Shown here: positions 1 through 64,000 of the stretch, piece after piece | Position numbering within the stretch: position 1 is the first letter of the stretch | Layout of the letters: every line of letters begins with the position of its first letter | NCBI GenBank assembly: GCA_018175075.1 | Contig: GCA_018175075.1_4100.1 | Source of the DNA: a phage | Length of the DNA: 64,000 nucleotides | Direction: 5' to 3' (one strand) | Program-made: the position numbers and the translations under genes | The notes under the pieces: generated by a model | Databases searched by the model: none | What the model was told of the DNA's origin: nothing | What the model saw: only the letters and a program-made list of their open reading frames with translations

Positions 1-165
1 CCTATTAGGAGTGGCAGTGTGAATAACAAAGAGTGGGAAGATTACCGCAAGAAGTGCCGAGAGTTTGATAAAGAACTCACAGGTGCAGTGAACGGGGTAA
101 TGTGGGTATCTGCAATTATTGCAGTACTTGGTTTGGGTGCTATTATTATTAATAAATTATTGTAA
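1..165 (+). CDS. hypothetical protein, 3' fragment entering window (hydrophobic C-terminus)
   Basis: open frame from position 1, stop TAA 163-165. Confidence 0.35.
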   Translation, partial: PIRSGSVNNKEWEDYRKKCREFDKELTGAVNGVMWVSAIIAVLGLGAIIINKLL

Positions 166-173
166 GGACTAAT

Positions 174-374
174 ATGTTTACTTTATATCTTGCAGTAGTA
201 CTAACTAATGGTGAAATCACTCGCACCGTTGGTGAAGGTGTATATAAAACACCTGATCAGTGTTACTCTGTAACTCATTGGCCTCGTGATGCTGGTGATG
301 AATCTCGCACTGAATACAAATGTATGAAGGTTAAAGGTGACTTTGTAAATCTAAAGGTTATTGAGACTAAGTAA
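174..374 (+). CDS. hypothetical protein, 66 aa
   Basis: ATG with AAGGA RBS about 7 nt upstream. Confidence 0.5.
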   Translation: MFTLYLAVVLTNGEITRTVGEGVYKTPDQCYSVTHWPRDAGDESRTEYKCMKVKGDFVNLKVIETK

Positions 375-892
375 TGGATATTAATGAGTTGTTGAAATTA
401 GTGTTTAATCGTGAACGCCGCGATACAAGACCAATTGAATATCAAGATGTGATACGCATTGAAACTGATTTCTGTTATGGTAAAACAACTCATGACCTTT
501 TGAATCTCTCTGGAAAACGCTATGCTGATGTTTGTTTTTCAGAGAGAAGTGATGGTTCGGAAATAACGAGTACTGATATTGTTTGTTACGCACGCAGTGC
601 TGATAAATCTTATGAAATAGAACTTATATATTCCCCTAGTTCTAAAACAAATCATCACCGCCATATTTTATATGATGTTTACACACCACCTGGTATTGCT
701 GAATATTTTGTTATTGATTATAGTACTGAAGAAAATGTGTTTCAACAAAGTTTGATTCATAACTTTGAGGTGAATGATCCATTAGTACCAAAGTTGTTCA
801 AACTACTTGACACCATAGATGTTGATTTTGAATTTGTTATGTGCATTAGAACTTCTTTATTCAATGAATTCATGGAACTTTTTAATATATGA
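374..892 (+). CDS. hypothetical protein, 172 aa
   Basis: ORF; start overlaps upstream stop (TAATG). Confidence 0.55.
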   Translation: MDINELLKLVFNRERRDTRPIEYQDVIRIETDFCYGKTTHDLLNLSGKRYADVCFSERSDGSEITSTDIVCYARSADKSYEIELIYSPSSKTNHHRHILYDVYTPPGIAEYFVIDYSTEENVFQQSLIHNFEVNDPLVPKLFKLLDTIDVDFEFVMCIRTSLFNEFMELFNI

Positions 893-1110
893 ATAGATAC
901 TATGTTGTGTATGAACACGTCTCTGAATTTAATAACATACGCGGGTTTTCCAGAGTAGTCACCAAGATGGATGTATTCATTCGTGCTCTTAGTGAAGTAG
1001 ATGCACTGTTTAAATTGTTTGATGAAATTACAAAGTATAACACACCTAAAACACACCGCTATGTGGAAACTGTACATAGCATTATGCTAACTGAAAGTGA
1101 TGAGGAATGA
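889..1110 (+). CDS. hypothetical protein, 73 aa
   Basis: ATGA start/stop overlap with upstream gene. Confidence 0.5.
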   Translation: MNRYYVVYEHVSEFNNIRGFSRVVTKMDVFIRALSEVDALFKLFDEITKYNTPKTHRYVETVHSIMLTESDEE

Positions 1111-1113
1111 TAA

Positions 1114-1332
1114 ATGAATTTATATCTAGTTGAAGGTTTAGTACAAGTCTATAAACCAGAAGGTGAAGGTCAACGTTTTTCACACGTAGAAGAATTTAAG
1201 TACGTTGTACAGGCTGATGGTCAGTACGATGCGGAAATTCAAGTAGATGAATCATTCCGTAAGAAAAATGAAATTGGTAAATTTCAATACCAGAACTTAC
1301 AATATAAAGTATGGCCTAGTATAAATGACTAA
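1114..1332 (+). CDS. hypothetical protein, 72 aa
   Basis: ATG with GAGGAA RBS. Confidence 0.5.
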   Translation: MNLYLVEGLVQVYKPEGEGQRFSHVEEFKYVVQADGQYDAEIQVDESFRKKNEIGKFQYQNLQYKVWPSIND

Positions 1333-1540
1333 GATGTGGTGGTGTCATGGTGTATATAACGTGTATGTAAATGGTAGATATAAAATGTCTAGTACCTATG
1401 CAAGACGTGTTAATGCGAACAACCAAGTTGATGCTGCTTGTGAGATCATTGAGTGGTATGCTGAGTTCAATGCACCTGACTATATGTACGAAATAGTTAC
1501 AATAAATGTTGTACAAATCGATACATCTTTGATACAATAA
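1325..1540 (+). CDS. hypothetical protein, 71 aa
   Basis: ORF overlapping upstream 3' end; start uncertain (alternative ATG at 1334). Confidence 0.4.
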   Translation: MTKMWWCHGVYNVYVNGRYKMSSTYARRVNANNQVDAACEIIEWYAEFNAPDYMYEIVTINVVQIDTSLIQ

Positions 1541-1572
1541 CCACATCAAAAAAATTGCATCTGAGGATACTT

Positions 1573-2235
1573 ATGTTAGTTAATCTTAATTTCATCACTT
1601 CACCTGACTGGGCATTACGTGGAGTTTCTTTAAACTTCAAGGAAACTATGTTTGACTACATTGGTGAGTGTACATTGGTAAATGCAACTTTTGATCCAAA
1701 TCATCCGTTTTGGGCTGAAATTCATGATCCAAATGTAAACAACAATACATCTGTTATGACTATTGTCCAGACTAAACATGCAGGTATCCTTGCAGGTTAT
1801 CGACCTGCACATGCAATTGAACACTTCACTGATTACGATGTCGTGGATGAATACCCAATGATCCATGAAGATGGAAGTCTATACACATCTGAAGACTTCC
1901 GTGCTATCTTTAATAGTACTGATGATATTCTACCAAGTGGACGTCCACGTCCTGAGTCTTATCTTATGCATCCATCTTATGGTGTAGCAGATACGCTTGA
2001 ACAGATTATGAATAAGTACAAGAACCTAATTGAAGGTCCAGAAGAAATTGTCCTGTGCTATCACCCAGTACTGAAGTCTGAACAACCAAAGGATGGTGGA
2101 TGGCGTTGGCATAAGAATGGTGATTATATTGGTACTAAACGAAGTAAAGAACGTTTTGAGTACTTGTATGATGAACCAGATGTTGATGTGGTTTTGTGTT
2201 ATAATTTTATTAAGGTGAAAAAGAAATGTATCTAG
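1573..2235 (+). CDS. hypothetical protein, 220 aa
   Basis: ATG with GAGGA RBS; the track ORF at 1555 begins on TTG. Confidence 0.55.
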   Translation: MLVNLNFITSPDWALRGVSLNFKETMFDYIGECTLVNATFDPNHPFWAEIHDPNVNNNTSVMTIVQTKHAGILAGYRPAHAIEHFTDYDVVDEYPMIHEDGSLYTSEDFRAIFNSTDDILPSGRPRPESYLMHPSYGVADTLEQIMNKYKNLIEGPEEIVLCYHPVLKSEQPKDGGWRWHKNGDYIGTKRSKERFEYLYDEPDVDVVLCYNFIKVKKKCI

Positions 2236-2465
2236 TACTAAGTTTTGTTGTTGCACTATTGTTTATGTTTTATCCTACACTAGTAGCATTAGCCACTAAA
2301 CGACCGATTGTAGATATCACTACTGTATTCTTGCTAAACGTGGCATTAGTACTGGTTTCTATTATCATTCCCGTGAGCTTTACTGTTATTGATATTATTT
2401 CGGTATTACTCTTCGTAATCAGTTATCTTATGCTTATTGAAGAAAAACCAGTTGACAACCATTAG
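2226..2465 (+). CDS. small membrane protein, 79 aa
   Basis: hydrophobic throughout; overlaps upstream stop. Confidence 0.5.
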   Translation: MYLVLSFVVALLFMFYPTLVALATKRPIVDITTVFLLNVALVLVSIIIPVSFTVIDIISVLLFVISYLMLIEEKPVDNH

Positions 2466-2525
2466 TAGTACTGTATAATGGTTCCTGTAGTCTGAAACTT
2501 AACACTTAAACTTGAGGTAAAAAAT

Positions 2526-2852
2526 ATGCTATCAGTACTAATTTCAATTCCGTCTTTAATTCTGATTTGGCTTCTGGTTTACGAATGCTTTATTACTGAT
2601 GATAATGATAAAAAAGAGTTCTCTGAGTTGTTTATGCTTGATTCACCGATTGTGCGTATTTTCTATACAGTCGTTGTGGTTTCAGTAATTGTATGGGTTT
2701 TGAGTTTTATCTTCCCACTCGGTGCAGTAGTTAAAACTTTGGATTTAGTTGAGAACTTTGTTGCAATTATGTGGCTAATCAAAGCACTATTTGCAGGAAA
2801 TGTTAAAATTTGGATTGATATTATCAAATTCAAGTTCACGAATAAGATGTAA
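2526..2852 (+). CDS. membrane protein, 108 aa
   Basis: GAGGT RBS; multiple hydrophobic segments. Confidence 0.5.
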   Translation: MLSVLISIPSLILIWLLVYECFITDDNDKKEFSELFMLDSPIVRIFYTVVVVSVIVWVLSFIFPLGAVVKTLDLVENFVAIMWLIKALFAGNVKIWIDIIKFKFTNKM

Positions 2853-2876
2853 CAGTCAAAATACCTCTATAGTATT

Positions 2877-2913
2877 AAATACTTCTGTACATATATATAG
2901 TACAGAAGTATTT
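2877..2913 (+). terminator. long perfect palindrome (14 bp arms around ATATATAT), probable terminator
   Basis: AAATACTTCTGTAC...GTACAGAAGTATTT immediately after gene 2526-2852. Confidence 0.45.
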
Positions 2914-2930
2914 CTCGTTAGAGGTTTGTT

Positions 2931-3290
2931 ATGAAAAGTTATATAAAATTAATAGCACTTGTGTGTGCATTATTTTCATGTTTTAGTTATGGTGCAGCAG
3001 CAGAAACATATTGTCGTAGTACTAAGGGAACGTGGCATGTATTGACTAACGACCCTAGAAATGGTAAAAATATAGTTGTTGATGGCGTGATTTATCGTTT
3101 TAAAGTAGAAAGTATTATTGGTAATAAAAAAATCTCGACTTATAGAGATGATTCTGGTACATTAGCAAACGTAATATTAATTGTAGACCCAAGAACTGGT
3201 AATGGTGATATCTATATAGTAATTTACTTGGACTCATCGGTACGCCGTGACCTAGATATAGATAAATTGAACTTACACTGTGAAATATAG
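2931..3290 (+). CDS. secreted small protein (signal peptide), 119 aa
   Basis: N-terminal hydrophobic signal ending AAA/E; AGAGG RBS. Confidence 0.55.
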   Translation: MKSYIKLIALVCALFSCFSYGAAAETYCRSTKGTWHVLTNDPRNGKNIVVDGVIYRFKVESIIGNKKISTYRDDSGTLANVILIVDPRTGNGDIYIVIYLDSSVRRDLDIDKLNLHCEI

Positions 3291-3301
3291 GACTTAAAAA
3301 A

Positions 3302-3679
3302 ATGGTAAACACTATTTTACTTTTGTTGTTGAATATTCCAATTATTCTGTCTTTTTTAATTTCTATTTTTATGGCAGGATATTGTTTAGTTGCAGTAATT
3401 CATTTTATTTTAACAAACAAATATGTCCTAATTTCTAAGCTTGATTCTATTTTTGCTTGCGATTCAATGGCTTATAACTTATGGTTAATTTGTTCTTGCA
3501 TTATGGGAGTAACTTTCCTTCTGCATGTATTTGATGTCCTTGACCAAAAGTTCGTATACATCAGTACTGGATTGGCTCTTTATCCTGCTACGTGGTACTT
3601 GATTTACGTTGGTGATATATGGTATAGTACTTATAAAGAATATCAGTACAAGAAATCACTTAACGTTGGAGGAAAATAA
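3302..3679 (+). CDS. membrane protein, 125 aa
   Basis: ORF with several hydrophobic helices. Confidence 0.5.
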   Translation: MVNTILLLLLNIPIILSFLISIFMAGYCLVAVIHFILTNKYVLISKLDSIFACDSMAYNLWLICSCIMGVTFLLHVFDVLDQKFVYISTGLALYPATWYLIYVGDIWYSTYKEYQYKKSLNVGGK

Positions 3680-3681
3680 TC

Positions 3682-4032
3682 ATGAAAATTATTTTATTTT
3701 TTGTATGTATGTTAATGTGTGGATTGTCATATGCTGAACCATTGGAAGGTTTAGTTTGTACAGATGGTAATATTAAACATATCTATCAAGGTGATAGTGA
3801 CGATCGAGATATTGTATATATTGATGGACAATCATATACGTTTGTTAAAGAGCATACAGTAGGCGACATTAGCTTCACTGAGTTTTCTAACGACACAGAC
3901 CCTAACTTCTTAGCGTTTATTGAAGTAGATGTATATGAAGATAGTAATGGCACACAATATGCTAAATTAGTTATGATGCGTCGTGGTGCTAAAGAAACTA
4001 GTTTTGGTGGCTTGTGTAAATATAAGGATTGA
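3682..4032 (+). CDS. secreted small protein (signal peptide), 116 aa
   Basis: GGAGGA RBS; signal peptide; similar architecture to 2931-3290. Confidence 0.55.
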   Translation: MKIILFFVCMLMCGLSYAEPLEGLVCTDGNIKHIYQGDSDDRDIVYIDGQSYTFVKEHTVGDISFTEFSNDTDPNFLAFIEVDVYEDSNGTQYAKLVMMRRGAKETSFGGLCKYKD

Positions 4033-4036
4033 TATT

Positions 4037-4228
4037 ATGTTGATTTATCAAAGTGATAATATTCGTGTTATGCAGCATCCCTACTTACAAATCTTTGATG
4101 TGCAGCAGTATATGGAAGGTGATGACCCAAGAACCTATGGTCGTAAGTATGATTACTTCACTGTAAAGCAGTGTAATAATATTAACGAAGTACGACAATT
4201 AGTTCAAGAACTTCAAAACAAAGGTTGA
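4037..4228 (+). CDS. hypothetical protein, 63 aa
   Basis: ATG with AAGGA RBS; stop lies inside terminator stem. Confidence 0.45.
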   Translation: MLIYQSDNIRVMQHPYLQIFDVQQYMEGDDPRTYGRKYDYFTVKQCNNINEVRQLVQELQNKG

Positions 4229-4246
4229 CTTCGGTCAGCCTTTTTT
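4223..4246 (+). terminator. rho-independent terminator
   Basis: GGTTGAC-TTCG-GTCAGCC hairpin followed by TTTTTT. Confidence 0.7.
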
Positions 4247-4282
4247 GTTATAATTCTCTTAATAAATTAGAGGATTTTAATT

Positions 4283-4723
4283 ATGTATGTATATCGTTTT
4301 GAACTTAAATTTAGTTACATTGAACCTAACTTAGATCCTGCACGAACTGTAGGTCCGTTTGCACGGTATTCAACCAGATACAGTACTAAAAATGGATTTG
4401 ACCGTTTGCTCATGACTACACCTTCTCAATTCCAACCTGAACCAACTGAGGATGGGATCTATTCAATCAAAAGTGGATGGGTATTTGGCTGTCAAAGTTT
4501 GAAAGATTTGTTCAGATTCTTCACTATGGACTTAGGTAAATTGCATCGTGCTGGGTTTGCTATATCTGTATATGAAGTTCCAGACCACCATGTAGACATT
4601 GGTCGTAATCAGGTTCAGTACTATTGCGGTAGTGCTAAATTAGTTCGTATCATGTCAGTTAAGGAAGCAAAGGATGAGTTCCGACAAAGTAAAAGAGAAA
4701 CACATGAGGTAATATATGGATAA
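4283..4723 (+). CDS. hypothetical protein, 146 aa
   Basis: ATG with AGAGGA RBS. Confidence 0.55.
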   Translation: MYVYRFELKFSYIEPNLDPARTVGPFARYSTRYSTKNGFDRLLMTTPSQFQPEPTEDGIYSIKSGWVFGCQSLKDLFRFFTMDLGKLHRAGFAISVYEVPDHHVDIGRNQVQYYCGSAKLVRIMSVKEAKDEFRQSKRETHEVIYG

Positions 4724-5060
4724 AACTCAAATAGAATTAAAGAAATTTGTTTCATTCTATCTTCCTGATGACCCACGTAATTCACAAAAAGATATTGAAT
4801 ATTATAATATCCTATCTAAACAGTTAATGAGAAAGTTTCAACAGTGTTTAACTATATTCAATACAGATGGAAGACGTAGATACCGAATCGTTTCAATGAA
4901 TGATGAAAACGCAAATTTCTTTGATTACGATGTGGTTTTTAGAGCATATAATGATGATCGTATAAAATTAAATTATGATCAAATTATACTTGACCTGAAT
5001 GTTATATGTGTTATAATCACTCACGTAGCCGAACTTAATGGTTTTAAAGAATGGTATTGA
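4716..5060 (+). CDS. hypothetical protein, 114 aa
   Basis: ORF overlapping upstream stop. Confidence 0.5.
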   Translation: MDKTQIELKKFVSFYLPDDPRNSQKDIEYYNILSKQLMRKFQQCLTIFNTDGRRRYRIVSMNDENANFFDYDVVFRAYNDDRIKLNYDQIILDLNVICVIITHVAELNGFKEWY

Positions 5061-5074
5061 ATAGAGGATAACAT

Positions 5075-5341
5075 ATGAAGCTTAAATTACAATATAATGG
5101 ATTTACTTTACGTAATGATACTGAATTTATTAATCGTTCTCCTGGTGCTGAACTGTTTTTACGAGAGATGAACATTCCTTTCATCATTACTACAGTGGGC
5201 GACCGTGAAGTTCTACAATACGCAGAGCATCCGATCATTGATGTTCCTTGGTACTCTGAGCATATGTACATGGATATGGCACGTCGCTACAACTGTAAGT
5301 TCGTAGTTGAAGGTGATAAAATTACAGTCGAATTTAAATAA
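5075..5341 (+). CDS. hypothetical protein, 88 aa
   Basis: ATG with GAGGA RBS. Confidence 0.5.
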   Translation: MKLKLQYNGFTLRNDTEFINRSPGAELFLREMNIPFIITTVGDREVLQYAEHPIIDVPWYSEHMYMDMARRYNCKFVVEGDKITVEFK

Positions 5342-5352
5342 GGTAAATTAAA

Positions 5353-5646
5353 ATGATCAGTACTTCAGTTAATGAAAGCATCGTCGCTGACGTAGAAATG
5401 GTTAAAGAATGTGCAGATGAAACTCTTCGTGATATGTACATTAATGATTTAATTACTGAATACGGTAGTCGTGGTGTACACGAATTTATTCGTTTAAGTG
5501 GAGAGTTGATGAAAAATCGAATTCGTATGAAGCTTAACGTACATCCAAAAGCATGGGCATTTACATTAAAATACGCAGAAGATATTGTTAATTTGCGTCG
5601 AACTGAAGTATATGAACGTTTGCACAATGGTATGTTAGATAAATGA
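5353..5646 (+). CDS. hypothetical protein, 97 aa
   Basis: ATG with AAGG RBS. Confidence 0.5.
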   Translation: MISTSVNESIVADVEMVKECADETLRDMYINDLITEYGSRGVHEFIRLSGELMKNRIRMKLNVHPKAWAFTLKYAEDIVNLRRTEVYERLHNGMLDK

Positions 5647-5655
5647 TTGTAAAAT

Positions 5656-5682
5656 AGGAATTCTTAAATGAATTCCTTTTTG
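5656..5682 (+). terminator. rho-independent terminator
   Basis: AGGAATTC...GAATTCCT hairpin followed by TTTTT. Confidence 0.6.
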
Positions 5683-5698
5683 TTTATAAGGTATAGTA

Positions 5699-5920
5699 AT
5701 GAAATATATAGTACTTGTACTGATATTATTCAGTACTGTTGTAAGTGCTAAACAAAAAGAATATGTTAAATGTATAAATTATGAAGAGAAATATGTTGAA
5801 ACATATAAAAAAAGTATAATTAAAAACGTTTCGATTACTAACAGAGCAACAATCATTGTACTTAAAAATGGGTTAATTATGCTATATAAACCACACGTTA
5901 AATGTGAAATTATTAATTGA
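5699..5920 (+). CDS. secreted small protein (signal peptide), 73 aa
   Basis: AT-rich ORF with N-terminal signal peptide. Confidence 0.45.
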   Translation: MKYIVLVLILFSTVVSAKQKEYVKCINYEEKYVETYKKSIIKNVSITNRATIIVLKNGLIMLYKPHVKCEIIN

Positions 5921-5927
5921 GGAAATT

Positions 5928-6500
5928 ATGAATCGTAAAGGTCGTTTTAAAGTATCAAAAAAGAACAAAAGTTCTAGGTTTAAACCTATTGTTTTAACAG
6001 TTAAATCTAACAAAGATTTAACTGCACTTAGTAAAAAGATAATTTCATCTAAGATTGAAGTATCATACGTAAATTCATTAAAATATATGAATGTCAAACC
6101 ACTGGACCAACTCATTTCACTTATATTTGAACGTAATGATTTTGAGATATCAGTAGATGATTATAGAGCCTATAATGCTGGTTTCATTAATGTTACTTGT
6201 AATAAAAAACTAACTGAGTTGGAAAATTTGTCATGTATAATAAATCTAGATAAAGGTGTTGTGAAGTACCATTTTGTACATTTCACTAATATCAATAATG
6301 GAATGGGTGTACAATCCAGACCTATAGTGCCTACGTGTGATGTTACTAAATTAGCAAAGCTCAATGATGAAGAATATTTTCAAGAAAGCATTGTAACTGA
6401 GCATTTAGATGATATAATAGCTACTTACAAAGAATGCATATGGGTGTTGAATGCTATAAAACCTAAATTGTGTTTAATGAATATTGTTCGTGATTTATGA
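5928..6500 (+). CDS. hypothetical protein, 190 aa
   Basis: ATG with GAGGAA RBS; track ORF at 5904 begins on GTG. Confidence 0.45.
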   Translation: MNRKGRFKVSKKNKSSRFKPIVLTVKSNKDLTALSKKIISSKIEVSYVNSLKYMNVKPLDQLISLIFERNDFEISVDDYRAYNAGFINVTCNKKLTELENLSCIINLDKGVVKYHFVHFTNINNGMGVQSRPIVPTCDVTKLAKLNDEEYFQESIVTEHLDDIIATYKECIWVLNAIKPKLCLMNIVRDL

Positions 6501-6513
6501 ATGGGGAATCGTA

Positions 6514-6957
6514 ATGAGTTGGGTAAATGTTAATAGTATTGAACTTAACGAACAAGATATTTTTGCATTTGTAAATTTAACTAATAACACAGTACTAAAA
6601 GGGCGTTTGTTCAGTGCTAGTGATGGGTACAAATGGATCTCTTTGATGGATGATAGTGGTGTGATTTATAATGTAATGCAATTACCCCAATGGGTATATA
6701 GTAACACTGCTGACGATGTTCTTACCGCAGTTATGCGTGAGTTTGAAAAACTCCCAGGTGGTGATATCAAAAACAAAGTTTTTAATGCAGAACGTAAAAA
6801 TTATACAGCACAGCAATTGGAATCCCTTGCCATTGCTGCTTATCAAGCTGCTATTAAGAAGCCAGAGTGCGTTATTCTTAAGTATGTACCAGACTTAAAA
6901 CTTACGTTGGAAAACATGGATGCATTCATTTTTACATCTGAACTTGATCAGTACTAA
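6514..6957 (+). CDS. hypothetical protein, 147 aa
   Basis: ATG with GGGGA RBS; track ORF at 6484 begins on TTG. Confidence 0.5.
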   Translation: MSWVNVNSIELNEQDIFAFVNLTNNTVLKGRLFSASDGYKWISLMDDSGVIYNVMQLPQWVYSNTADDVLTAVMREFEKLPGGDIKNKVFNAERKNYTAQQLESLAIAAYQAAIKKPECVILKYVPDLKLTLENMDAFIFTSELDQY

Positions 6958-6964
6958 TTTAACT

Positions 6965-6994
6965 TTGGGACAACCATTCTTATTATGATATAAT
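6965..6994 (+). promoter_or_regulatory. sigma70-like promoter
   Basis: TTGGGA, 18 nt, TATAAT followed by GTTTTA. Confidence 0.45.
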
Positions 6995-7072
6995 GTTTTA
7001 TGTCATTCGATATAAATGACAACGGAACTATAAATATTATAGTAAAATTTATCTCTTATAGGAGTTATAAAA

Positions 7073-7456
7073 ATGGTTGATAAATGGAATAAGAAAGATC
7101 CATCACATGATGTTGATATTTCTGGTCTAGACAATGCACATAAGCACAAGTATCTAGATTCACTAGGTCTTCTAAAACCAGACCAAAGTCTTGCACATGA
7201 TCGTCCATCCCGTGAAAAAGCATTTAGCCTAGAATCACTAGGTCATGAGCTTAATCGTGTGTTTGAGGATCACCCAATCTATGTACGTGATATTATCGAG
7301 AAACTTAAAGTAACTCCTAAAGAGCACTTTAAAGCAACTGTACACTCTGCATTCCGTGCATTACATGAATCTCTAAAGAAAACTCACAATCTTCGTAAAA
7401 TTCATGATGAAATCGTGAATGCAATCGAAAGTGAAAAACATAAGTTCAAGAAGTAA
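7073..7456 (+). CDS. hypothetical protein, 127 aa
   Basis: ATG with AGGAG RBS; shares SLGLL motif with 8800-10059 product. Confidence 0.55.
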   Translation: MVDKWNKKDPSHDVDISGLDNAHKHKYLDSLGLLKPDQSLAHDRPSREKAFSLESLGHELNRVFEDHPIYVRDIIEKLKVTPKEHFKATVHSAFRALHESLKKTHNLRKIHDEIVNAIESEKHKFKK

Positions 7457-7460
7457 TAAA

Positions 7461-7487
7461 AGGGTTGACTAAGGTCAGCCCTTTGTT
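7461..7487 (+). terminator. rho-independent terminator
   Basis: AGGGTTGACT-AAG-GTCAGCCCT hairpin then T-rich. Confidence 0.65.
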
Positions 7488-7523
7488 GTATCATAACTTC
7501 TCAATATAACTGAGGTATCATAT

Positions 7524-7637
7524 ATGCAAGGTTTGAAATTTGTAGTTGCTGCACTCATCGCTGCTGTTGTAGTGGGTACAGTATGTTATTCAATTGACAC
7601 CTATATCAATACACCTAGTGTTGAACAAACCAAATAA
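7524..7637 (+). CDS. small membrane peptide, 37 aa
   Basis: short ORF with GAGGT RBS and hydrophobic core; below the track size cutoff. Confidence 0.3.
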   Translation: MQGLKFVVAALIAAVVVGTVCYSIDTYINTPSVEQTK

Positions 7638-7645
7638 GGGATATC

Positions 7646-7909
7646 ATGGCTGAAACATTATCACTATATGCGTTAGTACTGTTATTTGTCGGATTTCTTC
7701 CCGCACTCATTACAGCCATTCGTGTTGTTAAACATGAAGCTGCATTGATTGTATGTAGTATTGGGTCGAACATTCTATTGTATTTCTTTTTGACAAATAC
7801 TATTGTACTGTTTGCTTTCTTTATCATGATTCTGTGGGTACTTGTAATTCTCGGATTCTTCATTTGGTCATTGGTTGATCCTAAGAAAAAATCAGGAGAA
7901 GTGAAATGA
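7646..7909 (+). CDS. membrane protein, 87 aa
   Basis: ATG with AAGGGA RBS; two hydrophobic helices. Confidence 0.5.
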   Translation: MAETLSLYALVLLFVGFLPALITAIRVVKHEAALIVCSIGSNILLYFFLTNTIVLFAFFIMILWVLVILGFFIWSLVDPKKKSGEVK

Positions 7910-8202
7910 AATTAATTATAGCAATGATAATGTGTTTGGCTTTCCCTGTACTGGCTACTCCTAATCTGGACTGCACACTGTTGCGTTCAGATGGTGACAC
8001 ACTTGAAATCAACACATATGAACTCTTTGGTCCAAGTGTAGTGGAGAATGAAACCACCTACAATTTCAAAGCTATTGACTTTGAAGGTAATGTTCCAGTA
8101 CTAACTACAATGACTATTGACAAAACTACTTTACTCGGACGAATCACCACACAACGCGGAGAAAGTAAAACATTCACAGCGAAAGCTGACTGTAACTACT
8201 AA
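7906..8202 (+). CDS. secreted small protein (signal peptide), 98 aa
   Basis: ATGA overlap with upstream gene; signal peptide; two Cys. Confidence 0.5.
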   Translation: MKLIIAMIMCLAFPVLATPNLDCTLLRSDGDTLEINTYELFGPSVVENETTYNFKAIDFEGNVPVLTTMTIDKTTLLGRITTQRGESKTFTAKADCNY

Positions 8203-8223
8203 TGGTATAGTACAGTGAAAATA

Positions 8224-8246
8224 GGGTTGACTTCGGTCAACCTTTA
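8224..8246 (+). terminator. rho-independent terminator
   Basis: GGGTTGAC-TTCG-GTCAACC hairpin then TTTATATA. Confidence 0.6.
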
Positions 8247-8252
8247 TATATA

Positions 8253-8795
8253 ATGGAAGAAATAAACATGGAACGTTGGAAATTAATTCCTGATTATGAC
8301 TATTCAATTTCTGATCATGGAAGAGTAAGAAACGAACAAACTGGATATATAAGTTGTGGATTTAAAAATAAAGATGGGTATGTGAAGGTCGATTTGTATC
8401 GCAATTCTGTGAAAAATAGAAAGGCGATTCATCGACTAGTAGCTGAAGCATTTTTACCACCACCCACACAGAAACAGTTACAGTGGGCGAGTAGAACAAA
8501 GAAAAAAGTTGTTCACATAAACCATAAAGATTGTAATAGAAGTAACAATCACTATTTGAATTTGGAATGGAACACAGCATCTGAAAACGTACTATATTCT
8601 TATTCACATGGTAACGCAACAACTAATCGTGGTGCTGCTGTGTTGACATGGGAAATTGTAAGAGAAATAAGAAAAGATTATAATGATAATTATAATGATG
8701 TGATAGAATATGCACGAGAAAATTGTAATAAATACCGTGTATGTAAAAAAACAATACGTCGTATTTTATACAATCAAACATGGATAGAGGATTAA
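8253..8795 (+). CDS. HNH homing endonuclease (NUMOD4-like N-terminus plus HNH motif)
   Basis: N-terminal WKLIPDYDYSISDHGRVRN and HNH-type INHKDCNRSNNHYLNLEW; free-standing between a terminator and the next gene; start may be the ATG at 8268. Confidence 0.75.
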   Translation: MEEINMERWKLIPDYDYSISDHGRVRNEQTGYISCGFKNKDGYVKVDLYRNSVKNRKAIHRLVAEAFLPPPTQKQLQWASRTKKKVVHINHKDCNRSNNHYLNLEWNTASENVLYSYSHGNATTNRGAAVLTWEIVREIRKDYNDNYNDVIEYARENCNKYRVCKKTIRRILYNQTWIED

Positions 8796-8799
8796 AAAT

Positions 8800-10059
8800 A
8801 TGCCACAAGATAATGGGGATATGAAACATCGTAATGGTGGACTAGTACAACACTCGGATAAATGGGCCGACCGAAATCGTCGCAAAAATAGTTATCAAGC
8901 AGGACAAGGTTCACGTGGTTCCAGAAACCAAGGAACGGGACTTGCTGGTAAGGCAAACGCAGAAGCAGGTGAAGTTAAGAGTACTGAGAACATGACTGAG
9001 CTAGAAAAGCTACGTTATGTTAATTCATTGGGACTTCTTAATGCTACACAAAAACAACGTCTAGCTGATATGGAACGTGAAGAAAAAGAAAAGTCTGCTC
9101 CTGCGAAAGAAGAACCAAAACAAGAAGCACCAAAGGCGGTTAACCCTGTCAAAGAACTGTCTGATAAGTTAGGTAAGATTTTTGCTAATAAACCACAACT
9201 TATCCAAGGTATTGTGAAAGAATTGCAATCTGTACCTAAAGAAGAATTAAAAGTCAAAGCACAAGCTGTACTTGATGCAATGAGTGGAAATACCAGTACT
9301 GAACCAACTGAAGTATTCAGTACTATAATGCGTGCACTTGAAGGTACGCAACAAGGTGATGTGCCTGCACAAGAGGAAGTAAGTCTTGAAAGCGTACTTA
9401 AAACATTTGATAGTATTGGTAAAGAAGACCGTGCTAATGCTCAACAAGTTAAGAATGTACTAGCTAAGTTAGAAAACCGTCTGGAAGGTAAAGACGATAA
9501 GATTAAATTAGTATCTGATGCAGTTAACGATGCACTTAAATCTTATGTACAAGGTGAAAAGAGTCGTTTTGTAACTGCAATGGATGCTGCATTCAATACT
9601 ATGAAAAAGTATGAAGCTGATCATGGTGAGAAGGTTACACGAGATGGTTATCTGATGCGTGATGATGAAGAAGGTGCAGTAGAACAGAATGATGTTCATT
9701 CAGACGAAGAAATTGATGACATGGAAGCTGAACTGTCACAAGACCGCCAAATGACTGAAAAATCCCATAACGAACTACAGAAATTAATGCAATGGGTTGC
9801 AGATGTTGGTGAAAAAGCTGGTGCTGATAAGAAGAGTATAAACCGAAATCTTAGTTGGATTAAAGATAAAGTTGGTAACAACGCTCGTAAACTACAAAAA
9901 GCGTGGACTGATGTAGTGAATGGTGCTGTTGACATTGATGTTGAATCCGGTGAGGCATATGATTATGCATTGACTACACTTGATGACTCTTTCCGTGATT
10001 ACGAAAATGGAAATGTAACTCCTTGGGAAAAGGATATCATGAGCAAATACGGTAAATGA
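8800..10059 (+). CDS. hypothetical acidic protein, 419 aa
   Basis: long ORF with AGAGGA RBS; Glu/Lys-rich. Confidence 0.55.
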   Translation: MPQDNGDMKHRNGGLVQHSDKWADRNRRKNSYQAGQGSRGSRNQGTGLAGKANAEAGEVKSTENMTELEKLRYVNSLGLLNATQKQRLADMEREEKEKSAPAKEEPKQEAPKAVNPVKELSDKLGKIFANKPQLIQGIVKELQSVPKEELKVKAQAVLDAMSGNTSTEPTEVFSTIMRALEGTQQGDVPAQEEVSLESVLKTFDSIGKEDRANAQQVKNVLAKLENRLEGKDDKIKLVSDAVNDALKSYVQGEKSRFVTAMDAAFNTMKKYEADHGEKVTRDGYLMRDDEEGAVEQNDVHSDEEIDDMEAELSQDRQMTEKSHNELQKLMQWVADVGEKAGADKKSINRNLSWIKDKVGNNARKLQKAWTDVVNGAVDIDVESGEAYDYALTTLDDSFRDYENGNVTPWEKDIMSKYGK

Positions 10060-10069
10060 TAAAACAAAA

Positions 10070-10096
10070 GGTTGACTTCGGTCAGCCTTTTTTTTG
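10070..10096 (+). terminator. rho-independent terminator
   Basis: GGTTGAC-TTCG-GTCAGCC hairpin then T9. Confidence 0.7.
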
Positions 10097-10131
10097 TAAA
10101 TACAAAAGAGGAATTAAGAAGAGGGATTACA

Positions 10132-10383
10132 ATGAAAAAATATATTATATTTGGAATTGTATTATTTTCCAGTACTGCTTATGGTGCAGATTATCATTGC
10201 TCCGTAGCAAGGCAGGATTTCAGAAATGGGGAGTTCTATACTACCTCATACACAAAAGGAATAATACACGACACCGACAGAACTATTGGATTTAATGTGT
10301 TTGACAACAAAGATTCATATACTTCAGGTATACTATCTGAGCATAAGACTGATGTAATGGGAATAGAAAAAGAGTTCCGGTGA
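10132..10383 (+). CDS. secreted small protein (signal peptide), 83 aa
   Basis: ATG with AGAGGGA RBS; signal peptide. Confidence 0.5.
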   Translation: MKKYIIFGIVLFSSTAYGADYHCSVARQDFRNGEFYTTSYTKGIIHDTDRTIGFNVFDNKDSYTSGILSEHKTDVMGIEKEFR

Positions 10384-10393
10384 TTCAGTAGTA

Positions 10394-10717
10394 ATGTGCA
10401 ATGACATTGAAAGTACTAAAACAATTTATTATAATAATGAACGTAACTATCGTTTTCATAATTTAACCACAAATAAAAGTTTACTATTTTACAATTGTAA
10501 AGAAGTAATACTCCCATCAGACAATAGCTGTACTCCAACTAATCAACCCCCAGCACAATGTAATACTCCCTCTGAACCTGATAAAAATAAAAAAGACAAA
10601 GATAAAGATAAAAAAGAAGACAAAAAACCTTTAAAAGATAAAAAGAAAGATAAAAAACCTAATCCGTTTAAAAATAATAAACCAGCACAACCCGATATGA
10701 CATGTAAAATAAAATAA
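10394..10717 (+). CDS. hypothetical protein with KDK-repeat low-complexity tail, 107 aa
   Basis: ORF with weak RBS; Lys/Asp repeats. Confidence 0.35.
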   Translation: MCNDIESTKTIYYNNERNYRFHNLTTNKSLLFYNCKEVILPSDNSCTPTNQPPAQCNTPSEPDKNKKDKDKDKKEDKKPLKDKKKDKKPNPFKNNKPAQPDMTCKIK

Positions 10718-10726
10718 GGATATATA

Positions 10727-11146
10727 ATGAAAAAGATTTTTTTAAGTATTATTTTAGTACTTTTTAGTTTTAATGTATATGCAGCAGATGCTAAACAGGT
10801 TGCAAATACAGTAAAAGATGTTATAGTAGATAATGCTCCTACATTAGAGGAAATTGGGGTAAAAACTTGTGATATAGTAATATATAATTTAGTTAATGAT
10901 GAACGAGTTATGTTGAATACGTATGAACAAGTAGTCCCATTGGTTGAATCTGGTGATGCTTTTAGCTTTACATATAAAGTTAAATTAACAGGAGGGGTTG
11001 AAGTTAATCTTGACATTGATACCGCTTCAGTACTAAAAGATAAACTAGGATATGTGTTCAATCGTATTCGTGAAGAAGGTCATCTTAAGTATGTTTATGA
11101 AAGTAAAATACTAAAACGTGCAATAGTTATAGAAAACTGTAAATGA
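10727..11146 (+). CDS. secreted protein (signal peptide), 139 aa
   Basis: ATG with AAGGA RBS; signal peptide ending VYA/AD. Confidence 0.55.
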   Translation: MKKIFLSIILVLFSFNVYAADAKQVANTVKDVIVDNAPTLEEIGVKTCDIVIYNLVNDERVMLNTYEQVVPLVESGDAFSFTYKVKLTGGVEVNLDIDTASVLKDKLGYVFNRIREEGHLKYVYESKILKRAIVIENCK

Positions 11147-11154
11147 TAATAAAA

Positions 11155-11179
11155 GGGTTGACTTCGGTCAGCCTTTTTT
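11155..11179 (+). terminator. rho-independent terminator
   Basis: GGGTTGAC-TTCG-GTCAGCC hairpin then TTTTTT. Confidence 0.7.
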
Positions 11180-11215
11180 GTTATGATGTTGGTATTAACT
11201 ACAGAGGATAAAGTA

Positions 11216-11857
11216 ATGACTAAGCAAGACATATTCAAAACTTTAATTGACATTTTGCGTCCATCAAAAACTCGTTGTGCGATGGAGTTTGATATTCCTT
11301 ATGCTGAACGCGTAATCTTTCCACAAGTTAAAGCTGCTGGACTTACTTTGCTTGGAATGGGGATGTACTCTGTAGTAGTTGAACATAAAAACTATCATGG
11401 ACGTGCATTTAAAGTAACCACTTCACGCTGGGATGGTTTTCGTGCTTATGCAAAGTACTGCATTGAAAACGCAGGAACCAAGTTTCTTCCAGTGATCTAC
11501 AGTGCCAACGAACAAGGAAACTTTGGATGGTATGAGATGGACAAGTACTATCCTATAATTAAACAAAAAAATAATTATGATGACTTTGTTAGTACTAAAA
11601 TTGGAGATTTATATTCTTATGCACATGCTGGTCAGTACGCTACTTCAGTGAATGATATGCGTGGAAATTCTGAAGAGATTGCTATTGCAACGGTCGCTGC
11701 TAACATCATGAAAGAGTTTCACGGGCGTTTTGTACCAGACATTCATTCAAGTAATGTGATGATGGATAAAGATGGCAATGTATTCATTACTGATCCTCTT
11801 TCGTGTGATGTACGTAGAGAAATACCAGTTACTGAAGAAGATCCAGTTTTTTATTGA
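11216..11857 (+). CDS. putative atypical protein-kinase-like protein, 213 aa
   Basis: GAGGA RBS; catalytic-loop-like DIHSSNVMMDKDGNVFITD shared in pattern with products of 14993 and 56147. Confidence 0.4.
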   Translation: MTKQDIFKTLIDILRPSKTRCAMEFDIPYAERVIFPQVKAAGLTLLGMGMYSVVVEHKNYHGRAFKVTTSRWDGFRAYAKYCIENAGTKFLPVIYSANEQGNFGWYEMDKYYPIIKQKNNYDDFVSTKIGDLYSYAHAGQYATSVNDMRGNSEEIAIATVAANIMKEFHGRFVPDIHSSNVMMDKDGNVFITDPLSCDVRREIPVTEEDPVFY

Positions 11858-11918
11858 CAGAACTGATGTTCTGGTGTATTCTTAATAAACCATAAAAATT
11901 GCGGTAAAGGATAAAATC

Positions 11919-12200
11919 ATGCGTTCATTTGAAAACTTAATAGGTAAGCATCTTTTATCTGAAATTGATGCAGACGTTAAAGAATTATCCAAATCAAAAA
12001 GTTACATTCATTTGGATGAACTGTTTATTAAGTACGGTGAGATTGGTTTTAAGTCATTATTTGTTTTTACTATGAAAGTACATAGTTTAAAGTACTTCGA
12101 TTTGAGTTCTAAAGATGGTGAACCGAATCTATATTACATGTATTACCTTAAGAACAAAGATGAAGCTAATACATTACTCTCTGAATATATATTGGGGTAA
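11919..12200 (+). CDS. hypothetical protein, 93 aa
   Basis: ATG with AAAGGA RBS. Confidence 0.5.
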   Translation: MRSFENLIGKHLLSEIDADVKELSKSKSYIHLDELFIKYGEIGFKSLFVFTMKVHSLKYFDLSSKDGEPNLYYMYYLKNKDEANTLLSEYILG

Positions 12201-12202
12201 AA

Positions 12203-12541
12203 ATGGAACAATATTTTGAATTAATAAACAAAGTATCATTTTATGTAGTATCTTTGGTTTGGGTGTATTATATGTTTTGCTATATTATTGCATTCTTCCG
12301 ATATACTACTTTATATGAACGTATCTACTATGATGCCCCAATTTCATTCTTGATGTTTTGTGCATGTACGTGGGGAATATTAGAAGTACTGATATGTGGG
12401 TATAGTACTGATGAATTAAATCTGGTATCGGTGTTGACTGGGTTTTCATTTGTTGTTATGATAGCTGCCGTTCCAGTATGGTTGTTCTTTGGACTAGTTC
12501 ATCGCATTGATATATGGCGTTCTAATATCCCTGAAAAGTAA
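12203..12541 (+). CDS. small membrane protein, family A paralog
   Basis: hydrophobic; C-terminal R.N.PE(K/R) tail shared with next two genes. Confidence 0.55.
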   Translation: MEQYFELINKVSFYVVSLVWVYYMFCYIIAFFRYTTLYERIYYDAPISFLMFCACTWGILEVLICGYSTDELNLVSVLTGFSFVVMIAAVPVWLFFGLVHRIDIWRSNIPEK

Positions 12542-12544
12542 GGA

Positions 12545-12892
12545 TTGGAAATGATTTATTACACTAACATGTTTGCCTATGCTGTTGCTTGCATTTACAT
12601 TGTTTACTTCTTATTCGGTGGAGTACTGTGCTTCTTTAAGTACAAAACGTTGTTCAACCGAATGTACCCAAATCATCCAATTGTAGTTGTACTTTTGATT
12701 CTTTCAGTTTCTCAAATAATCGTTGAAACTACAATGGGTATCAGTAGTGTACATTATAGTTTTGGCACTATAGTAATTATTACTATGCTTATTGCATACA
12801 TTTTAGTACTTGGATATGGTATCTTTGGTAATATTGGTATGAAAATGTATCATCGAATTAAAACATTACGTGATAATCTACCGGAGCGTTGA
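12545..12892 (+). CDS. small membrane protein, family A paralog
   Basis: paralog of 12203 gene. Confidence 0.55.
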   Translation: MEMIYYTNMFAYAVACIYIVYFLFGGVLCFFKYKTLFNRMYPNHPIVVVLLILSVSQIIVETTMGISSVHYSFGTIVIITMLIAYILVLGYGIFGNIGMKMYHRIKTLRDNLPER

Positions 12893-12893
12893 T

Positions 12894-13238
12894 ATGTATA
12901 ATTTGAACCTAATCTCATATATTATAACAACACTGTTTACATTCTATGCCTTTGTTGGTATAATCCTACTGTACTTTAAATTTTATAAAGTGTTTAACCG
13001 TTTCTATCCTTCAATGGAGAATGAGTTTTTCTTTGTGTTGTACGTAGGTTACACATTAATGGCTACATGTTTCACTGTAGCCGATGGTGTCATCGGCATT
13101 AAAACTGATTCCCCAAATGGTAGTACGCTGGTTGCATTTATTCTTACTGGATTCCTTGCAACTTATATTGCCTTCATTACAACATGGTCAGTGGTTGAAT
13201 TTCTCTTGCGACTACGAAAGAATATGCCGAATCGATAG
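12894..13238 (+). CDS. small membrane protein, family A paralog
   Basis: paralog; ATG 1 nt after upstream stop. Confidence 0.5.
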   Translation: MYNLNLISYIITTLFTFYAFVGIILLYFKFYKVFNRFYPSMENEFFFVLYVGYTLMATCFTVADGVIGIKTDSPNGSTLVAFILTGFLATYIAFITTWSVVEFLLRLRKNMPNR

Positions 13239-13247
13239 GAGACATAT

Positions 13248-13502
13248 ATGTTTGCGTTGCGTAATAAAAACACTAAAGAATTATTATGTATTGATACCGT
13301 ATGGGATTGTGCGGGATCAACTACAGTTCTTGAAGAAGGAACTGGATATTGCGTGTTTGTTGTTCATGATAGGAATGAACTCGAATTATTACTTGCTGAG
13401 TTCAATGCTGGTGGTAATCCTAACAGTACTGAATACCCTGAGATTATCAATCCAGCACCACCAGGCTCTTATGAAATTCTACAACTGTGGGAGTTGAAGT
13501 AA
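13248..13502 (+). CDS. hypothetical protein, 84 aa
   Basis: ATG with AGGAGA RBS. Confidence 0.5.
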   Translation: MFALRNKNTKELLCIDTVWDCAGSTTVLEEGTGYCVFVVHDRNELELLLAEFNAGGNPNSTEYPEIINPAPPGSYEILQLWELK

Positions 13503-13882
13503 TGCGTCAAATGCACAAAGTAACCGAGCTAAACAAGCGTCTGGTTAAACAATCAATGTTCGAGGATAAAGAGTCTTATTATAACTTTAAACGTGCTGTA
13601 GAGGCTGCTATCCACATTCAGAAGCTTAAAGAACGTGGTTGTATTATTCTGGAAAATGGGTCGGAAGTTGTAACGGATGACTTTAGTGTAGCGTTTGATG
13701 TTTCACCTGACGGGACGCTATCAATGCCCCGCTTAGGAACTGGAAACATGACTGTTTGGGTTGGCTTCACTATGGGGAATGTACCTGGTACTGTGTACGT
13801 AGATGATGCGGAATTGAAAGACAGTTTCAAAAACTTATCTTATCTTGAACCACAATACGCACATGAAATGAATTTATTTTGA
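13502..13882 (+). CDS. hypothetical protein, 126 aa
   Basis: ATG overlapping upstream stop (TAATG). Confidence 0.5.
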   Translation: MRQMHKVTELNKRLVKQSMFEDKESYYNFKRAVEAAIHIQKLKERGCIILENGSEVVTDDFSVAFDVSPDGTLSMPRLGTGNMTVWVGFTMGNVPGTVYVDDAELKDSFKNLSYLEPQYAHEMNLF

Positions 13883-13883
13883 G

Positions 13884-13940
13884 TTGACAAACACATTCAG
13901 TACTGTATAATGCTTATCAAGGGGATGAACTTCTCATCCC
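13884..13940 (+). promoter_or_regulatory. sigma70-like promoter plus leader hairpin
   Basis: TTGACA, 16 nt, TATAAT, then GGGGATGA...TCATCCC hairpin. Confidence 0.55.
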
Positions 13941-13958
13941 TACAATCGAGGAACTACC

Positions 13959-14513
13959 ATGATTACTTTTAAGAAAACTGCTAACCACATCCATGAAATC
14001 TACATTAACGGTCACAAAGCTGGCCTTCTTCGTTTACTCGCCCATCATCCTGATGTTACCGTATCTGATAATGAACCTAAAGATTGGCGTGTATTTTTCT
14101 TTGGAAAGTACAGTGATTTTCAAGTATCAAACCTGAAGAACATTCGTTCAGTATGCACGTTAACTGAAATTAAAGAAAAGTTAGAAAAAGCATTGAAAAC
14201 TAATCCAGATGGTGTTCTTCCACCTGATAACTTTGTAGAGAAAGGTTATGCATTAGCTCATTTCAAAGATGGTACTATTCAATCTATCAGTACTGAATAT
14301 GAATATCAATGGACTGAGTACTTCACTTATGGATCGCGTAATACATTGATGGCTTCACGTAGTAAATTGGAAGAAGTACTGACTCGTATGAATGAACGCG
14401 AACGTCAATTTTATGACAAACCAGAAATGTGGAGTTCAACTTACATTGACCGTATTGACTATGTTATTATGACTCCAATCTTTGACACTGCTTACTATGA
14501 TTCTTTGAAATAA
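13959..14513 (+). CDS. hypothetical protein, 184 aa
   Basis: ATG with GAGGAA RBS. Confidence 0.55.
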   Translation: MITFKKTANHIHEIYINGHKAGLLRLLAHHPDVTVSDNEPKDWRVFFFGKYSDFQVSNLKNIRSVCTLTEIKEKLEKALKTNPDGVLPPDNFVEKGYALAHFKDGTIQSISTEYEYQWTEYFTYGSRNTLMASRSKLEEVLTRMNERERQFYDKPEMWSSTYIDRIDYVIMTPIFDTAYYDSLK

Positions 14514-14524
14514 GGATAACTTAT

Positions 14525-14701
14525 ATGAAACTACGTACTCGTAATCGACTGATGGATGCACTGTACCATGAACAGCTTTCACTGAATGAAGTGAAGCGAC
14601 AGTTAATGTACACATATCTGTTACCCGCTCGCATTGCAAAACAACGTGCTAAAGAATTGCTGAAAGAAGCAATCGAGTACTGGGAATCTGATTCGTACTA
14701 A
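14525..14701 (+). CDS. hypothetical small protein, 58 aa
   Basis: ATG with AAGGA RBS; below track size cutoff. Confidence 0.4.
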   Translation: MKLRTRNRLMDALYHEQLSLNEVKRQLMYTYLLPARIAKQRAKELLKEAIEYWESDSY

Positions 14702-14729
14702 TTGTCACGTTAATTAAGTGAGGCGATAA

Positions 14730-14981
14730 ATGAAAATTTTATTAGTTCTAATACTACTAATTGTTTTACCATTTACGTTAGTATCCCCTGAACTTGCATG
14801 GAATGTGTTTGTGTACTTACTATGTACTATTGTAGTAAATGGTATCTTGTTCTTAGTTCTATTCATAAATGGAATAGGACACGGTGGAGGATGGACCAGT
14901 ACTGCTGATATTGTACATAAAACCACTATGTCTTTATTTGTAGTGTGGAATTTATTCTGGACTTGGTTTGTGTTCTTCTAA
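14730..14981 (+). CDS. membrane protein, 83 aa
   Basis: GAGG RBS; hydrophobic. Confidence 0.5.
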   Translation: MKILLVLILLIVLPFTLVSPELAWNVFVYLLCTIVVNGILFLVLFINGIGHGGGWTSTADIVHKTTMSLFVVWNLFWTWFVFF

Positions 14982-14992
14982 TTAAAAAAAAT

Positions 14993-15364
14993 ATGAATAT
15001 AGATTTGAAAGGTGCAACACGAACTGTCATACTCATTGGGGAATATGCTATCAAGATTCCAACCTTTAAAAGTTGGAAGCTATTCTTAACAGGGATGATA
15101 GCTAACCTCAATGAATGTTCGTGGATGCAGTACTCCAAGCGTAGTAATAGTGGTATCTGCCCTACGTTGTGGTCATCATGTACTGGACTAGTAACTGTAC
15201 AGAAACGTTGTAAGCCAGTACAACATAGGGGTTTATTTTGGGTGGAGTTGTGTGCTTTAGCATTGGATTCAGAGTTAAGTACTGACTTCTTCTATTCAGA
15301 TGCGAAGCCAGAAAACTTTGGGTATCTGTGTGGTAAGTTGGTTAAACTTGATTATGGAGATTAA
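14993..15364 (+). CDS. putative small protein-kinase-like protein, 123 aa
   Basis: AIKIP (VAIK-like) and DAKPENFG...KLDYG (catalytic loop plus DFG-like); weak RBS. Confidence 0.4.
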   Translation: MNIDLKGATRTVILIGEYAIKIPTFKSWKLFLTGMIANLNECSWMQYSKRSNSGICPTLWSSCTGLVTVQKRCKPVQHRGLFWVELCALALDSELSTDFFYSDAKPENFGYLCGKLVKLDYGD

Positions 15365-15365
15365 T

Positions 15366-15635
15366 ATGTACGCACTGTATAATAAAGAAAAGAAACGATT
15401 TGCTAAGGTTGAAATTTCGATTGATACATTTGACATGTTGGAGTACTGTATTGTAACGGACTTATATGCTAACTTGTATTACGTTCTTGATGACGTATCA
15501 GTACTGCAACGATTGCTTGAGAATTCCAAAAGTCAATGCCAGGACATCCATGATGGTTCATCTTATGAAACACCTGAGTGTCCCCACGGGCAACTCGATG
15601 GGTATGAGATTGTTAAGTTGGGAATTGTTGAGTAA
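15366..15635 (+). CDS. hypothetical protein, 89 aa
   Basis: ATG with GGAGA RBS right after upstream stop. Confidence 0.45.
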   Translation: MYALYNKEKKRFAKVEISIDTFDMLEYCIVTDLYANLYYVLDDVSVLQRLLENSKSQCQDIHDGSSYETPECPHGQLDGYEIVKLGIVE

Positions 15636-15641
15636 AAGGTA

Positions 15642-15670
15642 TTGACACCGTACTCATTTAACTGTATTAT
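15642..15670 (+). promoter_or_regulatory. sigma70-like promoter
   Basis: TTGACA, 17 nt, TATTAT. Confidence 0.5.
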
Positions 15671-15700
15671 GTATGTACACCAACTAATGAGGAATCGGAA

Positions 15701-16060
15701 ATGGCATCTTTATCTGAAATCACTGAACTGAATCCACTGGTAATTAGTACTGTTCAACGCACCAAGACGTTTTACTTCCGTCCTGCTGATGGATGGAAAC
15801 GTGGAATGAATGGTGACTATCGAGTACTGGAAGATTCGCTCATCGAGCGTATCAACTCTGAACTACAGAAGTATGAAGGTGTTAAAGTTGTCCGTTCAAC
15901 TTCTCGTTATTTTGAGTACTACATTGAGTCTTCAACTGTAAATGAAAACTCATCATTCTCGGTGGATAACACTGATATTCTTCGCAATGCAGTTGGTTTG
16001 CTATGCAACATTGCAGAAGAAATGGGATTAACTATCACCACAATGAGTGAGTTAGAATAG
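15701..16060 (+). CDS. hypothetical protein, 119 aa
   Basis: ATG with GAGGAA RBS. Confidence 0.55.
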   Translation: MASLSEITELNPLVISTVQRTKTFYFRPADGWKRGMNGDYRVLEDSLIERINSELQKYEGVKVVRSTSRYFEYYIESSTVNENSSFSVDNTDILRNAVGLLCNIAEEMGLTITTMSELE

Positions 16061-16070
16061 AATAAAAAAA

Positions 16071-16095
16071 GGGTTGACTTAGGTCGGCCCTTTTG
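16071..16095 (+). terminator. rho-independent terminator
   Basis: GGGTTGAC...GTCGGCCC hairpin then TTTT. Confidence 0.65.
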
Positions 16096-16130
16096 CTATT
16101 ATATCTATATCGAAACGAAGGAGACAAACC

Positions 16131-16904
16131 ATGACCCGTCAAGAGAAAGCAATCCAAATCGAAAAAAACTTCAATAGCATGATGGCTGCACTGGAATGCC
16201 TTCTTGATACACAAGCTAACTCTATCAACTCTCTGATCGTATCAGGTAAAGGTGGTGTTGGTAAAACTTATAACGTTGACCAACGGTTGCAGAAAGCTGA
16301 TGATAACTTTGAAATCGACTACAAGAAAATCAGTGGTAAAGTAACTACTTTGGGTCTGTACGAAGCACTGTATCGTTCACGTCATGCCGCATCAGTACTG
16401 TTACTTGATGACGTTGATATCTTCTCTGACGAGACTAACATTGATTTGCTTAAAGCTGTGTTGGATACGTCAGAGAAGCGTGTAGTTTCTTACGCGACTT
16501 CTGCTAAGTACCTGGAACAGCAGGGTATCCCTAAGCAGTTTGAATTCCGTGGTAAAGTAATCTTTCTGACTAACAAAAACCTGTCACAGATTGCTAAAGG
16601 TAAAAGCAGCTTAGCACCACACATCGATGCACTGATCACTCGTAGTATCTTTGTTGACCTGCAACTGTTCACCAACGAAGAAGTGATGATTCACATTGAG
16701 AACATCATGAACAAAACTAACATCCTTGAAAACAATGGTGTTAACAAAAATGGTTGTAAAGCAATCCTGAATTGGATGCTGAACAACGAAGAACGTTTGC
16801 GTAGTCCATCACTGCGTATGCCAGTACTGATCGCTGGTTTGTATAATAAATTCCCATACGATTGGGAATCAATGGCAGAGAATATGTTCCTTGAGAAAAT
16901 TTAA
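16131..16904 (+). CDS. P-loop NTPase (Walker A/B ATPase), 257 aa
   Basis: Walker A SGKGGVGKT, Walker B VLLLDDVD; AAGGAG RBS; codon usage unlike neighbours. Confidence 0.65.
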   Translation: MTRQEKAIQIEKNFNSMMAALECLLDTQANSINSLIVSGKGGVGKTYNVDQRLQKADDNFEIDYKKISGKVTTLGLYEALYRSRHAASVLLLDDVDIFSDETNIDLLKAVLDTSEKRVVSYATSAKYLEQQGIPKQFEFRGKVIFLTNKNLSQIAKGKSSLAPHIDALITRSIFVDLQLFTNEEVMIHIENIMNKTNILENNGVNKNGCKAILNWMLNNEERLRSPSLRMPVLIAGLYNKFPYDWESMAENMFLEKI

Positions 16905-16913
16905 TTACATGTA

Positions 16914-16942
16914 TTGACAGTACTACACTATGGTAGTACTAT
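16914..16942 (+). promoter_or_regulatory. sigma70-like promoter
   Basis: TTGACA, 17 nt, TACTAT. Confidence 0.5.
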
Positions 16943-16971
16943 AACTTAATATTCACCACCGGAGATACGAT

Positions 16972-17310
16972 ATGCTTGAGTTTTTTAATTCAGATACAAT
17001 GATTAGTATTACTTTGATTTATCTGTTTGGTTTTTTCTTTTATCATGCACTGGTTGTAGTACTGTGGTATTTTAAAAAGAAAATTGTTTTTAAACTGTAT
17101 CCAGTAAGGAATTCATCACTAGTTCTTTACACACTAGTTCAAGGTTTGTTTGCAATTGTTGGTCTTATGGCACACTTAATTTATTGTGCCAATCCTCACT
17201 TGAACTCAATCTCACAATATATTGTATTCTTTGGGTTGTTCATTTGGTTAGTTGTATACTTAATCCATCTCATTATTCATGGTAGAGATAAAATTCGCGG
17301 AGACTTCTAA
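16972..17310 (+). CDS. small membrane protein, family B paralog
   Basis: first of seven coupled hydrophobic ORFs with basic C-termini. Confidence 0.5.
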   Translation: MLEFFNSDTMISITLIYLFGFFFYHALVVVLWYFKKKIVFKLYPVRNSSLVLYTLVQGLFAIVGLMAHLIYCANPHLNSISQYIVFFGLFIWLVVYLIHLIIHGRDKIRGDF

Positions 17311-17657
17311 TGTTTGAAGCTTATCTTGAGTTTTTAAGGAGTAGTTCAGTTGCACATTCACTTGCAGGGATTATTCTAACAACTTATGTATCATTTTGGG
17401 TAGTTATGTTTCTAGGATGGTATTTTAAACGACAATTCTATAAACGTAATGGTGAAGATTTTATGAATTCTGCCATTAATCAATCGTTGTTTGCATCAAC
17501 ATTGATTGCATGTATTGTAGCAACACTCACAGGAAAGGTACTACCAGCTTTTTCCGCAGTTTACGGCACACTTGGGATGATATGTTTAACTTTTATATTG
17601 ACCATTAAAATTTGTTGTGTTATGATTGAACTTCGAAATAAGATACCGGAGGAATGA
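17310..17657 (+). CDS. small membrane protein, family B paralog
   Basis: start overlaps upstream stop. Confidence 0.5.
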   Translation: MFEAYLEFLRSSSVAHSLAGIILTTYVSFWVVMFLGWYFKRQFYKRNGEDFMNSAINQSLFASTLIACIVATLTGKVLPAFSAVYGTLGMICLTFILTIKICCVMIELRNKIPEE

Positions 17658-17992
17658 TGGAGTACTTTATTGATTTACTGCCGTGGTATATGAAAGTTAG
17701 TACCATGTACTATATTATTAGTGCTGGATTCTACTTTCTGATGTGGTTCTTTAAACGACCAATTTCAGTATTCATCGCTGATAACATGCTGCAATTAAAA
17801 TTACACGCATGGTTTGGTATGGCGATGATTATGCCTATTATTCACTACTCAATGATTAGTAGAGGTTTCCGTTCTAATGGTGAACCAATTGTATTAGTAT
17901 TCTATTGGGGTTCAACTATTGCATATGTAAGTTTGTTGTTGTTCCCAGTCGTTCATAAGTTACGTGCTAAAGTTCCTGATGCGAGGTACTAA
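17654..17992 (+). CDS. small membrane protein, family B paralog
   Basis: ATGA overlap. Confidence 0.5.
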   Translation: MMEYFIDLLPWYMKVSTMYYIISAGFYFLMWFFKRPISVFIADNMLQLKLHAWFGMAMIMPIIHYSMISRGFRSNGEPIVLVFYWGSTIAYVSLLLFPVVHKLRAKVPDARY

Positions 17993-18306
17993 TGGATATA
18001 GTAACATTGATTTACACGTTGTATTCATTCTATTTCATTATGTGTTGGGTTGGATTTTTATTTGTACTCAAGATGTTTGATTATGTTGAAAAACAGATAA
18101 AAGAATTTTGTATTCCTTTTATCGGTTCAACCATTATTAGTGTTTCTTGTGTGTATTTTTTGGTTTTTGATCCACCAGATAACACTGCAATGATTGACTT
18201 GATGTTACTACCAACAACTGTTACTTTTTTATGTAGTCTGATGCCGCCGATTAGCCGTGGACTAACAGAATTTAGACGCAATCAAAAGCGTAAACGAGGG
18301 ATGTAA
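17992..18306 (+). CDS. small membrane protein, family B paralog
   Basis: start overlaps upstream stop. Confidence 0.5.
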   Translation: MDIVTLIYTLYSFYFIMCWVGFLFVLKMFDYVEKQIKEFCIPFIGSTIISVSCVYFLVFDPPDNTAMIDLMLLPTTVTFLCSLMPPISRGLTEFRRNQKRKRGM

Positions 18307-28210: not shown

Positions 28211-29401
28211 TTACAATTGTCTAGGTGTATCCAGTACATATCTATTTGTACGAGGACCACCATCATCATGCGTTCCGGTTGAATATATATTTTTCATATC
28301 AGCAGTTAGGAAAGTACGATACGAACCGCGATATATTTTAATTTTATCATACATAGAATATGTTATTCCTGACGGCAATGGACATGCAGTAAATTTACCA
28401 ATGGTAACATTAGAACCAACACCTAATGTACCAGCATAACCACTCGCATTTAAACCAGTTGCATATACACCTGTACTCGTAACTAGTATACTAGATTGTG
28501 ATGCATATCCAGTATGGATTGAATAATAAGTTCCTGATGGTAATGTAGTACTATTATTCCCTAATACTGCTAGTGCTGTACTATTCGTAGTGTTATTACC
28601 CCATGCCCCATTATTAGCTAATCCACCAACTAGAAACTGACGTGCTCCTGTATTTGGATTCTCCACTAAAGCACTGACAGCACCAAATGAACAAACAGTA
28701 TATTGTAATGTTTTTGTATATGTGGTACTTGGCTTATACAAAGTATATTCATTAAATGGTGTCCATGTGGTACTAGTACTTATGCCAGATGTACTACCAC
28801 CAATATATAAATTATTTTGTGTATCAAAAAACATTGCACAGTAATTTGTTGACTGTATTTGTGCAATATCTACATCTGGTGTTACCGCTTTAACAAATGA
28901 ACCATCTGATATTTGATAAGTAGTTCCTGTACCATCTGCGAATTGTCTAGCACTATTCCACCCTGTACTCCATATTGTATTATTATCCATTAAGAAAGTA
29001 AACCACGTAGTACCTGCATACATCTGTTTAATTGAAGTACTTGAACTTTGTGTGTACAAATTTTCAATATATTGGTTATAACTTAAAAATGATGTAGTAC
29101 TAGTTTCTAAACCAATATGACTACCATATCCACAATAAAAATAATTTAAGTCATTATCTTGTACTAACAAAGTTCCTTGTGTCATCCAGCAATCTTTGAC
29201 ATTTTCTCTAATTAATGTCCACGACCTTACTGCATTATTATTTCCTCTACCAAACTTCCCATAACTATTACTGCCTCGTGCGTATAGTTGACCGTCGGTA
29301 TAAAGTACAACAACCTCAGTATCAGTTGGTATTATTTTCTTAATTTGTAGTGGTACAGGCACAATATTCCCATAATTCATCATTCTTGCAAAAGGTAACA
29401 T
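28211..29401 (-). CDS. RCC1-like repeat protein paralog H, 396 aa
   Basis: MLPFARMMNYGNI; repeats SNSYGKFGRG, GYAGTLGVG. Confidence 0.7.
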   Translation of the reverse strand: MLPFARMMNYGNIVPVPLQIKKIIPTDTEVVVLYTDGQLYARGSNSYGKFGRGNNNAVRSWTLIRENVKDCWMTQGTLLVQDNDLNYFYCGYGSHIGLETSTTSFLSYNQYIENLYTQSSSTSIKQMYAGTTWFTFLMDNNTIWSTGWNSARQFADGTGTTYQISDGSFVKAVTPDVDIAQIQSTNYCAMFFDTQNNLYIGGSTSGISTSTTWTPFNEYTLYKPSTTYTKTLQYTVCSFGAVSALVENPNTGARQFLVGGLANNGAWGNNTTNSTALAVLGNNSTTLPSGTYYSIHTGYASQSSILVTSTGVYATGLNASGYAGTLGVGSNVTIGKFTACPLPSGITYSMYDKIKIYRGSYRTFLTADMKNIYSTGTHDDGGPRTNRYVLDTPRQL

Positions 29402-29472
29402 AATTCCCCTCCTTATTCATTATACTATATTTAATACAAATAAGAAAGCCAGTATCAAGTACTGGCCTATAT
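29402..29472 (-). promoter_or_regulatory. late-type cassette: terminator hairpin, TATAAT, GGAGG RBS
   Basis: GCCAGTA-TCAA-GTACTGGC hairpin plus TATAAT/RBS. Confidence 0.55.
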
Positions 29473-30642
29473 TTAAACTGGCGAATCTAATATAAATTCT
29501 AAACTACTAATGCCACCATATGTGACATCTGTTCCCGTGCTATATACAAAATTACCATCAGTTATATAAGTTCGGTTATAACTACCTGCCATCTGTGACT
29601 TACTATAATCAAACCCATCAGGTACGATTGCTTTGGTATATACTAATGCATTAGTAGATGTACCAATACCTAACATACCAGCTTGTGTAGATTGATTGTA
29701 GCCGCAACAATATATACCATCTGTTGTAGCAATAACTTGGTTATAATATGAAGTATTGTTAGCAATGCTTACTACATCACCAGGTGGCATTAGTGATGCT
29801 GTTTGTACCTCAAATGCTCTATAATCTTTGAGAGAACCATCTTTCCCATCTGCTTGTGCACCAAATATTCTTGAACCACCATTTGCGATGATAGTTTTAC
29901 CAGTGGGATCAGTGCCTATTGCCATTGCCATTGAAGTACCATTATTCACATAGTACTTTATATTAATTGTATTACTTAAGCTGGTAGGAGCACCATAATA
30001 TATATTATATAACTTACTTCCTGAACTTGTAACTGCATTGACTCTTCCTGTATAAAATAACCATCCTTGGTTTGTAACATAACCGTGCATTAAATTACTT
30101 GCAAACAATTTAACAGGTAATTGATTTGCTGCGGTAGGAACAGTACTTTTGACGAATCTACCAGAAACATGGTTAATTGTTGTCCCATCACCCAACTGAC
30201 CATCCGACCCTACTCCAGTACTCCATATTGTTTGGTCTGATAGTAACACACTTGTAGTCTGATAACTAACGGCTATATCTAATATTGGTAATGTTAATGT
30301 ATTGAATATAGGCATAGCAGATGTCCATATTGATACTCCTGACCCTTTCATACCAACAGTTGTTGAACTTCCACTGTACCATATTTCATTATTGCTTTTC
30401 TTAACAACTATCGACGTGGCACCCATCCAAAAATCTTCAACACCAGAAGTACTAAAAGTCCATGTAGTAACAGTATTTTTGTGACCTAAACCCAAAATAC
30501 CATATGCATTATCACCACGCACATATAAATCACCACTGTTTGTTAAAACAGCAACATTATAGTTGTTAGCAAGTATTTTTTTAATATTTGGTTTATCAGG
30601 TGCAATATTCCCGTACTTAAACATCCTCGCAAAAGGTAACAT
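29473..30642 (-). CDS. RCC1-like repeat protein paralog I, 389 aa
   Basis: MLPFARMFKYGNIAP; repeats DNAYGILGLG, SDGQLGDG, TQAGMLGIG. Confidence 0.7.
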   Translation of the reverse strand: MLPFARMFKYGNIAPDKPNIKKILANNYNVAVLTNSGDLYVRGDNAYGILGLGHKNTVTTWTFSTSGVEDFWMGATSIVVKKSNNEIWYSGSSTTVGMKGSGVSIWTSAMPIFNTLTLPILDIAVSYQTTSVLLSDQTIWSTGVGSDGQLGDGTTINHVSGRFVKSTVPTAANQLPVKLFASNLMHGYVTNQGWLFYTGRVNAVTSSGSKLYNIYYGAPTSLSNTINIKYYVNNGTSMAMAIGTDPTGKTIIANGGSRIFGAQADGKDGSLKDYRAFEVQTASLMPPGDVVSIANNTSYYNQVIATTDGIYCCGYNQSTQAGMLGIGTSTNALVYTKAIVPDGFDYSKSQMAGSYNRTYITDGNFVYSTGTDVTYGGISSLEFILDSPV

Positions 30643-30711
30643 ATTTCCTCCTTATTCATTATACTATATTTAATACAAATAAGAATGCCAGTATCAAGTA
30701 CTGGCATTATG
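30643..30711 (-). promoter_or_regulatory. late-type cassette: terminator hairpin, TATAAT, GGAGG RBS
   Basis: GCCAGTATCAAGTACTGGC hairpin plus TATAAT/RBS. Confidence 0.55.
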
Positions 30712-31821
30712 TTATTTTGGTAAATCAATTTTAGTAAAGACTGCAACATCTGCACTTGCACCTGGAATGGCGTAATACGATCCAGTACTATATACATTCC
30801 CGTCTTTGGTTAATAATGATGTTAATCCGTCACTAAAAGCAACATCACTAATCTCACTAACTTCTACAGGTAATTGTAAATTAGCAGCACTATAGATAGC
30901 ACCCGTTTGAGAATTGTTTAATCCCAAACCACGGTTTCCCCCAATACCTTTCTGATATGCACTAGTTAATATAATTTGCGTAGCCGTGCTTGTTGCCTCT
31001 GAATTTGTCATAAACAAAGGTGAATTATTAGGTAAAGTACTTACAGGAACTGCTTTGAATGTAGTTGAATCTGAACTAAGAAAGTTTGGAGTTGTACCAC
31101 ATGTGAAATATGATGTACCATTATAGTAATTGAGTGTATGTCCACCAATAGCTGCATCTATTACACCAGAACTACGCAGTCCCCAAATGTTAACTTGTGT
31201 TCTGTTCCCTGTGCCATGTAATCCACGGTCATTCCACCCTGAACTATATAACTTATTATCTATGCTAATATACATACTATCATTAGGAGTAGACATAACT
31301 TTACGCACATTAGAAGCACATAGTGTTAATGTATATATTGATGAAGAACCAATCCCCAATACACCACGGTATCCATTAGCCCCAGCACCATAGAGTACTG
31401 AACTTGAACTTAGTACAAATATTACACCACTATTGCATACAATATTAGCAATTTGATTCACTGGTATTGTATTTGTAAACCACTCGGTTCTATCAACTAA
31501 TGTAGTACTGTAAGAAGTAGTTGTAGAAGATGTGAACCAGTACGTTTGACCTGATGTCCATATCGTATTATCATTTTTAATAATAACAAGTGTTCGTCCT
31601 CCAGTGAAAAAATTAGAAACATCTGCACTTACTAATATCCATGAAGATACCGTGTTGGTATTACCATTTCCAGATTCACCACCTTGATTTCTGCCTATGT
31701 AATACAATTCATGTGAATCAGTCAATACGAATTGACCTTGAGTAGAAGCACCAACTTTAATTATATTTTTAGGACCAGAGGTAATATTCCCATAATCAAA
31801 TAGTCTTACAAAAGGTAACAT
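30712..31821 (-). CDS. RCC1-like repeat protein paralog J, 369 aa
   Basis: start at MLPFVRLFDYGNI; RBS overlaps stop of K (TAGGAGGGAATATG). Confidence 0.65.
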   Translation of the reverse strand: MLPFVRLFDYGNITSGPKNIIKVGASTQGQFVLTDSHELYYIGRNQGGESGNGNTNTVSSWILVSADVSNFFTGGRTLVIIKNDNTIWTSGQTYWFTSSTTTSYSTTLVDRTEWFTNTIPVNQIANIVCNSGVIFVLSSSSVLYGAGANGYRGVLGIGSSSIYTLTLCASNVRKVMSTPNDSMYISIDNKLYSSGWNDRGLHGTGNRTQVNIWGLRSSGVIDAAIGGHTLNYYNGTSYFTCGTTPNFLSSDSTTFKAVPVSTLPNNSPLFMTNSEATSTATQIILTSAYQKGIGGNRGLGLNNSQTGAIYSAANLQLPVEVSEISDVAFSDGLTSLLTKDGNVYSTGSYYAIPGASADVAVFTKIDLPK

Positions 31822-31829
31822 ATTCCCTC

Positions 31830-33032
31830 CTATTGTTGCCATAACTGCGTTGGCATTAATGTTAGTGTAGTAATACTATAAGTGCCATCAGGCAATCTAC
31901 CACCATTACCATTCCAGCCACCACATGCATATAATTTATAATCTTTAGTAATTATTATGGTTCTGCTCCAATCTTTAGATGCCATAAGAACATTGTCATA
32001 ACCACCACTTATTGCACTAAGATTAAAAATAGCCCAAGTCTTAACTAATGTATTAGTTCCATTACCTTCTTGACCATATGAGTTAGGACCACTACTTCTA
32101 ACATATGGTGCGTATTGTGCCATAGGTGAACCAATTGATGCATTTCCCATATTACTTGGACAAATAAAATTACTGTACTTACTTACATCAACCGTGACCG
32201 ATGTATTCCTAATTGGTGTTAGCTGATTTACTGATGTAGTCGTACCATTACCAGCTTGTCCAGTATTGTTAGACCCACTATAATATACAGGCCCACCAGT
32301 AGTAAACCACCAAGTAACATTGTATGTAGTACTAATATGTTCTACATTACTAATCACGAATTTGTTCAAATATACAACAGAACTACCACCACATCCACTT
32401 TCACCAAAGTTATCCTTACCACAAAACCATGCATCTTTATTTGATTTAATATAGTGCGTTCCTTGTAATGAACATGCCATATCTATAACTTCACCCATAT
32501 TAGTCATAACTGTTAGTGTAGGGATTGAATTTTGATTACCCGACCCACATTCACCATTAGTATTTTTTCCACACGCAATTACTCTACCATCTGTTAATAA
32601 TATTCTAGTACTTTCACCTATATATACACTCTTGATCATATTAGCCATTACGCCAATTTTATTAAATGAAGCAGTAACATCAGTCCATGTTCTCAAATAA
32701 CCACTAACAGGTGTTGCATCTCCATAATCAGAAAATGCACCCACCGACCCAGTGTAGTATATTTTATTATCCAAATCAACCATCAATGAACCATGAACAC
32801 CCAGCCAATAGGCTGCACAGTTACGTGCAAGTACAGTAAATGACGGAACTGCTGCTGAATTCCCAAGACCAAATTGAGACATGTTATTACTACCATAACC
32901 ATATAAAGTATTAGTTGGGCTATGTAGATACATACAGTTTGTATAATGTTGTTGTAAAACATCTGAGAACTCTATAGGTTCTGGCCCTGGTGCAATATTA
33001 CCGTACTTAACCATTCTAGCAAAAGGTAACAT
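31830..33032 (-). CDS. RCC1-like repeat protein paralog K, 400 aa
   Basis: MLPFARMVKYGNIAP; repeats NNMSQFGLG, SYGQEGNG. Confidence 0.7.
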   Translation of the reverse strand: MLPFARMVKYGNIAPGPEPIEFSDVLQQHYTNCMYLHSPTNTLYGYGSNNMSQFGLGNSAAVPSFTVLARNCAAYWLGVHGSLMVDLDNKIYYTGSVGAFSDYGDATPVSGYLRTWTDVTASFNKIGVMANMIKSVYIGESTRILLTDGRVIACGKNTNGECGSGNQNSIPTLTVMTNMGEVIDMACSLQGTHYIKSNKDAWFCGKDNFGESGCGGSSVVYLNKFVISNVEHISTTYNVTWWFTTGGPVYYSGSNNTGQAGNGTTTSVNQLTPIRNTSVTVDVSKYSNFICPSNMGNASIGSPMAQYAPYVRSSGPNSYGQEGNGTNTLVKTWAIFNLSAISGGYDNVLMASKDWSRTIIITKDYKLYACGGWNGNGGRLPDGTYSITTLTLMPTQLWQQ

Positions 33033-33104
33033 ATTTCCCTCCTTTATTCATTATATTATATTTAATCAAAAATAAAAGCCAGTACTTGAGTACTGGCATA
33101 TCAA
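33033..33104 (-). promoter_or_regulatory. late-type cassette: terminator hairpin, TATAAT, GGAGG RBS
   Basis: perfect palindrome GCCAGTACT-TGA-AGTACTGGC plus TATAAT/RBS. Confidence 0.55.
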
Positions 33105-34271
33105 TTACGAAAAACGTGGATCATCAAGAACAAACACGGTACTACTTGGACCACCTTGTGTGGTGACAGCACTAGTACTGTAAAGAAAGTTACCATCTGT
33201 CATATAAGTTCTACGATTCGTACAAATAACTCTTACTTTATTCATATCGATATCAGGATTAGGTAATGGACATGAAGTATACACTGATACATCAGTACTT
33301 GTTCCTATTCCCAGCGTACCTTCATTTGTGGTTGAACCGCTATTCAACCCACTAGCATATATACCACTGCTTGTAATAACAAAAGTGGCGTAGAATGGAG
33401 AACCTTCACCTATATTTAATTTAGTTCCAGGTGGTTGTCTTGCCGCAGCAACCGCACCATATGCTTTCCCACCAGATGTGGCAAGATTACCAAGAGCACC
33501 ATACTGTTGTTGTCCACCATTATACACTGTGTTAGTGCCATCACTGTTAGTGTGGATACCAATAGAATTATAGTTACTGTTGCTATATACTAAAGCGGCA
33601 TTAGAAGTAACTGTATTTCGTGTATATACTTTATATTGTTGGGTAAAATTACCACTAGTGGACGTACCCTGTACAGTTCCAGTGTAGTATATATATCCGT
33701 CTGTACCAATGAATGAGTGCATAACACTACCTGCAAAAATTTTTTCTGGAGTAACACCTGACGGTATTGTTGATTGTACAAATCTACCCACTACATTTGT
33801 TGTTGTATTATTTCCCAATTGACCGGAGTCACCATAACCACTTGACCATATGGTATTGTTCTCAAGAAGAACACTAATTGATAATCTTGATAAAGCTATT
33901 TCTTTAACATCACTTTCTAATGTATCAAAAAATGAAGTACAATTTGTCCAAGTGTTCACTACGCTAGAACTAACACCAATTTGTTTATTATCACCAGAAC
34001 TATAATAATTCCCATCATATGTTTGTATAAGTATAACAGAACCACCAACCCATACTTTATCAACTGAACCAAACGTTCTTGTCCATGTGGTAACTATATC
34101 CCCGCTATTATTACCCAATCCAAAGCAACCACTACTATCTACGCCTCGTACATATAAATCTCCTGAAGTCATCAGAACTGCACAGAATGATTGTGCACCT
34201 TTAACATCTTTAATTGGCTCTGGTTCAGGTGCAACATTTCCATAATCAAACATTCTAACAAAAGGTAACAT
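33105..34271 (-). CDS. RCC1-like repeat protein paralog L, 388 aa
   Basis: start at MLPFVRMFDYGNV; repeats DSGQLGNN, NEGTLGIG; first gene of the cluster. Confidence 0.7.
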   Translation of the reverse strand: MLPFVRMFDYGNVAPEPEPIKDVKGAQSFCAVLMTSGDLYVRGVDSSGCFGLGNNSGDIVTTWTRTFGSVDKVWVGGSVILIQTYDGNYYSSGDNKQIGVSSSVVNTWTNCTSFFDTLESDVKEIALSRLSISVLLENNTIWSSGYGDSGQLGNNTTTNVVGRFVQSTIPSGVTPEKIFAGSVMHSFIGTDGYIYYTGTVQGTSTSGNFTQQYKVYTRNTVTSNAALVYSNSNYNSIGIHTNSDGTNTVYNGGQQQYGALGNLATSGGKAYGAVAAARQPPGTKLNIGEGSPFYATFVITSSGIYASGLNSGSTTNEGTLGIGTSTDVSVYTSCPLPNPDIDMNKVRVICTNRRTYMTDGNFLYSTSAVTTQGGPSSTVFVLDDPRFS

Positions 34272-34373
34272 ATTTCCTCCTTTATTCATTATATCATATT
34301 TACCCCATAAACAAAACCCTTGACAACCTTCCAGTACTGGTGTACTATAGAAGGAATATAAGGAGAACTACAC
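34272..34373. promoter_or_regulatory. divergent promoter region
   Basis: plus strand TTGACA (34320), 17 nt, TACTAT; minus strand TATAAT plus AGGAGG for paralog L. Confidence 0.5.
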
Positions 34374-34601
34374 ATGACAAATACTCTTAAGTACTACATT
34401 AATACTCTAAATGAACTAGAGTACGCGAAGTTTCTCGCGGATAGTTCGTGGCTAATTGAGCTAAAAAATTATAATAGTCCAGGATGCACCCTTATGATGA
34501 ACAATGCAATTGATACCCTCATTGTGAGTATTTTACACAGCAACATCTGCGGGGATAGAAACAAACAATTATCAAAAATCTTAGTACTGCTATCTATATG
34601 A
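34374..34601 (+). CDS. tandem family 1 small protein
   Basis: AAGGAG RBS; YYINTL N-terminal motif, hydrophobic C-terminus. Confidence 0.5.
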   Translation: MTNTLKYYINTLNELEYAKFLADSSWLIELKNYNSPGCTLMMNNAIDTLIVSILHSNICGDRNKQLSKILVLLSI

Positions 34602-34801
34602 ATATCGAACAGTACTACATCGATGCACTACCAACAAAAGGTCTACGTGAAAGCCTACTGCATACACAAACTAATTTCAAACACCTCAAACGTAGCCCTA
34701 AACTCCTGAACTCGTACAGGAATAATAACATAAGAAATGCTTTACAAGGGGTAGAATGTATGCAATACTATTACATCCTTACCCTATTAATCGAGTACTA
34801 A
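34598..34801 (+). CDS. tandem family 1 small protein
   Basis: ATGA overlap; family motifs. Confidence 0.5.
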   Translation: MNIEQYYIDALPTKGLRESLLHTQTNFKHLKRSPKLLNSYRNNNIRNALQGVECMQYYYILTLLIEY

Positions 34802-34802
34802 T

Positions 34803-35012
34803 ATGAATACTGAACATAAAGAATTCTACACCAAATACCTTAGCAACGAAGAACAATTGTTTCTAAGGAGTGTATCACCTGTAAGTACCAATACTCAATT
34901 CGGTAGAGATTGCTTTAATAATTGTATACGTAGTACTCTAGAAGCAATCGAATGCAATAACAAAAATATTATGTACTCAGGTTTAATAGGACTAATATAT
35001 TTCTATGAATAA
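34803..35012 (+). CDS. tandem family 1 small protein
   Basis: near-duplicate of 38188 gene (MNTEHKEFY...). Confidence 0.55.
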   Translation: MNTEHKEFYTKYLSNEEQLFLRSVSPVSTNTQFGRDCFNNCIRSTLEAIECNNKNIMYSGLIGLIYFYE

Positions 35013-35199
35013 TCATAAAGATTTCTATTGTAGTAAACTACCCAAACAAGAACAGCTATCATTCTCTTTAGCACCACCTATGAGAAAGGATAATCTGTAT
35101 TATAATTACGATTTCAGGATGGTGACACGTTATGCAATAGAACATCAGTTCCCTGAAACTAAGTACCGCTCTATCCTGAACCTCATCTTTAAGTTCTAA
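35005..35199 (+). CDS. tandem family 1 small protein
   Basis: related to 38390 gene (MNNHKDFY...). Confidence 0.55.
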   Translation: MNNHKDFYCSKLPKQEQLSFSLAPPMRKDNLYYNYDFRMVTRYAIEHQFPETKYRSILNLIFKF

Positions 35200-35251
35200 A
35201 AGGTACACCAGGGACCGAGTACTTTAATATAGTAAGGCTAATTACATTATA

Positions 35252-35437
35252 ATGAATCATATAAGCTACTACTACCAACAACTATCCGACAGAGACAAGT
35301 ACAGTCACAACTCCCATGTGTGGTACTACAAACGCGGCAGTATAAGAGACAAACAACATTACTTCTGTATTTCTATTAAAGAAGCACTGACAACTAAGTA
35401 CACGTACCGAGCAGTACTTAAACTTATTGAAATGTAA
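35252..35437 (+). CDS. tandem family 1 small protein
   Basis: C-terminal YTYRAVLKLIEM motif. Confidence 0.5.
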   Translation: MNHISYYYQQLSDRDKYSHNSHVWYYKRGSIRDKQHYFCISIKEALTTKYTYRAVLKLIEM

Positions 35438-35447
35438 AGAGAATACT

Positions 35448-35630
35448 ATGAACATTGAATTGTACTTAAGTAAATTACAGCCTGGCGATAGATTCATCTA
35501 CAATAAGTTCGAATTCAACTACAAGAACGGGAGCAACAAATATCGTCGAGGATACCTATATACAAGCACAAGAGATGCACAAAACGAAAAGTACACATAC
35601 AGAGAAGTACTTAAACTAATCTCTATTTGA
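35448..35630 (+). CDS. tandem family 1 small protein
   Basis: start at internal ATG (MNIELY); C-terminal YTYREVLKLISI. Confidence 0.5.
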   Translation: MNIELYLSKLQPGDRFIYNKFEFNYKNGSNKYRRGYLYTSTRDAQNEKYTYREVLKLISI

Positions 35631-35638
35631 GGTAATAT

Positions 35639-35824
35639 ATGAATACATTTGAGTACTATACCAATAAACTATCTATGCCTGAAAGATCTCATCTCTATGT
35701 GTGGAGAAATGCGTATAAAAGCGGCAATAAACTTATACAAAGAAATTCCCTTACAGTGTGTACAAATTTAATTAAAGCAGAGTACCGCACATATATTGAA
35801 GTACTGAAACTAATCTCTATCTAA
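35639..35824 (+). CDS. tandem family 1 small protein
   Basis: MNTFEYY...EVLKLISI. Confidence 0.5.
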   Translation: MNTFEYYTNKLSMPERSHLYVWRNAYKSGNKLIQRNSLTVCTNLIKAEYRTYIEVLKLISI

Positions 35825-35832
35825 GGTACTCT

Positions 35833-36012
35833 ATGCAAGAATTCTATATCTATAAACTTCAGCACAAAGATAGATACAACTATAATAAATTCCAAAGGTA
35901 CTACACAGTCGGGAACAAAAGAGATAAAAAACGATACTTTCTATCATGTACAGTAGAAGCACAAAACGAAAAGTACACGTACAGAGAAGTACTGAAACTC
36001 ATCTCTATGTAA
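35833..36012 (+). CDS. tandem family 1 small protein, 59 aa
   Basis: MQEFYIYKL...YTYREVLKLISM; below track size cutoff. Confidence 0.45.
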   Translation: MQEFYIYKLQHKDRYNYNKFQRYYTVGNKRDKKRYFLSCTVEAQNEKYTYREVLKLISM

Positions 36013-36020
36013 GGAATAAT

Positions 36021-36200
36021 ATGCAAGAATACTATATAGAACACATAAGCATTAAAGACCGTTTCATGTACGACACCTTCGTGAAGTACTACAACCTGGC
36101 AACTAACAGTACTAAAAATATTAATCTCAATAGCTGCATTCATCACGCACTAACAAAAGATAATCCCTTCAGGGAAATCCTCGCACTAGCATCTGTATAA
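36021..36200 (+). CDS. tandem family 1 small protein, 59 aa
   Basis: MQEYYIEH with AAGGA RBS; track ORF 35946 has spurious upstream extension. Confidence 0.45.
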   Translation: MQEYYIEHISIKDRFMYDTFVKYYNLATNSTKNINLNSCIHHALTKDNPFREILALASV

Positions 36201-36210
36201 AGGAAACCAA

Positions 36211-36870
36211 ATGAAACTTAATGCACACAGCAAACAATACCTTAAGCACTTTAAGTACCTCAACAGTATTCAAGCAGAATCTTTTACACCAGCATATACG
36301 TATCACCCAAATGTACTAAAGAAACGAAATAAAAAGAAAAAATCCAGAAATGTTCTCGTATCTAAGAACCTCAAATCGTACTTGAAGAAAAATAATATAG
36401 CTCTTGCTTTTATTAATATCTATAATACTGATTTAAAAGTATTGAGTACTAATACCAGCACAAAAGCACTAAAGAATGCATCTATCTATATACACATGGA
36501 TAATATCCCGTGCACTATAATTCTATCTTTCGGGAATGTATACTTCTTCGGGAATTGTAATAGCACCCATGATATCAGTACTGCACAATTCCAAATCGGC
36601 GATATGTACTGCATGGGTTCAGAAAAAATACACGATAACATGCACTTCTTCCAAAAGCAACGTACTAACGAAACTGATACAGTACTGCAATTCCTCAAAG
36701 AACTAGAACACAAAGAATTATCCGAGGAAGAAGAATTCATGTACAGTACTGTAATCGATAATCCAGAACTCTATAAAAACGCGTACAAACTAACAAAACA
36801 TGTACAGGAACTTATCAGTACTGATAAGAAATTTCATCACCTCATTACGTATATTTCAAACTATGTATAA
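36211..36870 (+). CDS. hypothetical protein, 219 aa, embedded in tandem array
   Basis: AAGGAAA RBS; unrelated larger ORF. Confidence 0.5.
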   Translation: MKLNAHSKQYLKHFKYLNSIQAESFTPAYTYHPNVLKKRNKKKKSRNVLVSKNLKSYLKKNNIALAFINIYNTDLKVLSTNTSTKALKNASIYIHMDNIPCTIILSFGNVYFFGNCNSTHDISTAQFQIGDMYCMGSEKIHDNMHFFQKQRTNETDTVLQFLKELEHKELSEEEEFMYSTVIDNPELYKNAYKLTKHVQELISTDKKFHHLITYISNYV

Positions 36871-37045
36871 AGAATACTACAAAGATAAAATCCCAATGCA
36901 TCTACAACACCATATACCAAACGTTGCATTGGGTATCAAAGATCACGCAAAGATAATGTTCCAACAATGTACTAAGTACACGCTCATATACGATGATAAT
37001 CCATATATGCTGTACTACGTAGTAATGCTAACATTCAGGTACTAA
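36863..37045 (+). CDS. tandem family 1 small protein
   Basis: MYKEYYKDKIP...MLTFRY; start overlaps upstream stop. Confidence 0.5.
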   Translation: MYKEYYKDKIPMHLQHHIPNVALGIKDHAKIMFQQCTKYTLIYDDNPYMLYYVVMLTFRY

Positions 37046-37046
37046 T

Positions 37047-37226
37047 ATGAATACTTATAAAGAATTCTACCTCTCGTACCTTAATTCCGATATAGTAACA
37101 TCCAATACATTCAGTACTAAAATTATCTATAATGAATTAATGAAAGAATGTATTAAAGGTGCTATTAACCCTAAAGATACGTATGACTTGTACTATGCAG
37201 TACTAACCCTTGTTTTCACGAAATAA
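37047..37226 (+). CDS. tandem family 1 small protein, 59 aa
   Basis: MNTYKEFYLSYL...LTLVFTK; below track size cutoff. Confidence 0.45.
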   Translation: MNTYKEFYLSYLNSDIVTSNTFSTKIIYNELMKECIKGAINPKDTYDLYYAVLTLVFTK

Positions 37227-37234
37227 CACATAAT

Positions 37235-37426
37235 ATGAATAACCACAAAGAATACTACATAGAGAAACTCCCAATGTATCTCCAACACCTTGTACCAACA
37301 GAACCATTGGGTATAGAAAAAAACTACGAAAAAGACTACTTCATTCAGTGCACTAAATCCTCGATATATATTGAAGACTATAATCGAGTACTGTATCACA
37401 TCCTTTTACTAATATATAGGTACTAA
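37235..37426 (+). CDS. tandem family 1 small protein
   Basis: MNNHKEYYIEKLP...LLLIYRY. Confidence 0.55.
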   Translation: MNNHKEYYIEKLPMYLQHLVPTEPLGIEKNYEKDYFIQCTKSSIYIEDYNRVLYHILLLIYRY

Positions 37427-37427
37427 T

Positions 37428-37610
37428 ATGCACAAAGAATACTACACACAATTTCTCCCCAGCATTTTTGAACACTACGCCAGATACAAAGTCCCTATGG
37501 ATAACGATTTGGCAGTACTGGGATTCAATAACTGCATAGAACGAAGTATAGAAAATAGTAGTAGTTATGACCAGCTATATAACACTATCCTACTTATATT
37601 CAGGTACTAA
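37428..37610 (+). CDS. tandem family 1 small protein
   Basis: MHKEYYTQFLP...LLIFRY. Confidence 0.55.
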   Translation: MHKEYYTQFLPSIFEHYARYKVPMDNDLAVLGFNNCIERSIENSSSYDQLYNTILLIFRY

Positions 37611-37611
37611 T

Positions 37612-37800
37612 ATGCATAAAGAATACTACACAAAATATTTCCCAATGTACCTCAGTACTAATCTATTAGATAAACCTCGCGGTATCAATGCACAAAACGA
37701 TAAAGTGTATTTTACTATGTGTACTAAAGCATGTATACTAGATTTTGACAGCTACCATCGAGTACTGTATCATACCCTGTACCTAGCTTTCGTATTCTAA
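37612..37800 (+). CDS. tandem family 1 small protein
   Basis: start at MHKEYYTKYF right after upstream stop. Confidence 0.5.
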   Translation: MHKEYYTKYFPMYLSTNLLDKPRGINAQNDKVYFTMCTKACILDFDSYHRVLYHTLYLAFVF

Positions 37801-37809
37801 AAGAACAAT

Positions 37810-37995
37810 ATGCATAAAGAATTCTACTTAAGCCATCTCGATCTAAACTCCCAAATGCTTATACCACTAATCCCAATAGATATCAAGGATAAGAAAAATA
37901 CCGAACAATTCATTTACCATACACAGTGTGCGATCACCCCAAATTACATTCCATATGAATTGTACTACATTATCGCCCTAATATATAGGTACTAA
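37810..37995 (+). CDS. tandem family 1 small protein
   Basis: MHKEFYLSHL...ALIYRY. Confidence 0.55.
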   Translation: MHKEFYLSHLDLNSQMLIPLIPIDIKDKKNTEQFIYHTQCAITPNYIPYELYYIIALIYRY

Positions 37996-37996
37996 T

Positions 37997-38182
37997 ATGC
38001 ATAGAGAATACTACACACAATTTGTTAAAGGGAACTACAAACATGCCGTACCCAGAACCCCTTTAAATTCTCATGACCCAAGTACTATATTCTTGTTTAA
38101 TGACGCAATACGTACAGTACTCAATACTAAAGATGAAGATGTGCAGTACGTATTCTTACTATTACTTATATACAGACACTAA
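37997..38182 (+). CDS. tandem family 1 small protein
   Basis: MHREYYTQFV...LLLIYRH. Confidence 0.55.
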   Translation: MHREYYTQFVKGNYKHAVPRTPLNSHDPSTIFLFNDAIRTVLNTKDEDVQYVFLLLLIYRH

Positions 38183-38187
38183 CTAAT

Positions 38188-38397
38188 ATGAATAAAGAAC
38201 ATAAAGAATTCTACTCCAAATACATAAGCCCCTCAGAACAAATGTTTCTAAGAACTACTCCACCTTTAAGTACTAATACATTTTTCGGCAGAGTATGCTA
38301 CAATAATTGTATTCAAATGACTTTAAACGCAAACGAAGATGGTAACAGTACTAACCTGTACTCAGGTATCATAGGTATACTATTCCTGTATGAATAA
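38188..38397 (+). CDS. tandem family 1 small protein
   Basis: near-duplicate of 34803 gene. Confidence 0.55.
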   Translation: MNKEHKEFYSKYISPSEQMFLRTTPPLSTNTFFGRVCYNNCIQMTLNANEDGNSTNLYSGIIGILFLYE

Positions 38398-38581
38398 TTA
38401 CAAAGACTTCTATTTGAATACACTACCTACTGTACTTTCTCTAAGTGCTCAATGTAAAATCCCGCTGGATAATGCTTACGCCAGATATAGCTATTCCATA
38501 ACTGTTAATCGATGTATAGAGAATCATTGCAGTACTAACACTAGTACTATCATATTAATTAATAGAGAATACTATGTATAA
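38390..38581 (+). CDS. tandem family 1 small protein
   Basis: MNNYKDFYLNTLP; related to 35005 gene. Confidence 0.5.
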   Translation: MNNYKDFYLNTLPTVLSLSAQCKIPLDNAYARYSYSITVNRCIENHCSTNTSTIILINREYYV

Positions 38582-38765
38582 AAACTTCTATATAAGTAAA
38601 CTAAAAGAAAATGAACAAGTATGGATTAGATCTATAATTCCACTGGCATTTAATAGATATGCATTTAACAGATGTACCGAGATTGCTATAGACCCTTATA
38701 ATATTAAAGAGAATGTACAGTATAATCAGTACTACTATATCTTAATGCTTATATATAGAAAGTAA
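38574..38765 (+). CDS. tandem family 1 small protein
   Basis: MYKNFYISKL...LMLIYRK; last member. Confidence 0.5.
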   Translation: MYKNFYISKLKENEQVWIRSIIPLAFNRYAFNRCTEIAIDPYNIKENVQYNQYYYILMLIYRK

Positions 38766-39403
38766 TTAAACACATAGAGACAGGGGAAGCTCCTAGTGAA
38801 CAACCTTTATGTACAGGCGAATTGTTAAAATTCAGCCTGGACAAATGCGATCACTAGGATTCTCCCCAGGCTAAACCCCGTAATCATAGGTAGTCATAAG
38901 TAATCATATATAAACATTTATATGAGCACCGTAGAATCACAGAATGATTATATATGATTCAGTACTGATTAGTATAGACAAGATTGCTCAAGAATGCACG
39001 GAAATGTGTGTGAATGATTCAGTACTGATATCCCACTAAGTAGGCAGAGGAAGTCTGCCGTACTTTGTAGTTTCCAAGCTCCTTTTCCATTTTGCAAATT
39101 ACATCAAATGTAATCAAAAGTAATCACACAATGATTAGTACTGAATTATTACTTTCACCTTAATTACAATTACCCTTTTACCCTTCGGGGTAAAATTCCA
39201 TTACCCCTTGAGGCTCCAGCAAAAAGTTGGTTAGTACTCCATCCTAAATCTCGATCCTAAAAATTTTGGAGTACCTATGAAATAAAAGTTGGATCTTCGA
39301 AAGTTGAAATTTACGTTGGGACGTTTATGATTTGTGGGATATAATGATGTTTGTAGTCGGGTAGTTCTCAAGAATATCAGTACTGAATGATGAAAGAAAG
39401 CTA

Positions 39404-39431
39404 TTGACTTTATGATTCAGTACTGTATAAT
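39404..39431 (+). promoter_or_regulatory. sigma70-like promoter with no ORF downstream (possible ncRNA promoter)
   Basis: TTGACT, 16 nt, TATAAT then GTTTTACAT; followed by about 110 nt non-coding and a T-tract. Confidence 0.4.
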
Positions 39432-39756
39432 GTTTTACATAGAGAGATGAGTTGCCGCAAACAATTCATTCACTCTACTTCCTGTCGTGAGACAGTACAG
39501 AAAGATAGTTCCTCCTATGGGTGGTACATCTTTTAGAACCTCTTTTTTCGTAATATGAACAGTACTGATATTAACAGAATGGTGTCAGTACTGATTTTAA
39601 TTTAATGCATTATGCCACCAGCACAAGCTGGTGGATTCCCTCTAACAGTATTCAGTACTACATGATGGTCTTCATCCTCCTAGGGTAACATAGTGAGGGC
39701 TATGATGGCAGTACTGAATACTCCCTTTCAAAAGATAGATCTATGGTATAGTACTG

Positions 39757-39950
39757 ACGGATTTTGGGCGTAGTTACCCTGGATGGATTTTGGGCGTAGA
39801 TATGTCTAGCCCTCCAGAAGTCTGGAAGTAAAGATGGCTATCCATCTAGACGGCTAAACGGCTAGATTTCTGGATGGCTGGATGGCTAGACGTTTGGACG
39901 GCTAAACGGCTAGATGGTTACACGTCTGGAAGTATAGACGGCTAAATCAA
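39757..39950. repeat. iteron-like short repeat cluster
   Basis: GGATTTTGGGCGTAG twice; at least 7 copies of (A/G)ACGGCTA/GATGGCTA within about 110 bp; TCTGGAAG three times. Confidence 0.55.
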
Positions 39951-40127
39951 AATTTTATTTTGTTTTTTCCAATAGTTCCCCTACCGCGTGGGGATAGTTT
40001 CCCCGCAGTATCTGGTGTTAGATTTTTCTGAATCTGGAATCATTATCTTATAAACTGGGGGCAATGTCAACGGCCTGGACGGATATTTTTAAAAATTTTT
40101 TCAGTACTGAATTTTGGGCGTAACTAT

Positions 40128-40141
40128 GCACCCGGTGGGCT
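40128..40141 (-). repeat. AGCCCACCGGGTGC element, inverted copy
   Basis: GCACCCGGTGGGCT is the reverse complement of the intergenic element found in forward orientation at 49540, 53530, 59062. Confidence 0.45.
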
Positions 40142-40561
40142 GGAGTCTTTCTCGACTTGATGGAACTATTATACAGTACTGGAAAAATAAAGCAATACCC
40201 TGGATGAAAAAAGTTTTAATTAATTTGCTTGCCATCCTGGGCCGGACTATGGTACTATAATTCAGTACTGAGAAAGTGCGTTAACCTGCTAGGGTGCGGG
40301 AGTGTATCCTTTTTTTATATCTTGAATTTTGGGCGTAATTCCGCACCCTCTGGGGTTTCCGCTTTCTCGCGTCTATGTAGTAATTATACGCTTTTTCAGG
40401 ATCAAGTCAATACCTAAAAACAAATAATTGAAAATAATTTAACGCGTTTAAACGGCCCGTAACGCCCTGGAATGATTAGAATGGTGCAAATGTATAGCTT
40501 AGGTGTATTAATGCGTTAGAATGCGTCTGAGGCCGTTTTATGGGGTGTAGTAGTGATTTGG

Positions 40562-40653
40562 TTGATTCAGTACTGAATAATAGTACTCCTATATAGAAAG
40601 ATAGTTCCCCTGGATTGATTCAGTACTGAATAATAGTACTCCTATATAGAAAG
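40562..40653. repeat. 37 bp direct repeat, two copies
   Basis: GATTCAGTACTGAATAATAGTACTCCTATATAGAAAG at 40564-40600 and 40617-40653. Confidence 0.6.
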
Positions 40654-40685
40654 AAAACTATTTTAAAAGTACATGTAGAAAGTAC

Positions 40686-40745
40686 TTGCACCGTACTGAT
40701 AAAAGCGTATAATGTTTTACATCGAGAGCGGGAACACTTCCCGCT
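40686..40745 (+). promoter_or_regulatory. class-I early promoter plus leader hairpin
   Basis: TTGCAC, 16 nt, TATAAT, GTTTTACATC, then AGCGGGAA-CAC-TTCCCGCT. Confidence 0.6.
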
Positions 40746-40768
40746 ACACTTTAAAAGAGATGAAAACG

Positions 40769-41131
40769 ATGGCGACTCAAATCAATAAAATCATGCTTAA
40801 CCTGGTAAACTTCCGCGATGAGATGAAAGGTCTTCCGGCTGAAACTGTAAAAATTCACATTGCAGCTTATCGGGAACTTATTGCAATGTTGCCGCTTAAG
40901 CGTGAACAATACGCCGCTACTTTGATGCTGGATTCAATGATCCATGTAATGATCTCAAATGATTTAACGATGGTTTATCAGTACATGGGAGAAAATTTCG
41001 CGGTGTGTAGTAAGCCAGTACCAGGGATGGCAACTACTGAGGAATTGCACGGTTTAAATTTAAAGCAAGATGCATGGGATAATATGCCTCGTTTCCTGGT
41101 ATGGGCTGACAGTGGCAAAATTTACAAATAA
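40769..41131 (+). CDS. hypothetical protein, 120 aa
   Basis: ATG after leader hairpin with AAAGAG RBS; alternative start 40760; track start 40712 lies in the -10 box. Confidence 0.55.
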   Translation: MATQINKIMLNLVNFRDEMKGLPAETVKIHIAAYRELIAMLPLKREQYAATLMLDSMIHVMISNDLTMVYQYMGENFAVCSKPVPGMATTEELHGLNLKQDAWDNMPRFLVWADSGKIYK

Positions 41132-41145
41132 GTTTAATAAAGTAC

Positions 41146-41202
41146 TTGCAAACTATGTTTAATGGCGTATAATGTTTTACATCAGGTGGGGAATAGTTCC
41201 CC
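41146..41202 (+). promoter_or_regulatory. class-I early promoter plus leader hairpin
   Basis: TTGCAA, 16 nt, TATAAT, then GGGGAA-TAG-TTCCCC. Confidence 0.6.
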
Positions 41203-41224
41203 ACTATATAAGAGGATTAAAAAA

Positions 41225-41464
41225 ATGGCTAAATCAAAAATGTTCTTAGGTCACAAAAACAAAACTCATTGGAATGTAAGCCTGTGGATTAATAACGATG
41301 AGGGATTGTATCGGTTGGCCCTGGATTTTATTAACGACAACACTAATCGCAATGATGCGGCCCGTCATATGATGTTATTTTTAGAACAGACTGGACAAGA
41401 TAAAACACCGGACGGATTCAAATATAGCACTACTGCGATCCGTGCGGCGATGGTTGGAATGTAA
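41225..41464 (+). CDS. hypothetical protein, 79 aa (paralog of 43265 gene)
   Basis: AAGAGGA RBS; shares GHKNKTHWNVSLWINN...PDGFKYSTTAIRAAMVGM. Confidence 0.65.
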   Translation: MAKSKMFLGHKNKTHWNVSLWINNDEGLYRLALDFINDNTNRNDAARHMMLFLEQTGQDKTPDGFKYSTTAIRAAMVGM

Positions 41465-41511
41465 TAGAATAGAATTTATTTAAAGTACTATCGCAAAAAA
41501 TGATAGTACTT

Positions 41512-41517
41512 TATAAT
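41512..41517 (+). promoter_or_regulatory. possible -10 element (weak -35)
   Basis: TATAAT 37 nt upstream of ATG 41555. Confidence 0.3.
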
Positions 41518-41554
41518 AGTGTTTTATTCATACACCAACGATAAGGGCAACAGC

Positions 41555-41818
41555 ATGAATATTAAGTATTTTGCGACGCGTGAACAAGCTCGGATCGCTG
41601 CACGCCAGGACGGGGCAACGTTTAAAGATATGGGCGTACAATCGGAACGTGGTAAACGTTGGGCCATTGTAAAGCGTAGTACCGCCAGATCATTACAGTA
41701 CTGGTTAGCGGCCTTAAAAAGTCCCGATAGTGTATCGCGTCGAGTGGTAGAAATAAAGCTCGACCGAAAGGGCAACCGCGTGACCGTGTACCGTACTAAA
41801 AAGATTGCAGTACTATAA
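41555..41818 (+). CDS. hypothetical protein, 87 aa (paralog of 54831 gene)
   Basis: AAGGG RBS; shares FATREQARIAARQDGA and DRKGNRVTVY. Confidence 0.6.
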   Translation: MNIKYFATREQARIAARQDGATFKDMGVQSERGKRWAIVKRSTARSLQYWLAALKSPDSVSRRVVEIKLDRKGNRVTVYRTKKIAVL

Positions 41819-41826
41819 AAAAGTAC

Positions 41827-41886
41827 TTGCAAACTCTGTTTAATGGCGTATAATGTTTTACATCGAGAGCGGGAACACTTCCCGCC
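41827..41886 (+). promoter_or_regulatory. class-I early promoter plus leader hairpin
   Basis: TTGCAA, 16 nt, TATAAT, then AGCGGGAACACTTCCCGC. Confidence 0.6.
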
Positions 41887-41906
41887 TATAACCTGGAGTA
41901 ATAAAA

Positions 41907-42137
41907 ATGACTAATATGTATATGACTGAAGTTAAAACCGTAAAAGATACTACCACAAATAAAGTTACTTACTTACAGCGGATCTGTGGTGTATGGCAAC
42001 GTATCAGCAAATCAAAGTACTATAAATTAACATCATATGCAAACCGTTCTGATTCATTCAGTACTGAAATAAAAGGTAATAAAGTACACCAATACGGCAC
42101 TTATTATTATTACAGCCTGGACGCGATTGCAGTATAA
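41907..42137 (+). CDS. hypothetical protein, 76 aa
   Basis: ATG with GGAG RBS. Confidence 0.55.
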   Translation: MTNMYMTEVKTVKDTTTNKVTYLQRICGVWQRISKSKYYKLTSYANRSDSFSTEIKGNKVHQYGTYYYYSLDAIAV

Positions 42138-42167
42138 GCAGTTTACAAATCTTTACAATTGCCGGTA

Positions 42168-42196
42168 TTGACTTATTTTGTCAGTACTGGCATAAT
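42168..42196 (+). promoter_or_regulatory. sigma70-like promoter with no ORF downstream
   Basis: TTGACT, 17 nt, CATAAT; downstream is repeat element, not coding. Confidence 0.4.
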
Positions 42197-42219
42197 GTAT
42201 TCATTGGCAGATAAGCCGT

Positions 42220-42247
42220 AGCCCATAGGGTGCGGGAGTGTATCTAT
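42220..42247 (+). repeat. AGCCCA(N)AGGGTGC element, forward copy
   Basis: AGCCCATAGGGTGCGGGAGTGTATCTAT; inverted partner GCACCCGGTGGG at 42279-42290. Confidence 0.45.
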
Positions 42248-42384
42248 AGAAAAATTAGTTTAGTATAGTTACAATTGTGCACCCGGTGGGTTAGCTGTTG
42301 TCATGGGGTATATTATGCCAGTACTGGATAGTGCTGTCAATACTTTTTTAATATTCAGTACTGAAAACTATTTTTAAAAAGTAC

Positions 42385-42412
42385 TTGCAAACTATGTTTA
42401 AAGGCGTATAAT
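42385..42412 (+). promoter_or_regulatory. class-I early promoter driving candidate ncRNA
   Basis: TTGCAA, 16 nt, TATAAT, GTTTTACATC. Confidence 0.55.
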
Positions 42413-42418
42413 GTTTTA

Positions 42419-42502
42419 CATCAGGACGGGGAACGAAATAAGTAACTTCCCGTTAAGTAGCCCAGGAGTAAGGCACACGAAAAACTCCCCTGATAAAATA
42501 GT
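42419..42502 (+). ncRNA. candidate structured RNA, copy 1
   Basis: about 80 nt without ATG; internal hairpin CGGGGAA...TTCCCG and terminal ATCAGG...CCTGAT pairing; near-identical copy at 53635. Confidence 0.4.
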
Positions 42503-42530
42503 TTGACAATTGTTTTTAAAAGCGTATAAT
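42503..42530 (+). promoter_or_regulatory. sigma70-like promoter
   Basis: TTGACA, 16 nt, TATAAT. Confidence 0.55.
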
Positions 42531-42562
42531 ACTTACATCAACTACTGAATGAGGGTTACAAA

Positions 42563-43174
42563 ATGAAAACTATCACTACTACTACTTTCGTTATGGATTT
42601 TTCTGAATTGAACGCAGAACAAAAAACGTCAGCTATCGAACTGGTTCGGGAACGTGAAAAAAACTCAAACGACAATTATTTTTCTGAAAGTGAAATTGAA
42701 TACTATAAAGAAACAGTACTACCGGAATATGGCATTAATGACGCTGAAATACAATTCAGTGGCTTTTGGTCCCAGGGTGACGGTGCATCAATCAGTACTG
42801 ACCACGTTGACGCAGTGAAGTTTTTACGCAAGGTAAGAGCATTAACTAAGTATCGCTCAATCCGTCACCTGCTGAATGAAGATGATTTGGCGATGAGTGT
42901 AAAGCGTTCGCACTCCCACTACTCGCATGAGAATACTGTAAGCGGGTACATTGAATCGGCTTACACTGATTTAACCGCAAAACAAGAAACGTTAGTTAAT
43001 GAGCTTGAGGAACTACTCACTGAAACTATTCGTGAATTGTCCCGCAAGTTGTACCGTGATTTAGAGAATGCATATGAGGATCAATTCACCACTGAAAACA
43101 TTACGGCACTGATTGAGGGTAACGAATATCAATTCAATGTTATTGATGGCGTAGTAGAATCAATCGAATATTAA
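42563..43174 (+). CDS. hypothetical acidic protein, 203 aa
   Basis: GAGGG RBS; acidic; WSQGDGASI and HSHYSHEN motifs. Confidence 0.55.
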   Translation: MKTITTTTFVMDFSELNAEQKTSAIELVREREKNSNDNYFSESEIEYYKETVLPEYGINDAEIQFSGFWSQGDGASISTDHVDAVKFLRKVRALTKYRSIRHLLNEDDLAMSVKRSHSHYSHENTVSGYIESAYTDLTAKQETLVNELEELLTETIRELSRKLYRDLENAYEDQFTTENITALIEGNEYQFNVIDGVVESIEY

Positions 43175-43186
43175 TTTAAAAAGTAC

Positions 43187-43246
43187 TTGCAAACTAAGTT
43201 TAAAAGCGTATAATACTTTATATCGAGGCGGGGAATGGTTCCCCGC
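43187..43246 (+). promoter_or_regulatory. class-I early promoter plus leader hairpin
   Basis: TTGCAA, 16 nt, TATAAT, then GCGGGGAATGGTTCCCCGC. Confidence 0.6.
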
Positions 43247-43264
43247 TCAAACGAGGATTTAAAA

Positions 43265-43504
43265 ATGGCTAGTACTAAAACTTACAACGGTCACAAAAAC
43301 AAAACTCATTGGAATGTAAGCCTTTGGATTAATAACGGTGAGTCATTGTATCGGCTTGCTCAAAGTTGCATCGCACAAAGTAGAACTAAAGATATTGCTG
43401 CGGAATGTATGTACCGCAGATTAAAAGCCAACGGTACTACTACAACGCCGGACGGCTTTAAGTATAGCACTACTGCGATCCGTGCTGCAATGGTTGGAAT
43501 GTAA
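43265..43504 (+). CDS. hypothetical protein, 79 aa (paralog of 41225 gene)
   Basis: GAGGA RBS; conserved C-terminus. Confidence 0.65.
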   Translation: MASTKTYNGHKNKTHWNVSLWINNGESLYRLAQSCIAQSRTKDIAAECMYRRLKANGTTTTPDGFKYSTTAIRAAMVGM

Positions 43505-43517
43505 TATTCAGTACTGA

Positions 43518-43546
43518 GATAATGGCGGGGAATGGTTCCCGCCTTT
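43518..43546 (+). promoter_or_regulatory. degenerate promoter/leader hairpin, may act as terminator
   Basis: GATAAT then GGCGGGGAATGGTTCCCGCC hairpin and TTT. Confidence 0.4.
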
Positions 43547-43561
43547 ACTGAGGGTTATCTA

Positions 43562-43849
43562 ATGAGTAAAGTAATAAAGTACAATGTGTTAAGTAAATCA
43601 TTGTCTATCAGTGAATGCACCGATGGTTTTTGGATGTACGATGAAACGCGTGGCATGAATTTAGCTATGCGTGCAAAAACTGCTGAGGCGGCGTATATTC
43701 AAGCACTGGAATACTACCAGGAACGTTTAAAGGAAGTAGAAGAAGATTATAAAAGCCTCAAAGCGAAAGTAGATCATTTCGTCGGTCAATTCGTGGAAGA
43801 CAACGACGAGGACGGGCACTACTGCGACCGTTGCGGATCTTACAGTTAA
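43562..43849 (+). CDS. hypothetical protein, 95 aa
   Basis: ATG with GAGGG RBS; C-terminal CDRCG. Confidence 0.5.
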   Translation: MSKVIKYNVLSKSLSISECTDGFWMYDETRGMNLAMRAKTAEAAYIQALEYYQERLKEVEEDYKSLKAKVDHFVGQFVEDNDEDGHYCDRCGSYS

Positions 43850-43866
43850 GTACTAAGGATTATATA

Positions 43867-44079
43867 ATGAGTGATTTAATTGAACGTATCAAAGAGCTTG
43901 AAGAAAAAGAATTGCAGTTGATCGGGTTACGGAATAAAGTATTCCATGATTTAGGTGGCTTTATTAATGCCTGGGATAGTGGCGATCCTGATGCGTTACC
44001 TGCTAACCGCCAGGCGATGATCAATGATGTGCGTGGTGTCTTTGAGTATGTTTTAAAAGTACTAGACACTAAGCAATAA
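43867..44079 (+). CDS. hypothetical protein, 70 aa
   Basis: ATG with AAGGA RBS. Confidence 0.5.
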   Translation: MSDLIERIKELEEKELQLIGLRNKVFHDLGGFINAWDSGDPDALPANRQAMINDVRGVFEYVLKVLDTKQ

Positions 44080-44090
44080 AGGCGTATAAT
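44063..44090 (+). promoter_or_regulatory. possible promoter
   Basis: TAGACA, 16 nt, TATAAT overlapping 3' end of upstream gene. Confidence 0.3.
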
Positions 44091-44140
44091 ACTTTATATT
44101 GGTACTGACAAACATTATAAGCGATTCAGGAGCTTTAATC

Positions 44141-44326
44141 ATGACAACATTATCTGAGGTTATCCGCGTTCAAGCTGCAAAGGCTGGAATGACTGTTATC
44201 AATGTAGGGATCAAGATTGAGATCTCCCCTAACGAGTTGCAAGGGATTCCCGATCCTACTAGCTGGGATCGTGCTGGGCGAATGATGCGTAATGCTTCAT
44301 TACTGGACGGTACAAAATTTAATTAA
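44141..44326 (+). CDS. hypothetical protein, 61 aa
   Basis: ATG with AGGAG RBS. Confidence 0.5.
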   Translation: MTTLSEVIRVQAAKAGMTVINVGIKIEISPNELQGIPDPTSWDRAGRMMRNASLLDGTKFN

Positions 44327-44333
44327 AAAGTAC

Positions 44334-44392
44334 TTGCAATTAGTTTTTAGTACTGTATAATGGTTTACATCAAAGGGAGAAATGGTTCTCCC
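44334..44392 (+). promoter_or_regulatory. class-I early promoter plus leader hairpin
   Basis: TTGCAA, 16 nt, TATAAT, then GGGAGAAATGGTTCTCCC. Confidence 0.6.
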
Positions 44393-44411
44393 TGGTAATG
44401 AGGAAAATAAA

Positions 44412-44633
44412 ATGGCTAATATCACTACTCTTTCCCAACTGGAAGCACTGGTTAAATCTATGCGGGAACATGCCGACAAAATCGGCGTACAAGATCCAGC
44501 CGTTTGCTTCTGCGACGAAATGAATGATGATACACTGGTAATAGCAGAAGTCCAGGACGTTTCTAACTATTCCTCGCGTTACACTGGCGGCGTAGCAAAT
44601 AAAGGTGACTTCTGTTTATACCTTACAAAATAA
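44412..44633 (+). CDS. hypothetical protein, 73 aa
   Basis: ATG with GAGGAAA RBS. Confidence 0.55.
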   Translation: MANITTLSQLEALVKSMREHADKIGVQDPAVCFCDEMNDDTLVIAEVQDVSNYSSRYTGGVANKGDFCLYLTK

Positions 44634-44637
44634 CAAC

Positions 44638-44668
44638 GCGGGGAGATAATAACTCCCCGTTACTTTTT
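44638..44668 (+). terminator. rho-independent terminator
   Basis: CGCGGGGAG...CTCCCCG hairpin then TTTTT. Confidence 0.6.
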
Positions 44669-44699
44669 CAGTACTGAATCATTTAATAGACGGATCTCG

Positions 44700-44711
44700 G
44701 CACCCGGTGGG
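44700..44711 (-). repeat. AGCCCACCGGGTGC element, inverted copy
   Basis: GCACCCGGTGGG. Confidence 0.4.
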
Positions 44712-44801
44712 TTAGTGACTGTTTCGTCTTGATGTAGTAATTATGCCAGTACTGGATGCACTTGTCAACAACTATTTTTCAAATACTTTTTATTAAAATA
44801 C

Positions 44802-44856
44802 TTGCAATTAGTTTTTAAACGCGTATAATGTTTTGCATAGGGGGAGCGGTTCCCCT
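44802..44856 (+). promoter_or_regulatory. class-I early promoter plus leader hairpin
   Basis: TTGCAA, 16 nt, TATAAT, then GGGGAGCGGTTCCCC. Confidence 0.6.
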
Positions 44857-44876
44857 GGTAACTAAGGAATAATAAA

Positions 44877-45113
44877 ATGCTTGAACAAATCAAATCAACG
44901 TCTGCGAATGTAACGGGAACGGTAGCACACTTTACTAGTGATGAATCGCGGGGCGTTCCCTATTGTGCTGTACATGTAAACACTGAGGGTAACTACTGGT
45001 TTACGGTTTACGGATCATATTCATTTGGACGGCCTGGACATCAAAAAATTCTGGATAAAGTACAGCCAACGGGTAAAAATATCACTGCTGAAATGTTTTA
45101 TAAAAAATCATAA
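44877..45113 (+). CDS. hypothetical protein, 78 aa
   Basis: ATG with AAGGAA RBS. Confidence 0.55.
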   Translation: MLEQIKSTSANVTGTVAHFTSDESRGVPYCAVHVNTEGNYWFTVYGSYSFGRPGHQKILDKVQPTGKNITAEMFYKKS

Positions 45114-45118
45114 AGTAC

Positions 45119-45178
45119 TTGATAATAGTTTTTAGTACTGTATAATATTTTACATCGCAAGGGGGGAGCGGTTCCCCC
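45119..45178 (+). promoter_or_regulatory. class-I early promoter plus leader hairpin
   Basis: TTGATA, 16 nt, TATAAT, then GGGGGAGCGGTTCCCCC. Confidence 0.55.
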
Positions 45179-45198
45179 TGGTAACTAAGGATAATCAA

Positions 45199-45498
45199 AT
45201 GAAAATTGCAATCATCGCCCTGGCTTTATCTGTTTCCTCTTTCGCTGTTAATGCGTCGTTAGATGTAAGTAGTGAAAAATTCATTCAGTGCACTGTAGCG
45301 ATGACCAATGAAAGTACTGGCGAGATTGTTTTAAAGGATTTAGAGATCCAGCCAGAAGCATTTAAAAACGGGCCGTTCCATGAAGAAGACGAAAAAGGTA
45401 GCACGACAATTTATTACGATGCAAGTACTAAACGCGGTTCGGTCACTGTTATGGATACTGAGAAAGTAACGCATTCCGGCGTTATTAATTGCCGTTGA
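45199..45498 (+). CDS. secreted protein (signal peptide), 99 aa
   Basis: AAGGA RBS; signal peptide ending VNA/S. Confidence 0.55.
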   Translation: MKIAIIALALSVSSFAVNASLDVSSEKFIQCTVAMTNESTGEIVLKDLEIQPEAFKNGPFHEEDEKGSTTIYYDASTKRGSVTVMDTEKVTHSGVINCR

Positions 45499-45519
45499 TA
45501 GATACTACGGGGTAACATC

Positions 45520-45750
45520 ATGACTAAGCGAATTGTTTTACTTAACGAAAGCAGTACTACACAACTACTTAACGCCGTGCATTATGATATTGAAACGAGC
45601 GTTAATCTTATCAGTACTGTAGTACTGTTGGACACTGGAAAGGTCGCCAATGATAAAGCGATTGCAGGTATATTAACGGATCTTGAGCCTGGTAGCAGTG
45701 CACCAATAACGTTAAATGGTAAAGTGTTTAATATTTTACTCACTGATTAA
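45520..45750 (+). CDS. hypothetical protein, 76 aa
   Basis: ATG with GGGG RBS. Confidence 0.45.
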   Translation: MTKRIVLLNESSTTQLLNAVHYDIETSVNLISTVVLLDTGKVANDKAIAGILTDLEPGSSAPITLNGKVFNILLTD

Positions 45751-45756
45751 GTACAT

Positions 45757-45778
45757 AGCCCACCTGGTGGGCTTTTTT
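45757..45778 (+). terminator. rho-independent terminator
   Basis: AGCCCACC-TGGTGGGCT hairpin then TTTTTT. Confidence 0.65.
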
Positions 45779-45832
45779 GTTTTTGTAGTATCGTAGTACT
45801 GAGATACTTTGAAAATAGTTTTAAAAAAATAG

Positions 45833-45860
45833 TTGACATTACCGCAAAAAGGCGTAGAAT
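45833..45860 (+). promoter_or_regulatory. sigma70-like promoter
   Basis: TTGACA, 16 nt, TAGAAT. Confidence 0.5.
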
Positions 45861-45866
45861 ATATTA

Positions 45867-45945
45867 CATCAAGACGGGGAGCACTAAGTAGACCGCCAGT
45901 AAGTCGAACGAAAAACTGGACACGTCGAGAAAACTTTGATACACT
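45867..45945 (+). ncRNA. candidate structured RNA, divergent copy 3 (or long 5' leader of 45984 gene)
   Basis: shares CATCARGACGGGGA, AGTAAG and ACGAAAAACT blocks with copies at 42419 and 53635; no ORF. Confidence 0.3.
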
Positions 45946-45983
45946 AATAAACGTAAACTAAACTTTAATTGAGGATTTATAAA

Positions 45984-46466
45984 ATGGCTAATGTAAAATC
46001 ATTCATCAAAGCACTGGTAGCAAATGAAACTAACGTCGCGGCTGAGATCCTGGCTGAACTGGATAACGATACCATGAAAGCGGTACGCAATAATTTTAAC
46101 ATCGCTTACAGTACTGCGAAAGAACTACAAGCAAATAAAGCGGCAGAAATTGAAGCGGCAAAGGCGGCCCGTGAAGCAGAACTACAAGCAACAATTGAAA
46201 GTATTCAGGCGGCAGTAGTTGGATTGGATCTGGAAGTAGTTACAGAGATGGCACAAAAAGCCCTGGCGAAAAAGTACGGTGAAGATAAGCCAGAAGTAAA
46301 AGCTAAAAAATGGATTCAAGAACGTGTAGCGGTAGTACTTGATAACGGGGAAGAATATCTGATTCCGGTGCGTGGTAACTGCATTGCGGTAGTACTGGAT
46401 GCGATTAACTCCAGTGGTATGACTCGCGAGGAATGGATCGAAGCTCATCGCAAAGTTGAAGCATAA
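45984..46466 (+). CDS. hypothetical protein, 160 aa (Ala/Glu-rich)
   Basis: ATG with GAGGA RBS. Confidence 0.55.
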   Translation: MANVKSFIKALVANETNVAAEILAELDNDTMKAVRNNFNIAYSTAKELQANKAAEIEAAKAAREAELQATIESIQAAVVGLDLEVVTEMAQKALAKKYGEDKPEVKAKKWIQERVAVVLDNGEEYLIPVRGNCIAVVLDAINSSGMTREEWIEAHRKVEA

Positions 46467-46487
46467 CAATTAAAGTACTGAATCATT

Positions 46488-46513
46488 AGCCCACTTATAC
46501 AGTGGGCTTTTTT
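46488..46513 (+). terminator. rho-independent terminator
   Basis: AGCCCACT-TATAC-AGTGGGCT hairpin then TTTTTT. Confidence 0.7.
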
Positions 46514-46667
46514 GTGTTTATCGTTTACCAGGCCACCAGCACCGCCTAGAAACGATTCTAACGTATTAAACTGTTTATCTGATGCATTGCCCTAGCTGGT
46601 GGCGTTAAAGTCGTTAGAATGCGATTGAGTGCGTTTAAAGTATTTTGCAAAAAGTAATAAAAAGTAC

Positions 46668-46725
46668 TTGCACGATTAAGAGATTAGCGTATAATGTTTT
46701 ACATCGAGAGGGGGAAACGGTTCTC
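46668..46725 (+). promoter_or_regulatory. class-I early promoter plus leader hairpin
   Basis: TTGCAC, 16 nt, TATAAT, then GGGGGAAACGGTTCTCC. Confidence 0.55.
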
Positions 46726-46750
46726 CTTCCAAATCAAAGGAATCAAAACA

Positions 46751-46978
46751 ATGGCTATTATCATTACTCGCGTATCTGGTACTACTGGCAACGAACAAGT
46801 AGTTGCAGTCATTACCAACAAGGAAGGTGCGGAATTGCAAAATGCAATGAATACCTGGGCCGTTAATGAGTTCGGTCAGTGGGCAAGTGTAGCATACATT
46901 GAAACCTATCAAGTGCCGTCGATTAGTTTAACTGATTTGGGCGTTGAGCGTATCCTTTGCCTTGATGAATTAAATTAA
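46751..46978 (+). CDS. hypothetical protein, 75 aa
   Basis: ATG with AAAGGA RBS; track start 46694 lies in the -10 box. Confidence 0.55.
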   Translation: MAIIITRVSGTTGNEQVVAVITNKEGAELQNAMNTWAVNEFGQWASVAYIETYQVPSISLTDLGVERILCLDELN

Positions 46979-46986
46979 AAAAGTAC

Positions 46987-47047
46987 TTGCAAAGTAAATC
47001 GAATAAAGTATAATACATTACATCAAGGGGAGAAAATGGTTCTCCCC
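46987..47047 (+). promoter_or_regulatory. class-I early promoter plus leader hairpin
   Basis: TTGCAA, 16 nt, TATAAT, then GGGGAGAAAATGGTTCTCCCC. Confidence 0.6.
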
Positions 47048-47064
47048 ACTACAAGGAAACTAAA

Positions 47065-47208
47065 ATGAAAACTTGTCAATGTGGTCAGAAATCTATTACT
47101 GGTTTAAAGCGGGGCGTTGCTCTTTGCCAGTACCATTATAATTTACAAGTATGGGGTAAAGAATGGGCCGACCAGGTGGAAGCAGCAAAGAAAGCAAAAA
47201 GTAAGTAA
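47065..47208 (+). CDS. small Cys-containing protein, 47 aa
   Basis: ATG with AAGGAAA RBS after leader hairpin; CQCG...CQYH; below track size cutoff. Confidence 0.45.
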   Translation: MKTCQCGQKSITGLKRGVALCQYHYNLQVWGKEWADQVEAAKKAKSK

Positions 47209-47227
47209 AAATATTATCACAGTACTA

Positions 47228-47256
47228 TTGACATAGTTTGATAGTACTGGCATAAT
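47228..47256 (+). promoter_or_regulatory. class-II promoter
   Basis: TTGACA, 17 nt, CATAAT within repeated AGTACTATTGACATAGTTTGATAGTACTGGCATAAT module. Confidence 0.55.
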
Positions 47257-47287
47257 AGATTTTATCAAAACAACTGAGGAAAATAAA

Positions 47288-47500
47288 ATGGCTATCATCA
47301 CTAAAATCAAAGTTAACAAGACTATCGTTAAACTGGCAGAAGTGAAAGAAGGTTATAAAGTATCTTGGTGCGGTATGTATCGGACGTTCGCAGATATAGA
47401 TGATGCAATCAATTACTACACTGACACGGTTAAAAACTTTGTTCGTGCTGATGTGGTTATGGCAGTGGCAACATATAAAGCAGCGAAAGAAAGTAAGTAA
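47288..47500 (+). CDS. hypothetical protein, 70 aa (paralog of 50419 gene)
   Basis: GAGGAAA RBS; MAII..K N-terminus. Confidence 0.55.
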   Translation: MAIITKIKVNKTIVKLAEVKEGYKVSWCGMYRTFADIDDAINYYTDTVKNFVRADVVMAVATYKAAKESK

Positions 47501-47519
47501 AAATATTATCACAGTACTA

Positions 47520-47548
47520 TTGACATAGTTTGATAGTACTGGCATAAT
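47520..47548 (+). promoter_or_regulatory. class-II promoter (duplicate module)
   Basis: TTGACA, 17 nt, CATAAT. Confidence 0.55.
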
Positions 47549-47589
47549 AGATTTTATCAAGACAACATATTAATTTAAGGAATACAAAA

Positions 47590-47913
47590 ATGGCTAAAAC
47601 TATCATTAACACCGTTTCCCTGGCTGCAATCCGTGCAATCAATGTTGACGGTAAACGTTGGACTGATTCATATGGCAATACTTATCATTCTTGTCATGTA
47701 AGCGTTGAACTGGATAACGGTTTGAATGATCTGGCGGTTGAATCATTTACTTATGGCTATGAAGATGCATATCAACAAACGGCGTTATCTCTCTTAAAGG
47801 AATCAGTAGACGGGCTTAATACTGATGAAACCTCCCTTACTCGTTTGTGTAATGATTTGTCTATCCCGTTGCATTGTACTGTACAGAATGTTAAACGCAA
47901 AAAAGATCTTTAA
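47590..47913 (+). CDS. hypothetical protein, 107 aa (paralog of 54412 gene)
   Basis: AAGGAA RBS; shares RWTDSYGNTYHSC...FTYGY...NDVKRKKD. Confidence 0.6.
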   Translation: MAKTIINTVSLAAIRAINVDGKRWTDSYGNTYHSCHVSVELDNGLNDLAVESFTYGYEDAYQQTALSLLKESVDGLNTDETSLTRLCNDLSIPLHCTVQNVKRKKDL

Positions 47914-47993
47914 TTAGCTTTACTTTATGCAGATACTTTGATATAGTGTCTGCATAGGGGAAAGAAATTAAATTAACTTAAGAGGATCGTATA

Positions 47994-48263
47994 ATGAAAA
48001 ATATCAGTACTTTAATCGACGCAGGTACACATGTTCGGCGGTCTATGGTTGCAACCAGTACTACAAAACAAGTAGCGAGCGGTTATCTTGTATTTGTGCA
48101 CGATGGTAAACTCCTGGAACGTTCAATCAATTTTGATGTTAAAAACAATTGCCGTTTTATTATCTTTAAGCGTGAACAATATAAAATCGATTTGCCAGCA
48201 AAGCCCATTAGCGGGGCGTACAACGTGCAATCATTGTTTGAGCGTCAACCTTACACCTATTAA
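47994..48263 (+). CDS. hypothetical protein, 89 aa
   Basis: ATG with AAGAGGA RBS. Confidence 0.5.
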   Translation: MKNISTLIDAGTHVRRSMVATSTTKQVASGYLVFVHDGKLLERSINFDVKNNCRFIIFKREQYKIDLPAKPISGAYNVQSLFERQPYTY

Positions 48264-48314
48264 TCAAAACATCGTTAGCGGTCGTTTTAGGCCGCTTATA
48301 TTGGGGATTATACC

Positions 48315-48587
48315 ATGAACGTTAATCAAGTACTGAATGAGATCGAAAGCATCATTAAACCGATGAAGCGTACTGATGCTATGTTAACACCGGAAGAATG
48401 CCGCCTTTATGAGCGTTACAGCGTCGAACAAGTCCAGGCAATGGCTATGGCTACCCCAGCCGTTAAACCGCCTGAGAATGCGTTACAGGACGTTACAGGG
48501 GATTATATCATCAATCCAGTACTAGGGAAGATGGCTGCAATCACCGAAGATCAACAAGACTACTTAAGCCAGTACTTAAAAGGTTAA
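48315..48587 (+). CDS. hypothetical protein, 90 aa
   Basis: ATG with GGGGA RBS. Confidence 0.5.
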   Translation: MNVNQVLNEIESIIKPMKRTDAMLTPEECRLYERYSVEQVQAMAMATPAVKPPENALQDVTGDYIINPVLGKMAAITEDQQDYLSQYLKG

Positions 48588-48592
48588 TTAAT

Positions 48593-48802
48593 ATGCTTAC
48601 TGTACAGGATAAGATCGACATCTTAAAGGTTAATATGTATGTGATTGATGCAGTACCTGGTAAAGTATTTGCATACGATGACACCACTGTAAGCGATTTC
48701 TACTATAGCCAGGCCGTGGGGGATCTTTCTGTACAGTCGGTTATTGAAAACGTAGTTAATGCAGCGTATGAGCATTTACTTTCAAATAGTACTTGCAATT
48801 AG
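48593..48802 (+). CDS. hypothetical protein, 69 aa
   Basis: ATG with AAAGG RBS. Confidence 0.5.
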   Translation: MLTVQDKIDILKVNMYVIDAVPGKVFAYDDTTVSDFYYSQAVGDLSVQSVIENVVNAAYEHLLSNSTCN

Positions 48803-48852
48803 TTTTTAAACGCGTATAATGTTTTACATGAAGGGGAGAAATGATTCTCCCC
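48793..48852 (+). promoter_or_regulatory. class-I early promoter plus leader hairpin
   Basis: TTGCAA, 16 nt, TATAAT, then GGGGAGAAATGATTCTCCCC. Confidence 0.6.
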
Positions 48853-48871
48853 ACTAATTAAGGAATATGAA

Positions 48872-49018
48872 ATGAAAGCATCAAAAAAGAGTACTAACAA
48901 GAAAGCACGTTCAACCTTAGATGGGGTATTCCCTTTACGTTTCGTTGATGAAGTGGTTTCCTACCCGCCTGGCCTTACTCCTGAGATGGTAGAAAGTTTG
49001 CGTAAATCTAAAAAATAG
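48872..49018 (+). CDS. small basic protein, 48 aa
   Basis: ATG with AAGGAA RBS after leader hairpin; below track size cutoff. Confidence 0.45.
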   Translation: MKASKKSTNKKARSTLDGVFPLRFVDEVVSYPPGLTPEMVESLRKSKK

Positions 49019-49021
49019 TAC

Positions 49022-49081
49022 TTGCAATTAGTTTTTAGTACTGTATAATGTTTTACATGAAGGGGAGAAATGATTCTCCCC
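49022..49081 (+). promoter_or_regulatory. class-I early promoter plus leader hairpin
   Basis: TTGCAA, 16 nt, TATAAT, then GGGGAGAAATGATTCTCCCC. Confidence 0.6.
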
Positions 49082-49099
49082 AATAACAGGAGAAACAAA

Positions 49100-49252
49100 A
49101 TGAAACAATACAACGCTCGGTTTGATGTTACTATCGGTAACGGCAAAGGTCAATTCTCTTTCAGTACTCGCCGCAGTTATACAGAAAACTTCCTGCGTAA
49201 TTGTGCACTGACCGCCGCACAAATTAAACATTACTTTCAGGCTAAAAAATGA
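49100..49252 (+). CDS. hypothetical small protein, 50 aa
   Basis: ATG with AGGAGAAA RBS; track ORF 49070 starts inside hairpin loop. Confidence 0.5.
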   Translation: MKQYNARFDVTIGNGKGQFSFSTRRSYTENFLRNCALTAAQIKHYFQAKK

Positions 49253-49338
49253 AATCATTAGCTTATTACAGTTCGGCCCTGGTCGGTGCATTGATCGCGG
49301 CATTGTTAGTAACCTATCTATTCTTTATGGTGATTTAA
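49249..49338 (+). CDS. small membrane peptide, 29 aa
   Basis: ATGA overlap with upstream stop; hydrophobic. Confidence 0.3.
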   Translation: MKSLAYYSSALVGALIAALLVTYLFFMVI

Positions 49339-49473
49339 ATGAATCCTAACGGTATAATTTACAGTACTCCTAAAACGAAAGCAGACAAGGTAAACGCTAA
49401 AAAAGCGAAAGTAAAGGAGTACATCAAGCAAGGCATGACGCGAAAGGCCGCAGTACTTAAAGCTAAAAAATAA
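49339..49473 (+). CDS. small basic protein, 44 aa
   Basis: TAAATG coupling; Lys-rich. Confidence 0.35.
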   Translation: MNPNGIIYSTPKTKADKVNAKKAKVKEYIKQGMTRKAAVLKAKK

Positions 49474-49484
49474 ATGAAAAAAGT

Positions 49485-49507
49485 GGTTGACTTCGGTCAG
49501 CCATTTT
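49485..49507 (+). terminator. rho-independent terminator
   Basis: GGTTGAC-TTCG-GTCAGCC hairpin then ATTTTG. Confidence 0.65.
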
Positions 49508-49539
49508 GCTATTATATATTCATTGAGAGATAGCTCACT

Positions 49540-49567
49540 AGCCCACAGGGTGCGGAAGTGTATCTAT
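49540..49567 (+). repeat. AGCCCACAGGGTGC element, forward copy
   Basis: AGCCCACAGGGTGCGGAAGTGTATCTAT between terminator and promoter. Confidence 0.45.
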
Positions 49568-49608
49568 TATATAAGTATTGAGTACTGAAAACTATTTTTA
49601 AAAAGTAC

Positions 49609-49668
49609 TTGCAAACTATCTCAATAGGCGTATAATGTTTTACATCGAAAGGGGAAACGGTTTCCCCT
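49609..49668 (+). promoter_or_regulatory. class-I early promoter plus leader hairpin
   Basis: TTGCAA, 16 nt, TATAAT, then GGGGAAACGGTTTCCCC. Confidence 0.6.
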
Positions 49669-49687
49669 GGTAATAAGGAAACAAATC

Positions 49688-50029
49688 ATGACTATTGCAA
49701 TTGCTCAATCTAACTTTGAAAATGAAATCATCGCTCAGACACTGCGTTTAAGTGATGGTCGGGCCGAAATTAATTACGGTTTCAATTCAGGCGGTTGTGA
49801 AAAATATCAGTACTTTGTAACGGCTGATGGCGGTGTCCTGGGTATCAATACAGTTATTGTAAACATACAGAAAATTAATTTCAATGATCCAGACGATAGC
49901 CAGTTTTACATCACAGGCGTAGACGTGAACTATGAGGATGACTCACTAACTGATGATCACACTGGCGAGCGGTTAGAAAGTGCATACGGTGAAGATGATT
50001 ATCAGTCCGGTCCAGAAGATTTCGAATAA
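49688..50029 (+). CDS. hypothetical acidic protein, 113 aa
   Basis: ATG with AAGGAAA RBS. Confidence 0.55.
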   Translation: MTIAIAQSNFENEIIAQTLRLSDGRAEINYGFNSGGCEKYQYFVTADGGVLGINTVIVNIQKINFNDPDDSQFYITGVDVNYEDDSLTDDHTGERLESAYGEDDYQSGPEDFE

Positions 50030-50042
50030 TATAAAAAATAGT

Positions 50043-50102
50043 TTGACAATAGATTATAGTACTGTATAATAGTTTACATCAAGGGGAGAAATGATTCTCC
50101 CC
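50043..50102 (+). promoter_or_regulatory. early promoter plus leader hairpin
   Basis: TTGACA, 16 nt, TATAAT, then GGGGAGAAATGATTCTCCCC. Confidence 0.6.
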
Positions 50103-50122
50103 ACTAACAGAGAGAAAACAAA

Positions 50123-50335
50123 ATGGCTAATATCTGCACTGTACTGAAAAATGCAAAACAAGTTTTATTTTCTGATCACGATCATTTAAACAAGGATATT
50201 ACTGGCGTTCGGAATATCAAAGATGTAAAAAGTGTTATGGGTATCTATTGCAATATGAAACGTGTTGGAACGTTCGGCGACAAAGTACTATACCAGGCAG
50301 GGGATTACAATTTTACACTGACTATCATTAACTAA
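50123..50335 (+). CDS. hypothetical protein, 70 aa
   Basis: ATG with AGAGAG RBS. Confidence 0.55.
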   Translation: MANICTVLKNAKQVLFSDHDHLNKDITGVRNIKDVKSVMGIYCNMKRVGTFGDKVLYQAGDYNFTLTIIN

Positions 50336-50354
50336 AAATATTATCACAGTACTA

Positions 50355-50383
50355 TTGACATAGTTTGATAGTACTGACATAAT
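50355..50383 (+). promoter_or_regulatory. class-II promoter (third copy of module)
   Basis: TTGACA, 17 nt, CATAAT. Confidence 0.5.
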
Positions 50384-50418
50384 AACTTTTATCAACTACA
50401 CTACTAAGGAATTAAAAA

Positions 50419-50598
50419 ATGGCTATCATCGCAAAAACTGAAATCGTTGGTCTGGATTCTATCATCATGACGTTTGAAGATCAAAAAGGTATGTATGTAG
50501 TTTCATATGGTGATTATGTTCGGGAGTATGAAACGGTAGACGAAGCCTTTGAAAGTTATATTCGCCAGGTGAATAAAGCATACGACGACTACCGCTAA
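50419..50598 (+). CDS. hypothetical protein, 59 aa (paralog of 47288 gene)
   Basis: AAGGAA RBS; MAIIAK N-terminus; below track size cutoff. Confidence 0.5.
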   Translation: MAIIAKTEIVGLDSIIMTFEDQKGMYVVSYGDYVREYETVDEAFESYIRQVNKAYDDYR

Positions 50599-50616
50599 AA
50601 TATATTACCAGTACTA

Positions 50617-50644
50617 TTGACAACGTTTGATAGTACTGTATAAT
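50617..50644 (+). promoter_or_regulatory. class-II promoter variant
   Basis: TTGACA, 16 nt, TATAAT. Confidence 0.5.
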
Positions 50645-50688
50645 AAGTTTTATAAACAGTAGTTAACTTAACCTAAGAGAGAAATAAA

Positions 50689-50832
50689 ATGATCGCACTG
50701 GATTCATTCATCGACGCAGTACTGGCAAAAACTGGCGAGGATCTGACCGCAGAACAATACGCAATGATCGAGCAATGCCAGCAAGACGGTAAATCGGTGA
50801 AAGATACTGTTAAGATTATCCGCAAGATGTAA
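50689..50832 (+). CDS. hypothetical small protein, 47 aa
   Basis: ATG with AAGAGAG RBS; followed by terminator. Confidence 0.45.
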   Translation: MIALDSFIDAVLAKTGEDLTAEQYAMIEQCQQDGKSVKDTVKIIRKM

Positions 50833-50838
50833 TATTAT

Positions 50839-50866
50839 AGCCCACTGGTTAACGCTGGTGGGCTTT
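50839..50866 (+). terminator. terminator-like hairpin
   Basis: AGCCCAC...GTGGGCT hairpin then TTTAATT. Confidence 0.5.
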
Positions 50867-50937
50867 AATTCATTACCCTATACAATGCCAGTACTAAACC
50901 GTTTATCTCGTTAGAATGCATTACAGGACGTTTGACA

Positions 50938-51135
50938 ATGATTAGCATGAAATCAGTACAAAAACAAATAGAAACATTATCAAAAATTAAACGTAAACAG
51001 TACTCGTTAGAATATACAATCAATGGTAACTATCATCTAATGAAAGAAAATAATTTTATAGTCATTGATGAATCATTGCAAATCATTAGTATAGTACTGA
51101 AAGCATTAATTAATGATAGAAAAAAATTAAAATAA
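50938..51135 (+). CDS. hypothetical protein, about 65 aa (AT-rich)
   Basis: ORF; start ambiguous (track start 50932 is TTG). Confidence 0.35.
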   Translation: MISMKSVQKQIETLSKIKRKQYSLEYTINGNYHLMKENNFIVIDESLQIISIVLKALINDRKKLK

Positions 51136-51139
51136 TCTA

Positions 51140-51168
51140 TTGACAATATCCTCCAGTACTGGCATAAT
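51140..51168 (+). promoter_or_regulatory. sigma70-like promoter
   Basis: TTGACA, 17 nt, CATAAT. Confidence 0.5.
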
Positions 51169-51228
51169 ACTTACATCAAGACGAGAACGTCACTAACCCA
51201 TAGGGTGCACAAATGTAACTATATAACA

Positions 51229-51305
51229 TCGATCAATAAATGATCAAAAAAGTACTGGATCAATTTAGCATAAGGCGTATAATTCTGATCAATTCTTGAT
51301 CAAAG
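51229..51305. repeat. cluster of five TGATCAA (GATC) sites
   Basis: GATC at about 51231, 51242, 51258, 51287, 51298 in a non-coding leader. Confidence 0.5.
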
Positions 51306-51464
51306 GCAATATACGCAGTTGAATTTATATAGACAGTACAAAGGCGTTACTATCCGTGGTAATGCTGGTGGATATGTAGTATCATGTGGTTTGAATAAGA
51401 TTAGCACTAGTAGTATTATTGTAGCATTACAGTACTATAGTATTTTTATAATGAGGTTAAAATA

Positions 51465-51722
51465 ATGGCAGTAGGATACGCGAAAGACGGGGCCGAACAA
51501 GACGAGATTAACGCAGTGATTCAGGCCGCCGTTAACCACGCTAGAAAGCAAATTAACGCACAAAGAGAATCACTAGTACATTGCCTCGACTGCGGCGATA
51601 AAATCCCTGAGAATCGACGCCAGGCCGTTATAGGGTGCATGTATTGTATTACTTGCCAGGCGGATCATGATAGTACTTTTAAAAGAGATCCGCGTAATTG
51701 TTGGCATAGATCTATGAGATAA
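51465..51722 (+). CDS. TraR/DksA-family C4 zinc-finger protein, 85 aa
   Basis: C-x2-C-x17-C-x2-C (CLDCGDKIPENRR...CMYCITC) with RKQINAQR upstream, typical of TraR/DksA. Confidence 0.7.
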   Translation: MAVGYAKDGAEQDEINAVIQAAVNHARKQINAQRESLVHCLDCGDKIPENRRQAVIGCMYCITCQADHDSTFKRDPRNCWHRSMR

Positions 51723-51729
51723 AAAGTAA

Positions 51730-51757
51730 TTGACAGTACTGAAAGATAGTGTATAAT
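51730..51757 (+). promoter_or_regulatory. sigma70-like promoter
   Basis: TTGACA, 16 nt, TATAAT, GTTTTATATC. Confidence 0.55.
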
Positions 51758-51786
51758 GTTTTATATCTTAAATGAGGATAGAAATC

Positions 51787-52143
51787 ATGGGAATACAACA
51801 TATCACGCGTACTACTGACAATGGCGAGATCACTGGTTATCAGGTACAGGGCAAAGTAGCACAATTGCAGTACTGGTTTGTTAAACGTGGAATCATTGCA
51901 CCGGATCTTGATTATGACCGTGTTGCTTTCATTGATTCTCTTTATGTTGATCCTGATAGTCGGGGCAATGGTGAAGGTAACGAATTAATGAATGCCTTTA
52001 TCGATGCCGCCGATGATTCAGATTGTATCATCTTAGAATGCGATACGGGAGAAGATAACGCCTTTAATCTTAAAGAATGGTACGAAGGTTTCGGATTCGA
52101 GGTATTGATAGATAGTGAATATCCTATCATGATTTTATCATAG
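51787..52143 (+). CDS. putative GNAT-family acetyltransferase-like protein, 118 aa
   Basis: GAGGA RBS; SRGNGEGNELMNAFIDAA and WYEGFGFE resemble GNAT motifs. Confidence 0.45.
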   Translation: MGIQHITRTTDNGEITGYQVQGKVAQLQYWFVKRGIIAPDLDYDRVAFIDSLYVDPDSRGNGEGNELMNAFIDAADDSDCIILECDTGEDNAFNLKEWYEGFGFEVLIDSEYPIMILS

Positions 52144-52146
52144 TAC

Positions 52147-52203
52147 TTGCATTTAGTTTTCAGTACTGTTATAGTACTTACATCAAGGGGAAACATCTTC
52201 CCC
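52147..52203 (+). promoter_or_regulatory. class-I early promoter plus leader hairpin
   Basis: TTGCAT, 17 nt, TATAGT, then GGGGAAACATCTTCCCC. Confidence 0.55.
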
Positions 52204-52221
52204 TACTAAGAGGAAATGAAA

Positions 52222-52410
52222 ATGGAAAACTTATCAAGTATTTTAGTACAAGATGATTTCGGTAATCCTGGAAGTGCTATCATAGTTCGGGGCAATAAAG
52301 CAACGTTTGTTATTGCTGGTGGACCCGTACAGCGTAGCATTAAAAATAATGCTGTTACCATTAATAATGTACGCTATCGCTTAGATAAAGAATTAATTCA
52401 TAAACTGTAA
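52222..52410 (+). CDS. hypothetical protein, 62 aa
   Basis: ATG with AAGAGGAAA RBS (alternative start 52216). Confidence 0.5.
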   Translation: MENLSSILVQDDFGNPGSAIIVRGNKATFVIAGGPVQRSIKNNAVTINNVRYRLDKELIHKL

Positions 52411-52437
52411 TATTAATTTAATAGAGGATAACAATAA

Positions 52438-52761
52438 ATGTACATTCATACTACTATCACAAAGGAAGTCCGTTGCCAGTTCGAAAGTATTCCGGGCGTA
52501 TGTTTCATCACTGGTACGTTTTCCCCTGGTGATCGTGATAATCCAGTACTGTTACAATTACGCCATCCATCATGGGATAAAGCATTTGATCTACCGTTGA
52601 ATGAATTCGCAACTACTGCTGAAAAGTACATTAAAAATATTCGCGAGAATGATCGACTATTCATTAATGCTTTTAGTGATTCCGCGTTAAGCGAGATCCA
52701 CGGTGTATTGGTTGCAATCATGGAATCAATGGAGAAAACTAAATTCAAACAAGGTGAATAA
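52438..52761 (+). CDS. hypothetical protein, 107 aa
   Basis: ATG with AGAGGA RBS. Confidence 0.55.
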   Translation: MYIHTTITKEVRCQFESIPGVCFITGTFSPGDRDNPVLLQLRHPSWDKAFDLPLNEFATTAEKYIKNIRENDRLFINAFSDSALSEIHGVLVAIMESMEKTKFKQGE

Positions 52762-52767
52762 AAACTA

Positions 52768-52827
52768 TTGACAAGATAATCTAGTACTGTATAATAAGTT
52801 ACATGAAGGGGAGAAATGATTCTCCCC
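52768..52827 (+). promoter_or_regulatory. early promoter plus leader hairpin
   Basis: TTGACA, 16 nt, TATAAT, then GGGGAGAAATGATTCTCCCC. Confidence 0.6.
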
Positions 52828-52844
52828 ACTGAGAGGAAAGAAAA

Positions 52845-53057
52845 ATGCAAGGTCAACTAATCGTTCGTAAATGGTCTGATACTAACGCTAAACCGTGGGA
52901 TGTACAATACATCGGCCCCAATGGTGAATCCAGATATCAACCAGGTGTAACGCATAGTACTGAGCAATTCGCCGCCGCTCATCGTGAACGTCTGTTACAA
53001 TCAATGCAGCAAGGTTCCGGTGAAAAATTCATTCAGGATCATTGGCTGAAAGATTAA
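52845..53057 (+). CDS. hypothetical protein, 70 aa
   Basis: ATG with GAGAGGAAA RBS. Confidence 0.55.
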   Translation: MQGQLIVRKWSDTNAKPWDVQYIGPNGESRYQPGVTHSTEQFAAAHRERLLQSMQQGSGEKFIQDHWLKD

Positions 53058-53064
53058 AAAGTAC

Positions 53065-53121
53065 TTGCACAGTACTGAATAAAGTGTATAATGTTTTATA
53101 TCGGAAGGGGAATAGTTCCCC
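53065..53121 (+). promoter_or_regulatory. class-I early promoter plus leader hairpin
   Basis: TTGCAC, 16 nt, TATAAT, then GGGGAATAGTTCCCC. Confidence 0.6.
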
Positions 53122-53143
53122 TCCCAACAAAGAGGAAAGTATA

Positions 53144-53317
53144 ATGATCCAAGTAGAATTATCAGTACTGAAAGATCTGTTTTATCGGTTAGGTACTAAT
53201 GGCGAGTATCCTAAAAGTGATACCGCAAAACTTTTTGTATCACTCGACTTATGGCAACGCGAACAATTAGTAATGTCCTGGCGTAAAGGTAAAGCAGATC
53301 GCGAGGTGAAAGCATGA
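53144..53317 (+). CDS. hypothetical protein, 57 aa
   Basis: ATG with AGAGGAAA RBS; track ORF 53042 extends into the promoter. Confidence 0.5.
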   Translation: MIQVELSVLKDLFYRLGTNGEYPKSDTAKLFVSLDLWQREQLVMSWRKGKADREVKA

Positions 53318-53463
53318 AAGAATTCTTATTCGAAGTAGTGTTTCAAGGTGTCGGTAGTAACCAACTGATTCGATCAAGTGGTTACAATGTCAACCAGGCA
53401 TGGAATAACATTAAACAAATGTACCCGAACGCTATCACCTATCGCAACCCGAAAGAAGTTTAA
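53314..53463 (+). CDS. hypothetical small protein, 49 aa
   Basis: ATGA overlap with upstream stop; followed by terminator. Confidence 0.4.
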   Translation: MKEFLFEVVFQGVGSNQLIRSSGYNVNQAWNNIKQMYPNAITYRNPKEV

Positions 53464-53477
53464 AAATAATTGAAAAA

Positions 53478-53502
53478 GGGATTGACTCCGGTCAGTCCCT
53501 TT
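53478..53502 (+). terminator. rho-independent terminator
   Basis: GGGATTGACTCCGGTCAGTCCC hairpin then TTT. Confidence 0.65.
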
Positions 53503-53529
53503 GCTATTATATACGCATAGAAACAAATC

Positions 53530-53557
53530 AGCCCACCGGGTGCATAAATGTATCTAT
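53530..53557 (+). repeat. AGCCCACCGGGTGC element, forward copy
   Basis: AGCCCACCGGGTGCATAAATGTATCTAT, followed by GCTGGTGG. Confidence 0.45.
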
Positions 53558-53600
53558 TGTTTGCTGGTGGCTAGTACTGAAAACTATTTTAAAAAAGTAC

Positions 53601-53628
53601 TTGCATTGTACTTAGAATAAAGTATAAT
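53601..53628 (+). promoter_or_regulatory. class-I early promoter driving candidate ncRNA
   Basis: TTGCAT, 16 nt, TATAAT, GTTTTACATC. Confidence 0.55.
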
Positions 53629-53634
53629 GTTTTA

Positions 53635-53715
53635 CATCAGGACGGGGAACGAAACAAGTAACCCCGTTAAGTAGTCCAGGAGTAAGACATACGAAAAACT
53701 CCCCTGATAAAATAG
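53635..53715 (+). ncRNA. candidate structured RNA, copy 2
   Basis: near-identical to 42419-42502 with stem changes that keep pairing (CGGGG...CCCCG); no ORF. Confidence 0.4.
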
Positions 53716-53716
53716 T

Positions 53717-53744
53717 TTGACAATAGAAAGTAAACGAGTATAAT
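53717..53744 (+). promoter_or_regulatory. sigma70-like promoter
   Basis: TTGACA, 16 nt, TATAAT. Confidence 0.55.
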
Positions 53745-53777
53745 ACTCACATCAACCACTGATAAGGAAACATAAAA

Positions 53778-54053
53778 ATGCGGATTCTACTGACAGCTAA
53801 CGAAATCGAACAAGTACTGACTACTAACCTGGAAGACTGGAAACGTGAAGCAGATATCCAGGCGGTTCAACAGCTTAACGATGAGTTAACGCCGGATGAC
53901 TTAAGCAAGATTGTAGATCCTCAATTCTACGAAGATATCCACGACACCGCGTTAAGCGTCGAGGATGTACTAGATAAGCACTACATTGATATTGATTTGC
54001 AGGTTTACGGTCGTAAAAACTTTATCACTATTCACGACATTTACAATAATTAA
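53778..54053 (+). CDS. hypothetical acidic protein, 91 aa
   Basis: ATG with AAGGAAA RBS. Confidence 0.55.
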   Translation: MRILLTANEIEQVLTTNLEDWKREADIQAVQQLNDELTPDDLSKIVDPQFYEDIHDTALSVEDVLDKHYIDIDLQVYGRKNFITIHDIYNN

Positions 54054-54056
54054 GTA

Positions 54057-54118
54057 TTGACAAAGTATCTTAGTACTGTATAATAGTTTACATCGAGTGA
54101 GGGGAAACGGTTCCCCTC
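54057..54118 (+). promoter_or_regulatory. early promoter plus leader hairpin (about 90 bp module, copy 1)
   Basis: TTGACA, 16 nt, TATAAT, then GAGGGGAAACGGTTCCCCTC. Confidence 0.6.
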
Positions 54119-54141
54119 CTAACAAAGAGAGAGAAATAAAA

Positions 54142-54324
54142 ATGGCTAAGTGCACTATCTGCAAGAAAGAAATAGTATTAGTTCCAAGTGCCCGTGAACG
54201 TGCCGCTCGGTTCGGTGGCAAAGCGTCAGACTATACAAAAATGTTTACTACCCATGCAGCTTGCCAGGTAGCAAAACGTTCACAAGAAAGCGTAGAATTA
54301 ATGCGTAAACTTTCCAAAAAATAA
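54142..54324 (+). CDS. small Cys-containing protein, 60 aa
   Basis: AGAGAGA RBS; CTIC...HAAC. Confidence 0.5.
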   Translation: MAKCTICKKEIVLVPSARERAARFGGKASDYTKMFTTHAACQVAKRSQESVELMRKLSKK

Positions 54325-54327
54325 GTA

Positions 54328-54388
54328 TTGACAAAGTATCTTAGTACTGTATAATAGTTTACATCAAGTGAGGGGAATGGTTCCCCTC
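54328..54388 (+). promoter_or_regulatory. early promoter plus leader hairpin (module copy 2)
   Basis: TTGACA, 16 nt, TATAAT, then GAGGGGAATGGTTCCCCTC. Confidence 0.6.
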
Positions 54389-54411
54389 CTAACTAAAAGA
54401 GAGAAATAAAA

Positions 54412-54735
54412 ATGGCTATGATCCTTGCCCAGAAAGTAGAATTGAAAATTGTAACCTCATTTGACATTAACGTTAATCGGTGGACTGATTCACACGGCAA
54501 TACTTACCACTCTTGCTACGTGTCTGCGTTAATTGGCGACCGCTGGGAAGACCTGGGACATGAAACCTTTACATACGGTTACGGCACACAAGGCGAATAC
54601 ACGGGCTTGGAGATCATTAAAGAAACCGTTATAGGTTTCAACCCGAAAGAAAAAGTTATTCACCAAATCGAAAAAGAGATTAACAAAGAAATAACAGTTC
54701 GATACAACGATGTAAAACGTAAGAAAGACATGTAA
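54412..54735 (+). CDS. hypothetical protein, 107 aa (paralog of 47590 gene)
   Basis: AGAGAGAAA RBS; conserved motifs. Confidence 0.6.
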   Translation: MAMILAQKVELKIVTSFDINVNRWTDSHGNTYHSCYVSALIGDRWEDLGHETFTYGYGTQGEYTGLEIIKETVIGFNPKEKVIHQIEKEINKEITVRYNDVKRKKDM

Positions 54736-54757
54736 TAGAATCCATTTAAAGTACTAT

Positions 54758-54786
54758 TTGACATTGCCCAGATAGTACTTTATAAT
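54758..54786 (+). promoter_or_regulatory. sigma70-like promoter
   Basis: TTGACA, 17 nt, TATAAT. Confidence 0.55.
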
Positions 54787-54830
54787 AGACTCTAACTTGT
54801 AGTACTAACTTAACTAATAGGATGTATACC

Positions 54831-55226
54831 ATGATTACTAAATTCTACGCTACCCGTGAAGCTGCCCGTATTGTTGCACGCGAGGAAGGAGCAGCATTTA
54901 AAGACATGGGCAAAGATGCACCGAAAGGCCAACGCTGGGCCGTACAGTTCAAAGAGATCTCTGATATTGTGAATTCACCTGAGCCAGTACTAACAGCAGC
55001 AGAACTAAAACGAGCGGATATGCTGGCGGCAATACTTGACGCACAAGATGAGTTTATCGCTGGTTCTGATATCAAAGTACAGGTAAACCACACCGCATGG
55101 ACTCACGCGGATCACCTGGCAAACCTTAAGCGTCCAAGTGAACTGATTCGCAACCAGAAAGAGATCCGACATGATCGTAAGGGTAATCGTGTAACAGTAT
55201 ACAGTAAACGCCGCCAGGTTATCTAA
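54831..55226 (+). CDS. hypothetical protein, 131 aa (paralog of 41555 gene)
   Basis: AGGA RBS; conserved N- and C-terminal blocks. Confidence 0.6.
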   Translation: MITKFYATREAARIVAREEGAAFKDMGKDAPKGQRWAVQFKEISDIVNSPEPVLTAAELKRADMLAAILDAQDEFIAGSDIKVQVNHTAWTHADHLANLKRPSELIRNQKEIRHDRKGNRVTVYSKRRQVI

Positions 55227-55248
55227 TAACTTGCAGTACTAACAACAC

Positions 55249-55273
55249 GGCGGGATCAGTTCCCGCCTTTTTT
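55249..55273 (+). terminator. rho-independent terminator
   Basis: GGCGGGA-TCAGT-TCCCGCC hairpin then TTTTTT. Confidence 0.7.
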
Positions 55274-55287
55274 ATAGGACAAACAAA

Positions 55288-55542
55288 ATGATTAAGGTTC
55301 AACTATATAAAGATAACATCTTACGGGTACACTATAAAGCACCTCAGAGAATCATCACAAAGGCCGTACAGCTTGCTAATGAGTTTATTAATGGTAACCT
55401 ATTACCTAGGAAGTTAAGCAACGGGAAACTGCGTGTAATCGACGTGGACACTAACAACAGGATAGTAATCGAGAACACAGGAAAGATAAACCTTTATGAG
55501 CATCAACAATACAATAAGAAAATAAAACTAATATCACGTTGA
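55288..55542 (+). CDS. hypothetical protein, 84 aa
   Basis: ATG with AGGA RBS. Confidence 0.5.
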   Translation: MIKVQLYKDNILRVHYKAPQRIITKAVQLANEFINGNLLPRKLSNGKLRVIDVDTNNRIVIENTGKINLYEHQQYNKKIKLISR

Positions 55543-55567
55543 CAGTACTCAAATGTTTTAGTACTAT
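55539..55567 (+). promoter_or_regulatory. sigma70-like promoter (module copy 1)
   Basis: TTGACA, 17 nt, TACTAT. Confidence 0.5.
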
Positions 55568-55595
55568 GTACACATACCAACACGGGAGAAACAAA

Positions 55596-55814
55596 ATGAA
55601 ATTATCTAAAATCGAAAAGAAAACTATTGATGAAGCAGTTAAGCACGGTTATACCTTTCGTAATGATTCACATTTTACCAATTTTCAACAAGGGTATCGT
55701 ACTATTAAAAAACTAATTGACAAAGGTTTATTAGTTGAAGTCAATAACGGTAACGGTATCGAGTATCAACCAACACAAGACGCATTTTATTTTAAGAAAT
55801 ATAATATTATCTAA
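55596..55814 (+). CDS. hypothetical protein, 72 aa
   Basis: ATG with GGGAGAAA RBS. Confidence 0.5.
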   Translation: MKLSKIEKKTIDEAVKHGYTFRNDSHFTNFQQGYRTIKKLIDKGLLVEVNNGNGIEYQPTQDAFYFKKYNII

Positions 55815-55843
55815 TTGACAGTACTCAAATGTTTTAGTACTAT
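55815..55843 (+). promoter_or_regulatory. sigma70-like promoter (module copy 2)
   Basis: TTGACA, 17 nt, TACTAT; about 60 bp direct repeat of 55539 module. Confidence 0.5.
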
Positions 55844-55872
55844 ATGTACATACCAACACGGGGAGAAACAAA

Positions 55873-56115
55873 ATGATTACTTTAGAAAAACGTATCAAAG
55901 AAACTACATCGCTGGTGGAACTGTTAACAGTACTGAAATGTAAAACAACACCATTCAGCACGCCGGACTTTATTAATATGGTTGATGTTAATGGTCGCTA
56001 TCGTATCACGGTCGTGAATGGTGCGGCGAAAGTATTCAGTACTAAAAACACTAAGGAAGTGATCCACGCCGTTAATGTTAAAAAAGTAGTTGCCATTGAT
56101 AGTAAAGTACTGTAA
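55873..56115 (+). CDS. hypothetical protein, 80 aa
   Basis: ATG with GGGGAGAAA RBS. Confidence 0.5.
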   Translation: MITLEKRIKETTSLVELLTVLKCKTTPFSTPDFINMVDVNGRYRITVVNGAAKVFSTKNTKEVIHAVNVKKVVAIDSKVL

Positions 56116-56146
56116 GATAGTTTCATTAACTCAAGGAGTAAATGCA

Positions 56147-56731
56147 ATGCGTAATTATACTAAATTCATCCGTACACTGTCAGAAATGGAAACCAACAAA
56201 GAGATCCTTTCAGCTTGTCGGTTAGCTGGCCTGGAGATCATCGGGGCGGGATCTTCCCGTATAGTTTTCGCTTTAAATGATCGGTTAGTGATTAAGGTCG
56301 CGAATTGTGATGCGGGTGTAGAACAAAATGAAACTGAATGTAAGGTATGGAATTTTTTAGACTATGACCGCCCTCAGTTGAAACAGTACTTTGCAAAGGT
56401 GCATATGCATTTATGCGATCCTGATAATATGTTTATCGTTATGGATCGGTTGAGTACTGCAAGCAAAGGCAGTGTGAAGCACGTTAACGCGTGCAATGAA
56501 TTAAAGTACAATATTAAACGTAATGCAATCGAACGCCAGCACCGCTTTGCTGATGCACTACAACACGTTGATGATACATTATCAACACTAACGATAAGAG
56601 ATATCAGAAAACAGAATATCGGCCAGGATCGTAATGGACTTATTAAAGTACTTGATTACGGTTTAACCCGCAATATCTGGAATCAGTACTATAAAAAGCG
56701 TGATGTAGCAGCAAGTAAGGTAACACGATAA
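56147..56731 (+). CDS. putative protein-kinase-like protein, 194 aa
   Basis: AAGGAG RBS; Gly-loop-like IIGAGSSRIV, VIKVA, catalytic-loop-like RDIRKQNIG and LDYG (DFG-like). Confidence 0.5.
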   Translation: MRNYTKFIRTLSEMETNKEILSACRLAGLEIIGAGSSRIVFALNDRLVIKVANCDAGVEQNETECKVWNFLDYDRPQLKQYFAKVHMHLCDPDNMFIVMDRLSTASKGSVKHVNACNELKYNIKRNAIERQHRFADALQHVDDTLSTLTIRDIRKQNIGQDRNGLIKVLDYGLTRNIWNQYYKKRDVAASKVTR

Positions 56732-56746
56732 AAAAGATTAAAAAAG

Positions 56747-56771
56747 GGATTGACTCCGGTCAGTCCCTTTG
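56747..56771 (+). terminator. rho-independent terminator
   Basis: GGGATTGACTCCGGTCAGTCCC hairpin then TTT. Confidence 0.65.
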
Positions 56772-56802
56772 CTATTATATATTCATTGAGAGATAACTCA
56801 CT

Positions 56803-56830
56803 GACCCATAGGGTGCATAAGTGTATCTAT
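56803..56830 (+). repeat. AGCCCA(N)AGGGTGC element, forward copy
   Basis: GACCCATAGGGTGCATAAGTGTATCTAT. Confidence 0.45.
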
Positions 56831-56871
56831 TATATAAGTATTCAGTACTGGAAACTATTTTTAAAAAGTAC

Positions 56872-56931
56872 TTGCATTGTACTTAGAATCAAGTATAATG
56901 TTTTATATCGAGAGGGGGAAATGGTTCTCCC
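56872..56931 (+). promoter_or_regulatory. class-I early promoter plus leader hairpin
   Basis: TTGCAT, 16 nt, TATAAT, then GGGGGAAATGGTTCTCCC. Confidence 0.6.
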
Positions 56932-56953
56932 TGGTACATTAAGGAATAAAATC

Positions 56954-57175
56954 ATGACTACAATGACTTGCATTCACGCTTCAAACCTGCTTAATGATGC
57001 GGCCTTTAATGTTGATTCAGAATATCAATGTTATCGGGATGAAAATAAAAAAGTTTTTGTAGTTGATAATAATGGTTTCCATATTGAATTACAATCCGGC
57101 TTCACTGGTGTTGATGGTAAATCAGTATGGGGCGTACAGGATGATAAAGGTACATATCATTTTAAACGTAATTAA
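56954..57175 (+). CDS. hypothetical protein, 73 aa
   Basis: ATG with AAGGAA RBS; track ORF 56750 runs through terminator and promoter. Confidence 0.55.
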   Translation: MTTMTCIHASNLLNDAAFNVDSEYQCYRDENKKVFVVDNNGFHIELQSGFTGVDGKSVWGVQDDKGTYHFKRN

Positions 57176-57178
57176 GTA

Positions 57179-57237
57179 TTGACAAAGTATATCAGTACTG
57201 TATAATAGTTTACATCAAGGGGAGAATAGTTCTCCCC
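57179..57237 (+). promoter_or_regulatory. early promoter plus leader hairpin
   Basis: TTGACA, 16 nt, TATAAT, then GGGGAGAATAGTTCTCCCC. Confidence 0.6.
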
Positions 57238-57261
57238 ACACCAATAAAAGGAAACAAAATT

Positions 57262-57534
57262 ATGTCCAGCTACTCCGCTACTATGATCATTAAAGATATG
57301 AACGGTAATCCTACTTCTGCTGGTGGATCATTTGGAAACATTAATTTAGATGGTCGGTTATCCATGCAATCAGCCATTGATGCAGCTAAAGAAGTTTTTA
57401 AGAATGAATGTACTGTAAGCAAGCTGGATTATATGGGATTCGCTATCGAGAAAACTAATCGTTTTGTGAACTACAAAAAGCCTATGATGATTGATACTAA
57501 CCTGAAAGCTAACGAAGTGGAATACTTATTATGA
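57262..57534 (+). CDS. hypothetical protein, 90 aa
   Basis: ATG with AAAGGAAA RBS. Confidence 0.55.
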   Translation: MSSYSATMIIKDMNGNPTSAGGSFGNINLDGRLSMQSAIDAAKEVFKNECTVSKLDYMGFAIEKTNRFVNYKKPMMIDTNLKANEVEYLL

Positions 57535-57722
57535 CAGTAGAAGAAGTTAAAAAAGTACTGGCAGTACTACGCTATCATAATCATTGTAAGGTGAAGAATG
57601 ATCCTGATTATCTTGATTCATCCCTGGAGGAAGACACCTTAAACGCGATAAGCTATATGCAAACATTAGCAAAGCGTATGACCGAAAAGAATAGGCCGGA
57701 CTATATAGGAAATAAAATTTAA
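57531..57722 (+). CDS. hypothetical protein, 63 aa
   Basis: ATGA overlap with upstream stop. Confidence 0.5.
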   Translation: MTVEEVKKVLAVLRYHNHCKVKNDPDYLDSSLEEDTLNAISYMQTLAKRMTEKNRPDYIGNKI

Positions 57723-57729
57723 AAAGTAC

Positions 57730-57790
57730 TTGCATTGTAGTTAGATTAACGTATAATGTTTTATATCGAGAGGGGGAAATGGTTTCCCCT
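57730..57790 (+). promoter_or_regulatory. class-I early promoter plus leader hairpin
   Basis: TTGCAT, 16 nt, TATAAT, then GGGGGAAATGGTTTCCCC. Confidence 0.6.
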
Positions 57791-57809
57791 CAAGTCCAGG
57801 AGATACACC

Positions 57810-58073
57810 ATGAACACTATCGAAATCACTATCAATGCACACGTATACGACAACGTAGTACTGCAAACTACTATGACCGCTAATGATACCAGTACTTTGC
57901 GGAATACTGTTATTAGTGCCGTATGTGCTGCAATCGGTGATGTCGCCCTGGAAAATGCAAAACACGTAAACGATGGTTTCACTATGTGCAAACGTGATAA
58001 CGCAAAACATATCATCGTGGAAGGTTACGGCGGTGTAGAATTTAATGTTTATATGAAAAAAGTACTTGCATAA
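57810..58073 (+). CDS. hypothetical protein, 87 aa
   Basis: ATG with AGGAGA RBS; track start 57756 lies in the -10 box. Confidence 0.55.
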   Translation: MNTIEITINAHVYDNVVLQTTMTANDTSTLRNTVISAVCAAIGDVALENAKHVNDGFTMCKRDNAKHIIVEGYGGVEFNVYMKKVLA

Positions 58074-58122
58074 TAACTAAAACAAAGTATAATGTTTTGC
58101 ATAGGGGGAGATATCCTCCCCC
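58066..58122 (+). promoter_or_regulatory. class-I early promoter plus leader hairpin
   Basis: TTGCAT, 16 nt, TATAAT, then GGGGGAGATATCCTCCCCC; -35 overlaps upstream stop. Confidence 0.6.
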
Positions 58123-58140
58123 ACTAAAAGGAGTAATAAA

Positions 58141-58365
58141 ATGGCTAACTTTGATGAACTGATGCGGGAAGTAGCTACCCTGGCAGAAGAGAAGAAATCA
58201 TTCGATTCTATCTATAACACCGCTCACCGTGATTCAGTACTGGCATGTACTCAGGATCAAAAAGATGAACTAATCGCCACCTATCATGAAGCATGGAAGT
58301 ACTACCGCCAATGGGAGAAAGAAGAAAGCGAGTCTACCATCAACGGCATCAATAATCTAATCTAA
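58141..58365 (+). CDS. hypothetical protein, 74 aa
   Basis: ATG with AAGGAG RBS. Confidence 0.55.
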   Translation: MANFDELMREVATLAEEKKSFDSIYNTAHRDSVLACTQDQKDELIATYHEAWKYYRQWEKEESESTINGINNLI

Positions 58366-58384
58366 AAGTTTTATTTCAGTACTA

Positions 58385-58413
58385 TTGACATAGCTTGATA
58401 GTACTGATGTAAT
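58385..58413 (+). promoter_or_regulatory. class-II promoter variant
   Basis: TTGACA, 17 nt, TGTAAT. Confidence 0.45.
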
Positions 58414-58441
58414 AACTTTACTAACTACAAGGGGAAACATC

Positions 58442-58699
58442 ATGGAACAATTCACACAATATCGGGTAAATCCTCAAGCTATGGCCTACGTAGAAGACCA
58501 TAAAACGTTACCAGTACTGCAACCAGTTAAAGGCCATATCTATCGTGGCCTTGCCTGGGATACGGCCCAGGATGGATATAAAACCGTCGCAGTGGGGATG
58601 TATTGCGGGAATGGTGAATGGTTTGATCCTAACAATCCGATTGCACTTGACAGTACTGAAAAAATGAAATGGGCCGACTACATCGAAGATATTTCATAA
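58442..58699 (+). CDS. hypothetical protein, 85 aa
   Basis: ATG with AAGGGGAAA RBS. Confidence 0.55.
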   Translation: MEQFTQYRVNPQAMAYVEDHKTLPVLQPVKGHIYRGLAWDTAQDGYKTVAVGMYCGNGEWFDPNNPIALDSTEKMKWADYIEDIS

Positions 58700-58706
58700 A
58701 AACTAT

Positions 58707-58767
58707 TTGACAGTACTAACCAGTAATGTATAATGTTTTACATAGAGCGGGGGAATAGTTCTCCCGC
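58707..58767 (+). promoter_or_regulatory. early promoter plus leader hairpin
   Basis: TTGACA, 16 nt, TATAAT, then GCGGGGGAATAGTTCTCCCGC. Confidence 0.6.
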
Positions 58768-58789
58768 CAATAGTTTGGAGTAAAACATT

Positions 58790-58990
58790 ATGTCTATCGC
58801 TATCGCCCTGGTTGAAGTACTGAAAGAAGCTAAAGCCAACCTTATCGATGTACAGATTAAGGAATTGCAAAACGGCTTAATCGGCTGTACTTGTACCGCT
58901 GGCGGTGCGGCAGACTATCGAGAACACGAATCACTCGAATCACTGGTTCGGTATCTTACCATGATCGTTGATGATTGGAGAATCATCTAA
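58790..58990 (+). CDS. hypothetical protein, 66 aa
   Basis: ATG with GGAG RBS. Confidence 0.55.
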   Translation: MSIAIALVEVLKEAKANLIDVQIKELQNGLIGCTCTAGGAADYREHESLESLVRYLTMIVDDWRII

Positions 58991-59009
58991 CAAAAAAAGA
59001 ATAAAAAAA

Positions 59010-59034
59010 GGGATTGACTCCGGTCAGTCCCTTT
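59010..59034 (+). terminator. rho-independent terminator
   Basis: GGGATTGACTCCGGTCAGTCCC hairpin then TTT. Confidence 0.65.
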
Positions 59035-59061
59035 GCTATTATATACGCATAGACAAAAACT

Positions 59062-59087
59062 AGCCCACAGGGTGCATAAGTGTATCC
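59062..59087 (+). repeat. AGCCCACAGGGTGC element, forward copy
   Basis: AGCCCACAGGGTGCATAAGTGTATCC, followed by GCTGGTGG at 59122. Confidence 0.45.
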
Positions 59088-59156
59088 AAAATATATAGTT
59101 AATAACGGTGAGTAACTATCTGCTGGTGGAGTGAAAACTATTAATAAAAAAAAGTA

Positions 59157-59185
59157 TTGACAAAGTATATCAGTACTGCAATAAT
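59157..59185 (+). promoter_or_regulatory. sigma70-like promoter
   Basis: TTGACA, 17 nt, AATAAT. Confidence 0.45.
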
Positions 59186-59238
59186 GTATCTCGTAGGGCG
59201 GCAATGGTGCGACGGCCCACAAAGTTAGGAGATTCAAA

Positions 59239-59571
59239 ATGACTACTTCAATCGCTATCGTTAAAGCTTTCATCCGTACTAATGTTTCCTCTGTATTCAT
59301 CGACGGCCTCGACCGTAACGTAGAATACTCAATCATTATCGCACAAACGGCAAACGGTTCTCGGTACATCCTGAATGATAGTGAAGCAAATCACTACTAC
59401 TTCACTAAAGCCACTGGCTTTAAACGCATCGATGCTGATGTAGTATACGCTAAGATGAATAAGCTGGTAGACAAGATTAACGCGAAAGGTACTATCGATT
59501 TACAGTACTGGACCGAAACCGATCCAGAATATGGATCTCACCGCTACCTGAATCCAGGTATTAAAATGTAA
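59239..59571 (+). CDS. hypothetical protein, 110 aa
   Basis: ATG with TAGGAGA RBS. Confidence 0.55.
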   Translation: MTTSIAIVKAFIRTNVSSVFIDGLDRNVEYSIIIAQTANGSRYILNDSEANHYYFTKATGFKRIDADVVYAKMNKLVDKINAKGTIDLQYWTETDPEYGSHRYLNPGIKM

Positions 59572-59578
59572 AAAGTAC

Positions 59579-59638
59579 TTGCATAGTACTTAGAATCAAG
59601 TATAATGTTTTACATAGAGAGGGGGAAATGGTTCTCCC
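59579..59638 (+). promoter_or_regulatory. class-I early promoter plus leader hairpin
   Basis: TTGCAT, 16 nt, TATAAT, then GGGGGAAATGGTTCTCCC. Confidence 0.6.
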
Positions 59639-59660
59639 TCCTACTTTAAGGAGTATTATC

Positions 59661-60062
59661 ATGACCTTCACTATCACTTCTTACGCTGACGTTTTAGTAC
59701 TGGCCCGGACTTTTGGTAAAGCTGGCCTTGAACACGCTGTAAGTAATGGTCATATGCACCCTGAATATTGCCGCATCATTGGAAGCTGTAAACGTTGGGC
59801 CGTGTCCCGTAACATTGAGATTGAAAACTTCAATGACGGTAACAACGAATATACAGTTGATGCAGTATTCGAATCCGTTGATCTCGGCGGTATCTATAAC
59901 ACTAACCTGAATGATGTGCGTATCGTTCGCACGGGGTTCGGTGCTTATGATGTATCTATCCGTGAAGCTATGGACAAGGGATACATTAGCAAGGACCAGT
60001 TAGCTTACATCATGCAGCAAACTAAGGAACGTAACGAAGCACGTACTATCTTAGGGCTGTAA
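59661..60062 (+). CDS. hypothetical protein, 133 aa
   Basis: ATG with AAGGAG RBS. Confidence 0.55.
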   Translation: MTFTITSYADVLVLARTFGKAGLEHAVSNGHMHPEYCRIIGSCKRWAVSRNIEIENFNDGNNEYTVDAVFESVDLGGIYNTNLNDVRIVRTGFGAYDVSIREAMDKGYISKDQLAYIMQQTKERNEARTILGL

Positions 60063-60086
60063 GCAATACACATCACCAAACATCAT

Positions 60087-60106
60087 AGGCCGCTCTCTAG
60101 CGGCCT
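60087..60106 (+). terminator. terminator-like hairpin (no T-tract)
   Basis: AGGCCGCT-CTCT-AGCGGCCT. Confidence 0.4.
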
Positions 60107-60130
60107 TAACTATATCAGGAGGGCATACAT

Positions 60131-60340
60131 ATGTTCTATACAGTATACAGCGTTCTAGGCACTATTGCAGGCGTACATGATAACGTCAATGATGCTATGC
60201 GTACAGTACTGCAACAGGTTCCACTAAAGCCTAAGACCATTAAGCAGATGACAGCACGACTAACCAGGGCGACCGATGGCGTGGAAGTATGGCAGGACTA
60301 CGGGGATACACAGATAATCGTTAGCGTAACGAAGGATTAA
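60131..60340 (+). CDS. hypothetical protein, 69 aa
   Basis: ATG with AGGAGGG RBS. Confidence 0.5.
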   Translation: MFYTVYSVLGTIAGVHDNVNDAMRTVLQQVPLKPKTIKQMTARLTRATDGVEVWQDYGDTQIIVSVTKD

Positions 60341-60531
60341 TGCGTAAAGGGATCTAGTACTGATTCAGAAAAAAGTCAAGGCGTTTTTAAAATTATGCGT
60401 TAAAAAAATGCATAGGTAATCCCTTGACTTTTTTGAAATAAAAGGGATTGGACTATGGCAAAATGCGTAGGGGGCTAAAGGGCGGGTAACCTTAGCGACT
60501 TCGATAAAGGGGTATTACGAATAAAATGTTA

Positions 60532-60559
60532 TTGACTTTTTATATGAATCGTATAAAAT
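60532..60559 (+). promoter_or_regulatory. possible promoter for tandem family 2 array
   Basis: TTGACT, 16 nt, TAAAAT; preceded by inverted repeat GAAAAAAGTCAAGG / CCTTGACTTTTTT. Confidence 0.35.
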
Positions 60560-60589
60560 ATGATTGATATTAATTTTAAGGGAGTCCCT

Positions 60590-60787
60590 ATGCGTATTTT
60601 AACTAAAGAACAGCACCACGAAAGACTTATCAATAACATGGCTATGATAATGTATAAGTCCCATGACCGTGGTATTGCCTATAAGCGTGAATTAATTATG
60701 GCACTATTCATTGGAACTAACTTTCAGGAAAGGTATGTCAACGATTGGATTTGGTATTTAATTGAAGATATAACGAGTAAACTATGA
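60590..60787 (+). CDS. tandem family 2 small protein
   Basis: AAGGGAG RBS; IGTNFQERY motif; first member. Confidence 0.55.
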   Translation: MRILTKEQHHERLINNMAMIMYKSHDRGIAYKRELIMALFIGTNFQERYVNDWIWYLIEDITSKL

Positions 60788-60984
60788 AAATGCGTATTTT
60801 AAATAAAGAAGAATATCAATCACTGTTACGTAAAAACTACGTAAAGATTTACAACACAGACACACATGTAGAACGAATGGAGTTATACCTTTTGATTACA
60901 TTGGGAACAAACTATCAGGGTAGATGGGTGTGGCAATATATGGATACATTGAAAAATAAAATATTGTCCACGAGGAAACAATGA
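60784..60984 (+). CDS. tandem family 2 small protein
   Basis: ATGA coupling; LGTNYQGRW motif. Confidence 0.55.
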   Translation: MKMRILNKEEYQSLLRKNYVKIYNTDTHVERMELYLLITLGTNYQGRWVWQYMDTLKNKILSTRKQ

Positions 60985-61190
60985 AAACTATAACACGAAC
61001 CCAATCATACGGTCTTATCTTGAAATACATGGACTTAATGGTGGATATCAGCAAAGACCTGCCTAAAACTGAAATTGAAGTTGCAAGAGCAGAGATCCGC
61101 ATGTTGGCTGTACTGAACACAAACCATCAGGAAGAGTATGTTCAAGATTGGATTCGATTTTTAATAGAAGATATTAAGAGTAAACTATGA
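60981..61190 (+). CDS. tandem family 2 small protein
   Basis: ATGA coupling; family motif. Confidence 0.55.
   Translation: MKTITRTQSYGLILKYMDLMVDISKDLPKTEIEVARAEIRMLAVLNTNHQEEYVQDWIRFLIEDIKSKL

Positions 61191-64000: not shown

Follow-up and report, generated by a model that had tools for sequence, protein, structure and literature searches.

We found that the GCTGGTGG octamers lying between 39.6 and 59.1 kb in a 64-kb stretch of phage DNA (the window) are probably true Chi sites of the host, built up by selection inside the ~21-kb direct terminal repeat (DTR) of an Asteriusvirus. Their function would be to stop RecBCD from degrading the right genome end and to promote RecA loading, so that the two repeats can recombine, which suggests that the phage exploits its host's own RecBCD signal for the rescue and recombination of its DNA ends. 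We consider the cluster to be real and Chi-based because of its counts, its match to the repeat boundary, its recurrence, its octamer specificity, its mixed contexts, its orientation and its E. coli host. We found no earlier report of such Chi clusters in jumbo phages in the literature.

The window comes from a 121Q/PBECO4-like E. coli jumbo phage of the genus Asteriusvirus, which is virulent and has a ~370-kb genome with fixed ends. The record of CRJP21, a complete relative, contains a perfect 20,152-bp repeat (1–20152 = 346150–366301), and the first and last bases of this repeat align to window positions 39039 and 60492, which correspond to the physical left and right genome ends, respectively. 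Five Asteriusvirus DTRs share the boundary motifs AGTAGGCAGAGGAAGTCTGCC at the start and GGGCGGGTAACCT at the end. The termini of fEgEco12 were mapped and confirmed with PhageTerm together with restriction digests (PMC13070987), and the Sharanji DTR was determined by PhageTerm to be 20,668 bp (PMC11895373). The DTR contains ~50 small genes, all on the plus strand, together with ~33 sigma70-like promoters, and its GC content is higher (0.383 vs 0.338 in CRJP21) with a G>C skew. Other conserved cis-elements are abundant there, including promoter cassettes, an AGTACT family and iteron-like arrays.

Exact counting gave 15 copies of the octamer on both strands of the window, compared to 0.69 expected from dinucleotide shuffles. 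Nine plus-strand and two minus-strand copies make up the cluster, which coincides with the DTR (Table 1). A first-pass annotation had listed seven plus-strand copies; all seven positions are exact, but it omitted 52315 and 55911. Its chance expectation of roughly one copy was too high, as 0.69 applies to the whole window and both strands, and its six intergenic copies were an over-count: five of the nine plus-strand copies are intergenic (39627, 46595, 50854, 53563 and 59122), and the other four (51364, 52315, 55911 and 57319) lie within ORFs having ribosome-binding sites. Both minus-strand copies (39615 and 46533) are intergenic, and therefore 7 of the 11 copies fall in non-coding sequence, which makes up ~39% of the DTR. 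The annotation had held that equal frequencies on both strands, or a non-enterobacterial host, would speak against its idea; neither was found, as the copies in the cluster split 9:2 between the strands and the phage infects E. coli. Its proposal that co-oriented Chi sites could shield the linear DNA of a phage against RecBCD gains support from the comparative sequence evidence and can be sharpened, with a cluster that is confined to the DTR, co-oriented for RecBCD entry at the right end, octamer-specific and present in three genera.

Table 1. Terminal repeat and Chi octamers in the window
Feature	Position	Strand	Remarks
DTR, lone collapsed copy, ~21.45 kb	39039..60492	+	alignment to CRJP21 repeat
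Palindromic double Chi, CCACCAGC-ACAA-GCTGGTGG	39615..39634	.	576 bp from left terminus
Chi, second left-end-active, intergenic	46533..46540	-	kept in 4/5 Asteriusviruses
Chi, intergenic, ~70 nt upstream of early promoter	46595..46602	+	invariant in 5/5 genomes
Chi as 3′ arm of terminator-like hairpin	50854..50861	+	invariant in 5/5
Chi in 48-aa ORF (51319-51465), in-frame Ala-Gly-Gly	51364..51371	+	window and fEgEco12 only
Chi in 62-64-aa ORF, in-frame Ala-Gly-Gly	52315..52322	+	invariant in 5/5
Chi in terminator-to-promoter spacer, ~30 nt upstream of -35	53563..53570	+	invariant in 5/5
Chi in 80-aa ORF (55873-56115), xxG-CTG-GTG-Gxx = Leu-Val	55911..55918	+	invariant in 5/5
Chi in 90-aa ORF (57262-57534), in-frame Ala-Gly-Gly	57319..57326	+	invariant in 5/5
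Decayed Chi, GCTGGCGG	58898..58905	+	orthologue intact in four other Asteriusviruses
Chi nearest right terminus, terminator-to-promoter spacer	59122..59129	+	invariant in 5/5
Chi outside DTR, in-frame Ala-Gly-Gly, not in cluster	13407..13414	+	
Three Chi outside DTR (27458, 27716, 27971)	27458..27978	-	

The palindrome joins a minus-strand Chi (39615–39622), in the orientation readable by RecBCD from the left end, to a plus-strand Chi (39627–39634) readable from the right end, and folds into a hairpin with a perfect 8-bp stem (−15.7 kcal/mol) and no U-tail. Its arms are invariant in five Asteriusviruses, with either ACAA or TTGT as the loop, and fENko-Kae01 has the same palindromic element at 484–503 bp with a TTAA loop and unrelated flanks. 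The terminator-like hairpin at 50840–50864 (AGCCCACUGGU-UAAC-GCUGGUGGGCU) has a folding energy of −19.1 kcal/mol (z = −3.9); its 5′ arm pairs via G·U wobble, and Chi is therefore present on the plus strand only. The core of this hairpin, CACTGGTTAACGCTGGTGG, also occurs in fENko-Kae01 at 19354. Membership in hairpin stems, which the annotation had offered as an alternative explanation, fits these two of the nine plus-strand sites and leaves the rest unexplained: folding of the 46.5-kb pair, 53563 and 59122 revealed no significant structure, and long-range pairing of 46533 with 46595 was not significant (z = −1.35).

Sequence variation at single sites was also compared. G17 carries CCACTAGC at the 46533 site and vB_Ec-M-J carries GCTGATGG at the 51364 site, where the surrounding ORF is annotated g643 in fEgEco12. 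In the paralogous spacers before the promoters at 49609 and 56872, ATATAAGTATT stands in place of Chi, and therefore the Chi at 53563 is not part of the cassette. The decay at 58898 is a synonymous GGT to GGC change. The distance between the 59122 site and the right end is 1,363 bp in the window and 1361–1363 bp across five genomes. Within Asteriusvirus, 9 of 11 sites are invariant, compared to 53% expected (P = 0.05), and site conservation is thus only marginally above background; as 58898 has decayed in the window phage and 51364 is variably present, individual sites are dispensable. The three minus-strand copies near 27 kb, outside the cluster, are a coding by-product, all of them in-frame Ala-Gly-Gly codons of one Gly-rich 245-aa ORF (27400–28137, minus strand).

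In CRJP21, the 20-kb DTR holds nine plus-strand and two minus-strand Chi (0.11 and 0.08 expected) and the other 326 kb of unique sequence holds nine and five, so that Chi density is ~13-fold higher in the DTR (Poisson P = 2e-9). The DTR of Klebsiella phage fENko-Kae01 holds 12 plus-strand and 2 minus-strand copies, compared to 1 and 1 in the next 30 kb; that of Pectobacterium phage CBB holds 7 and 2, compared to 2 and 1 in the next 27.5 kb. A co-oriented DTR cluster is therefore found in three genera, all infecting Enterobacterales, and the cluster flanks in the other two genera show no sequence similarity. Pooled over the three genera, the orientation is 28:6 (P = 2e-4 against 50:50, 0.005 against 60:40 and 0.08 against 70:30), and the right half of the DTR holds 20 of the 28 plus-strand sites (P = 0.036). 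The G>C skew is expected to give part of the plus-strand bias.

A by-product origin, in which composition, codon usage or recurrent hairpin, terminator or promoter cassettes would give rise to the enrichment in the absence of selection for the octamer itself, is very improbable. The copies at 39627 and 50854 are indeed hairpin arms, a terminator family (AGCCCACC..GGTGGGCT) overlaps 6–7 nt of Chi, GCT-GGT-GGN codons account for three of the four coding DTR copies and for all four copies outside it (13407, 27458, 27716 and 27971, each in frame), and the DTR has the higher GC content and skew noted above; its richness in other repeated elements makes it a compositionally unusual region, which counts against selection for Chi. 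However, Markov models of order 0 to 4 predict at most 0.35 plus-strand copies per DTR (0.1–0.3 per strand as computed on the 20-kb CRJP21 DTR). One-mismatch neighbours are nearly absent, with 3–6 copies per DTR for all 24 variants combined compared to 9–12 for exact Chi. The 167 same-composition permutations average 0.13–0.26 copies in the three DTRs, where Chi occurs 9, 12 and 7 times and exceeds all of them, whereas in the unique region it merely ties with GGTGCTGG. When all 65,536 words were scanned for octamers common to the three DTRs, Chi came joint first with CAGTACTG and was at least 59-fold over expectation. Moreover, only 2–3 of ~33 promoter cassettes carry Chi, paralogous spacers lack it, and the pattern recurs in the DTRs of two other genera with dissimilar flanks. 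The Markov, one-mismatch, octamer-scan and permutation results largely refute a by-product origin.

The same unbiased three-genus scan bears on whether GCTGGTGG is instead a signal unrelated to RecBCD, such as an early sense-RNA motif or a protein site for early transcription, packaging or DTR processing, with its Chi identity being coincidental. As every DTR gene is encoded on the plus strand, plus-strand copies are present in sense RNA; the repeat is full of other conserved cis-elements, and the copies at 53563 and 59122 are similarly placed upstream of promoters. Nevertheless, we regard such a signal as quite improbable: one of the two top-ranked words is exactly the host's Chi, the DTR copies occur in unrelated contexts (codons, a palindrome, one arm of a terminator, promoter spacers and other spacers), their flanks differ and so does their placement with respect to genes, promoters and terminators, in fENko-Kae01 several copies fall between the −35 and −10 of promoters, and the minus-strand copies near the left end match the orientation that RecBCD reads from there.

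The plus-strand Chi sites are carried by the strand that has its 3′ end at the right genome terminus. In the proposed mechanism, RecBCD would enter the right end after injection, or at any replication intermediate ending in the DTR, and would meet nine correctly oriented sites over 21 kb, beginning 1.36 kb from the terminus. With ~30–40% recognition per site, <5% of the enzymes would pass all nine, and degradation would thus come to a halt within the repeat. The resulting 3′ tail, coated with RecA and consisting of DTR sequence, could then invade the identical left DTR, which would circularise the genome or prime recombination-dependent replication into concatemers. At the left end, the correctly oriented minus-strand sites at 0.58 and 7.5 kb may keep the recipient repeat intact; the 9:2 asymmetry leaves this end comparatively poorly covered, which counts against the proposed mechanism. 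Because Chi is cis-acting, protection would work before phage proteins are made. According to the Sharanji authors, the phage does not form a nucleus-like compartment (PMC11895373), and its DNA would therefore be exposed to RecBCD. The phage encodes a RecA/UvsX-like recombinase, an SbcCD-like nuclease and endonuclease VII (also PMC11895373), and thus host recombination is not obviously required, unlike in lambdoid phages with no Rec module.

The sites could also act through RecBCD with a different main benefit, limiting CRISPR spacer acquisition or other degradation-fed defences rather than promoting recombination, which we consider unlikely. RecBCD halted near the ends would yield fewer DNA fragments for the CRISPR adaptation machinery, Chi restricts the acquisition of spacers that depends on RecBCD in E. 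coli, and the evidence from terminal location, orientation and specificity applies equally. This benefit is compatible with recombination and protection, and sequence does not separate the two; lytic infection may give adaptation little chance to matter, and a need for repeat-repeat homology accounts at least as well for the Chi gradient to one end and for the restriction of the cluster to the repeat.

Chi protects linear DNA in E. coli, including rolling-circle plasmids and linear substrates, where ExoV degradation is attenuated and RecA is loaded. The cis-acting octamer, the rule for its orientation and the outcome to be expected are common to these substrates and the jumbo phage; the substrates are engineered, whereas the jumbo-phage arrangement is natural, evolved and maintained in three genera. 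Phage P1 and its relatives P7 and D6 have a Chi-dense terminal redundancy for circularisation by RecBCD and RecA (Subramaniam & Smith; bioRxiv 10.1101/2021.07.08.451572, Adv Genet 2022). In both P1 and the jumbo phage, the virion DNA is linear and ends in direct terminal repeats, Chi is strongly over-represented, concentrated at DNA ends and not tied to coding, and Chi-stimulated RecBCD-RecA recombination between the repeats is proposed. However, P1 is temperate, with headful packaging from pac, ends that vary over 20–40 kb and abundant Chi on both strands (31/50 on top), whereas Chi in the jumbo phage is confined to an exact 21-kb repeat and ~80% co-oriented. RecBCD dependence was experimentally shown for P1, while that of the jumbo phage is predicted from its sequence.

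The lambdoid phages with no Rec module and high Chi (LLS, OS31 and Pseudomonas MD8; PMC12315714, Genome Res 2025) also have co-oriented Chi toward the right end, read by right-end RecBCD. In LLS, 20 of 23 Chi have the right-end-readable orientation, their density (~1 per 1.9 kb) is similar to that in the jumbo-phage DTR (one per ~2 kb), and RecBCD was shown to enhance growth (PMC12315714). These are ~30–60-kb temperate cos phages without their own recombination module, whereas the jumbo phages have RecA/UvsX-like and SbcCD-like proteins, a DTR instead of cos ends and a Chi cluster that stops exactly at the repeat boundary. That the same logic is found in P1 (bioRxiv 10.1101/2021.07.08.451572) and in LLS and MD8 (PMC12315714) supports a role for Chi in saving and recombining the jumbo-phage ends.

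Phages exposing free ends must evade RecBCD, as discussed for T5 (bioRxiv 10.1101/866236). T4 gp2, Mu Gam, lambda Gam and T7 gp5.9 are proteins that solve the same problem in trans; homologues of lambda Gam and T7 gp5.9 were not detected in CRJP21, which is a weak negative. Compared to protein protection, a Chi cluster would act in cis, require no gene expression and leave RecBCD functional.

The Chi octamer recognized by RecBCD (5′-GCTGGTGG-3′) is present 15 times in the 64-kb window, compared to 0.69 copies expected from dinucleotide-preserving shuffles (n = 100; the highest count in any shuffle was 5), in a sequence whose G+C content is only ~35%. Eleven of the 15 copies lie inside a ~21-kb direct terminal repeat (DTR). 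Among the over-represented octamers of the window, the AGTACT family ranks first and Chi next. A first-pass annotation had counted seven plus-strand copies at 39615–59129, an interval that lies wholly within the DTR and covers nearly its full span, against roughly one expected by chance, and had proposed that they could protect the genome from RecBCD. All seven coordinates are exact and the excess is upheld by the shuffled control; two further copies (52315 and 55911) had been missed, and chance alone predicts only about 0.1–0.3 copies per strand in this region.

We located the genome ends by comparison with Asteriusvirus jumbo phages of E. coli (121Q, PBECO4, G17, fEgEco12 and CRJP21), to which the window is 95–98% identical. 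In the complete 366,301-bp genome of the colinear relative vB_EcoM_CRJP21 (CRJP21), the first 20,152 bp are identical to the last 20,152 bp, forming a DTR. Window position 39039 aligns to the first base of this repeat and 60492 to its last, and the motifs at both boundaries are identical in five of five Asteriusviruses (the present phage, CRJP21, fEgEco12, vB_Ec-M-J and G17), whose DTRs are 20.2–21.5 kb long. Therefore, the window contains one collapsed copy of the DTR, in the form of a concatemer junction, flanked by the unique sequence adjoining each genome end. Published DTR lengths are 20,993 bp for fEgEco12 (by PhageTerm and restriction digests; PMC13070987), ~20 kb for G17 (from sequencing coverage; PMC6563267) and 20,668 bp for phage Sharanji (by PhageTerm; PMC11895373); the length that we derived for G17 equals that of Sharanji.

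Exact copies of Chi (plus strand, n = 10; minus strand, n = 5) and boundaries of the terminal repeat in the window
Feature	Window position	Strand	Sequence or context
Chi	13407	+	
Chi	27458	-	
Chi	27716	-	
Chi	27971	-	
Left DTR boundary	39039-39059		AGTAGGCAGAGGAAGTCTGCC; hairpin GGCAGA-GGAAG-TCTGCC at bases 5-21
Chi	39615	-	
Chi	39627	+	one arm of perfect palindrome
Chi	46533	-	
Chi	46595	+	intergenic; inverted partner at distance (46533)
Chi	50854	+	3′ arm of terminator-like hairpin, 50840-50864
Chi	51364	+	Ala-Gly-Gly codon triplet
Chi	52315	+	Ala-Gly-Gly codon triplet
Chi	53563	+	terminator-to-promoter spacer
Chi	55911	+	Leu-Val reading
Chi	57319	+	Ala-Gly-Gly codon triplet
Chi	59122	+	terminator-to-promoter spacer
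Right DTR boundary	60480-60492		GGGCGGGTAACCT

The same concentration of Chi is found in the repeats of relatives and of two other genera. The 20.2-kb DTR of CRJP21 carries nine plus-strand and two minus-strand copies (order-0 expectations are 0.11 and 0.08 on the two strands), compared to nine and five in the other 326 kb, a ~13-fold higher density (P = 2 × 10−9). Counted within the DTR, there are 10 and 2 copies in fEgEco12 (21.0 kb), 9 and 2 in vB_Ec-M-J (21.5 kb) and 9 and 1 in G17 (20.7 kb). The Klebsiella aerogenes phage fENko-Kae01, which belongs to a different genus cluster (~29% ANI to fEgEco12; Table 2, PMC13070987), has 12 and 2 copies in its 19.7-kb DTR, mapped by PhageTerm and annotated in its record, and one on each strand in the next 30 kb. 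The Pectobacterium phage CBB (Mimasvirus) has seven and two in its annotated 22.5-kb terminal repeat and two and one in the next 27.5 kb; for these two phages, the background consists of only the 27.5–30 kb adjoining the repeat, not the whole genome. Chi is thus in strong excess and gathered at the ends of the genome, as in the P1-like and LLS-like terminal-cluster phages. The protection proposal presupposed an enterobacterial host, and the closest relatives in Asteriusvirus indicate E. coli; the hosts of the three lineages are E. coli, Klebsiella aerogenes and Pectobacterium, all Enterobacterales with RecBCD that use the octamer as Chi, and the same octamer is common to enteric bacteria (PMC12315714).

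The excess is specific to the exact octamer. Per DTR, 9–12 plus-strand copies of Chi exceed all 24 one-mismatch variants taken together (3–6). Among the 168 permutations of its base composition (G5C1T2), Chi scores 9, 12 and 7 in the three DTRs and the others average 0.13–0.26. In the 326-kb unique region of CRJP21, Chi is only level with GGTGCTGG among these permutations, a tie that is ordinary Gly/Ala codon noise. In an unbiased scan for octamers with four or more plus-strand copies in the DTRs of all three genera, Chi came first by minimal observed/expected ratio (59-fold), jointly with the palindrome CAGTACTG, and the rest of the list belonged throughout to the AGTACT or promoter −35 family; by absolute count in the DTR, the AGTACT family is commoner than Chi. 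In their flanks, the 28 plus-strand sites have only a weak T at −1 in common, and looking for a longer motif around the octamer revealed nothing more than this T and an A at +1.

The copies are also oriented with respect to the genome ends. RecBCD recognizes Chi on the strand whose 3′ end lies where the enzyme enters (PMC12315714; Subramaniam & Smith preprint, bioRxiv 10.1101/2021.07.08.451572), and therefore plus-strand copies face entry from the right terminus and minus-strand copies entry from the left. Given the termini mapped in relatives, RecBCD entering a duplex end would meet the copies from their 3′ side: the right terminus has nine plus-strand copies within 21 kb of it (the closest at 1.36 kb), and the left terminus has two minus-strand copies, at distances of 0.58 and 7.5 kb. 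The closest right-active copy is 1,361–1,363 bp from the right end in five of five Asteriusviruses and ~0.4 kb from it in fENko-Kae01. The closest left-active copy is the minus arm of the palindrome CCACCAGC-N4-GCTGGTGG, 576 bp from the left end (484 bp in fENko-Kae01). Across these phages, the arms of the palindrome are invariant and its loop (ACAA, TTGT or TTAA) and flanks vary. The co-orientation noted in the first-pass annotation holds for most copies in the repeats, with plus-to-minus ratios of 9:2, 12:2 and 7:2 by genus, an orientation bias like that of the LLS class. Pooled over three genera, the 28:6 ratio has P-values of 2 × 10−4, 0.005 and 0.08 against 50:50, 60:40 and 70:30 expectations, respectively, and the right half of the repeat holds 20 of the 28 plus-strand sites (P = 0.036).

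Recognition of a single Chi by RecBCD is commonly quoted as 30–40%. At this per-site rate, we computed that nine sites would leave 1–4% of the enzymes unarrested and two sites would leave 36–49%. The 9:2 asymmetry is explained at the level of a model only.

Other sources of the Chi copies were weighed. The first-pass annotation had offered hairpin stems as an alternative, and this holds for two sites, the palindrome arm at 39627 and the hairpin arm at 50854, and is ruled out for the other seven of the nine plus-strand sites; folding of 46533/46595, 53563 and 59122 gave no significant structure. In the hairpin at 50840–50864, whose core CACTGGTTAACGCTGGTGG recurs in another genus (fENko-Kae01, ~19340–19365), the 5′ arm CCACUGGU pairs with the Chi arm via three G·U wobble pairs, so that the RNA hairpin is kept with Chi on the plus strand only. 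A second candidate was the early-promoter cassette of the DTR (AAAAAGTAC-TTGCAA-N17-GCGTATAAT-GTTTTACATC), of which there are ~33 near-identical, sigma70-like copies. It is ruled out because Chi is found within 110 nt upstream of only 2–3 of these ~33 promoters and because paralogous terminator-to-promoter spacers have ATATAAGTATT where the 53563 copy has GTTTGCTGGTGG. The window has zero tRNA genes, which excludes them as the source of conserved G-rich words. The palindromic double Chi alone is ruled out as a diagnostic: a scan of IMG/VR for CCACCAGC-N4-GCTGGTGG matched 46 scattered contigs, mostly of high GC, and 121Q was the sole jumbo genome among them. In fENko-Kae01, several copies fall between the −35 and −10 hexamers of promoters. 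The scatter of copies over every kind of tolerant position is the expected result of selection on the octamer itself.

Individual sites turn over. At 58898–58905, the present phage alone has GCTGGCGG, a Chi orthologue lost through a synonymous GGT-to-GGC change and intact in four other Asteriusviruses. Site-level conservation within Asteriusvirus is barely above background (P = 0.05, underpowered with genomes that are 95–97% identical), and we set it aside as evidence of purifying selection.

The best-supported reading of these sequence comparisons is that the DTR copies would act as functional Chi sites. The Sharanji authors state that these phages build no nucleus-like compartment (PMC11895373), and the DNA is therefore presumably accessible to RecBCD. 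As has been pointed out for phage T5 (bioRxiv 10.1101/866236), the first-entering DNA end is exposed when phage proteins are still absent, which favours a cis-acting solution. We infer all steps beyond the encounter of RecBCD with Chi. At the right end, the Chi array would stop RecBCD inside the repeat; RecA would then be loaded onto a 3′ tail made of repeat sequence; and the tail would invade the identical left repeat to yield a circular genome or primed recombination-dependent replication. The two left-active copies would help to preserve the recipient copy of the repeat.

Two known systems resemble this arrangement. Phage P1 has ~50 Chi around its terminal redundancy and its growth needs RecBCD, RecA and Chi recognition (bioRxiv 10.1101/2021.07.08.451572), a model that matches our reading of the DTR. 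In the lambdoid phage LLS, whose orientation logic also matches, 20 of the 23 Chi sites have the orientation read by RecBCD entering at the right end, and this enzyme enhances phage growth (PMC12315714). Unlike P1 and LLS, the present phage is virulent, is about 370 kb in size, has fixed ends and a Chi cluster that ends at the repeat boundary, and encodes its own recombinase and nucleases. The annotations of relatives list a recombinase (RecA/UvsX-like), recombination endonuclease subunits and endonuclease VII (also PMC11895373), and the phage consequently falls outside the LLS class as defined by the lack of a recombination module or RecBCD inhibitor, though it may work similarly early in infection. 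A tblastn search of CRJP21 with sequences of lambda Gam and T7 gp5.9 gave no match below E = 1, a result uninformative for remote homologues.

Little is understood of how large virulent phages whose terminal repeats are fixed keep their free ends safe from RecBCD and convert linear into replicating DNA, and for T5 both are listed as unresolved (bioRxiv 10.1101/866236). A repeat-confined, cis-acting Chi array is a concrete and easily tested hypothesis. Selection for Chi by phages, a recent idea put forward until now for P1 and a number of lambdoid phages (bioRxiv 10.1101/2021.07.08.451572; PMC12315714), would, if our reading is true, extend to virulent jumbo phages with their own recombinases. 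In practice, a co-oriented Chi cluster could mark the position of the terminal repeat and the orientation of the genome in the many Asteriusvirus-like records with arbitrary start points. The cluster also bears on the host range and defence evasion of these phages, which are under development for therapy. We found no earlier report of Chi in Asteriusvirus or other jumbo phages, in a search that covered subscription journals thinly and is not proof of absence. Chi and RecBCD are absent in this connection from the fEgEco12, fENko-Kae01, Sharanji and G17 papers and from a 2026 jumbo-phage review, and the literature yielded no experimental data on the dependence of Asteriusvirus growth on host RecBCD or RecA. 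Asteriusvirus and RecBCD occur together in a single paper found, which does no more than list a RecD-like gene (PMC11895373).

It is conceivable, if on balance doubtful, that host RecBCD is a required pro-viral factor, and not a threat, for this virulent jumbo clade (Asteriusvirus, the fENko-Kae01 group and Mimasvirus). RecBCD, on attacking the right end as it comes in, would then be converted by the Chi array into the enzyme that initiates strand invasion between the repeats, and a host repair enzyme would set a 350-kb genome on its way to a circular form and to recombination-dependent replication before phage gene expression. If so, a Chi array acting in cis would also offer a ‘stealth’ alternative to proteins that inhibit RecBCD: the phage would not set off defences that detect antagonism of the enzyme, retron-type guards among them. 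Gabija is another such defence, according to PMC12407980.

The first 50 kb of phage T5 (NC_005859) contain only two Chi, at 8127 and 8689. Both are plus-strand copies within the 10.2-kb left terminal repeat, where 0.06 would be expected, and the 40 kb that follow have none; this pair is suggestive of the same orientation logic (n = 2).

The AGTACT family dominates the over-represented octamers across the whole window (e.g. 38953–40640 and 53571–53578). The palindrome CAGTACTG has 64 copies in 64 kb, where ~0.7 per strand would be expected, and the fENko-Kae01 and CBB DTRs are just as rich in it (13–38 copies each). The family is in part promoter-linked (AAAGTAC-TTGCAA, AGTACTG-TATAAT) and is found elsewhere too. 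The ~33 promoters, at 39404–59606 and all on the plus strand, follow AAAAAGTAC-TTGCAA/TTGACA-N16-17-(GCG)TATAAT-GTTTTACATC; a GGGGAG ribosome-binding site follows, and almost all of the small DTR genes have a promoter copy each. This arrangement is typical of an early region transcribed by host RNA polymerase.

Three features share a 1.5-kb non-coding stretch (38765–40229): the DTR boundary, the Chi palindrome and, ~0.8 kb in from the left genome terminus, an array of ~16 iteron-like 8-bp units in tandem (39816–39943; consensus NGAYGGCT), which may be a packaging or replication element. Outside the repeat, a Gly-rich 245-aa ORF on the minus strand (27400–28137; GGGNGGNAGVSGG..., GAGGGGGGG) contains three in-frame Chi; it sits in a block (~22.6–28.1 kb) without alignment to CRJP21 and is surrounded by an array of ~400-aa minus-strand paralogues (20–34 kb). 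At 34374–38765, ~22 tightly packed plus-strand ORFs of 60–70 aa have a strongly negative GC skew (−0.19) and a positive AT skew, opposite to the other plus-strand gene blocks.

Follow-up and report, generated by a model that had tools for sequence, protein, structure and literature searches.

The phage DNA analysed here, a stretch of 64,000 nucleotides referred to as the window, belongs to a jumbo coliphage of the genus Asteriusvirus, the closest relatives of which are E. coli and Salmonella phages. At 39800-39943 on the plus strand it contains one contiguous head-to-tail lattice of 18 in-phase 8-bp units. On sequence comparison, the units, their register and the quality of the individual boxes are those of operators for MetJ, the SAM-sensing repressor of the host. 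In the genome records compared, the position of such arrays is conserved near the terminal-repeat boundary in three unrelated phage families with MetJ-bearing hosts. The array is probably a super-operator for host MetJ·SAM, which would act as a nucleoprotein block, as a repressor sink, or as both, and the sequences suggest that these phages recruit or soak up the host regulator.

Met boxes are a textbook operator, and their occurrence in phage genomes appears to be new. A full-text literature search gave no earlier report of phage genomes with met boxes or MetJ sites, and the array is not mentioned in the available portions of the T5 injection-stop analysis (10.1101/866236) or of the CBB genome paper.

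Sequence and register of the array

The array and the motif pair directly upstream of it are listed below. The 16 units in upper case pass the published met-box threshold, and the two in lower case (agccctcc and ggaagtaa) fall below it.

39759-39773 and 39785-39799, plus strand: exact copies of GGATTTTGGGCGTAG, directly upstream of the array
From 39800, plus strand: array units 1-6, ATATGTCT agccctcc AGAAGTCT ggaagtaa AGATGGCT ATCCATCT
Continuing, plus strand: array units 7-12, AGACGGCT AAACGGCT AGATTTCT GGATGGCT GGATGGCT AGACGTTT
To 39943, plus strand: array units 13-18, GGACGGCT AAACGGCT AGATGGTT ACACGTCT GGAAGTAT AGACGGCT

Together the good boxes sum to 120 bits. The core of the array (39832-39943, plus strand) consists of 14 contiguous met-box-like units that score 102.8 bits, or 7.35 bits per box, and two more in-phase boxes lie outside this core at 39800 and 39816. 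After a 2-nt shift the unit reads AGAYGKCT, which matches the met box consensus of E. coli MetJ (AGACGTCT). Nested periods of 8, 16, 24, 32, and 48 were reported for the array by Tandem Repeats Finder.

A preliminary description of this DNA had noted seven or more direct copies of a RAYGGCTA-type motif at irregular spacing, interleaved with TCTGGAWG and preceded by two copies of another motif. The seven copies are present on the plus strand (39833, 39849, 39857, 39881, 39897, 39905, and 39937), as are the two upstream copies, which are the GGATTTTGGGCGTAG pair listed above. The spacing was misjudged: the successive intervals are 16, 8, 24, 16, 8, and 32, all multiples of 8, so that every copy falls into one strict 8-bp register. 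TCTGGAWG does occur, at 39821, 39869, and 39925, but these sites are junctions of weaker lattice units in the same register as RAYGGCTA rather than a separate interleaved motif. Elsewhere on the plus strand of the window RAYGGCTA has 15 further matches, nearly all of them GATGGCTA or AATGGCTA, which resemble ATG-GCT start contexts.

The excess of repeats over shuffled sequence that the same description called for was also confirmed. Against the 102.8 bits of the core, the best run was 15.3 bits in 2000 local dinucleotide shuffles and 18.1 bits in 20 whole-window shuffles, and the array is the only place in the 64-kb window with a run of at least three boxes. A coding repeat was ruled out, since six of six reading frames are closed across the array. 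No tRNA or known RNA family was found at the array; the sole Rfam match, to a eukaryotic scaRNA, was far below threshold and spurious. The region is blank in the careful annotations of phAPEC6, G17, 121Q, and CBB, whereas several auto-annotated relatives list hypothetical proteins over it. Annotators should therefore be warned that automated gene callers place spurious 'hypothetical proteins' here.

MetJ is a ribbon-helix-helix protein that binds adjacent boxes cooperatively, with SAM as corepressor. One dimer binds each 8-bp met box with SAM as cofactor, and functional sites contain at least two adjacent boxes; the E. coli K-12 regulon table comprises nine operators of 2-4 boxes each, 29 boxes in total (PMC3228920). 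Scoring was based on the symmetrised MetJ half-site matrix and the thresholds of the same study (Augustus & Spicer 2011). A box must reach at least one quarter of the consensus score (12.58 bits), and a site must contain at least two boxes directly adjacent in the 8-bp register with a total no lower than the consensus score. By both published measures the array scores as an operator, with 16 of 18 units accepted as boxes and 14 of them adjacent. As a check of the script, the published scores of E. coli operators were reproduced (metB, 31.2 bits over 4 boxes; metF, 24.95 bits over 4 boxes), and the per-box score of the array lies inside the natural operator range of 5-11 bits. Moreover, the phage box GGACGGCT is found exactly in the E. 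coli metE operator. When a reciprocal matrix was built from 139 phage boxes alone and run over 50 kb of E. coli chromosome, the top tandem runs were the metJ/metB and metF operators.

The pooled composition of 127 phage boxes (A 76, G 81, A 91, C 45/T 39, G 89, G 50/T 50, C 72, T 93%) is close to the MetJ matrix except at position 6 and in its strand asymmetry. G occupies position 6 in 50% of phage boxes vs 10% of natural boxes. Between strands, C at position 3 (9%) is set against G at position 6 (50%), and T at position 4 (39%) against A at position 5 (3%). A symmetric MetJ dimer alone is thus insufficient as an explanation of these deviations.

The surroundings of the array are not those of a methionine gene. 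It does not lie at the promoter of a gene for methionine or SAM metabolism or transport; it is set in a ~2-kb untranslated stretch, and the neighbouring ORFs are small hypothetical early genes. No recognisable promoter overlaps it, the nearest promoter-like sites being roughly 100-370 bp away. In a bacterial genome scan, 8-bp microsatellites satisfying AGANGNCT x3 were found, among the matches listed, in many bacteria without MetJ, and therefore the pattern by itself is not unique to MetJ biology. These bacterial microsatellites are homogeneous and contain 1-3 unit types, in contrast to the heterogeneous arrays of the phages.

Conservation at phage genome ends

The 2.1-kb array region is 88-98% identical to PBECO4, 121Q, phAPEC6, G17, and about 40 more records. 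It falls in 38766-40711, a stretch of ~2 kb without credible ORFs between small plus-strand genes. Further features of this stretch are given below.

39039: inferred left physical genome end and start of a ~20-21.5 kb direct terminal repeat (DTR), by homology
39944-39964, plus strand: 21-bp A+T-rich tract AAATCAAAATTTTATTTTGTT, directly after the last box
39965-39993, plus strand: conserved box TTTTCCAATAGTTCCCCTACCGCGTGGGG
40108-40180, plus strand: ~70-nt element, copy 1, AATTTTGGGCGTAA..GCACCC..TGGG..TTTCTCG..TATTATAC
40323-40395, plus strand: ~70-nt element, copy 2, same layout as copy 1

The records of vB_Ec-M-J, CRJP21, and fEgEco12 all start exactly at the base matching 39039, with AGTAGGCAGAGG, and vB_Ec-M-J carries an annotated DTR (1..21525) with the array at 773-916. 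From these three record starts and the annotated DTR we infer a DTR of ~20 kb whose left end lies 761 bp before the first unit of the array. Asteriusvirus records that include both ends carry the array region twice. Related jumbo phages show a similar layout, with arrays at 672-775 in XbC2, for which PhageTerm called a DTR ('long ends type T5'), at 697-808 in pEa_SNUABM_12, and at 709-804 in CBB. For CBB, read depth and PFGE place a DTR at 1-22456.

The number of in-phase units differs among Asteriusvirus records: 12 in SHEFM2K, 16 in G17, 18 in the window, CRJP21, phAPEC6, and vB_Ec-M-J, 19 in fEgEco12, 121Q, and A4, and about 24 in EJP2. Copy number shifts by whole units, and a phase break occurs in one record, which is flagged UNVERIFIED. 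EJP2 is only 73.5% identical in the array region and still has 6.0 bits per box over its 24 units. Neutral drift at this divergence gave a mean of -0.3 and a maximum of 3.7 bits per box in 3000 simulations with substitutions made in the window array. In XbC2, pEa_SNUABM_12, and CBB the boxes score 6.8-7.2 bits each, although the flanks are largely unalignable. The units are heterogeneous, and box positions 1-3, 5, 7, and 8 are conserved. On this sequence comparison it is the pattern, rather than a particular sequence, that is maintained under selection across three jumbo-phage genera. Repeated unit duplication could contribute to its upkeep; the units are, however, heterogeneous.

Several flanking motifs accompany the array. 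The GGATTTTGGGCGTAG pair is separate from the lattice, and its TTTTGGGCGTA portion recurs at 40112 and 40327, where it is shared with the ~70-nt elements. A related motif, ATTTTGGRYGTA, flanks the arrays of other genera; motifs of this type precede the array in most Rak2-like genera, and the sequence at this place in XbC2 is divergent. ATTTTGGGTGTA, which is related to GGATTTTGGGCGTAG, lies upstream of the arrays in CBB and pEa_SNUABM_12. Downstream, TTTTCCAATAGTTCCCCTACCGCGTGGGG stands at a fixed 21-24 bp past the last unit in the Asteriusvirus records where it was found; it was not found in EJP2. Its counterparts are TTTTCCATTAGCTCCCCTTCCGCG in Mimasvirus and ...TTAGTTCCCC... in Eneladusvirus, and a conserved box TTTTCCAWTAGYTCCCCTWCCGCG follows the array in CBB, XbC2, and pEa_SNUABM_12. 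The ~70-nt element has homologues at ~1008-1075 in XbC2 and ~1043-1110 in CBB, with the nucleotide sequence itself conserved. None of the records compared annotates it; it is possibly a small RNA or a composite promoter.

A sensitive BLAST search with an array as query returned 96 phage records that carry arrays. Beyond the Rak2-like phages, the carriers are Demerecviridae of Vibrio (Thalassavirus and others), Aeromonas, and Providencia (PR1 and PSTCR5), together with Vibrio phage PVo5 and the T7-like coliphages PGT2 and phiKT. The Aeromonas phage AhSzq-1 has 28 contiguous boxes (221 bits), Pontus has 15, and PR1 has 9. The PR1 array stops 770 bp short of the inner boundary annotated for the left terminal repeat, which places the other copy 770 bp from the right physical end. 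PGT2 has a 9-box array at 38-109 inside its 260-bp DTR, duplicated at 42464-42535. T5-like carriers show the order terminator, DnaA boxes, array, CCCTGCGC (the T5 nick motif), and GTGCAAATCCGAC repeats, and their array occupies the region equivalent to the annotated T5 injection-stop signal. In phage T5 itself no met-box array was found, and other repeats lie at the equivalent spot. Since T5 and many other coliphages do without it, the array is not essential for a terminal-repeat lifestyle. The longest array seen is that of an uncultivated viral contig (IMGVR_UViG_3300031658_004036, 7257-7544), where 36 near-identical AGATGTCY units (356 bits) directly follow a terminator-like hairpin.

Other features of the window and its relatives were recorded. 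The palindrome AGTACT occurs 283 times in the window vs 21.5 expected from shuffles, and CAGTACTG 64 times vs 0.7 (for example at 39019-39028, 39377-39386, 39417-39426, 40101-40110, and 40262-40271). The surrounding consensus is AAT.TTTCAGTACTGAAAA, and the motif often lies inside or directly behind a -10-like TATAAT. It is densest at 36-60 kb and falls to 2 per 4 kb beyond 60 kb. The terminal regions of XbC2, CBB, and pEa_SNUABM_12 (there in the form AGTACTTGAC beside -35-like sites) are likewise rich in AGTACT, and the T5-like AhSzq-1 has it in its terminal repeats. The motif may serve the early region as an operator or promoter element. A promoter (TTGACT-16-TATAAT, 39404-39431) is followed about 190 nt on by the hairpin CCACCAGC-ACAA-GCTGGTGG (39617-39636), at about which position the G17 record has an annotated terminator, as mapped by offset rather than by alignment. 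The interval 39404-39636 could be a short non-coding early transcript, without an Rfam match.

Tandem repeats of 10 bp (ATCAAAAGTA and GTAATCATAA types) lie at 39100-39126, 60-90 bp inside the inferred left terminus, and at 38880-38922, about 120-160 bp outside it; vB_Ec-M-J has one additional unit. They are candidates for terminase recognition or cut-site context. Positions 1-10 of three Mimasvirus and Eneladusvirus records from three laboratories (L005, which is XbC2; L006; and L014, which is CBB) read TATC(T/C)(G/T)T(T/C)CCTGAAGTC. The XbC2 start contains ATCTGTT, the class II pause signal of T7 RNA polymerase at the T7 concatemer junction, which may be coincidence. Length differences of ~1.1 kb in some relatives appear to lie outside the array. 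The small ORFs at 40712-61400, mostly within the inferred terminal repeat, encode a ParE-like toxin domain, a GNAT acetyltransferase, and a DksA/TraR zinc finger, among others, a content consistent with a host-takeover module. On the minus strand at 20097-34289, just before the right end of the genome, about ten consecutive ORFs of roughly 370-410 aa have similar sizes, which suggests that they are paralogues.

Binding partner and alternative readings

The host range of the carriers agrees with a host partner. MetJ is found solely in Enterobacterales, Pasteurellales, Vibrionales, Aeromonadales, and Alteromonadales, and the hosts of 95 of the 96 carrier records are Enterobacterales, Vibrio, or Aeromonas. 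For the window, metJ is present in E. coli K-12. The one exception is the Mimasvirus XbC2; its similarity to phages of Erwinia and Cronobacter exceeds 50%, but it was reported on Xanthomonas vesicatoria, whose genus is outside the five MetJ-bearing orders.

In tblastn with E. coli MetJ as query, no homologue was found in the 64-kb window or in PGT2. Likewise, Pfam revealed no ribbon-helix-helix family in 66 ORFs from the inferred terminal repeat and its surroundings, within the 64 kb analysed of a ~350 kb genome. The P-loop ATPase that had been put forward as a binding partner gained no support. The sole protein common to the window and the early region of PGT2 is DUF7249 (phrog_871), which was rejected as array binder: it is present in 288 phage records, most from groups absent among the array carriers. 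The window encodes two paralogous small early proteins of this family (41162-41464 and 43235-43504), one of which is 75% identical to gp03 of PGT2. DUF7249 is also present in rV5-like phages, cyanophages, and Ralstonia phages, and appears to be a widely exchanged early gene. The terminases of T7-like, T5-like, and Rak2-like phages are unrelated, and the presence of one box in phages with different terminases speaks for a host partner. With no MetJ or ribbon-helix-helix gene found in the phage sequence searched and DUF7249 too widespread, a host partner is the economical reading.

The main rival is that a phage-encoded factor (a small ribbon-helix-helix protein, a small terminase subunit, or a DNA-entry protein) binds the array, which would then work in packaging, in terminus recognition, or as an injection stop and would resemble met boxes incidentally or by convergence. 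Four observations speak for it: the position 0.04-0.8 kb from the terminal-repeat boundary is kept in three families, even in a 260-bp DTR; the T5-like arrays sit within the injection-stop layout of DnaA boxes, array, CCCTGCGC, and GTGCAAATCCGAC; the systematic G at position 6 and the strand asymmetry depart from natural met boxes; and XbC2 was reported on a host outside the MetJ-bearing orders. However, one 8-mer is common to the unrelated T7-like, T5-like, and Rak2-like families, the searches above gave no ribbon-helix-helix or MetJ-like protein among the 66 ORFs and no MetJ homologue in the 64-kb window or PGT2, the only shared early protein occurs mostly in non-carrier groups, and the carrier hosts follow the taxonomic range of MetJ. 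A phage-encoded binder is therefore rather unlikely, if still a serious competitor.

The array had been likened to iterons bound by replication initiators or regulatory proteins. The second half of this comparison holds, in that the sequence evidence points to a regulatory-protein array, while origin iterons bound by a phage initiator are highly improbable. The same-orientation repeats do adjoin the 21-bp A+T-rich tract, the cumulative GC skew is lowest at 38-40 kb, and DnaA boxes stand beside the array in T5-like relatives. Nevertheless, the units are contiguous 8-mers and not repeats of ~17-22 bp spaced on the helical repeat, 38766-40711 contains no DnaA box (TTWTNCACA), and neither an initiator nor a helicase-loader gene is among the neighbouring ORFs. 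The skew minimum falls where minus-strand genes give way to plus-strand genes and where the genome physically ends, so that as origin evidence it is confounded by both. The iteron analogy itself had rested on the irregular spacing, which was wrong. Moreover, the available part of the T5 analysis reports the T5 origins near the genome centre and not in the terminal repeat (10.1101/866236).

An equally poor prospect is a functionless 8-bp minisatellite arising by replication slippage. Copy number does vary by whole units among close relatives, and homogeneous 8-bp microsatellites of similar sequence are present in many genomes. Against this, the units are heterogeneous with positions 1-3, 5, 7, and 8 conserved, the pattern and its position are kept across genera and families despite diverged flanks, and the drift simulations predict that the pattern would be lost.

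Least credible of all is a role in the early leader region as a piece of non-coding RNA or as a transcription-attenuation element: the near-consensus promoter at 39404-39431 and promoter-like sites on the minus strand (40070-40042) are directed toward the array, and its single strand folds better than shuffles (z = -4.4), but extra folding energy is expected because the units are quasi-palindromic, an Rfam match is absent, and what is conserved is an 8-bp DNA lattice with whole-unit indels, not a fixed structure.

Possible roles and known systems

If the array is a MetJ super-operator, SAM-loaded MetJ would coat about 112-144 bp of each terminal-repeat copy in the infected cell. Two roles can be envisaged. 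In the first, a large nucleoprotein block or landmark would form 0.04-0.8 kb from the terminase cut site. At the concatemer junction it may make transcription or translocation pause, or it may show where first-step DNA transfer ends; its orientation would be that of incoming transcription, and its place in T5-like phages would be the end of the first-step-transfer DNA. In the second, the array would be a repressor sink, with replicating phage DNA titrating MetJ. One genome with two copies offers 28-32 boxes, vs 29 per E. coli chromosome, and therefore replication should titrate MetJ, which would derepress the synthesis and uptake of methionine and SAM. The block or landmark is weighted slightly above the sink because even a terminal repeat of 260 bp has retained the array. 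For T5-like phages the sink is less convincing, since these degrade host DNA early.

A bolder and doubtful proposal is that three unrelated terminal-repeat families use the SAM-sensing repressor of the host as a working part of their genome ends, in the form of a metabolically gated roadblock. A filament of 14-28 MetJ·SAM dimers near the repeat boundary would be released on a fall in SAM. It would set the stop of first-step transfer, or the concatemer-junction pause needed for end formation, and would simultaneously strip MetJ from the host regulon. If this were true, the 50-year-old question of the T5-type injection-stop signal would become directly testable.

SAM is the cofactor of restriction-modification and other SAM-dependent defence systems, and also that of the phages' own methyltransferases, which makes a link to MetJ biologically loaded. 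If MetJ binds, the arrays would be a class of cis-element by which lytic phages hijack a metabolite-sensing repressor of the host, either by building a structural block at their genome ends or by offering a decoy through which the methionine/SAM pathway opens. The array also offers concrete and inexpensive access to the untranslated parts of jumbo-phage terminal repeats and to the injection-stop region of T5 type.

Four known systems can be compared with the array. The first is 'Repeat Region 3' of T5, the injection-stop stretch within the left terminal repeat, which is likewise untranslated, repeat-rich, and just inside the boundary of a long DTR. It differs in its paired DnaA boxes, inverted repeats IRD'/IRC', and GTGCAAATCCGAC-type repeats, which are present in T5, Pontus, AhSzq-1, and PR1 and absent from the region in the window. 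Relative to record orientation, the jumbo-phage array lies at the opposite (left) boundary. In T5 (AY543070), repeats with GAGAATCATTATC lie at 9540-9720, beside the DnaA boxes, where T5-like relatives have the array. These repeats are 4-5 mismatches from the 19-bp Fur-box consensus; no Fur box was found in the region of the window around the array. The sequences hint that the T5 injection-stop region may be a collection of binding sites for host transcription factors.

In T7, arrays of short repeats reportedly flank the terminal repeat, and the concatemer junction is said to contain a pause site. The analogy would lie in short same-orientation repeats at or in the DTR, in the concatemer junction, and in pausing coupled to DNA processing. 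The T7 repeats are CCTAAAG-type heptamers at a spacing of ~12-13 bp, unrelated to met boxes, and pausing in T7 depends on a signal to RNA polymerase instead of a protein roadblock.

The tetramer boxes of TP228 ParG, at an 8-bp period, and the omega heptads of pSM19035 are centromere-like arrays bound by ribbon-helix-helix proteins. By analogy, the array may share with them contiguous units of 7-8 bp, one ribbon-helix-helix dimer for each, and ~100 bp of coated DNA. Their box sequence is different, they reside on plasmids whereas the array is in a lytic phage, and no partition ATPase or ribbon-helix-helix gene was found near the array.

The closest comparison is with the MetJ operators of E. 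coli and other gammaproteobacteria. Those of E. coli have 2-4 boxes each, whereas the phage arrays have 12-28 and are 3-7 times longer; the phage arrays lie in a terminal repeat, without a methionine gene downstream or a clear promoter overlap, and at position 6 their boxes have G as frequently as T, in a strand-asymmetric manner. Common to both are the AGACGTCT unit, the adjacency of the boxes, the strict register, and an information content per box in the natural range.

Follow-up and report, generated by a model that had tools for sequence, protein, structure and literature searches.

We found that a 14-base intergenic element, which occurs ten times in full and once in partial form from 40.1 to 59.1 kb of the window (the whole 64 kb stretch of DNA that was analysed; ~0.3 copies expected by chance), is probably the invariant core of a transcribed RNA module rather than a DNA site. 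With moderate confidence, we assign these modules to a family of early small RNAs of ~75-105 nt. Our preferred reading is that this family is new and that its members would act at the RNA level, either as small RNAs made early or as leader modules.

Element copies in the terminal repeat

The window derives from an Asteriusvirus, a 121Q/PBECO4-like jumbo coliphage with a genome of 350 kb, and all element copies fall within its direct terminal repeat. In phage JP4, window position 60492 is joined directly to window position 39039, the CRJP21 record ends at window position 60492, and the repeat start of fEgEco12, confirmed by PhageTerm and restriction (PMC13070987), maps exactly to window position 39039. 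The repeat is an early region of small genes and many sigma-70 promoters, in which nearly all genes have their own consensus promoter.

When searching the window with at most one mismatch, we observed 8 matches to AGCCCAYMGGGTGC (0.02 expected) and 10 matches to the core CCCAYMGGGTGC (0.26 expected), the latter count being reached in none of 100 shuffles. An unfiltered covariance model (CM) scan of all 64 kb returned exactly 10 significant copies together with the partial one, and zero copies in the remaining 42.5 kb. The first-pass annotation had described a repeated element at eleven or more sites in both orientations, and the scan bears this out, with every listed site real and correctly oriented. 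Two details changed: the site near 40341, taken as partial, is a full minus-strand copy, whereas that near 40289 is indeed partial and lies on the plus strand; and the proposed consensus start AGCCCA does not extend to the copy at 56803, which begins GACCC instead of AGCCC. The features are as follows.

39039..60492 (no strand): direct terminal repeat, ~21.45 kb, holding all element copies
40102..40200 (-): cassette 1; promoter TTGCTT-N17-TATAAT, 5' hairpin AGUC/GACU, element AGCCCACCGGGTGC, UACGCCC strand, CAGTACTG; CM match 40114-40159, E 1.8e-8
40229..40309 (+): degenerate partial cassette, convergent with cassette 2; weak promoter-like site 40229-40258, hairpin variant CCU/AGG; CM match 40291-40309, E 0.5
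40329..40410 (-): cassette 2; promoter 40410-40383 (TTGACT-N16-TATAAT), CGC/GCG 5' hairpin, element CCCAGAGGGTGC; CM match 40329-40374, E 1.3e-4
42168..42247 (+): cassette 3, convergent with cassette 4; promoter 42168-42196, UGGC/GCCG 5' hairpin, element; CM match 42203-42247, E 8e-8
42265..42340 (-): cassette 4, short form without 5' hairpin, its element 45 nt from that of cassette 3; promoter 42340-42312; CM match 42265-42299, E 1.8e-3
44639..44768 (-): cassette 5, stand-alone small-RNA unit of ~100 nt; promoter 44768-44740, GAC/GUC hairpin, element, AU-rich tract with CAGUACUG, terminator 44659-44639 (bidirectional, common to the upstream plus-strand gene); CM match 44686-44731, and fold
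49480..49567 (+): cassette 6; composite terminator/promoter hairpin, UGAG/CUCA 5' hairpin, element, followed 3' by a second promoter (49609-49636) and a gene at 49688; CM match 49522-49567, E 2.4e-11
51140..51222 (+): cassette 7; promoter 51140-51168, GACG/CGUC 5' hairpin, element AACCCATAGGGTGC; CM match 51177-51222
53475..53557 (+): cassette 8, short form; composite terminator/promoter hairpin, second promoter 3' of the cassette; CM match 53517-53557
56743..56830 (+): cassette 9; composite terminator/promoter hairpin, UGAG/CUCA 5' hairpin, element GACCCATAGGGTGC, then second promoter; CM match 56785-56830, E 3.5e-11
59007..59089 (+): cassette 10, short form; composite terminator/promoter hairpin, then promoter 59157-59185 and a gene at 59239; CM match 59049-59089

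Separately, we observe that a 12-mer, ATTTTGGGCGTA, overlaps two element copies near the repeat end, and that the DNA palindrome (C)AGTACT(G), present in cassettes, is 13-fold over-represented across the whole window.

Promoter linkage and predicted RNA structure

Whatever its orientation, the element follows the -10 box of a near-consensus sigma-70 promoter at a distance of 20-30 nt. Of 90 unique motif instances, 83 have a sigma-70 promoter with a score of at least 9/12 and its -10 end 20-30 nt upstream, in comparison to 5.6% of random positions, and 54 of the 84 promoters scoring at least 9/12 have TG-extended -10 boxes. The order proposed at first, with a terminator, TTTGCTATTATATA, the element and then a promoter, holds as a composite form in four of the six forward copies, but its parts read differently: TTTGCTATTATATA contains a TGn-extended -10 box (TATTAT) and is the -10 region of the promoter that transcribes the element, while the upstream terminator hairpin holds the -35 box (TTGACT), and the promoter reads into the element. 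This overlap of hairpin and -35 box is found in four of the 10 window copies (49480, 53475, 56743, 59007) and is absent from the others; an upstream terminator hairpin is also present in many GAP32, CBB and RaK2 copies. Downstream of each cassette promoter come 75-150 nt of non-coding RNA, and beyond these a terminator, a convergent cassette or a second promoter.

We predict a transcript made up of a covarying 5' hairpin, for which we count 26 different stem sequences, and the invariant hairpin R-CCC/AYM/GGG-U, followed by GC. A 5' hairpin stem at the constrained position is found in 49 of 64 copies (32 in shuffles), and a stem of at least 4 bp in 37 of 64 (13.4 in shuffles). On the CM alignment, each of the four pairs has changes on both sides in 20-33 sequences, pairing is present in 91.5% of cells and the observed score is reached by none of 500 shuffles, these covariation counts coming partly from an alignment fitted to the model. 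In the element hairpin, the CCC/GGG arms are invariant and the loop varies in both sequence and length (3-4 nt), being mostly ACA, AUA or ACC, with CCU/AGG compensations at L040:4075, L022:4523 and window position 40291. With a stem of just 3-4 bp and almost no sequence variation, this core hairpin receives little statistical support for its pairing from covariation.

The GGGUGC of the element is also predicted to pair with a downstream YRYYY strand. In register, 88-90% of the cells of this alternative helix are paired, compared with 30-57% when slid, and its only changes are G-U to G-C and U-A to U-G, plus three C-G to G-C swaps. Since many of its pairs are G-U, the helix exists only on the promoter-sense strand. 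The element hairpin and the alternative helix compete, and either could be the functional form. Stand-alone units are predicted to fold into the 5' hairpin, the element, an AU-rich tract with AGUACUG and a terminator, for a total of 95-105 nt.

These observations bear on an earlier suggestion that the element is a protein-binding site. A double-stranded DNA site bound by a protein of the host or the phage, for example an early-promoter regulator or a genome-end factor, would account for the 12 bases that are invariant in sequence beyond their pairing potential, and both the over-represented palindrome and ATTTTGGGCGTA point in the same direction. We nevertheless consider it very improbable, as the element is palindromic as DNA only in CCC/GGG, always takes the orientation of the upstream promoter and lies downstream of the predicted start, where a bound protein would be a roadblock. 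Furthermore, the flanking hairpin covaries with compensatory changes, the G-U pairs of the alternative helix exist only in the transcribed sense, and the arms persist whether the loop has 3 or 4 nt.

For the RNA module that we favour, a cassette would begin with an A-rich upstream tract and a sigma-70 promoter of the form TTGACx-N17-TGnYATWAT, its -35 box often within the terminator hairpin of the preceding gene, and transcription would start at approximately 'CAT'. The RNA would open with a 5'-terminal hairpin of 3-5 bp and a purine-rich loop (AGAUAA, AGAACAA or GMGAAA), which would stabilise it, continue through a 4-5 nt linker into R-CCC/AYM/GGG-U, GC and five purine-rich nucleotides, then reach the YRYYY strand (UGUAUCU, UCCGUCU or UACGCCC), the alternative pairing partner of GGGUGC, and finish in an AU-rich tract, usually followed by AGUACUG. 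Upon entry of the terminal repeat into the cell, the units would be transcribed at once by host RNA polymerase; the small RNA of tandem copies would form the 5' leader of an mRNA, and the invariant hairpin and sequence shared by all members would be presented, presumably in trans, to a common partner, either a protein or an RNA and of host or phage origin. We found no complementary target site in the window outside the cassettes, no match to the element in the E. coli genomes searched and no recognisable RNA-binding protein encoded in the terminal repeat.

Conservation, arrangement and recombination junctions

Approximately 80 copies were found in Rak2-like jumbo phages of Escherichia, Klebsiella, Cronobacter, Pectobacterium, Yersinia, Salmonella and Erwinia, clustered in one region per genome. 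Whole-contig scans of RaK2, GAP32, 121Q and CBB confine them to a single region of ~40 kb or less, and in the Muenster and CBB records the copy-bearing site is labelled terminal repeat. The element is therefore neither private to this phage nor randomly placed; a motif search beyond the sites first listed shows a strong positional bias, with copies in the terminal repeat only and always promoter-proximal. The genera that carry it share only 23-30% ANI (PMC13070987), yet the element is near-invariant in these ~80 copies, which indicates selection and agrees with the initial view that it is too conserved for spacer DNA. Cassettes are 80-92% identical between genera at ~25-30% ANI. Across the whole window, Rfam 15 gave no matches at gathering thresholds and no cassette-associated match at E up to 10, and the element copies in GenBank records are without RNA annotation.

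Short copies in both orientations within intergenic DNA are also what a functionless selfish or decaying repeat of the MITE or REP kind would leave, and the convergent pairs resemble the inverted-repeat architecture of Correia or ERIC elements. This origin is hardly credible given that each genome has all its copies in a single region, that neither terminal inverted repeats nor target-site duplications are present, that positions are orthologous across genera, that the stem covaries and that identity persists between such distant genera.

With respect to arrangement, we count 21 convergent, 18 terminator-ended, 11 tandem and 21 other copies, and approximately half of all copies are either antisense to the neighbouring gene and terminator-ended or face another cassette. 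The stand-alone class, exemplified by window 44639-44768 (-) and 13 further copies in nine other loci, has the hallmarks of bacterial-type small RNA genes as defined operationally by an own promoter, a conserved structured non-coding body, an intrinsic terminator and an intergenic position. The tandem copies lack the terminator. Six of the 10 window copies face a downstream gene with no intervening terminator, so that mRNA leaders, not free small RNAs, would be expected from them. The genes downstream of cassettes are mutually unrelated within a genome. Because the cassette is indifferent to orientation, is often ended by a terminator or a convergent partner and stands upstream of unrelated genes, function most likely resides in the RNA product itself.

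The copies had also been proposed as a recombination hotspot that shuffles modules. In its developed form, a PeSL-like mobile regulatory cassette (PeSL, promoter-early stem-loop), the repeats would supply homology driving insertion, deletion and swapping of gene modules in a hyperplastic early region. The composite terminator/promoter hairpin of four window copies is as in PeSLs (PMC4122927), the terminal-repeat region is mosaic among relatives, and cassette subtypes with the same 5' hairpin recur beside unrelated genes and in different genera. However, none of the nine indel junctions identified against four close relatives lies inside a cassette; all are in ordinary intergenic regions, most beside ordinary promoters, with the nearest ~150 bp away. 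The ten cassettes of CRJP21 keep the number, order and orientation of the window, contrary to the expected shuffling of module order, some cassette-gene pairs are orthologous across genera, and the inversions expected from inverted copies are not seen. Homology-driven recombination would in addition leave the compensatory changes of the 5' hairpin and the invariant core unexplained, and we find this account quite improbable.

Returning to the early RNA family, a bolder version, which we put forward only tentatively, is that the cassettes are a dedicated early RNA weapon, in which multi-copy bistable small RNAs, switching between the element hairpin and the alternative helix, would act on one host factor, by capture or by reprogramming. 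Their expression would come from both genome ends within the first minutes of infection, driven by the strongest host-type promoters, and candidate factors would include RNA polymerase, a ribonuclease, an RNA chaperone and a defence protein. If true, the small host-takeover proteins encoded around the cassettes would have a counterpart made of RNA.

Comparison with known systems

PeSLs are known from the T4-like phages RB49/phi1, T4/PST and KVP40/nt-1 (PMC2839356, PMC4122927). In both systems a hyperplastic early region contains short intergenic cassettes that are repeated and have a strong sigma-70-like promoter. A terminator stem-loop is combined with this promoter in PeSLs and in four of the 10 window copies, where the -35 box lies within the stem. 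In PeSLs the conserved stem-loop lies upstream of the promoter, and a Shine-Dalgarno sequence with its start codon comes directly after the promoter. The conserved element of this phage is instead part of the transcript, downstream of the promoter, and what follows it is non-coding RNA and then a terminator, a convergent copy or a second promoter. The cassettes also occur in both orientations, and the observed recombination junctions avoid them.

The lambdoid nut sites (boxA/boxB) and HK022 put are likewise small promoter-proximal RNA hairpins after phage early promoters, in which an invariant sequence suggests recognition by a common factor or polymerase. By analogy, the element could be a cis-acting signal that reprograms polymerase to read through the terminal-repeat terminators, or stabilises or processes downstream mRNA, resembling either lambda nut boxB with an N-like factor or HK022 put RNA acting alone. 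The element sits at ~+22 to +50 of the predicted transcript, directly after a strong early promoter, and a small G-C hairpin of invariant sequence is as expected of a factor-recognition site; the lambda boxB stem is GCCCU...AGGGC, which GCCC...GGGU in the element recalls. Moreover, six window copies head gene clusters 3' of a terminator, five of the eight strongest plus-strand terminator-like sites in the repeat adjoin a cassette, and the 5' hairpin is within a few nucleotides of the predicted 5' end, a known geometry protecting E. coli mRNAs from RNase E.

We nonetheless judge such a signal unlikely. For the half of the copies that are antisense and terminator-ended or face a cassette, read-through would serve no gene, and nearly every repeat gene already has its promoter. 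The element has a stem of 3-4 bp and a loop of 3-4 nt in contrast to the 5-bp stem and GNRA-like pentaloop of boxB, and no boxA (CGCUCUUA-like) was seen beside it by eye in the copy alignments. There are 8-12 cassette copies per repeat, many antisense to genes, compared with two nut or put sites per genome. The CM gave no match at HK022 putL or putR, its best HK022 matches having E >1 and lying elsewhere. No N, Q or other antiterminator family of Pfam was found among the 47 terminal-repeat proteins of the 350 kb genome, and N proteins are poorly conserved.

In setting, although not in the element, this phage resembles SPO1 and T5. The terminal redundancy of the Bacillus phage SPO1 is a host-takeover module and the terminal repeat of T5 is pre-early; both are packed with small genes, terminators and very strong early promoters of the host type, and are the first DNA expressed. 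We know of no repeated structured RNA element described in either. Finally, PA5oct, a related jumbo myovirus, carries non-coding transcription units inside its long direct terminal repeat, as this phage is predicted to do. These are ncRNA001 and ncRNA002, single-copy RNAs of 236 and 451 nt that are highly transcribed throughout infection (PMC7318152). The CM scan of the PA5oct repeat found no cassette, and the PA5oct RNAs and the cassettes are analogous, not homologous.

A putatively transcribed cassette within the terminal repeat

Upon scanning all 64 kb without filtering, using a covariance model built from nine copies of the element AGCCCA(C/T)(A/C)GGGTGC, we found exactly ten significant copies (6 on the plus strand, 4 on the minus strand) and one partial copy, all confined to 40.1-59.1 kb within the terminal repeat, with none in the remaining 42.5 kb of the window. 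The copy coordinates and orientations in the first-pass annotation were correct. The 14-mer with at most one mismatch occurs 8 times versus 0.02 expected, and its 12-mer core 10 times versus 0.26 expected. When the copies are aligned, each in its own orientation, the repeat is far longer than 14 bases and defines a cassette.

Parts of the cassette, in order
Part 1: A-rich tract
Part 2: (G)TATTGACx, 17-bp spacer, TGn-extended YATWAT box
Part 3: about 6 nt, then 'CAT'
Part 4: variable stretch of about 15 nt
Part 5: the element, (C)ACUAR-CCC-AYM-GGGUGC
Part 6: 5 bases, purine-rich
Part 7: UGUAUCU or a variant
Part 8: AU-rich tract, often followed by (C)AGTACT(G)

A promoter scoring at least 9/12, with its -10 box ending 20-30 nt upstream of the CCC arm, was present in 83 of 90 unique instances from 22 loci, against 5.6% for positions drawn at random from those loci. 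The orientation and distance of the element relative to the promoter are fixed on whichever strand it lies, which argues that the element is transcribed. The module order proposed initially (terminator, TTTGCTATTATATA, element, promoter) required revision for TTTGCTATTATATA, which is the -10 region of the cassette's own promoter, whose -35 box is carried by the hairpin AAAGGGATTGACtccgGTCAGTCCCTTT. This hairpin could well double as the terminator of the upstream gene, and would then be a composite signal.

We found that 225 phage records match 39-60 kb of the window (megablast), the best matches being Asteriusvirus jumbo coliphages of 350-385 kb with 94-97% identity, among them CRJP21, fEgEco12, Ecwhy_1, JP4 and 121Q/PBECO4. 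Window position 60492 directly abuts position 39039 in JP4 (a tandem junction), the linear record of CRJP21 ends at 60492, and the PhageTerm terminus at which the fEgEco12 repeat starts maps exactly onto 39039; PhageTerm and restriction digests put that direct terminal repeat at 20,993 bp (PMC13070987). Therefore, window 39039-60492 (~21.45 kb) is the direct terminal repeat and both boundaries are physical genome ends, which places the genome termini within the window. The left boundary reads ...atcccacta on one side and AGTAGGCAGAGG on the other. The repeat comprises a non-coding stretch followed by at least 47 small plus-strand genes, almost every one with its own consensus sigma-70 promoter.

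Non-coding part of the terminal repeat
39039-40700: 1.6-kb non-coding stretch at the start of the repeat

This stretch contains iteron-like tandem repeats of period 24/48 (TCTGGACGGCTAAACGGCTAGATG, 39845-39944), four copies of ATTTTGGGCGTA all on the same strand (39761, 39787, 40111 and 40326; cassettes overlap two of them), along with several promoters facing outward; the stretch is a possible terminus or origin region. Just beyond the terminal repeat, at 60560-63791, about 15 small plus-strand ORFs (52-90 aa) form an array in which each directly follows the last or overlaps it at the start and stop codons, with no intergenic promoters seen by eye and no AGTACT sites, a layout in sharp contrast to that of the terminal repeat. 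The palindrome AGTACT is the top over-represented hexamer in window 1-60492 (283 versus ~22 expected, 13-fold), and CAGTACTG occurs 64 times versus 0.7 expected. AGTACT is found within coding sequence, in every frame, and also in the spacers of promoters, beside -35 boxes, in the stems of terminators (GCCAGTACTnnnGTACTGGC) and 20-30 nt downstream of the element. There are 6.7 sites per kb inside the terminal repeat and 3-4 per kb outside it, except at 60.5-64 kb, which has none.

Predicted structure of the cassette RNA

The stretch from the predicted start to the element folds into a predicted 5' hairpin of 3-5 bp with a purine-rich loop of 6-7 nt. With its position constrained, the stem is present in 49 of 64 unique copies versus 32 in shuffles, and reaches at least 4 bp in 37 copies versus 13.4 in shuffles. 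There are 26 distinct stem sequences, including UGGC/GCCG, UGAG/CUCA, GACG/CGUC, AGUC/GACU, GGAG/CUCC, AGCA/UGCU, GACA/UGUC, ACCG/CGGU and CAAA/UUUG. In the model-based alignment of 83 matches, 91.5% of stem cells are paired (31-53% in slid registers), and for each of the 4 stem pairs 20-33 sequences carry changes in both partners, a covariation reached by none of 500 shuffles; these counts rest in part on an alignment fitted to the model, and the independent constrained-hairpin test and RNAalifold agree with them. Fifteen 'short' copies have no 5' stem and keep the loop-like AGAAACAA sequence. In E. coli there are known cases of a 5' stem-loop blocking RNase E, and the 5'-terminal hairpin probably stabilises the cassette RNA likewise.

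Within the element, the arms of hairpin A (R-CCC/loop/GGG-U) are invariant and the loop varies in sequence (ACA, AUA, ACC, AUU, AGA) and in length, with 3 nt or 4 nt (UAUA, UAGA, GUAA, UCAA, AUUA), and a compensatory CCU/AGG is found in three copies. RNAalifold independently predicts both the 5' hairpin and hairpin A. The arms kept despite loop variation, together with the three compensatory copies, suggest that the core hairpin is real, a support that is thin because the sequence is near-invariant. GGGUGC(R) can instead join the (Y)RYRYYY strand further downstream to form an alternative helix, B, with 88-90% of cells paired in register versus 30-57% when slid; the changes on its 3' strand are all pairing-neutral (G-U to G-C, U-A to U-G), and three C-G to G-C swaps are seen. 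Since helix B is rich in G-U pairs, it would form on the promoter-sense strand only. Hairpin A and helix B are mutually exclusive and of similar predicted stability (medians of -3.9 and -5.2 kcal/mol), and a switch between them is possible. Two further pairings were discarded: a pseudoknot of the 5'-loop AGAUA with UAUCU, complementary in some copies and by inspection without covariation across subtypes, and an extension of the core hairpin by CACU/AGUG, found in few copies only.

Other non-coding units were also observed. A predicted structured non-coding transcript of ~85 nt (ACAUCAGGACGGGGAAC...CUCCCCUGAUAAAAU, predicted -19 to -21 kcal/mol) is present in two copies (42419-42505 and 53635-53720), with a TTGCAW-type promoter on one side and a TTGACA-N16-TATAAT promoter on the other, and possibly represents a second family of small RNAs or leaders. 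The clean intrinsic terminators AGCCCACctgGTGGGCT+T5 (45757-45773) and AGCCCACttatacaGTGGGCT+T6 (46488-46508) both share the 7-mer AGCCCAC with the element, which could be chance or a hint to the element's origin. Among the minus-strand genes at 22538-33130, an intergenic unit of ~70 nt recurs seven times between large paralogous genes, and on the minus strand reads as a GCCAGTACnnnnGTACTGGC terminator followed by ATTAAATATAGTATAATGAATAAAGGAGG, which resembles a T4-type late promoter plus Shine-Dalgarno sequence.

Arrangement, neighbouring genes and module shuffling

Three arrangements of the cassette recur across genera.

Cassette arrangements in the window
44639-44768, minus strand: stand-alone cassette
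42168-42340: convergent pair
40229-40410: convergent pair
49.5, 53.5, 56.8 and 59.1 kb: tandem cassettes

Stand-alone units run antisense to the neighbouring gene as far as that gene's bidirectional terminator, with a predicted RNA of 95-105 nt consisting of the 5' hairpin, the element, an AU-rich tract with AGUACUG and a terminator hairpin. In convergent pairs the cassettes stand face to face with 45-60 nt separating the elements, and a convergent transcript would form a long hairpin with the antisense of the partner. Tandem copies lie 60-100 nt upstream of a gene's own promoter (TTGCAW-N16-TATAAT with a UP-like tract), with no intervening terminator, and would double as the 5' leader of the mRNA. 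Rough counts across ten genomes gave 21 convergent, 18 terminator-ended, 11 tandem and 21 unclassified copies. Within a genome, the genes 3' of co-oriented cassettes are mutually unrelated, and a few cassette-gene pairs are orthologous among E. coli, Klebsiella and Pectobacterium phages.

Given the same build in either orientation, the roughly half of cassettes that are not leaders and the diversity of downstream genes, the most economical reading of this architecture is that the RNA itself is the product. The cassettes would then be a multi-copy family of early small RNAs, with predicted starts and 3' ends. The main rival is a function in cis, as a leader or as a site resembling nut/put, the antitermination RNA sites of lambdoid phages and HK022; the promoter-proximal position and the tandem copies fit it, whereas the antisense and the convergent copies are at odds with it.

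The element had also been proposed as a recombination hotspot, and we compared the window with CRJP21, fEgEco12, Ecwhy_1 and JP4.

Indel junctions between the window and four relatives
43267/44314: indel junction
45491/45756: indel junction
46708/46738: indel junction
47067/47277: indel junction
47274/47478: indel junction
48857/49013: indel junction
53704/53777: indel junction
54148/54311: indel junction
57174/57274: indel junction

None of the nine junctions falls inside a cassette; they lie in ordinary intergenic regions, most adjoining ordinary promoters, and CRJP21 retains all ten cassettes in unchanged order and orientation. Therefore, the AGCCCAYMGGGTGC cassette is not the shuffling hotspot in the available comparisons, which corrects the view of the repeated element as a DNA recombination signal. 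Module shuffling in this region generally resembles that at PeSLs, the promoter-early stem-loops of T4-like phages (PMC4122927). Three near-identical promoter units aaaaatattatcacAGTACTaTTGACAtagtttgatAGTACTggCATAAT (47190-47260, 47480-47550 and 50315-50385) drive short genes starting MAIITK or MAKTII, indel junctions in relatives fall at these units, and they look like paralogous gene-promoter modules.

Distribution, possible partners and known systems

A pattern scan of IMG/VR with the 14 specified bases returned 94 loci, of which the covariance model accepts only those from ~350-kb contigs and a few fragments; 70 of 75 IMG/VR loci, many of them single matches on unrelated contigs, were rejected by the model as chance.

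Contigs among those accepted
RaK2: 345,809 bp
GAP32: 358,663 bp
121Q: 348,532 bp
CBB: 378,379 bp
Yersinia phage fHe-Yen9-04: 354,378 bp

In each genome the pattern matches are confined to one 15-40-kb stretch, which in CBB falls inside the published 22.5-kb terminal repeat. When one cassette was compared with 50,697 phage records (BLAST), only 56 jumbo phages matched, with Escherichia, Klebsiella, Salmonella, Pectobacterium, Cronobacter and Erwinia hosts and 80-92% cassette identity between genera. The site is mostly unannotated, and labelled terminal repeat in Muenster and CBB. The more distant relative PA5oct has RNA-seq-supported ncRNAs in its terminal repeat (PMC7318152), in which the covariance model found no cassette. 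No Rfam family matched the cassettes at gathering thresholds or at E up to 10, the tRNA/tmRNA scan found none, and we found no description of the element in the literature on CBB, RaK2, fEgEco12, PA5oct and Asteriusvirus. This conserved structured RNA unit is absent from all annotation. Jumbo phages of the Rak2/121Q group are phage-therapy candidates in which more than 80% of genes have no known function, and to our knowledge their 20-kb terminal repeats have hitherto been regarded as series of small hypothetical genes. The RNA unit is now precisely defined (a promoter, two hairpins and the invariant GGGUGC, in 8-12 copies per repeat), and the covariance model is supplied with a set of ~80 copies.

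If the RNA is the product, all copies would present one invariant hairpin and GGGUGC to a single common partner. No complementary target sites were found in the window, where GCACCC occurs only 7 times outside cassettes and without pattern; no host look-alike was matched in 5,426 E. coli genomes; and a Pfam search of 47 terminal-repeat proteins revealed no RNA-binding or antiterminator domain, with the domains detected including a DksA/TraR zinc finger, a GNAT acetyltransferase and a ParE-like domain. Several candidate likenesses were set aside: a CsrA-like motif (ACAGGG resembles ACARGGA, with the essential GGA missing and a variable loop), a MazF ACA decoy (half of the copies have AUA or ACC as the loop instead), and the likeness of UUACGCCCA to 16S rRNA GGGCGUAA, present in two copies only and taken as chance.

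With regard to known systems, HK022 putR contains CGGGUGC, which resembles a piece of the element, and the HK022 PL leader (locus L099, 28290-28330, minus strand) reads an element-like ...CATCATAAGCCCATAGACGAACGG...; the covariance model has no match at putL/putR and scored neither the PL leader nor putR, and we regard both likenesses as coincidence. If the cassette RNAs act in trans, host takeover by virulent phages would gain an RNA layer; action in cis would make them the first nut/put-like system to be described for this phage group.

Follow-up and report, generated by a model that had tools for sequence, protein, structure and literature searches.

A repeated promoter and leader stem-loop cassette, related to known phage modules, in the direct terminal repeat of an Asteriusvirus jumbo phage

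Stabilising 5' stem-loops are carried by highly expressed messages such as T7 phi10 and E. coli ompA, and the terminal redundancy of SPO1 and the pre-early (first-step-transfer) region of T5 are arrays of early genes for host takeover. RpoD-like promoters have been described near or in the terminal repeat of phage CBB (PMC5259590). In the T4-like phages RB49/phi1, T4/PST and KVP40/nt-1, repeated units known as promoter-early stem-loops (PeSLs) have been reported (Arbiol et al. 2010, PMC2839356; Comeau et al. 2014, PMC4122927).

The repeated unit analysed here is a variant of such known phage promoter/stem-loop modules, not a new type of element. It lies in a window of 64,000 nucleotides (the whole stretch analysed, GCA_018175075.1) from an Asteriusvirus (121Q/PBECO4-like) jumbo E. 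coli phage. The direct terminal repeat (DTR) of vB_Ec-M-J, annotated at 1-21525, maps onto 39039..60490 of the window (+ strand, right end ~60490). This length of ~21.5 kb compares with reported DTR sizes of 20.7-21 kb for fEgEco12 and Sharanji. Roughly 52 genes in the DTR are served by ~40 sigma70-type promoters; dozens of these genes, including those downstream of the cassettes, are small ORFans of unknown function. The promoter array (40.68-59.66 kb) coincides with the DTR, and every cassette found in the window is inside it.

The full cassette (promoter, hairpin, Shine-Dalgarno (SD) sequence and ATG) is present in 24 copies. Its promoter reads AAAGTAC-TTGCA(A/T/C) or TTGACA, 16 nt, TATAAT and then GTTTTACAT; downstream come a G-rich/C-rich hairpin of 7-9 bp, the SD within 17-24 unpaired nt, and the ATG. 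The features are listed below by window coordinates.

40679..40771, + strand: cassette 1, -10 at 40708, hairpin 40727-40745 (AGCGGGAA cac TTCCCGCT), ATG 40769
41139..41227, + strand: cassette 2, -10 at 41168, hairpin 41185-41205 (GGTGGGGAA tag TTCCCCACT), ATG 41225
41820..41909, + strand: cassette 3, -10 at 41849, hairpin 41869-41885, ATG 41907
42378..42530, + strand: long-leader variant, cassette promoter (-10 at 42407) and ~80-nt structured non-coding leader opening with a related stem
43180..43267, + strand: cassette 4, -10 at 43209, hairpin 43227-43247 (GGCGGGGAA tgg TTCCCCGCT), ATG 43265
43524..43543, + strand: partial cassette (cassette-type hairpin and SD), precedes ORF 43562, repeat family D5
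44327..44414, + strand: cassette 5, -10 at 44356, hairpin 44374-44393 (AGGGAGAA atgg TTCTCCCT), ATG 44412
44638..44660, + strand: terminator-like hairpin with T-run (contrast class), from the hairpin census
44795..44879, + strand: cassette 6, -10 at 44824, hairpin 44838-44857 with two G-U pairs, ATG 44877
45112..45201, + strand: cassette 7, -35 TTGATA, -10 at 45141, hairpin 45160-45179, ATG 45199
45757-45773: further terminator-like hairpin with T-run
45826..45968, + strand: long structured leader, diverged third copy, -10 TAGAAT at 45855, repeat family D15
46488-46508: further terminator-like hairpin with T-run
46661..46753, + strand: cassette 8, -10 at 46690, hairpin 46708-46729 with two G-U pairs, ATG 46751
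46980..47067, + strand: cassette 9, -10 at 47009, hairpin 47027-47047, ATG 47065
48786..48874, + strand: cassette 10, -10 at 48815, hairpin 48833-48852 (GGGGAGAA atga TTCTCCCC), ATG 48872
49015..49102, + strand: cassette 11, -10 at 49044, hairpin 49062-49081, ATG 49100
49602..49690, + strand: cassette 12, -10 at 49631, hairpin 49650-49668 (AGGGGAAA cgg TTTCCCCT), ATG 49688
50036..50125, + strand: cassette 13 (TTGACA type), -10 at 50065, hairpin 50083-50102, ATG 50123
50839-50864: weaker terminator candidate from the hairpin census, outside the four marked terminator-like sites
52140..52224, + strand: cassette 14, -10 TATAGT at 52170, hairpin 52186-52204, ATG 52216/52222
52761..52847, + strand: cassette 15 (TTGACA type), -10 at 52790, hairpin 52808-52827, ATG 52845
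53058..53146, + strand: cassette 16, -10 at 53087, hairpin 53106-53122, ATG 53144
53594..53744, + strand: second copy of the long-leader variant with tandem promoter, -10 at 53623 and 53739
54050..54144, + strand: cassette 17 (TTGACA type), -10 at 54079, hairpin 54099-54118, ATG 54142
54321..54414, + strand: cassette 18 (TTGACA type), -10 at 54350, hairpin 54370-54388, ATG 54412
55249-55267: further terminator-like hairpin with T-run
56865..56956, + strand: cassette 19, -10 at 56894, hairpin 56913-56932 with G-U at the covarying position, ATG 56954
57172..57264, + strand: cassette 20 (TTGACA type), -10 at 57201, hairpin 57219-57237, ATG 57262
57723..57812, + strand: cassette 21, -10 at 57752, hairpin 57770-57791, ATG 57810
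58059..58143, + strand: cassette 22, -10 at 58088, hairpin 58104-58122 (GGGGGAG atatc CTCCCCC), ATG 58141
58700..58792, + strand: cassette 23 (TTGACA type), -10 at 58729, hairpin 58747-58767, ATG 58790
59572..59663, + strand: cassette 24, -10 at 59601, hairpin 59619-59640, ATG 59661

Motif counts confirmed the shared core. With up to 2 mismatches AAAGTACTTGCA matched 56 times (9.9 ± 3.5 in shuffles) and with up to 3 mismatches TATAATGTTTTACAT matched 41 times (13.2 ± 3.7), exact copies lying exclusively on the + strand between 39.4 and 59.6 kb; a repeat search recovered a 91-nt cassette family independently. TATAAT plus a GTTTTACAT-like block occurs at 29 + strand sites, or 30 with 52170 (TATAGT). 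The 7-9 bp hairpin, SD and ATG follow at 24 of the 30, a longer structured non-coding leader opening with a similar stem at three (42407, 45855, 53623), and no such hairpin at the remaining three (39426, 44085, 51752). In the variant at 42378..42530 the long leader gives way to a second consensus promoter (-10 at 42525) whose leader has no hairpin, an arrangement also seen in phage A73. Across the whole window, 24 of the 63 + strand hairpins with a stem of at least 7 bp begin 8-14 nt (mode 12) past a -10 hexamer, where about one would be expected.

The initial annotation, which had described early promoters sharing a core and a leader hairpin, is thus upheld in substance and amended in detail. 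Its -35 core, TTGCA(A/T/C), is one of two flavours, TTGACA being the other. The hairpin, which it placed 10-15 nt after GTTTTACAT, starts 1-8 nt past that block, or 8-14 nt past TATAAT. Its assignment of the cassette to most cistrons was too strong, the full unit standing at about 24 of roughly 52 genes.

The leader geometry is compact. With +1 set at the A of YAT, a start predicted from sequence, the 5' tail would be 5.1 ± 1.3 nt (range 1-7); the hairpin spans 17-22 nt and ends mostly 17-24 nt before the ATG. The G-rich arm is the 5' arm in every copy. In both MFE and centroid structures of 12 leaders, the hairpin is predicted to leave the SD and AUG unpaired. Folding z-scores of these leaders were all negative (-0.7 to -3.7); taken singly they are modest, since sequences with G-runs and C-runs still fold well once shuffled.

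Selection for pairing in the + strand RNA has maintained the stem-loop in many phage lineages, and its distance from the promoter is fixed. The covariation claimed in the initial annotation was checked on a structure-anchored alignment of the 24 window copies, where six of nine pairs changed on both sides (score 0.398 versus 0.187 shuffled, 0/500). With 49 copies from six loci, eight of nine pairs did so (all measures 0/500). Among 98 distinct copies from 12 loci, read with the caveat that many copies are paralogues and that CM-derived alignments are biased towards the model structure, the inner six pairs contain no unpaired cells while substitutions occur at seven of nine pairs; one position is GC in 52 copies, AU in 24 and GU in 20. 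Pairing in this set is 89.9% in register versus 54-74% when slid, and its inner seven pairs hold 34 G-U pairs versus 2 non-standard cells. In the two larger alignments G-U is frequent and A-C essentially absent from the stems, which indicates pairing in the + strand RNA.

Comparison with relatives provides further evidence. Leader hairpins are kept in distant relatives, including K64-1, Yersinia, Erwinia and Salmonella jumbo phages and rV5-like and phi92-like phages. Stems of unrelated sequence occupy the equivalent position in K64-1, fHe-Yen9-03, Hallingskeid, Munch, A73 (rV5-like) and ESCO32 (phi92-like), as well as in IMG/VR contigs, so that independent stem sequences are found in at least six genera. 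Together with the compensatory changes and the G-U excess, these unrelated stems bear out the earlier argument for a functional RNA, as a selected structure on the transcribed strand just past the predicted start.

Gene-content differences also fall at the cassettes. Of the homology breakpoints against 121Q, vB_Ec-M-J and A4, 27 of 44 (19 of 32 unique) lie inside cassettes, which make up 17% of the region (p ~1e-7), an enrichment that could simply stem from whole genes being exchanged at intergenic boundaries, with no recombination inside the cassette itself. About nine further strong promoters in the DTR have short leaders without a hairpin, and the 121Q ortholog of ORF 46751 (cassette 8) has a hairpinless leader; expression therefore does not require the hairpin. 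These breakpoints and this ortholog, the match to the DTR and the sharing of the cassette with rV5-like and phi92-like phages go beyond the initial annotation.

By analogy with described systems, we place about even confidence in a PeSL-like mobile early-expression cassette carrying a generic 5' UTR stem-loop module that is probably stabilising or insulating. On this reading each unit is an early expression cassette of ~95 bp. Its left end holds an A-rich/AGTACT block, a sigma70 -35 close to consensus (TTGCAA or TTGACA), a 16-nt spacer and TATAAT; the middle holds the AT-rich GTTTTAC discriminator, the conserved start (Y-A-T) and a predicted 5' tail of ~5 nt; and the right end carries the 7-9 bp stem-loop, 17-24 unstructured nt with the SD, and the ATG of a small ORFan. 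Host RNA polymerase could read the cassettes at once and, since they fill the 21.5-kb DTR, the cell receives a copy regardless of which genome end goes in first. As a generic cis-acting structural module, the stem-loop together with an initiating ribosome would leave almost no naked single-stranded leader, and may raise or standardise mRNA lifetime and translation for any downstream ORF, as in T7 phi10 and ompA. Cassette copies would also supply homology for PeSL-like gain, loss and swapping of single ORFans.

The tail usually quoted for protective 5'-terminal stem-loops is 2-4 nt, and one of ~5 nt is enough for both RppH and the 5' sensor of RNase E. This nuclease has also been reported to scan past simple orthogonal stem-loops (PMC9943677). 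Protection from 5'-end decay, as first suggested for this hairpin, is weakened in its pure form because the predicted ~5-nt tail exceeds the classical range and because of this bypass.

It is unlikely that the hairpin is instead a tag for a trans-acting factor, such as a boxB/N-like antiterminator, a translational repressor or a nuclease acting on early mRNAs as a class (shut-off or sparing). A single structure at a fixed place on two dozen co-regulated early transcripts would suit such a tag, and the dozens of DTR ORFans of unknown function could include the factor. GGAG, the target of T4 RegB, occurs in many stems, but it is base-paired there and missing from many copies. Likewise, Asteriusvirus, Munch and Hallingskeid show strong conservation of the apical G-A-A/U-U-C pairs, but K64-1, Yersinia and phi92-like phages have stems of unrelated sequence, the loops are highly variable (at least 25 types of 3-5 nt), no conserved boxA-like partner motif is present with the leader hairpins, and the hairpin is dispensable for some orthologs. 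The regulator binding site and the nuclease processing site raised in the initial annotation are narrowed accordingly: variable loops and stem differences between genera speak against a sequence-specific site, and RNase III requires a stem longer than 7-9 bp.

A role in transcription or on upstream RNA appears improbable, whether as an attenuator or terminator of transcripts reading through from the preceding cassette (as proposed for PeSL stem-loops), as a 3'-exonuclease barrier (REP-like or T7 R-site-like) that would stabilise a processed upstream cistron, or as an anti-backtracking/pause hairpin close to the promoter. By its sequence the leader hairpin is not a terminator; a T-run follows none of the 24, and a terminating hairpin would abort its own promoter's transcript too. 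The hairpin is positioned relative to the start site rather than the upstream stop codon, and keeps this position in distant genera despite unrelated stems. Such a role would nonetheless fit the termination seen with RB49/phi1 PeSL stem-loops in a reporter (PMC2839356). It would also fit the scarcity of true terminators, with four marked and a fifth weaker candidate for about 52 genes, so that read-through RNAs must carry hairpins between cistrons. The partial cassette at 43524..43543, 79% identical to 43227-43259, also speaks for it, as it retains its hairpin with no recognisable family promoter upstream.

We regard it as very unlikely that the hairpin is a passenger of a duplicating promoter cassette with no present function. 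Many copies are close paralogues, and about a third of the promoters and one ortholog do without it; however, the absence of broken inner pairs in 98 distinct copies despite substitutions at seven of nine pairs, the G-U intermediates, and the independent stems at an equivalent position in at least six genera all argue against this reading. A DNA-level element, either a palindromic operator for a dimeric repressor at +6 to +25 or a by-product of a purine-rich promoter-escape region, is the least probable reading: GGGGAA-N3-5-TTCCCC is a near-palindrome just past the start, its 5' arm is always the G-rich one and the transcribed region influences the strength of strong T5 promoters, but the 34 G-U pairs break DNA symmetry while keeping RNA pairing (versus 2 non-standard cells), changes are compensatory without conserved half-sites, other genera have unrelated stems, and the hairpinless leaders of promoters no less close to consensus are A/C-rich, which shows that the start region need not be G-rich.

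Among known systems, lambda nut/boxB and HK022 put likewise place a small RNA structure promoter-proximally in early transcripts. However, the boxB loop is conserved and recognised by N, with boxA as its partner, put consists of two larger stem-loops, and each genome has two sites rather than 24; the loops of the present hairpins are free to vary, and they have no conserved partner motif. What the array has in common with SPO1, T5 and CBB is a long direct terminal repeat crowded with strong host-type early promoters, each of them serving one gene or a few, all very small and without known function; to our knowledge, no conserved covarying leader hairpin has been described there. T7 class III (phi10) and ompA 5' UTRs share a short stable hairpin at the message start with an open, strong RBS next to it. 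The T7 phi10 leader folds into a very similar 5'-end hairpin, GGGAGACC-ACAAC-GGUUUCCC, with a G-rich 5' arm, a C-rich 3' arm, one G-U pair and a loop also found in Munch and Hallingskeid copies. The stem there begins no more than about 2 nt from the 5' end, rather than the ~5 nt (1-7) predicted here; phi10 is read by a phage RNA polymerase, the cassettes by host sigma70 polymerase; and stabilisation, established there, is putative here.

Classical PeSL-type elements, with a hairpin across the -35 and spacer, coexist in the same window. The cassette resembles PeSLs in being a repeated ~70-100 bp unit with an AT-rich upstream region, a near-consensus sigma70 promoter and a G(n)-loop-C(n) stem-loop with G-U (G-T) pairs, followed by SD and start codon. 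In both cases units adjoin ORFans, cluster in hyperplastic regions and mark the sites of indels and replacements between close relatives. The PeSL stem-loop, described as a terminator/attenuator, lies within or upstream of the promoter, mostly between or overlapping the -35 and -10, whereas every leader hairpin here lies within the transcript (about +6 to +25), lacks a T-run and therefore cannot efficiently terminate its own promoter. The hosts of the present cassette are Rak2-like jumbo, rV5-like and phi92-like myoviruses, and its array fills the DTR.

The -35 block AAAGTACTTGCA occurs 56 times in the window at up to two mismatches (9.9 ± 3.5 in shuffles), and the -10 block TATAATGTTTTACAT occurs 41 times at up to three mismatches (13.2 ± 3.7 in shuffles). 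Exact copies of the blocks lie on the + strand only, all within 39.4-59.6 kb. Thirty sites combine TATAAT (or TATAGT/TAGAAT) with a GTTTTACAT-like block behind it, and at 24 of these the block leads into a hairpin of 7-9 perfect base pairs; an unpaired stretch with the Shine-Dalgarno (SD) sequence and an ATG come next. This unit, hereafter the cassette, was also recovered as a 91-nt family by a de novo repeat search. A + strand census of the whole 64 kb for stems of at least 7 bp with at least 4 GC pairs returned 63 hairpins, of which 24 begin 8-14 nt (mode 12) past a -10 hexamer, compared with ~1 expected. These 24 stems range from -9 to -15 kcal/mol, and all have a G-rich 5' arm and a C-rich 3' arm. 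The 24 full cassettes and the motif excess over shuffles confirm the promoter array with a conserved core and a leader hairpin described in the initial annotation.

Promoters in the region combine TTGCA(A/T/C) or TTGACA, 16 nt and TATAAT with an A-tract upstream, and some sigma70 promoter precedes ~40 of the ~52 genes. Three of the 30 sites (42407, 45855, 53623) have a longer structured non-coding leader, and three others (39426, 44085, 51752) are without a cassette-type hairpin. The consensus scan added ~9 strong promoters, several of them 12/12, with short, A/C-rich, hairpin-free leaders; perfect 12/12 promoters number 11 in the region. Since only 24 of the 30 sites have the hairpin and further promoters are hairpin-free, the full cassette stands ahead of only ~24 of the ~52 genes. 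The earlier statement that most cistrons carry the element therefore holds as far as the 24 cassettes of the array, but not as "most". The ORFs behind the 24 cassettes are 47-133 aa long, and the downstream products are ORFans.

Promoters with other leaders, in the window and in one related locus
42407-42500: long-leader variant
45855-45968: long-leader variant
53623-53715: long-leader variant
Locus L004, 5599-5700: long-leader variant in a related locus
47251, 47543, 50378: hairpin-free strong promoters
42525, 50639, 53739, 54781, 55562, 55838: further hairpin-free strong promoters

In the long-leader variants, the cassette promoter is followed by a ~80-nt structured non-coding leader (CAGGACGGGGAAC...GTAACTTCCCGTTAAGTAGCCCAGGAGTAAGG...CTCCCCTGAT) and then by a second consensus promoter. 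This tandem arrangement is kept in the rV5-like phage A73, and the ~80-nt leader may be an sRNA or a regulatory leader. The hairpin-free promoters, with short A/C-rich leaders, form a second strong family in the repeat (TATTGACAT-N-GATAGTACTGG-CATAAT and others), three members of which are near-identical over ~45 nt upstream.

Between 40.6 and 48.6 kb, the window shares 91-97% identity with the Asteriusvirus jumbo coliphages WPEC5, EC.P1, SP27, PBECO4 and 121Q, whose genomes measure 347-386 kb. Coverage of the region by related genomes is just 51-93%. The vB_Ec-M-J record annotates a "Direct Terminal Repeat" (DTR) at 1-21525, whose start aligns to window position 39039 and whose end corresponds to ~60490, so the promoter array at 40686-59640 is the gene-bearing part of the DTR. 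Asteriusvirus DTRs of 20.7-21.0 kb are experimentally supported (PMC13070987, PMC11895373). At its left end the repeat begins with 1.6 kb of non-coding DNA (39039-40660). A consensus promoter there (-10 at 39426) leads into a structured RNA that has no ORF (MFE -18.5 over its first 70 nt). The stretch also includes overlapping repeats with an 8-bp period (GGATGGCT/GACGGCT), in a run at 39816-39943, and a duplicated 40-nt unit (40562-40601 = 40615-40654). The relative PA5oct has a terminal repeat with highly expressed ncRNAs (PMC7318152).

The palindrome AGTACT occurs 283 times in the 64 kb, 13-fold above the 21.6 expected from base composition (2.3-fold for the next palindrome), and CAGTACTG occurs 64 times compared with 0.97 in shuffles. 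The hexamer is found in coding and non-coding DNA and in both gene orientations (e.g. 39378-40628, 44348-44353). In promoters AGTACT takes two fixed registers, abutting the -35 in 19 of 42 and the -10 in 18 of 42, and a phage factor that binds or modifies DNA could recognise it. Right of ~60.5 kb (60491-64000), small ORFs are dense and overlapping and cassette-type promoters are absent. AGTACT is also missing from these 3.5 kb (0 compared with ~15 expected at window density), and the block may differ in origin or regulation.

When the 24 copies were aligned with plain MAFFT, RNAalifold yielded no structure because gaps fell inside the 5' arm. With the register destroyed, a structure-anchored, N-padded alignment of the 24 copies (A2) and a covariance model of the cassette (R1) were used instead. 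In A2, 91.5% of cells pair in register compared with 52-70% in slid registers, both sides have changed at six of nine pairs, and the covariation score is 0.398 versus 0.187 ± 0.020 after shuffling (0 of 500 shuffles as high). Copies were then gathered with R1 from the window and related loci; many are paralogous, and alignments derived from a model are biased to its structure. Among 49 copies from six sources, double changes occur at eight of nine pairs and all five measures lie above every shuffle. When the set was widened to 126 hits (98 distinct) from twelve sources, not one unpaired cell was found in the inner six pairs. One pair is GC in 52, AU in 24 and GU in 20 of the 98 distinct copies, and the next outer pairs appear as GC, AU, CG, UA and GU. 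The inner seven pairs include 34 G-U cells versus 2 non-standard ones, and A-C is essentially absent from the + strand. Read on the opposite strand, every G-U turns into a C-A mismatch, which indicates that the pairing belongs to the + strand RNA and not to a DNA palindrome. At least 25 loop types are present among the 98 copies, and no conserved motif was found in the aligned cassettes outside the promoter block and the stem.

In Asteriusvirus records that have one repeat copy, the 91-nt cassette query matches 10-16 places per genome; in most of the Asteriusvirus records listed with a match near a genome end, it matches 26-30. The vB_Ec-M-J record annotates terminal repeats. These counts are consistent with a cassette confined to the repeat. 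The query also matches the Salmonella jumbo phages Munch, 7t3 and SE_PL, Klebsiella phages fENko-Kae01 and K64-1, Erwinia phage Hallingskeid, Yersinia phage fHe-Yen9-03, and the ~140-kb Vequintavirinae and Stephanstirmvirinae. An exact 15-mer scan of IMG/VR returned mostly single chance matches, with real cassettes only in loci L019, L027 and L082. Four ~146-kb "Campylobacter phage" records (A150, A145, C3 and A110a; H73-H76) match the coliphage cassette just as the ~140-147 kb Escherichia phage records listed alongside do, and their host label may be wrong.

Leader hairpins in other phages: promoters with a hairpin in the fetched locus (our reading of the loci, denominators approximate) and stems (5' arm-loop-3' arm)
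Munch: 10 of ~30
Hallingskeid: 9 of ~20
K64-1: 8 of ~18; GGGATACA-tag-TGTATCCC; GGAGATTCCA-gaataa-TGGAATCTCC; GGGAATGAAT-tat-TCATTCCC
fHe-Yen9-03: ~3 of ~20; GGGTAAGC-aatacc-GCTTACCC
ESCO32 (phi92-like): 5 of 9; GGGCGGCA-atag-TGCCGCTC
A73 (rV5-like): 4 of 6; GGCGGGGA-gtgt-TTCCCCGCC

A second promoter family of Munch (AGTACTT-TATAAT-ACTTACATC-AATTAAGCAAAGAG) never has the hairpin. Relatives too diverged for R1 have unrelated stems at the same promoter distance, which is independent support for the pairing. The structure and the position of the leader hairpin are conserved and its sequence is not. The RNA structure that had been proposed from covarying arms is thus well supported by compensatory changes, G-U pairs and unrelated stems elsewhere.

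The block after TATAAT reads GTTTTAC-A-T, with Y-A-T conserved at bases 7-9. Sigma70 promoters start 7 ± 1 nt past the -10 hexamer, at a purine following a pyrimidine; combined with the conserved YAT, this rule predicts the A of YAT as +1.

Anatomy of the leader
Predicted 5' tail (+1 = A of YAT): 5.1 ± 1.3 nt (range 1-7)
Hairpin: 17-22 nt
Hairpin end to ATG, with the SD between: mostly 17-24 nt
Whole leader from the predicted +1: 40-50 nt

The stem spans ~+6 to near +25 of the predicted transcript. By the sigma70 start-site rules, a start downstream of the hairpin cannot be reconciled with the position of the -10. When 12 leaders were folded as RNA (MFE -10.9 to -15.8 kcal/mol), the hairpin was the sole stable feature and the SD and AUG were open. 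Every folding z-score of the 12 lay below zero, though only modestly so (-0.7 to -3.7), because G- and C-runs still fold after shuffling.

These results show that strong host-type promoters of the DTR carry a leader stem-loop selected as RNA, which does not occlude the RBS and has no conserved loop. The hairpin would then be a general-purpose structural element of the 5' UTR. A ribosome bound at the RBS (~20 nt ahead of the AUG) together with the adjoining hairpin would leave almost no naked single-stranded leader, which is the logic of the ompA 5' UTR and of T7 class III leaders. As an insulator, the hairpin would stop the first 25 nt from pairing with any ORF swapped in, and this would fit a cassette that moves between genes. 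The insulator role is compatible with the data to the same degree as the stabiliser role, and we consider the combined reading about evenly poised between right and wrong.

Simple protection of the 5' end by the hairpin is a weakened alternative. Pairing extends to within 1-2 nt of the predicted 5' end in some copies. The predicted tail of ~5 nt (range 1-7) would on average be longer than the at most about 2-4 unpaired nt of protective stems, and at that length it should remain accessible to RppH and the RNase E 5' sensor. Furthermore, a third of the promoters are without the hairpin, and the 121Q ortholog of ORF 46751 has a hairpin-free leader. Orthogonal stem-loops are also reported to be readily bypassed by scanning RNase E (Richards and Belasco, PMC9943677), which likewise argues against end protection.

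It seems improbable to us that the hairpin is a class-wide "identity tag" of early phage mRNAs. Such a tag, kept in several unrelated large-coliphage families (Rak2-like jumbo, rV5-like, phi92-like), would spare early mRNAs when the phage or a defence system sets off a wave of mRNA decay that depends on the 5' end. Alternatively, it would deliver them to a phage factor for antitermination or for shut-off at a set time.

The cassette hairpin lacks a defining feature of each of four known elements: lambda nut/boxB, RNase III sites, intrinsic terminators and N4 hairpin promoters. None of the 24 hairpins has a T-run (tails are, e.g., ACTAA, GGTAA, CTAAC) and none passes the terminator scan, which rejects intrinsic termination on sequence grounds; elsewhere in the repeat, the scan found terminator-like hairpins at 44638, 45757, 46488 and 55249, and the hairpin census a fifth, weaker candidate at 50839. 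A switch in which the 3' arm pairs with its own SD was rejected (mean duplex energy -4.78 kcal/mol with the own SD versus -4.72 with the SDs of other copies, permutation p = 0.39). RNase III sites such as the T7 early R sites need roughly two helical turns, for which stems of 7-9 bp are too short; N4-type DNA hairpin promoters are rejected because a canonical sigma70 promoter precedes the hairpin, CsrA sites because the loop has no GGA, and lambda nut (boxA + boxB) because the 98 copies show at least 25 loops and no conserved linear partner motif. An Rfam search of 38.5-64 kb at E up to 1 returned no family, only two sub-threshold chance matches.

The cassettes coincide with sites of gene exchange. 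In chained BLAST alignments of the window repeat against 121Q, vB_Ec-M-J and A4, 27 of 44 homology breakpoints (p ~1e-10) and 19 of 32 unique ones (p ~1e-7) fall in cassettes, defined as -45 to +65 around the -10 (17.4% of the region), an interval close to the whole intergenic spacer. The test shows whole-gene exchange at cassettes; crossing-over inside them is not proven by it. For instance, gene 44141-44326 has a degenerate promoter to itself and is missing from both 121Q and A4, with a junction at 'GTTTTAAA|AGTACT' in the upstream part of the cassette. Similarly, an extra gene of 121Q sits exactly at the boundary of the 'GTTTTACATC' start block and the ORF behind window hairpin 46708-46729. 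The promoter-early stem-loop cassettes (PeSLs) of T4-like phages behave in the same way, with indel/replacement junctions at the units (PMC2839356, PMC4122927). Cassettes as vehicles of modular gene shuffling would extend the PeSL idea beyond T4-like phages and into terminal repeats. The paralogs 41225-41461 and 43265-43501 (84-89% DNA identity over two stretches) each lie behind their own cassette, indicating that cassette and gene were duplicated; the 41225-41461 copy, the one scanned, matches Pfam DUF7249.

If the hairpin is functional, the cassette unites promoter, 5' UTR and RBS in a compact module optimised by nature, with which several large-coliphage lineages start to express dozens of host-takeover ORFans only minutes into infection. 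It is also a clean, readily mutated case for how a short 5' stem-loop with a tail of a few nt affects mRNA fate in E. coli; RNase E scanning models currently predict little effect of such a stem-loop. In addition, R1 marks early transcription units in genomes that have only "hypothetical" genes there.

Both promoter/stem-loop cassettes and 5' stabilising hairpins are already known. Genome papers on rV5, CBB, phAPEC6, fEgEco12, Sharanji and PA5oct either contain predictions of sigma70-like promoters or leave promoters aside, and the conserved leader hairpin is unmentioned in them. A literature search returned no transcriptomes or mapped start sites of these phages. The closest family to the cassette is the PeSLs, which share a near-consensus sigma70 promoter with an AT-rich upstream region, an adjoining stable G(n)-loop-C(n) stem-loop with G-U pairs, an SD and ORFan start codon at the 3' end, clustering in a hyperplastic region, and indel/replacement junctions. 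In contrast, the PeSL stem-loop lies within or upstream of the promoter (between the -35 and -10 or overlapping them, upstream of the -35, or just before the start site), whereas that of the cassette begins 8-14 nt past the -10 and is transcribed from its own promoter in every case. The PeSL stem-loop is described as a terminator or attenuator (PMC2839356, PMC4122927); the cassette stem-loops differ in having no T-run, a sequence proxy for termination.

Classical PeSL-type elements, AAAGGG(A)TTGAC-ttcg-GTCAG(C/T)CCCTTT-gcTATTAT, are also present in the window and are annotated as promoters in fHe-Yen9-03. Their terminator-like hairpin, with flanking A and T runs, lies across the -35 and spacer; the -35 TTGAC(T) is in the 5' arm and loop, and the -10 is 17 nt downstream. 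With hairpins over the -35 and spacer in one and in the transcribed leader in the other, two distinct classes coexist in the window. A short unit 20-30 nt past promoters, often PeSL-type, reads ...A(A/G)CCCA(C/T)AGGGTGC(A/G)nnAGTGTATC and contains the palindrome ACCC-aca-GGGT, with no ORF and no Rfam match. It occurs in all Rak2-like genera sampled, is absent from the rV5-like and phi92-like loci, and may be a small RNA or an operator.

PeSL-type elements and the ACCC-aca-GGGT unit
4220-4243, 7459-7484, 8223-8244, 10066-10091, 11151-11178, 16067-16094: PeSL-type, outside the repeat
49480-49507, 53475-53502, 56743-56770, 59007-59034: PeSL-type, inside the repeat
40292, 42228, 49548, 51203, 53538, 56811, 59070: ACCC-aca-GGGT unit (motif positions)
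Loci L001, L002, L003, L005: ACCC-aca-GGGT unit in related loci

The nearest functional analogues are the 5' stem-loops of the T7 phi10 and ompA mRNAs, which resemble the cassette hairpin in being formed by the mRNA strand within the 5' UTR, as the + strand covariation indicates here. The 5' end of the T7 phi10 leader folds as GGGAGACC-ACAAC-GGUUUCCC; this hairpin is strikingly similar, with a G-U pair and an ACAAC loop also present in Munch and Hallingskeid copies. In its architecture, the array as a whole is like the host-takeover modules that SPO1 and T5 carry in their terminal repeats.
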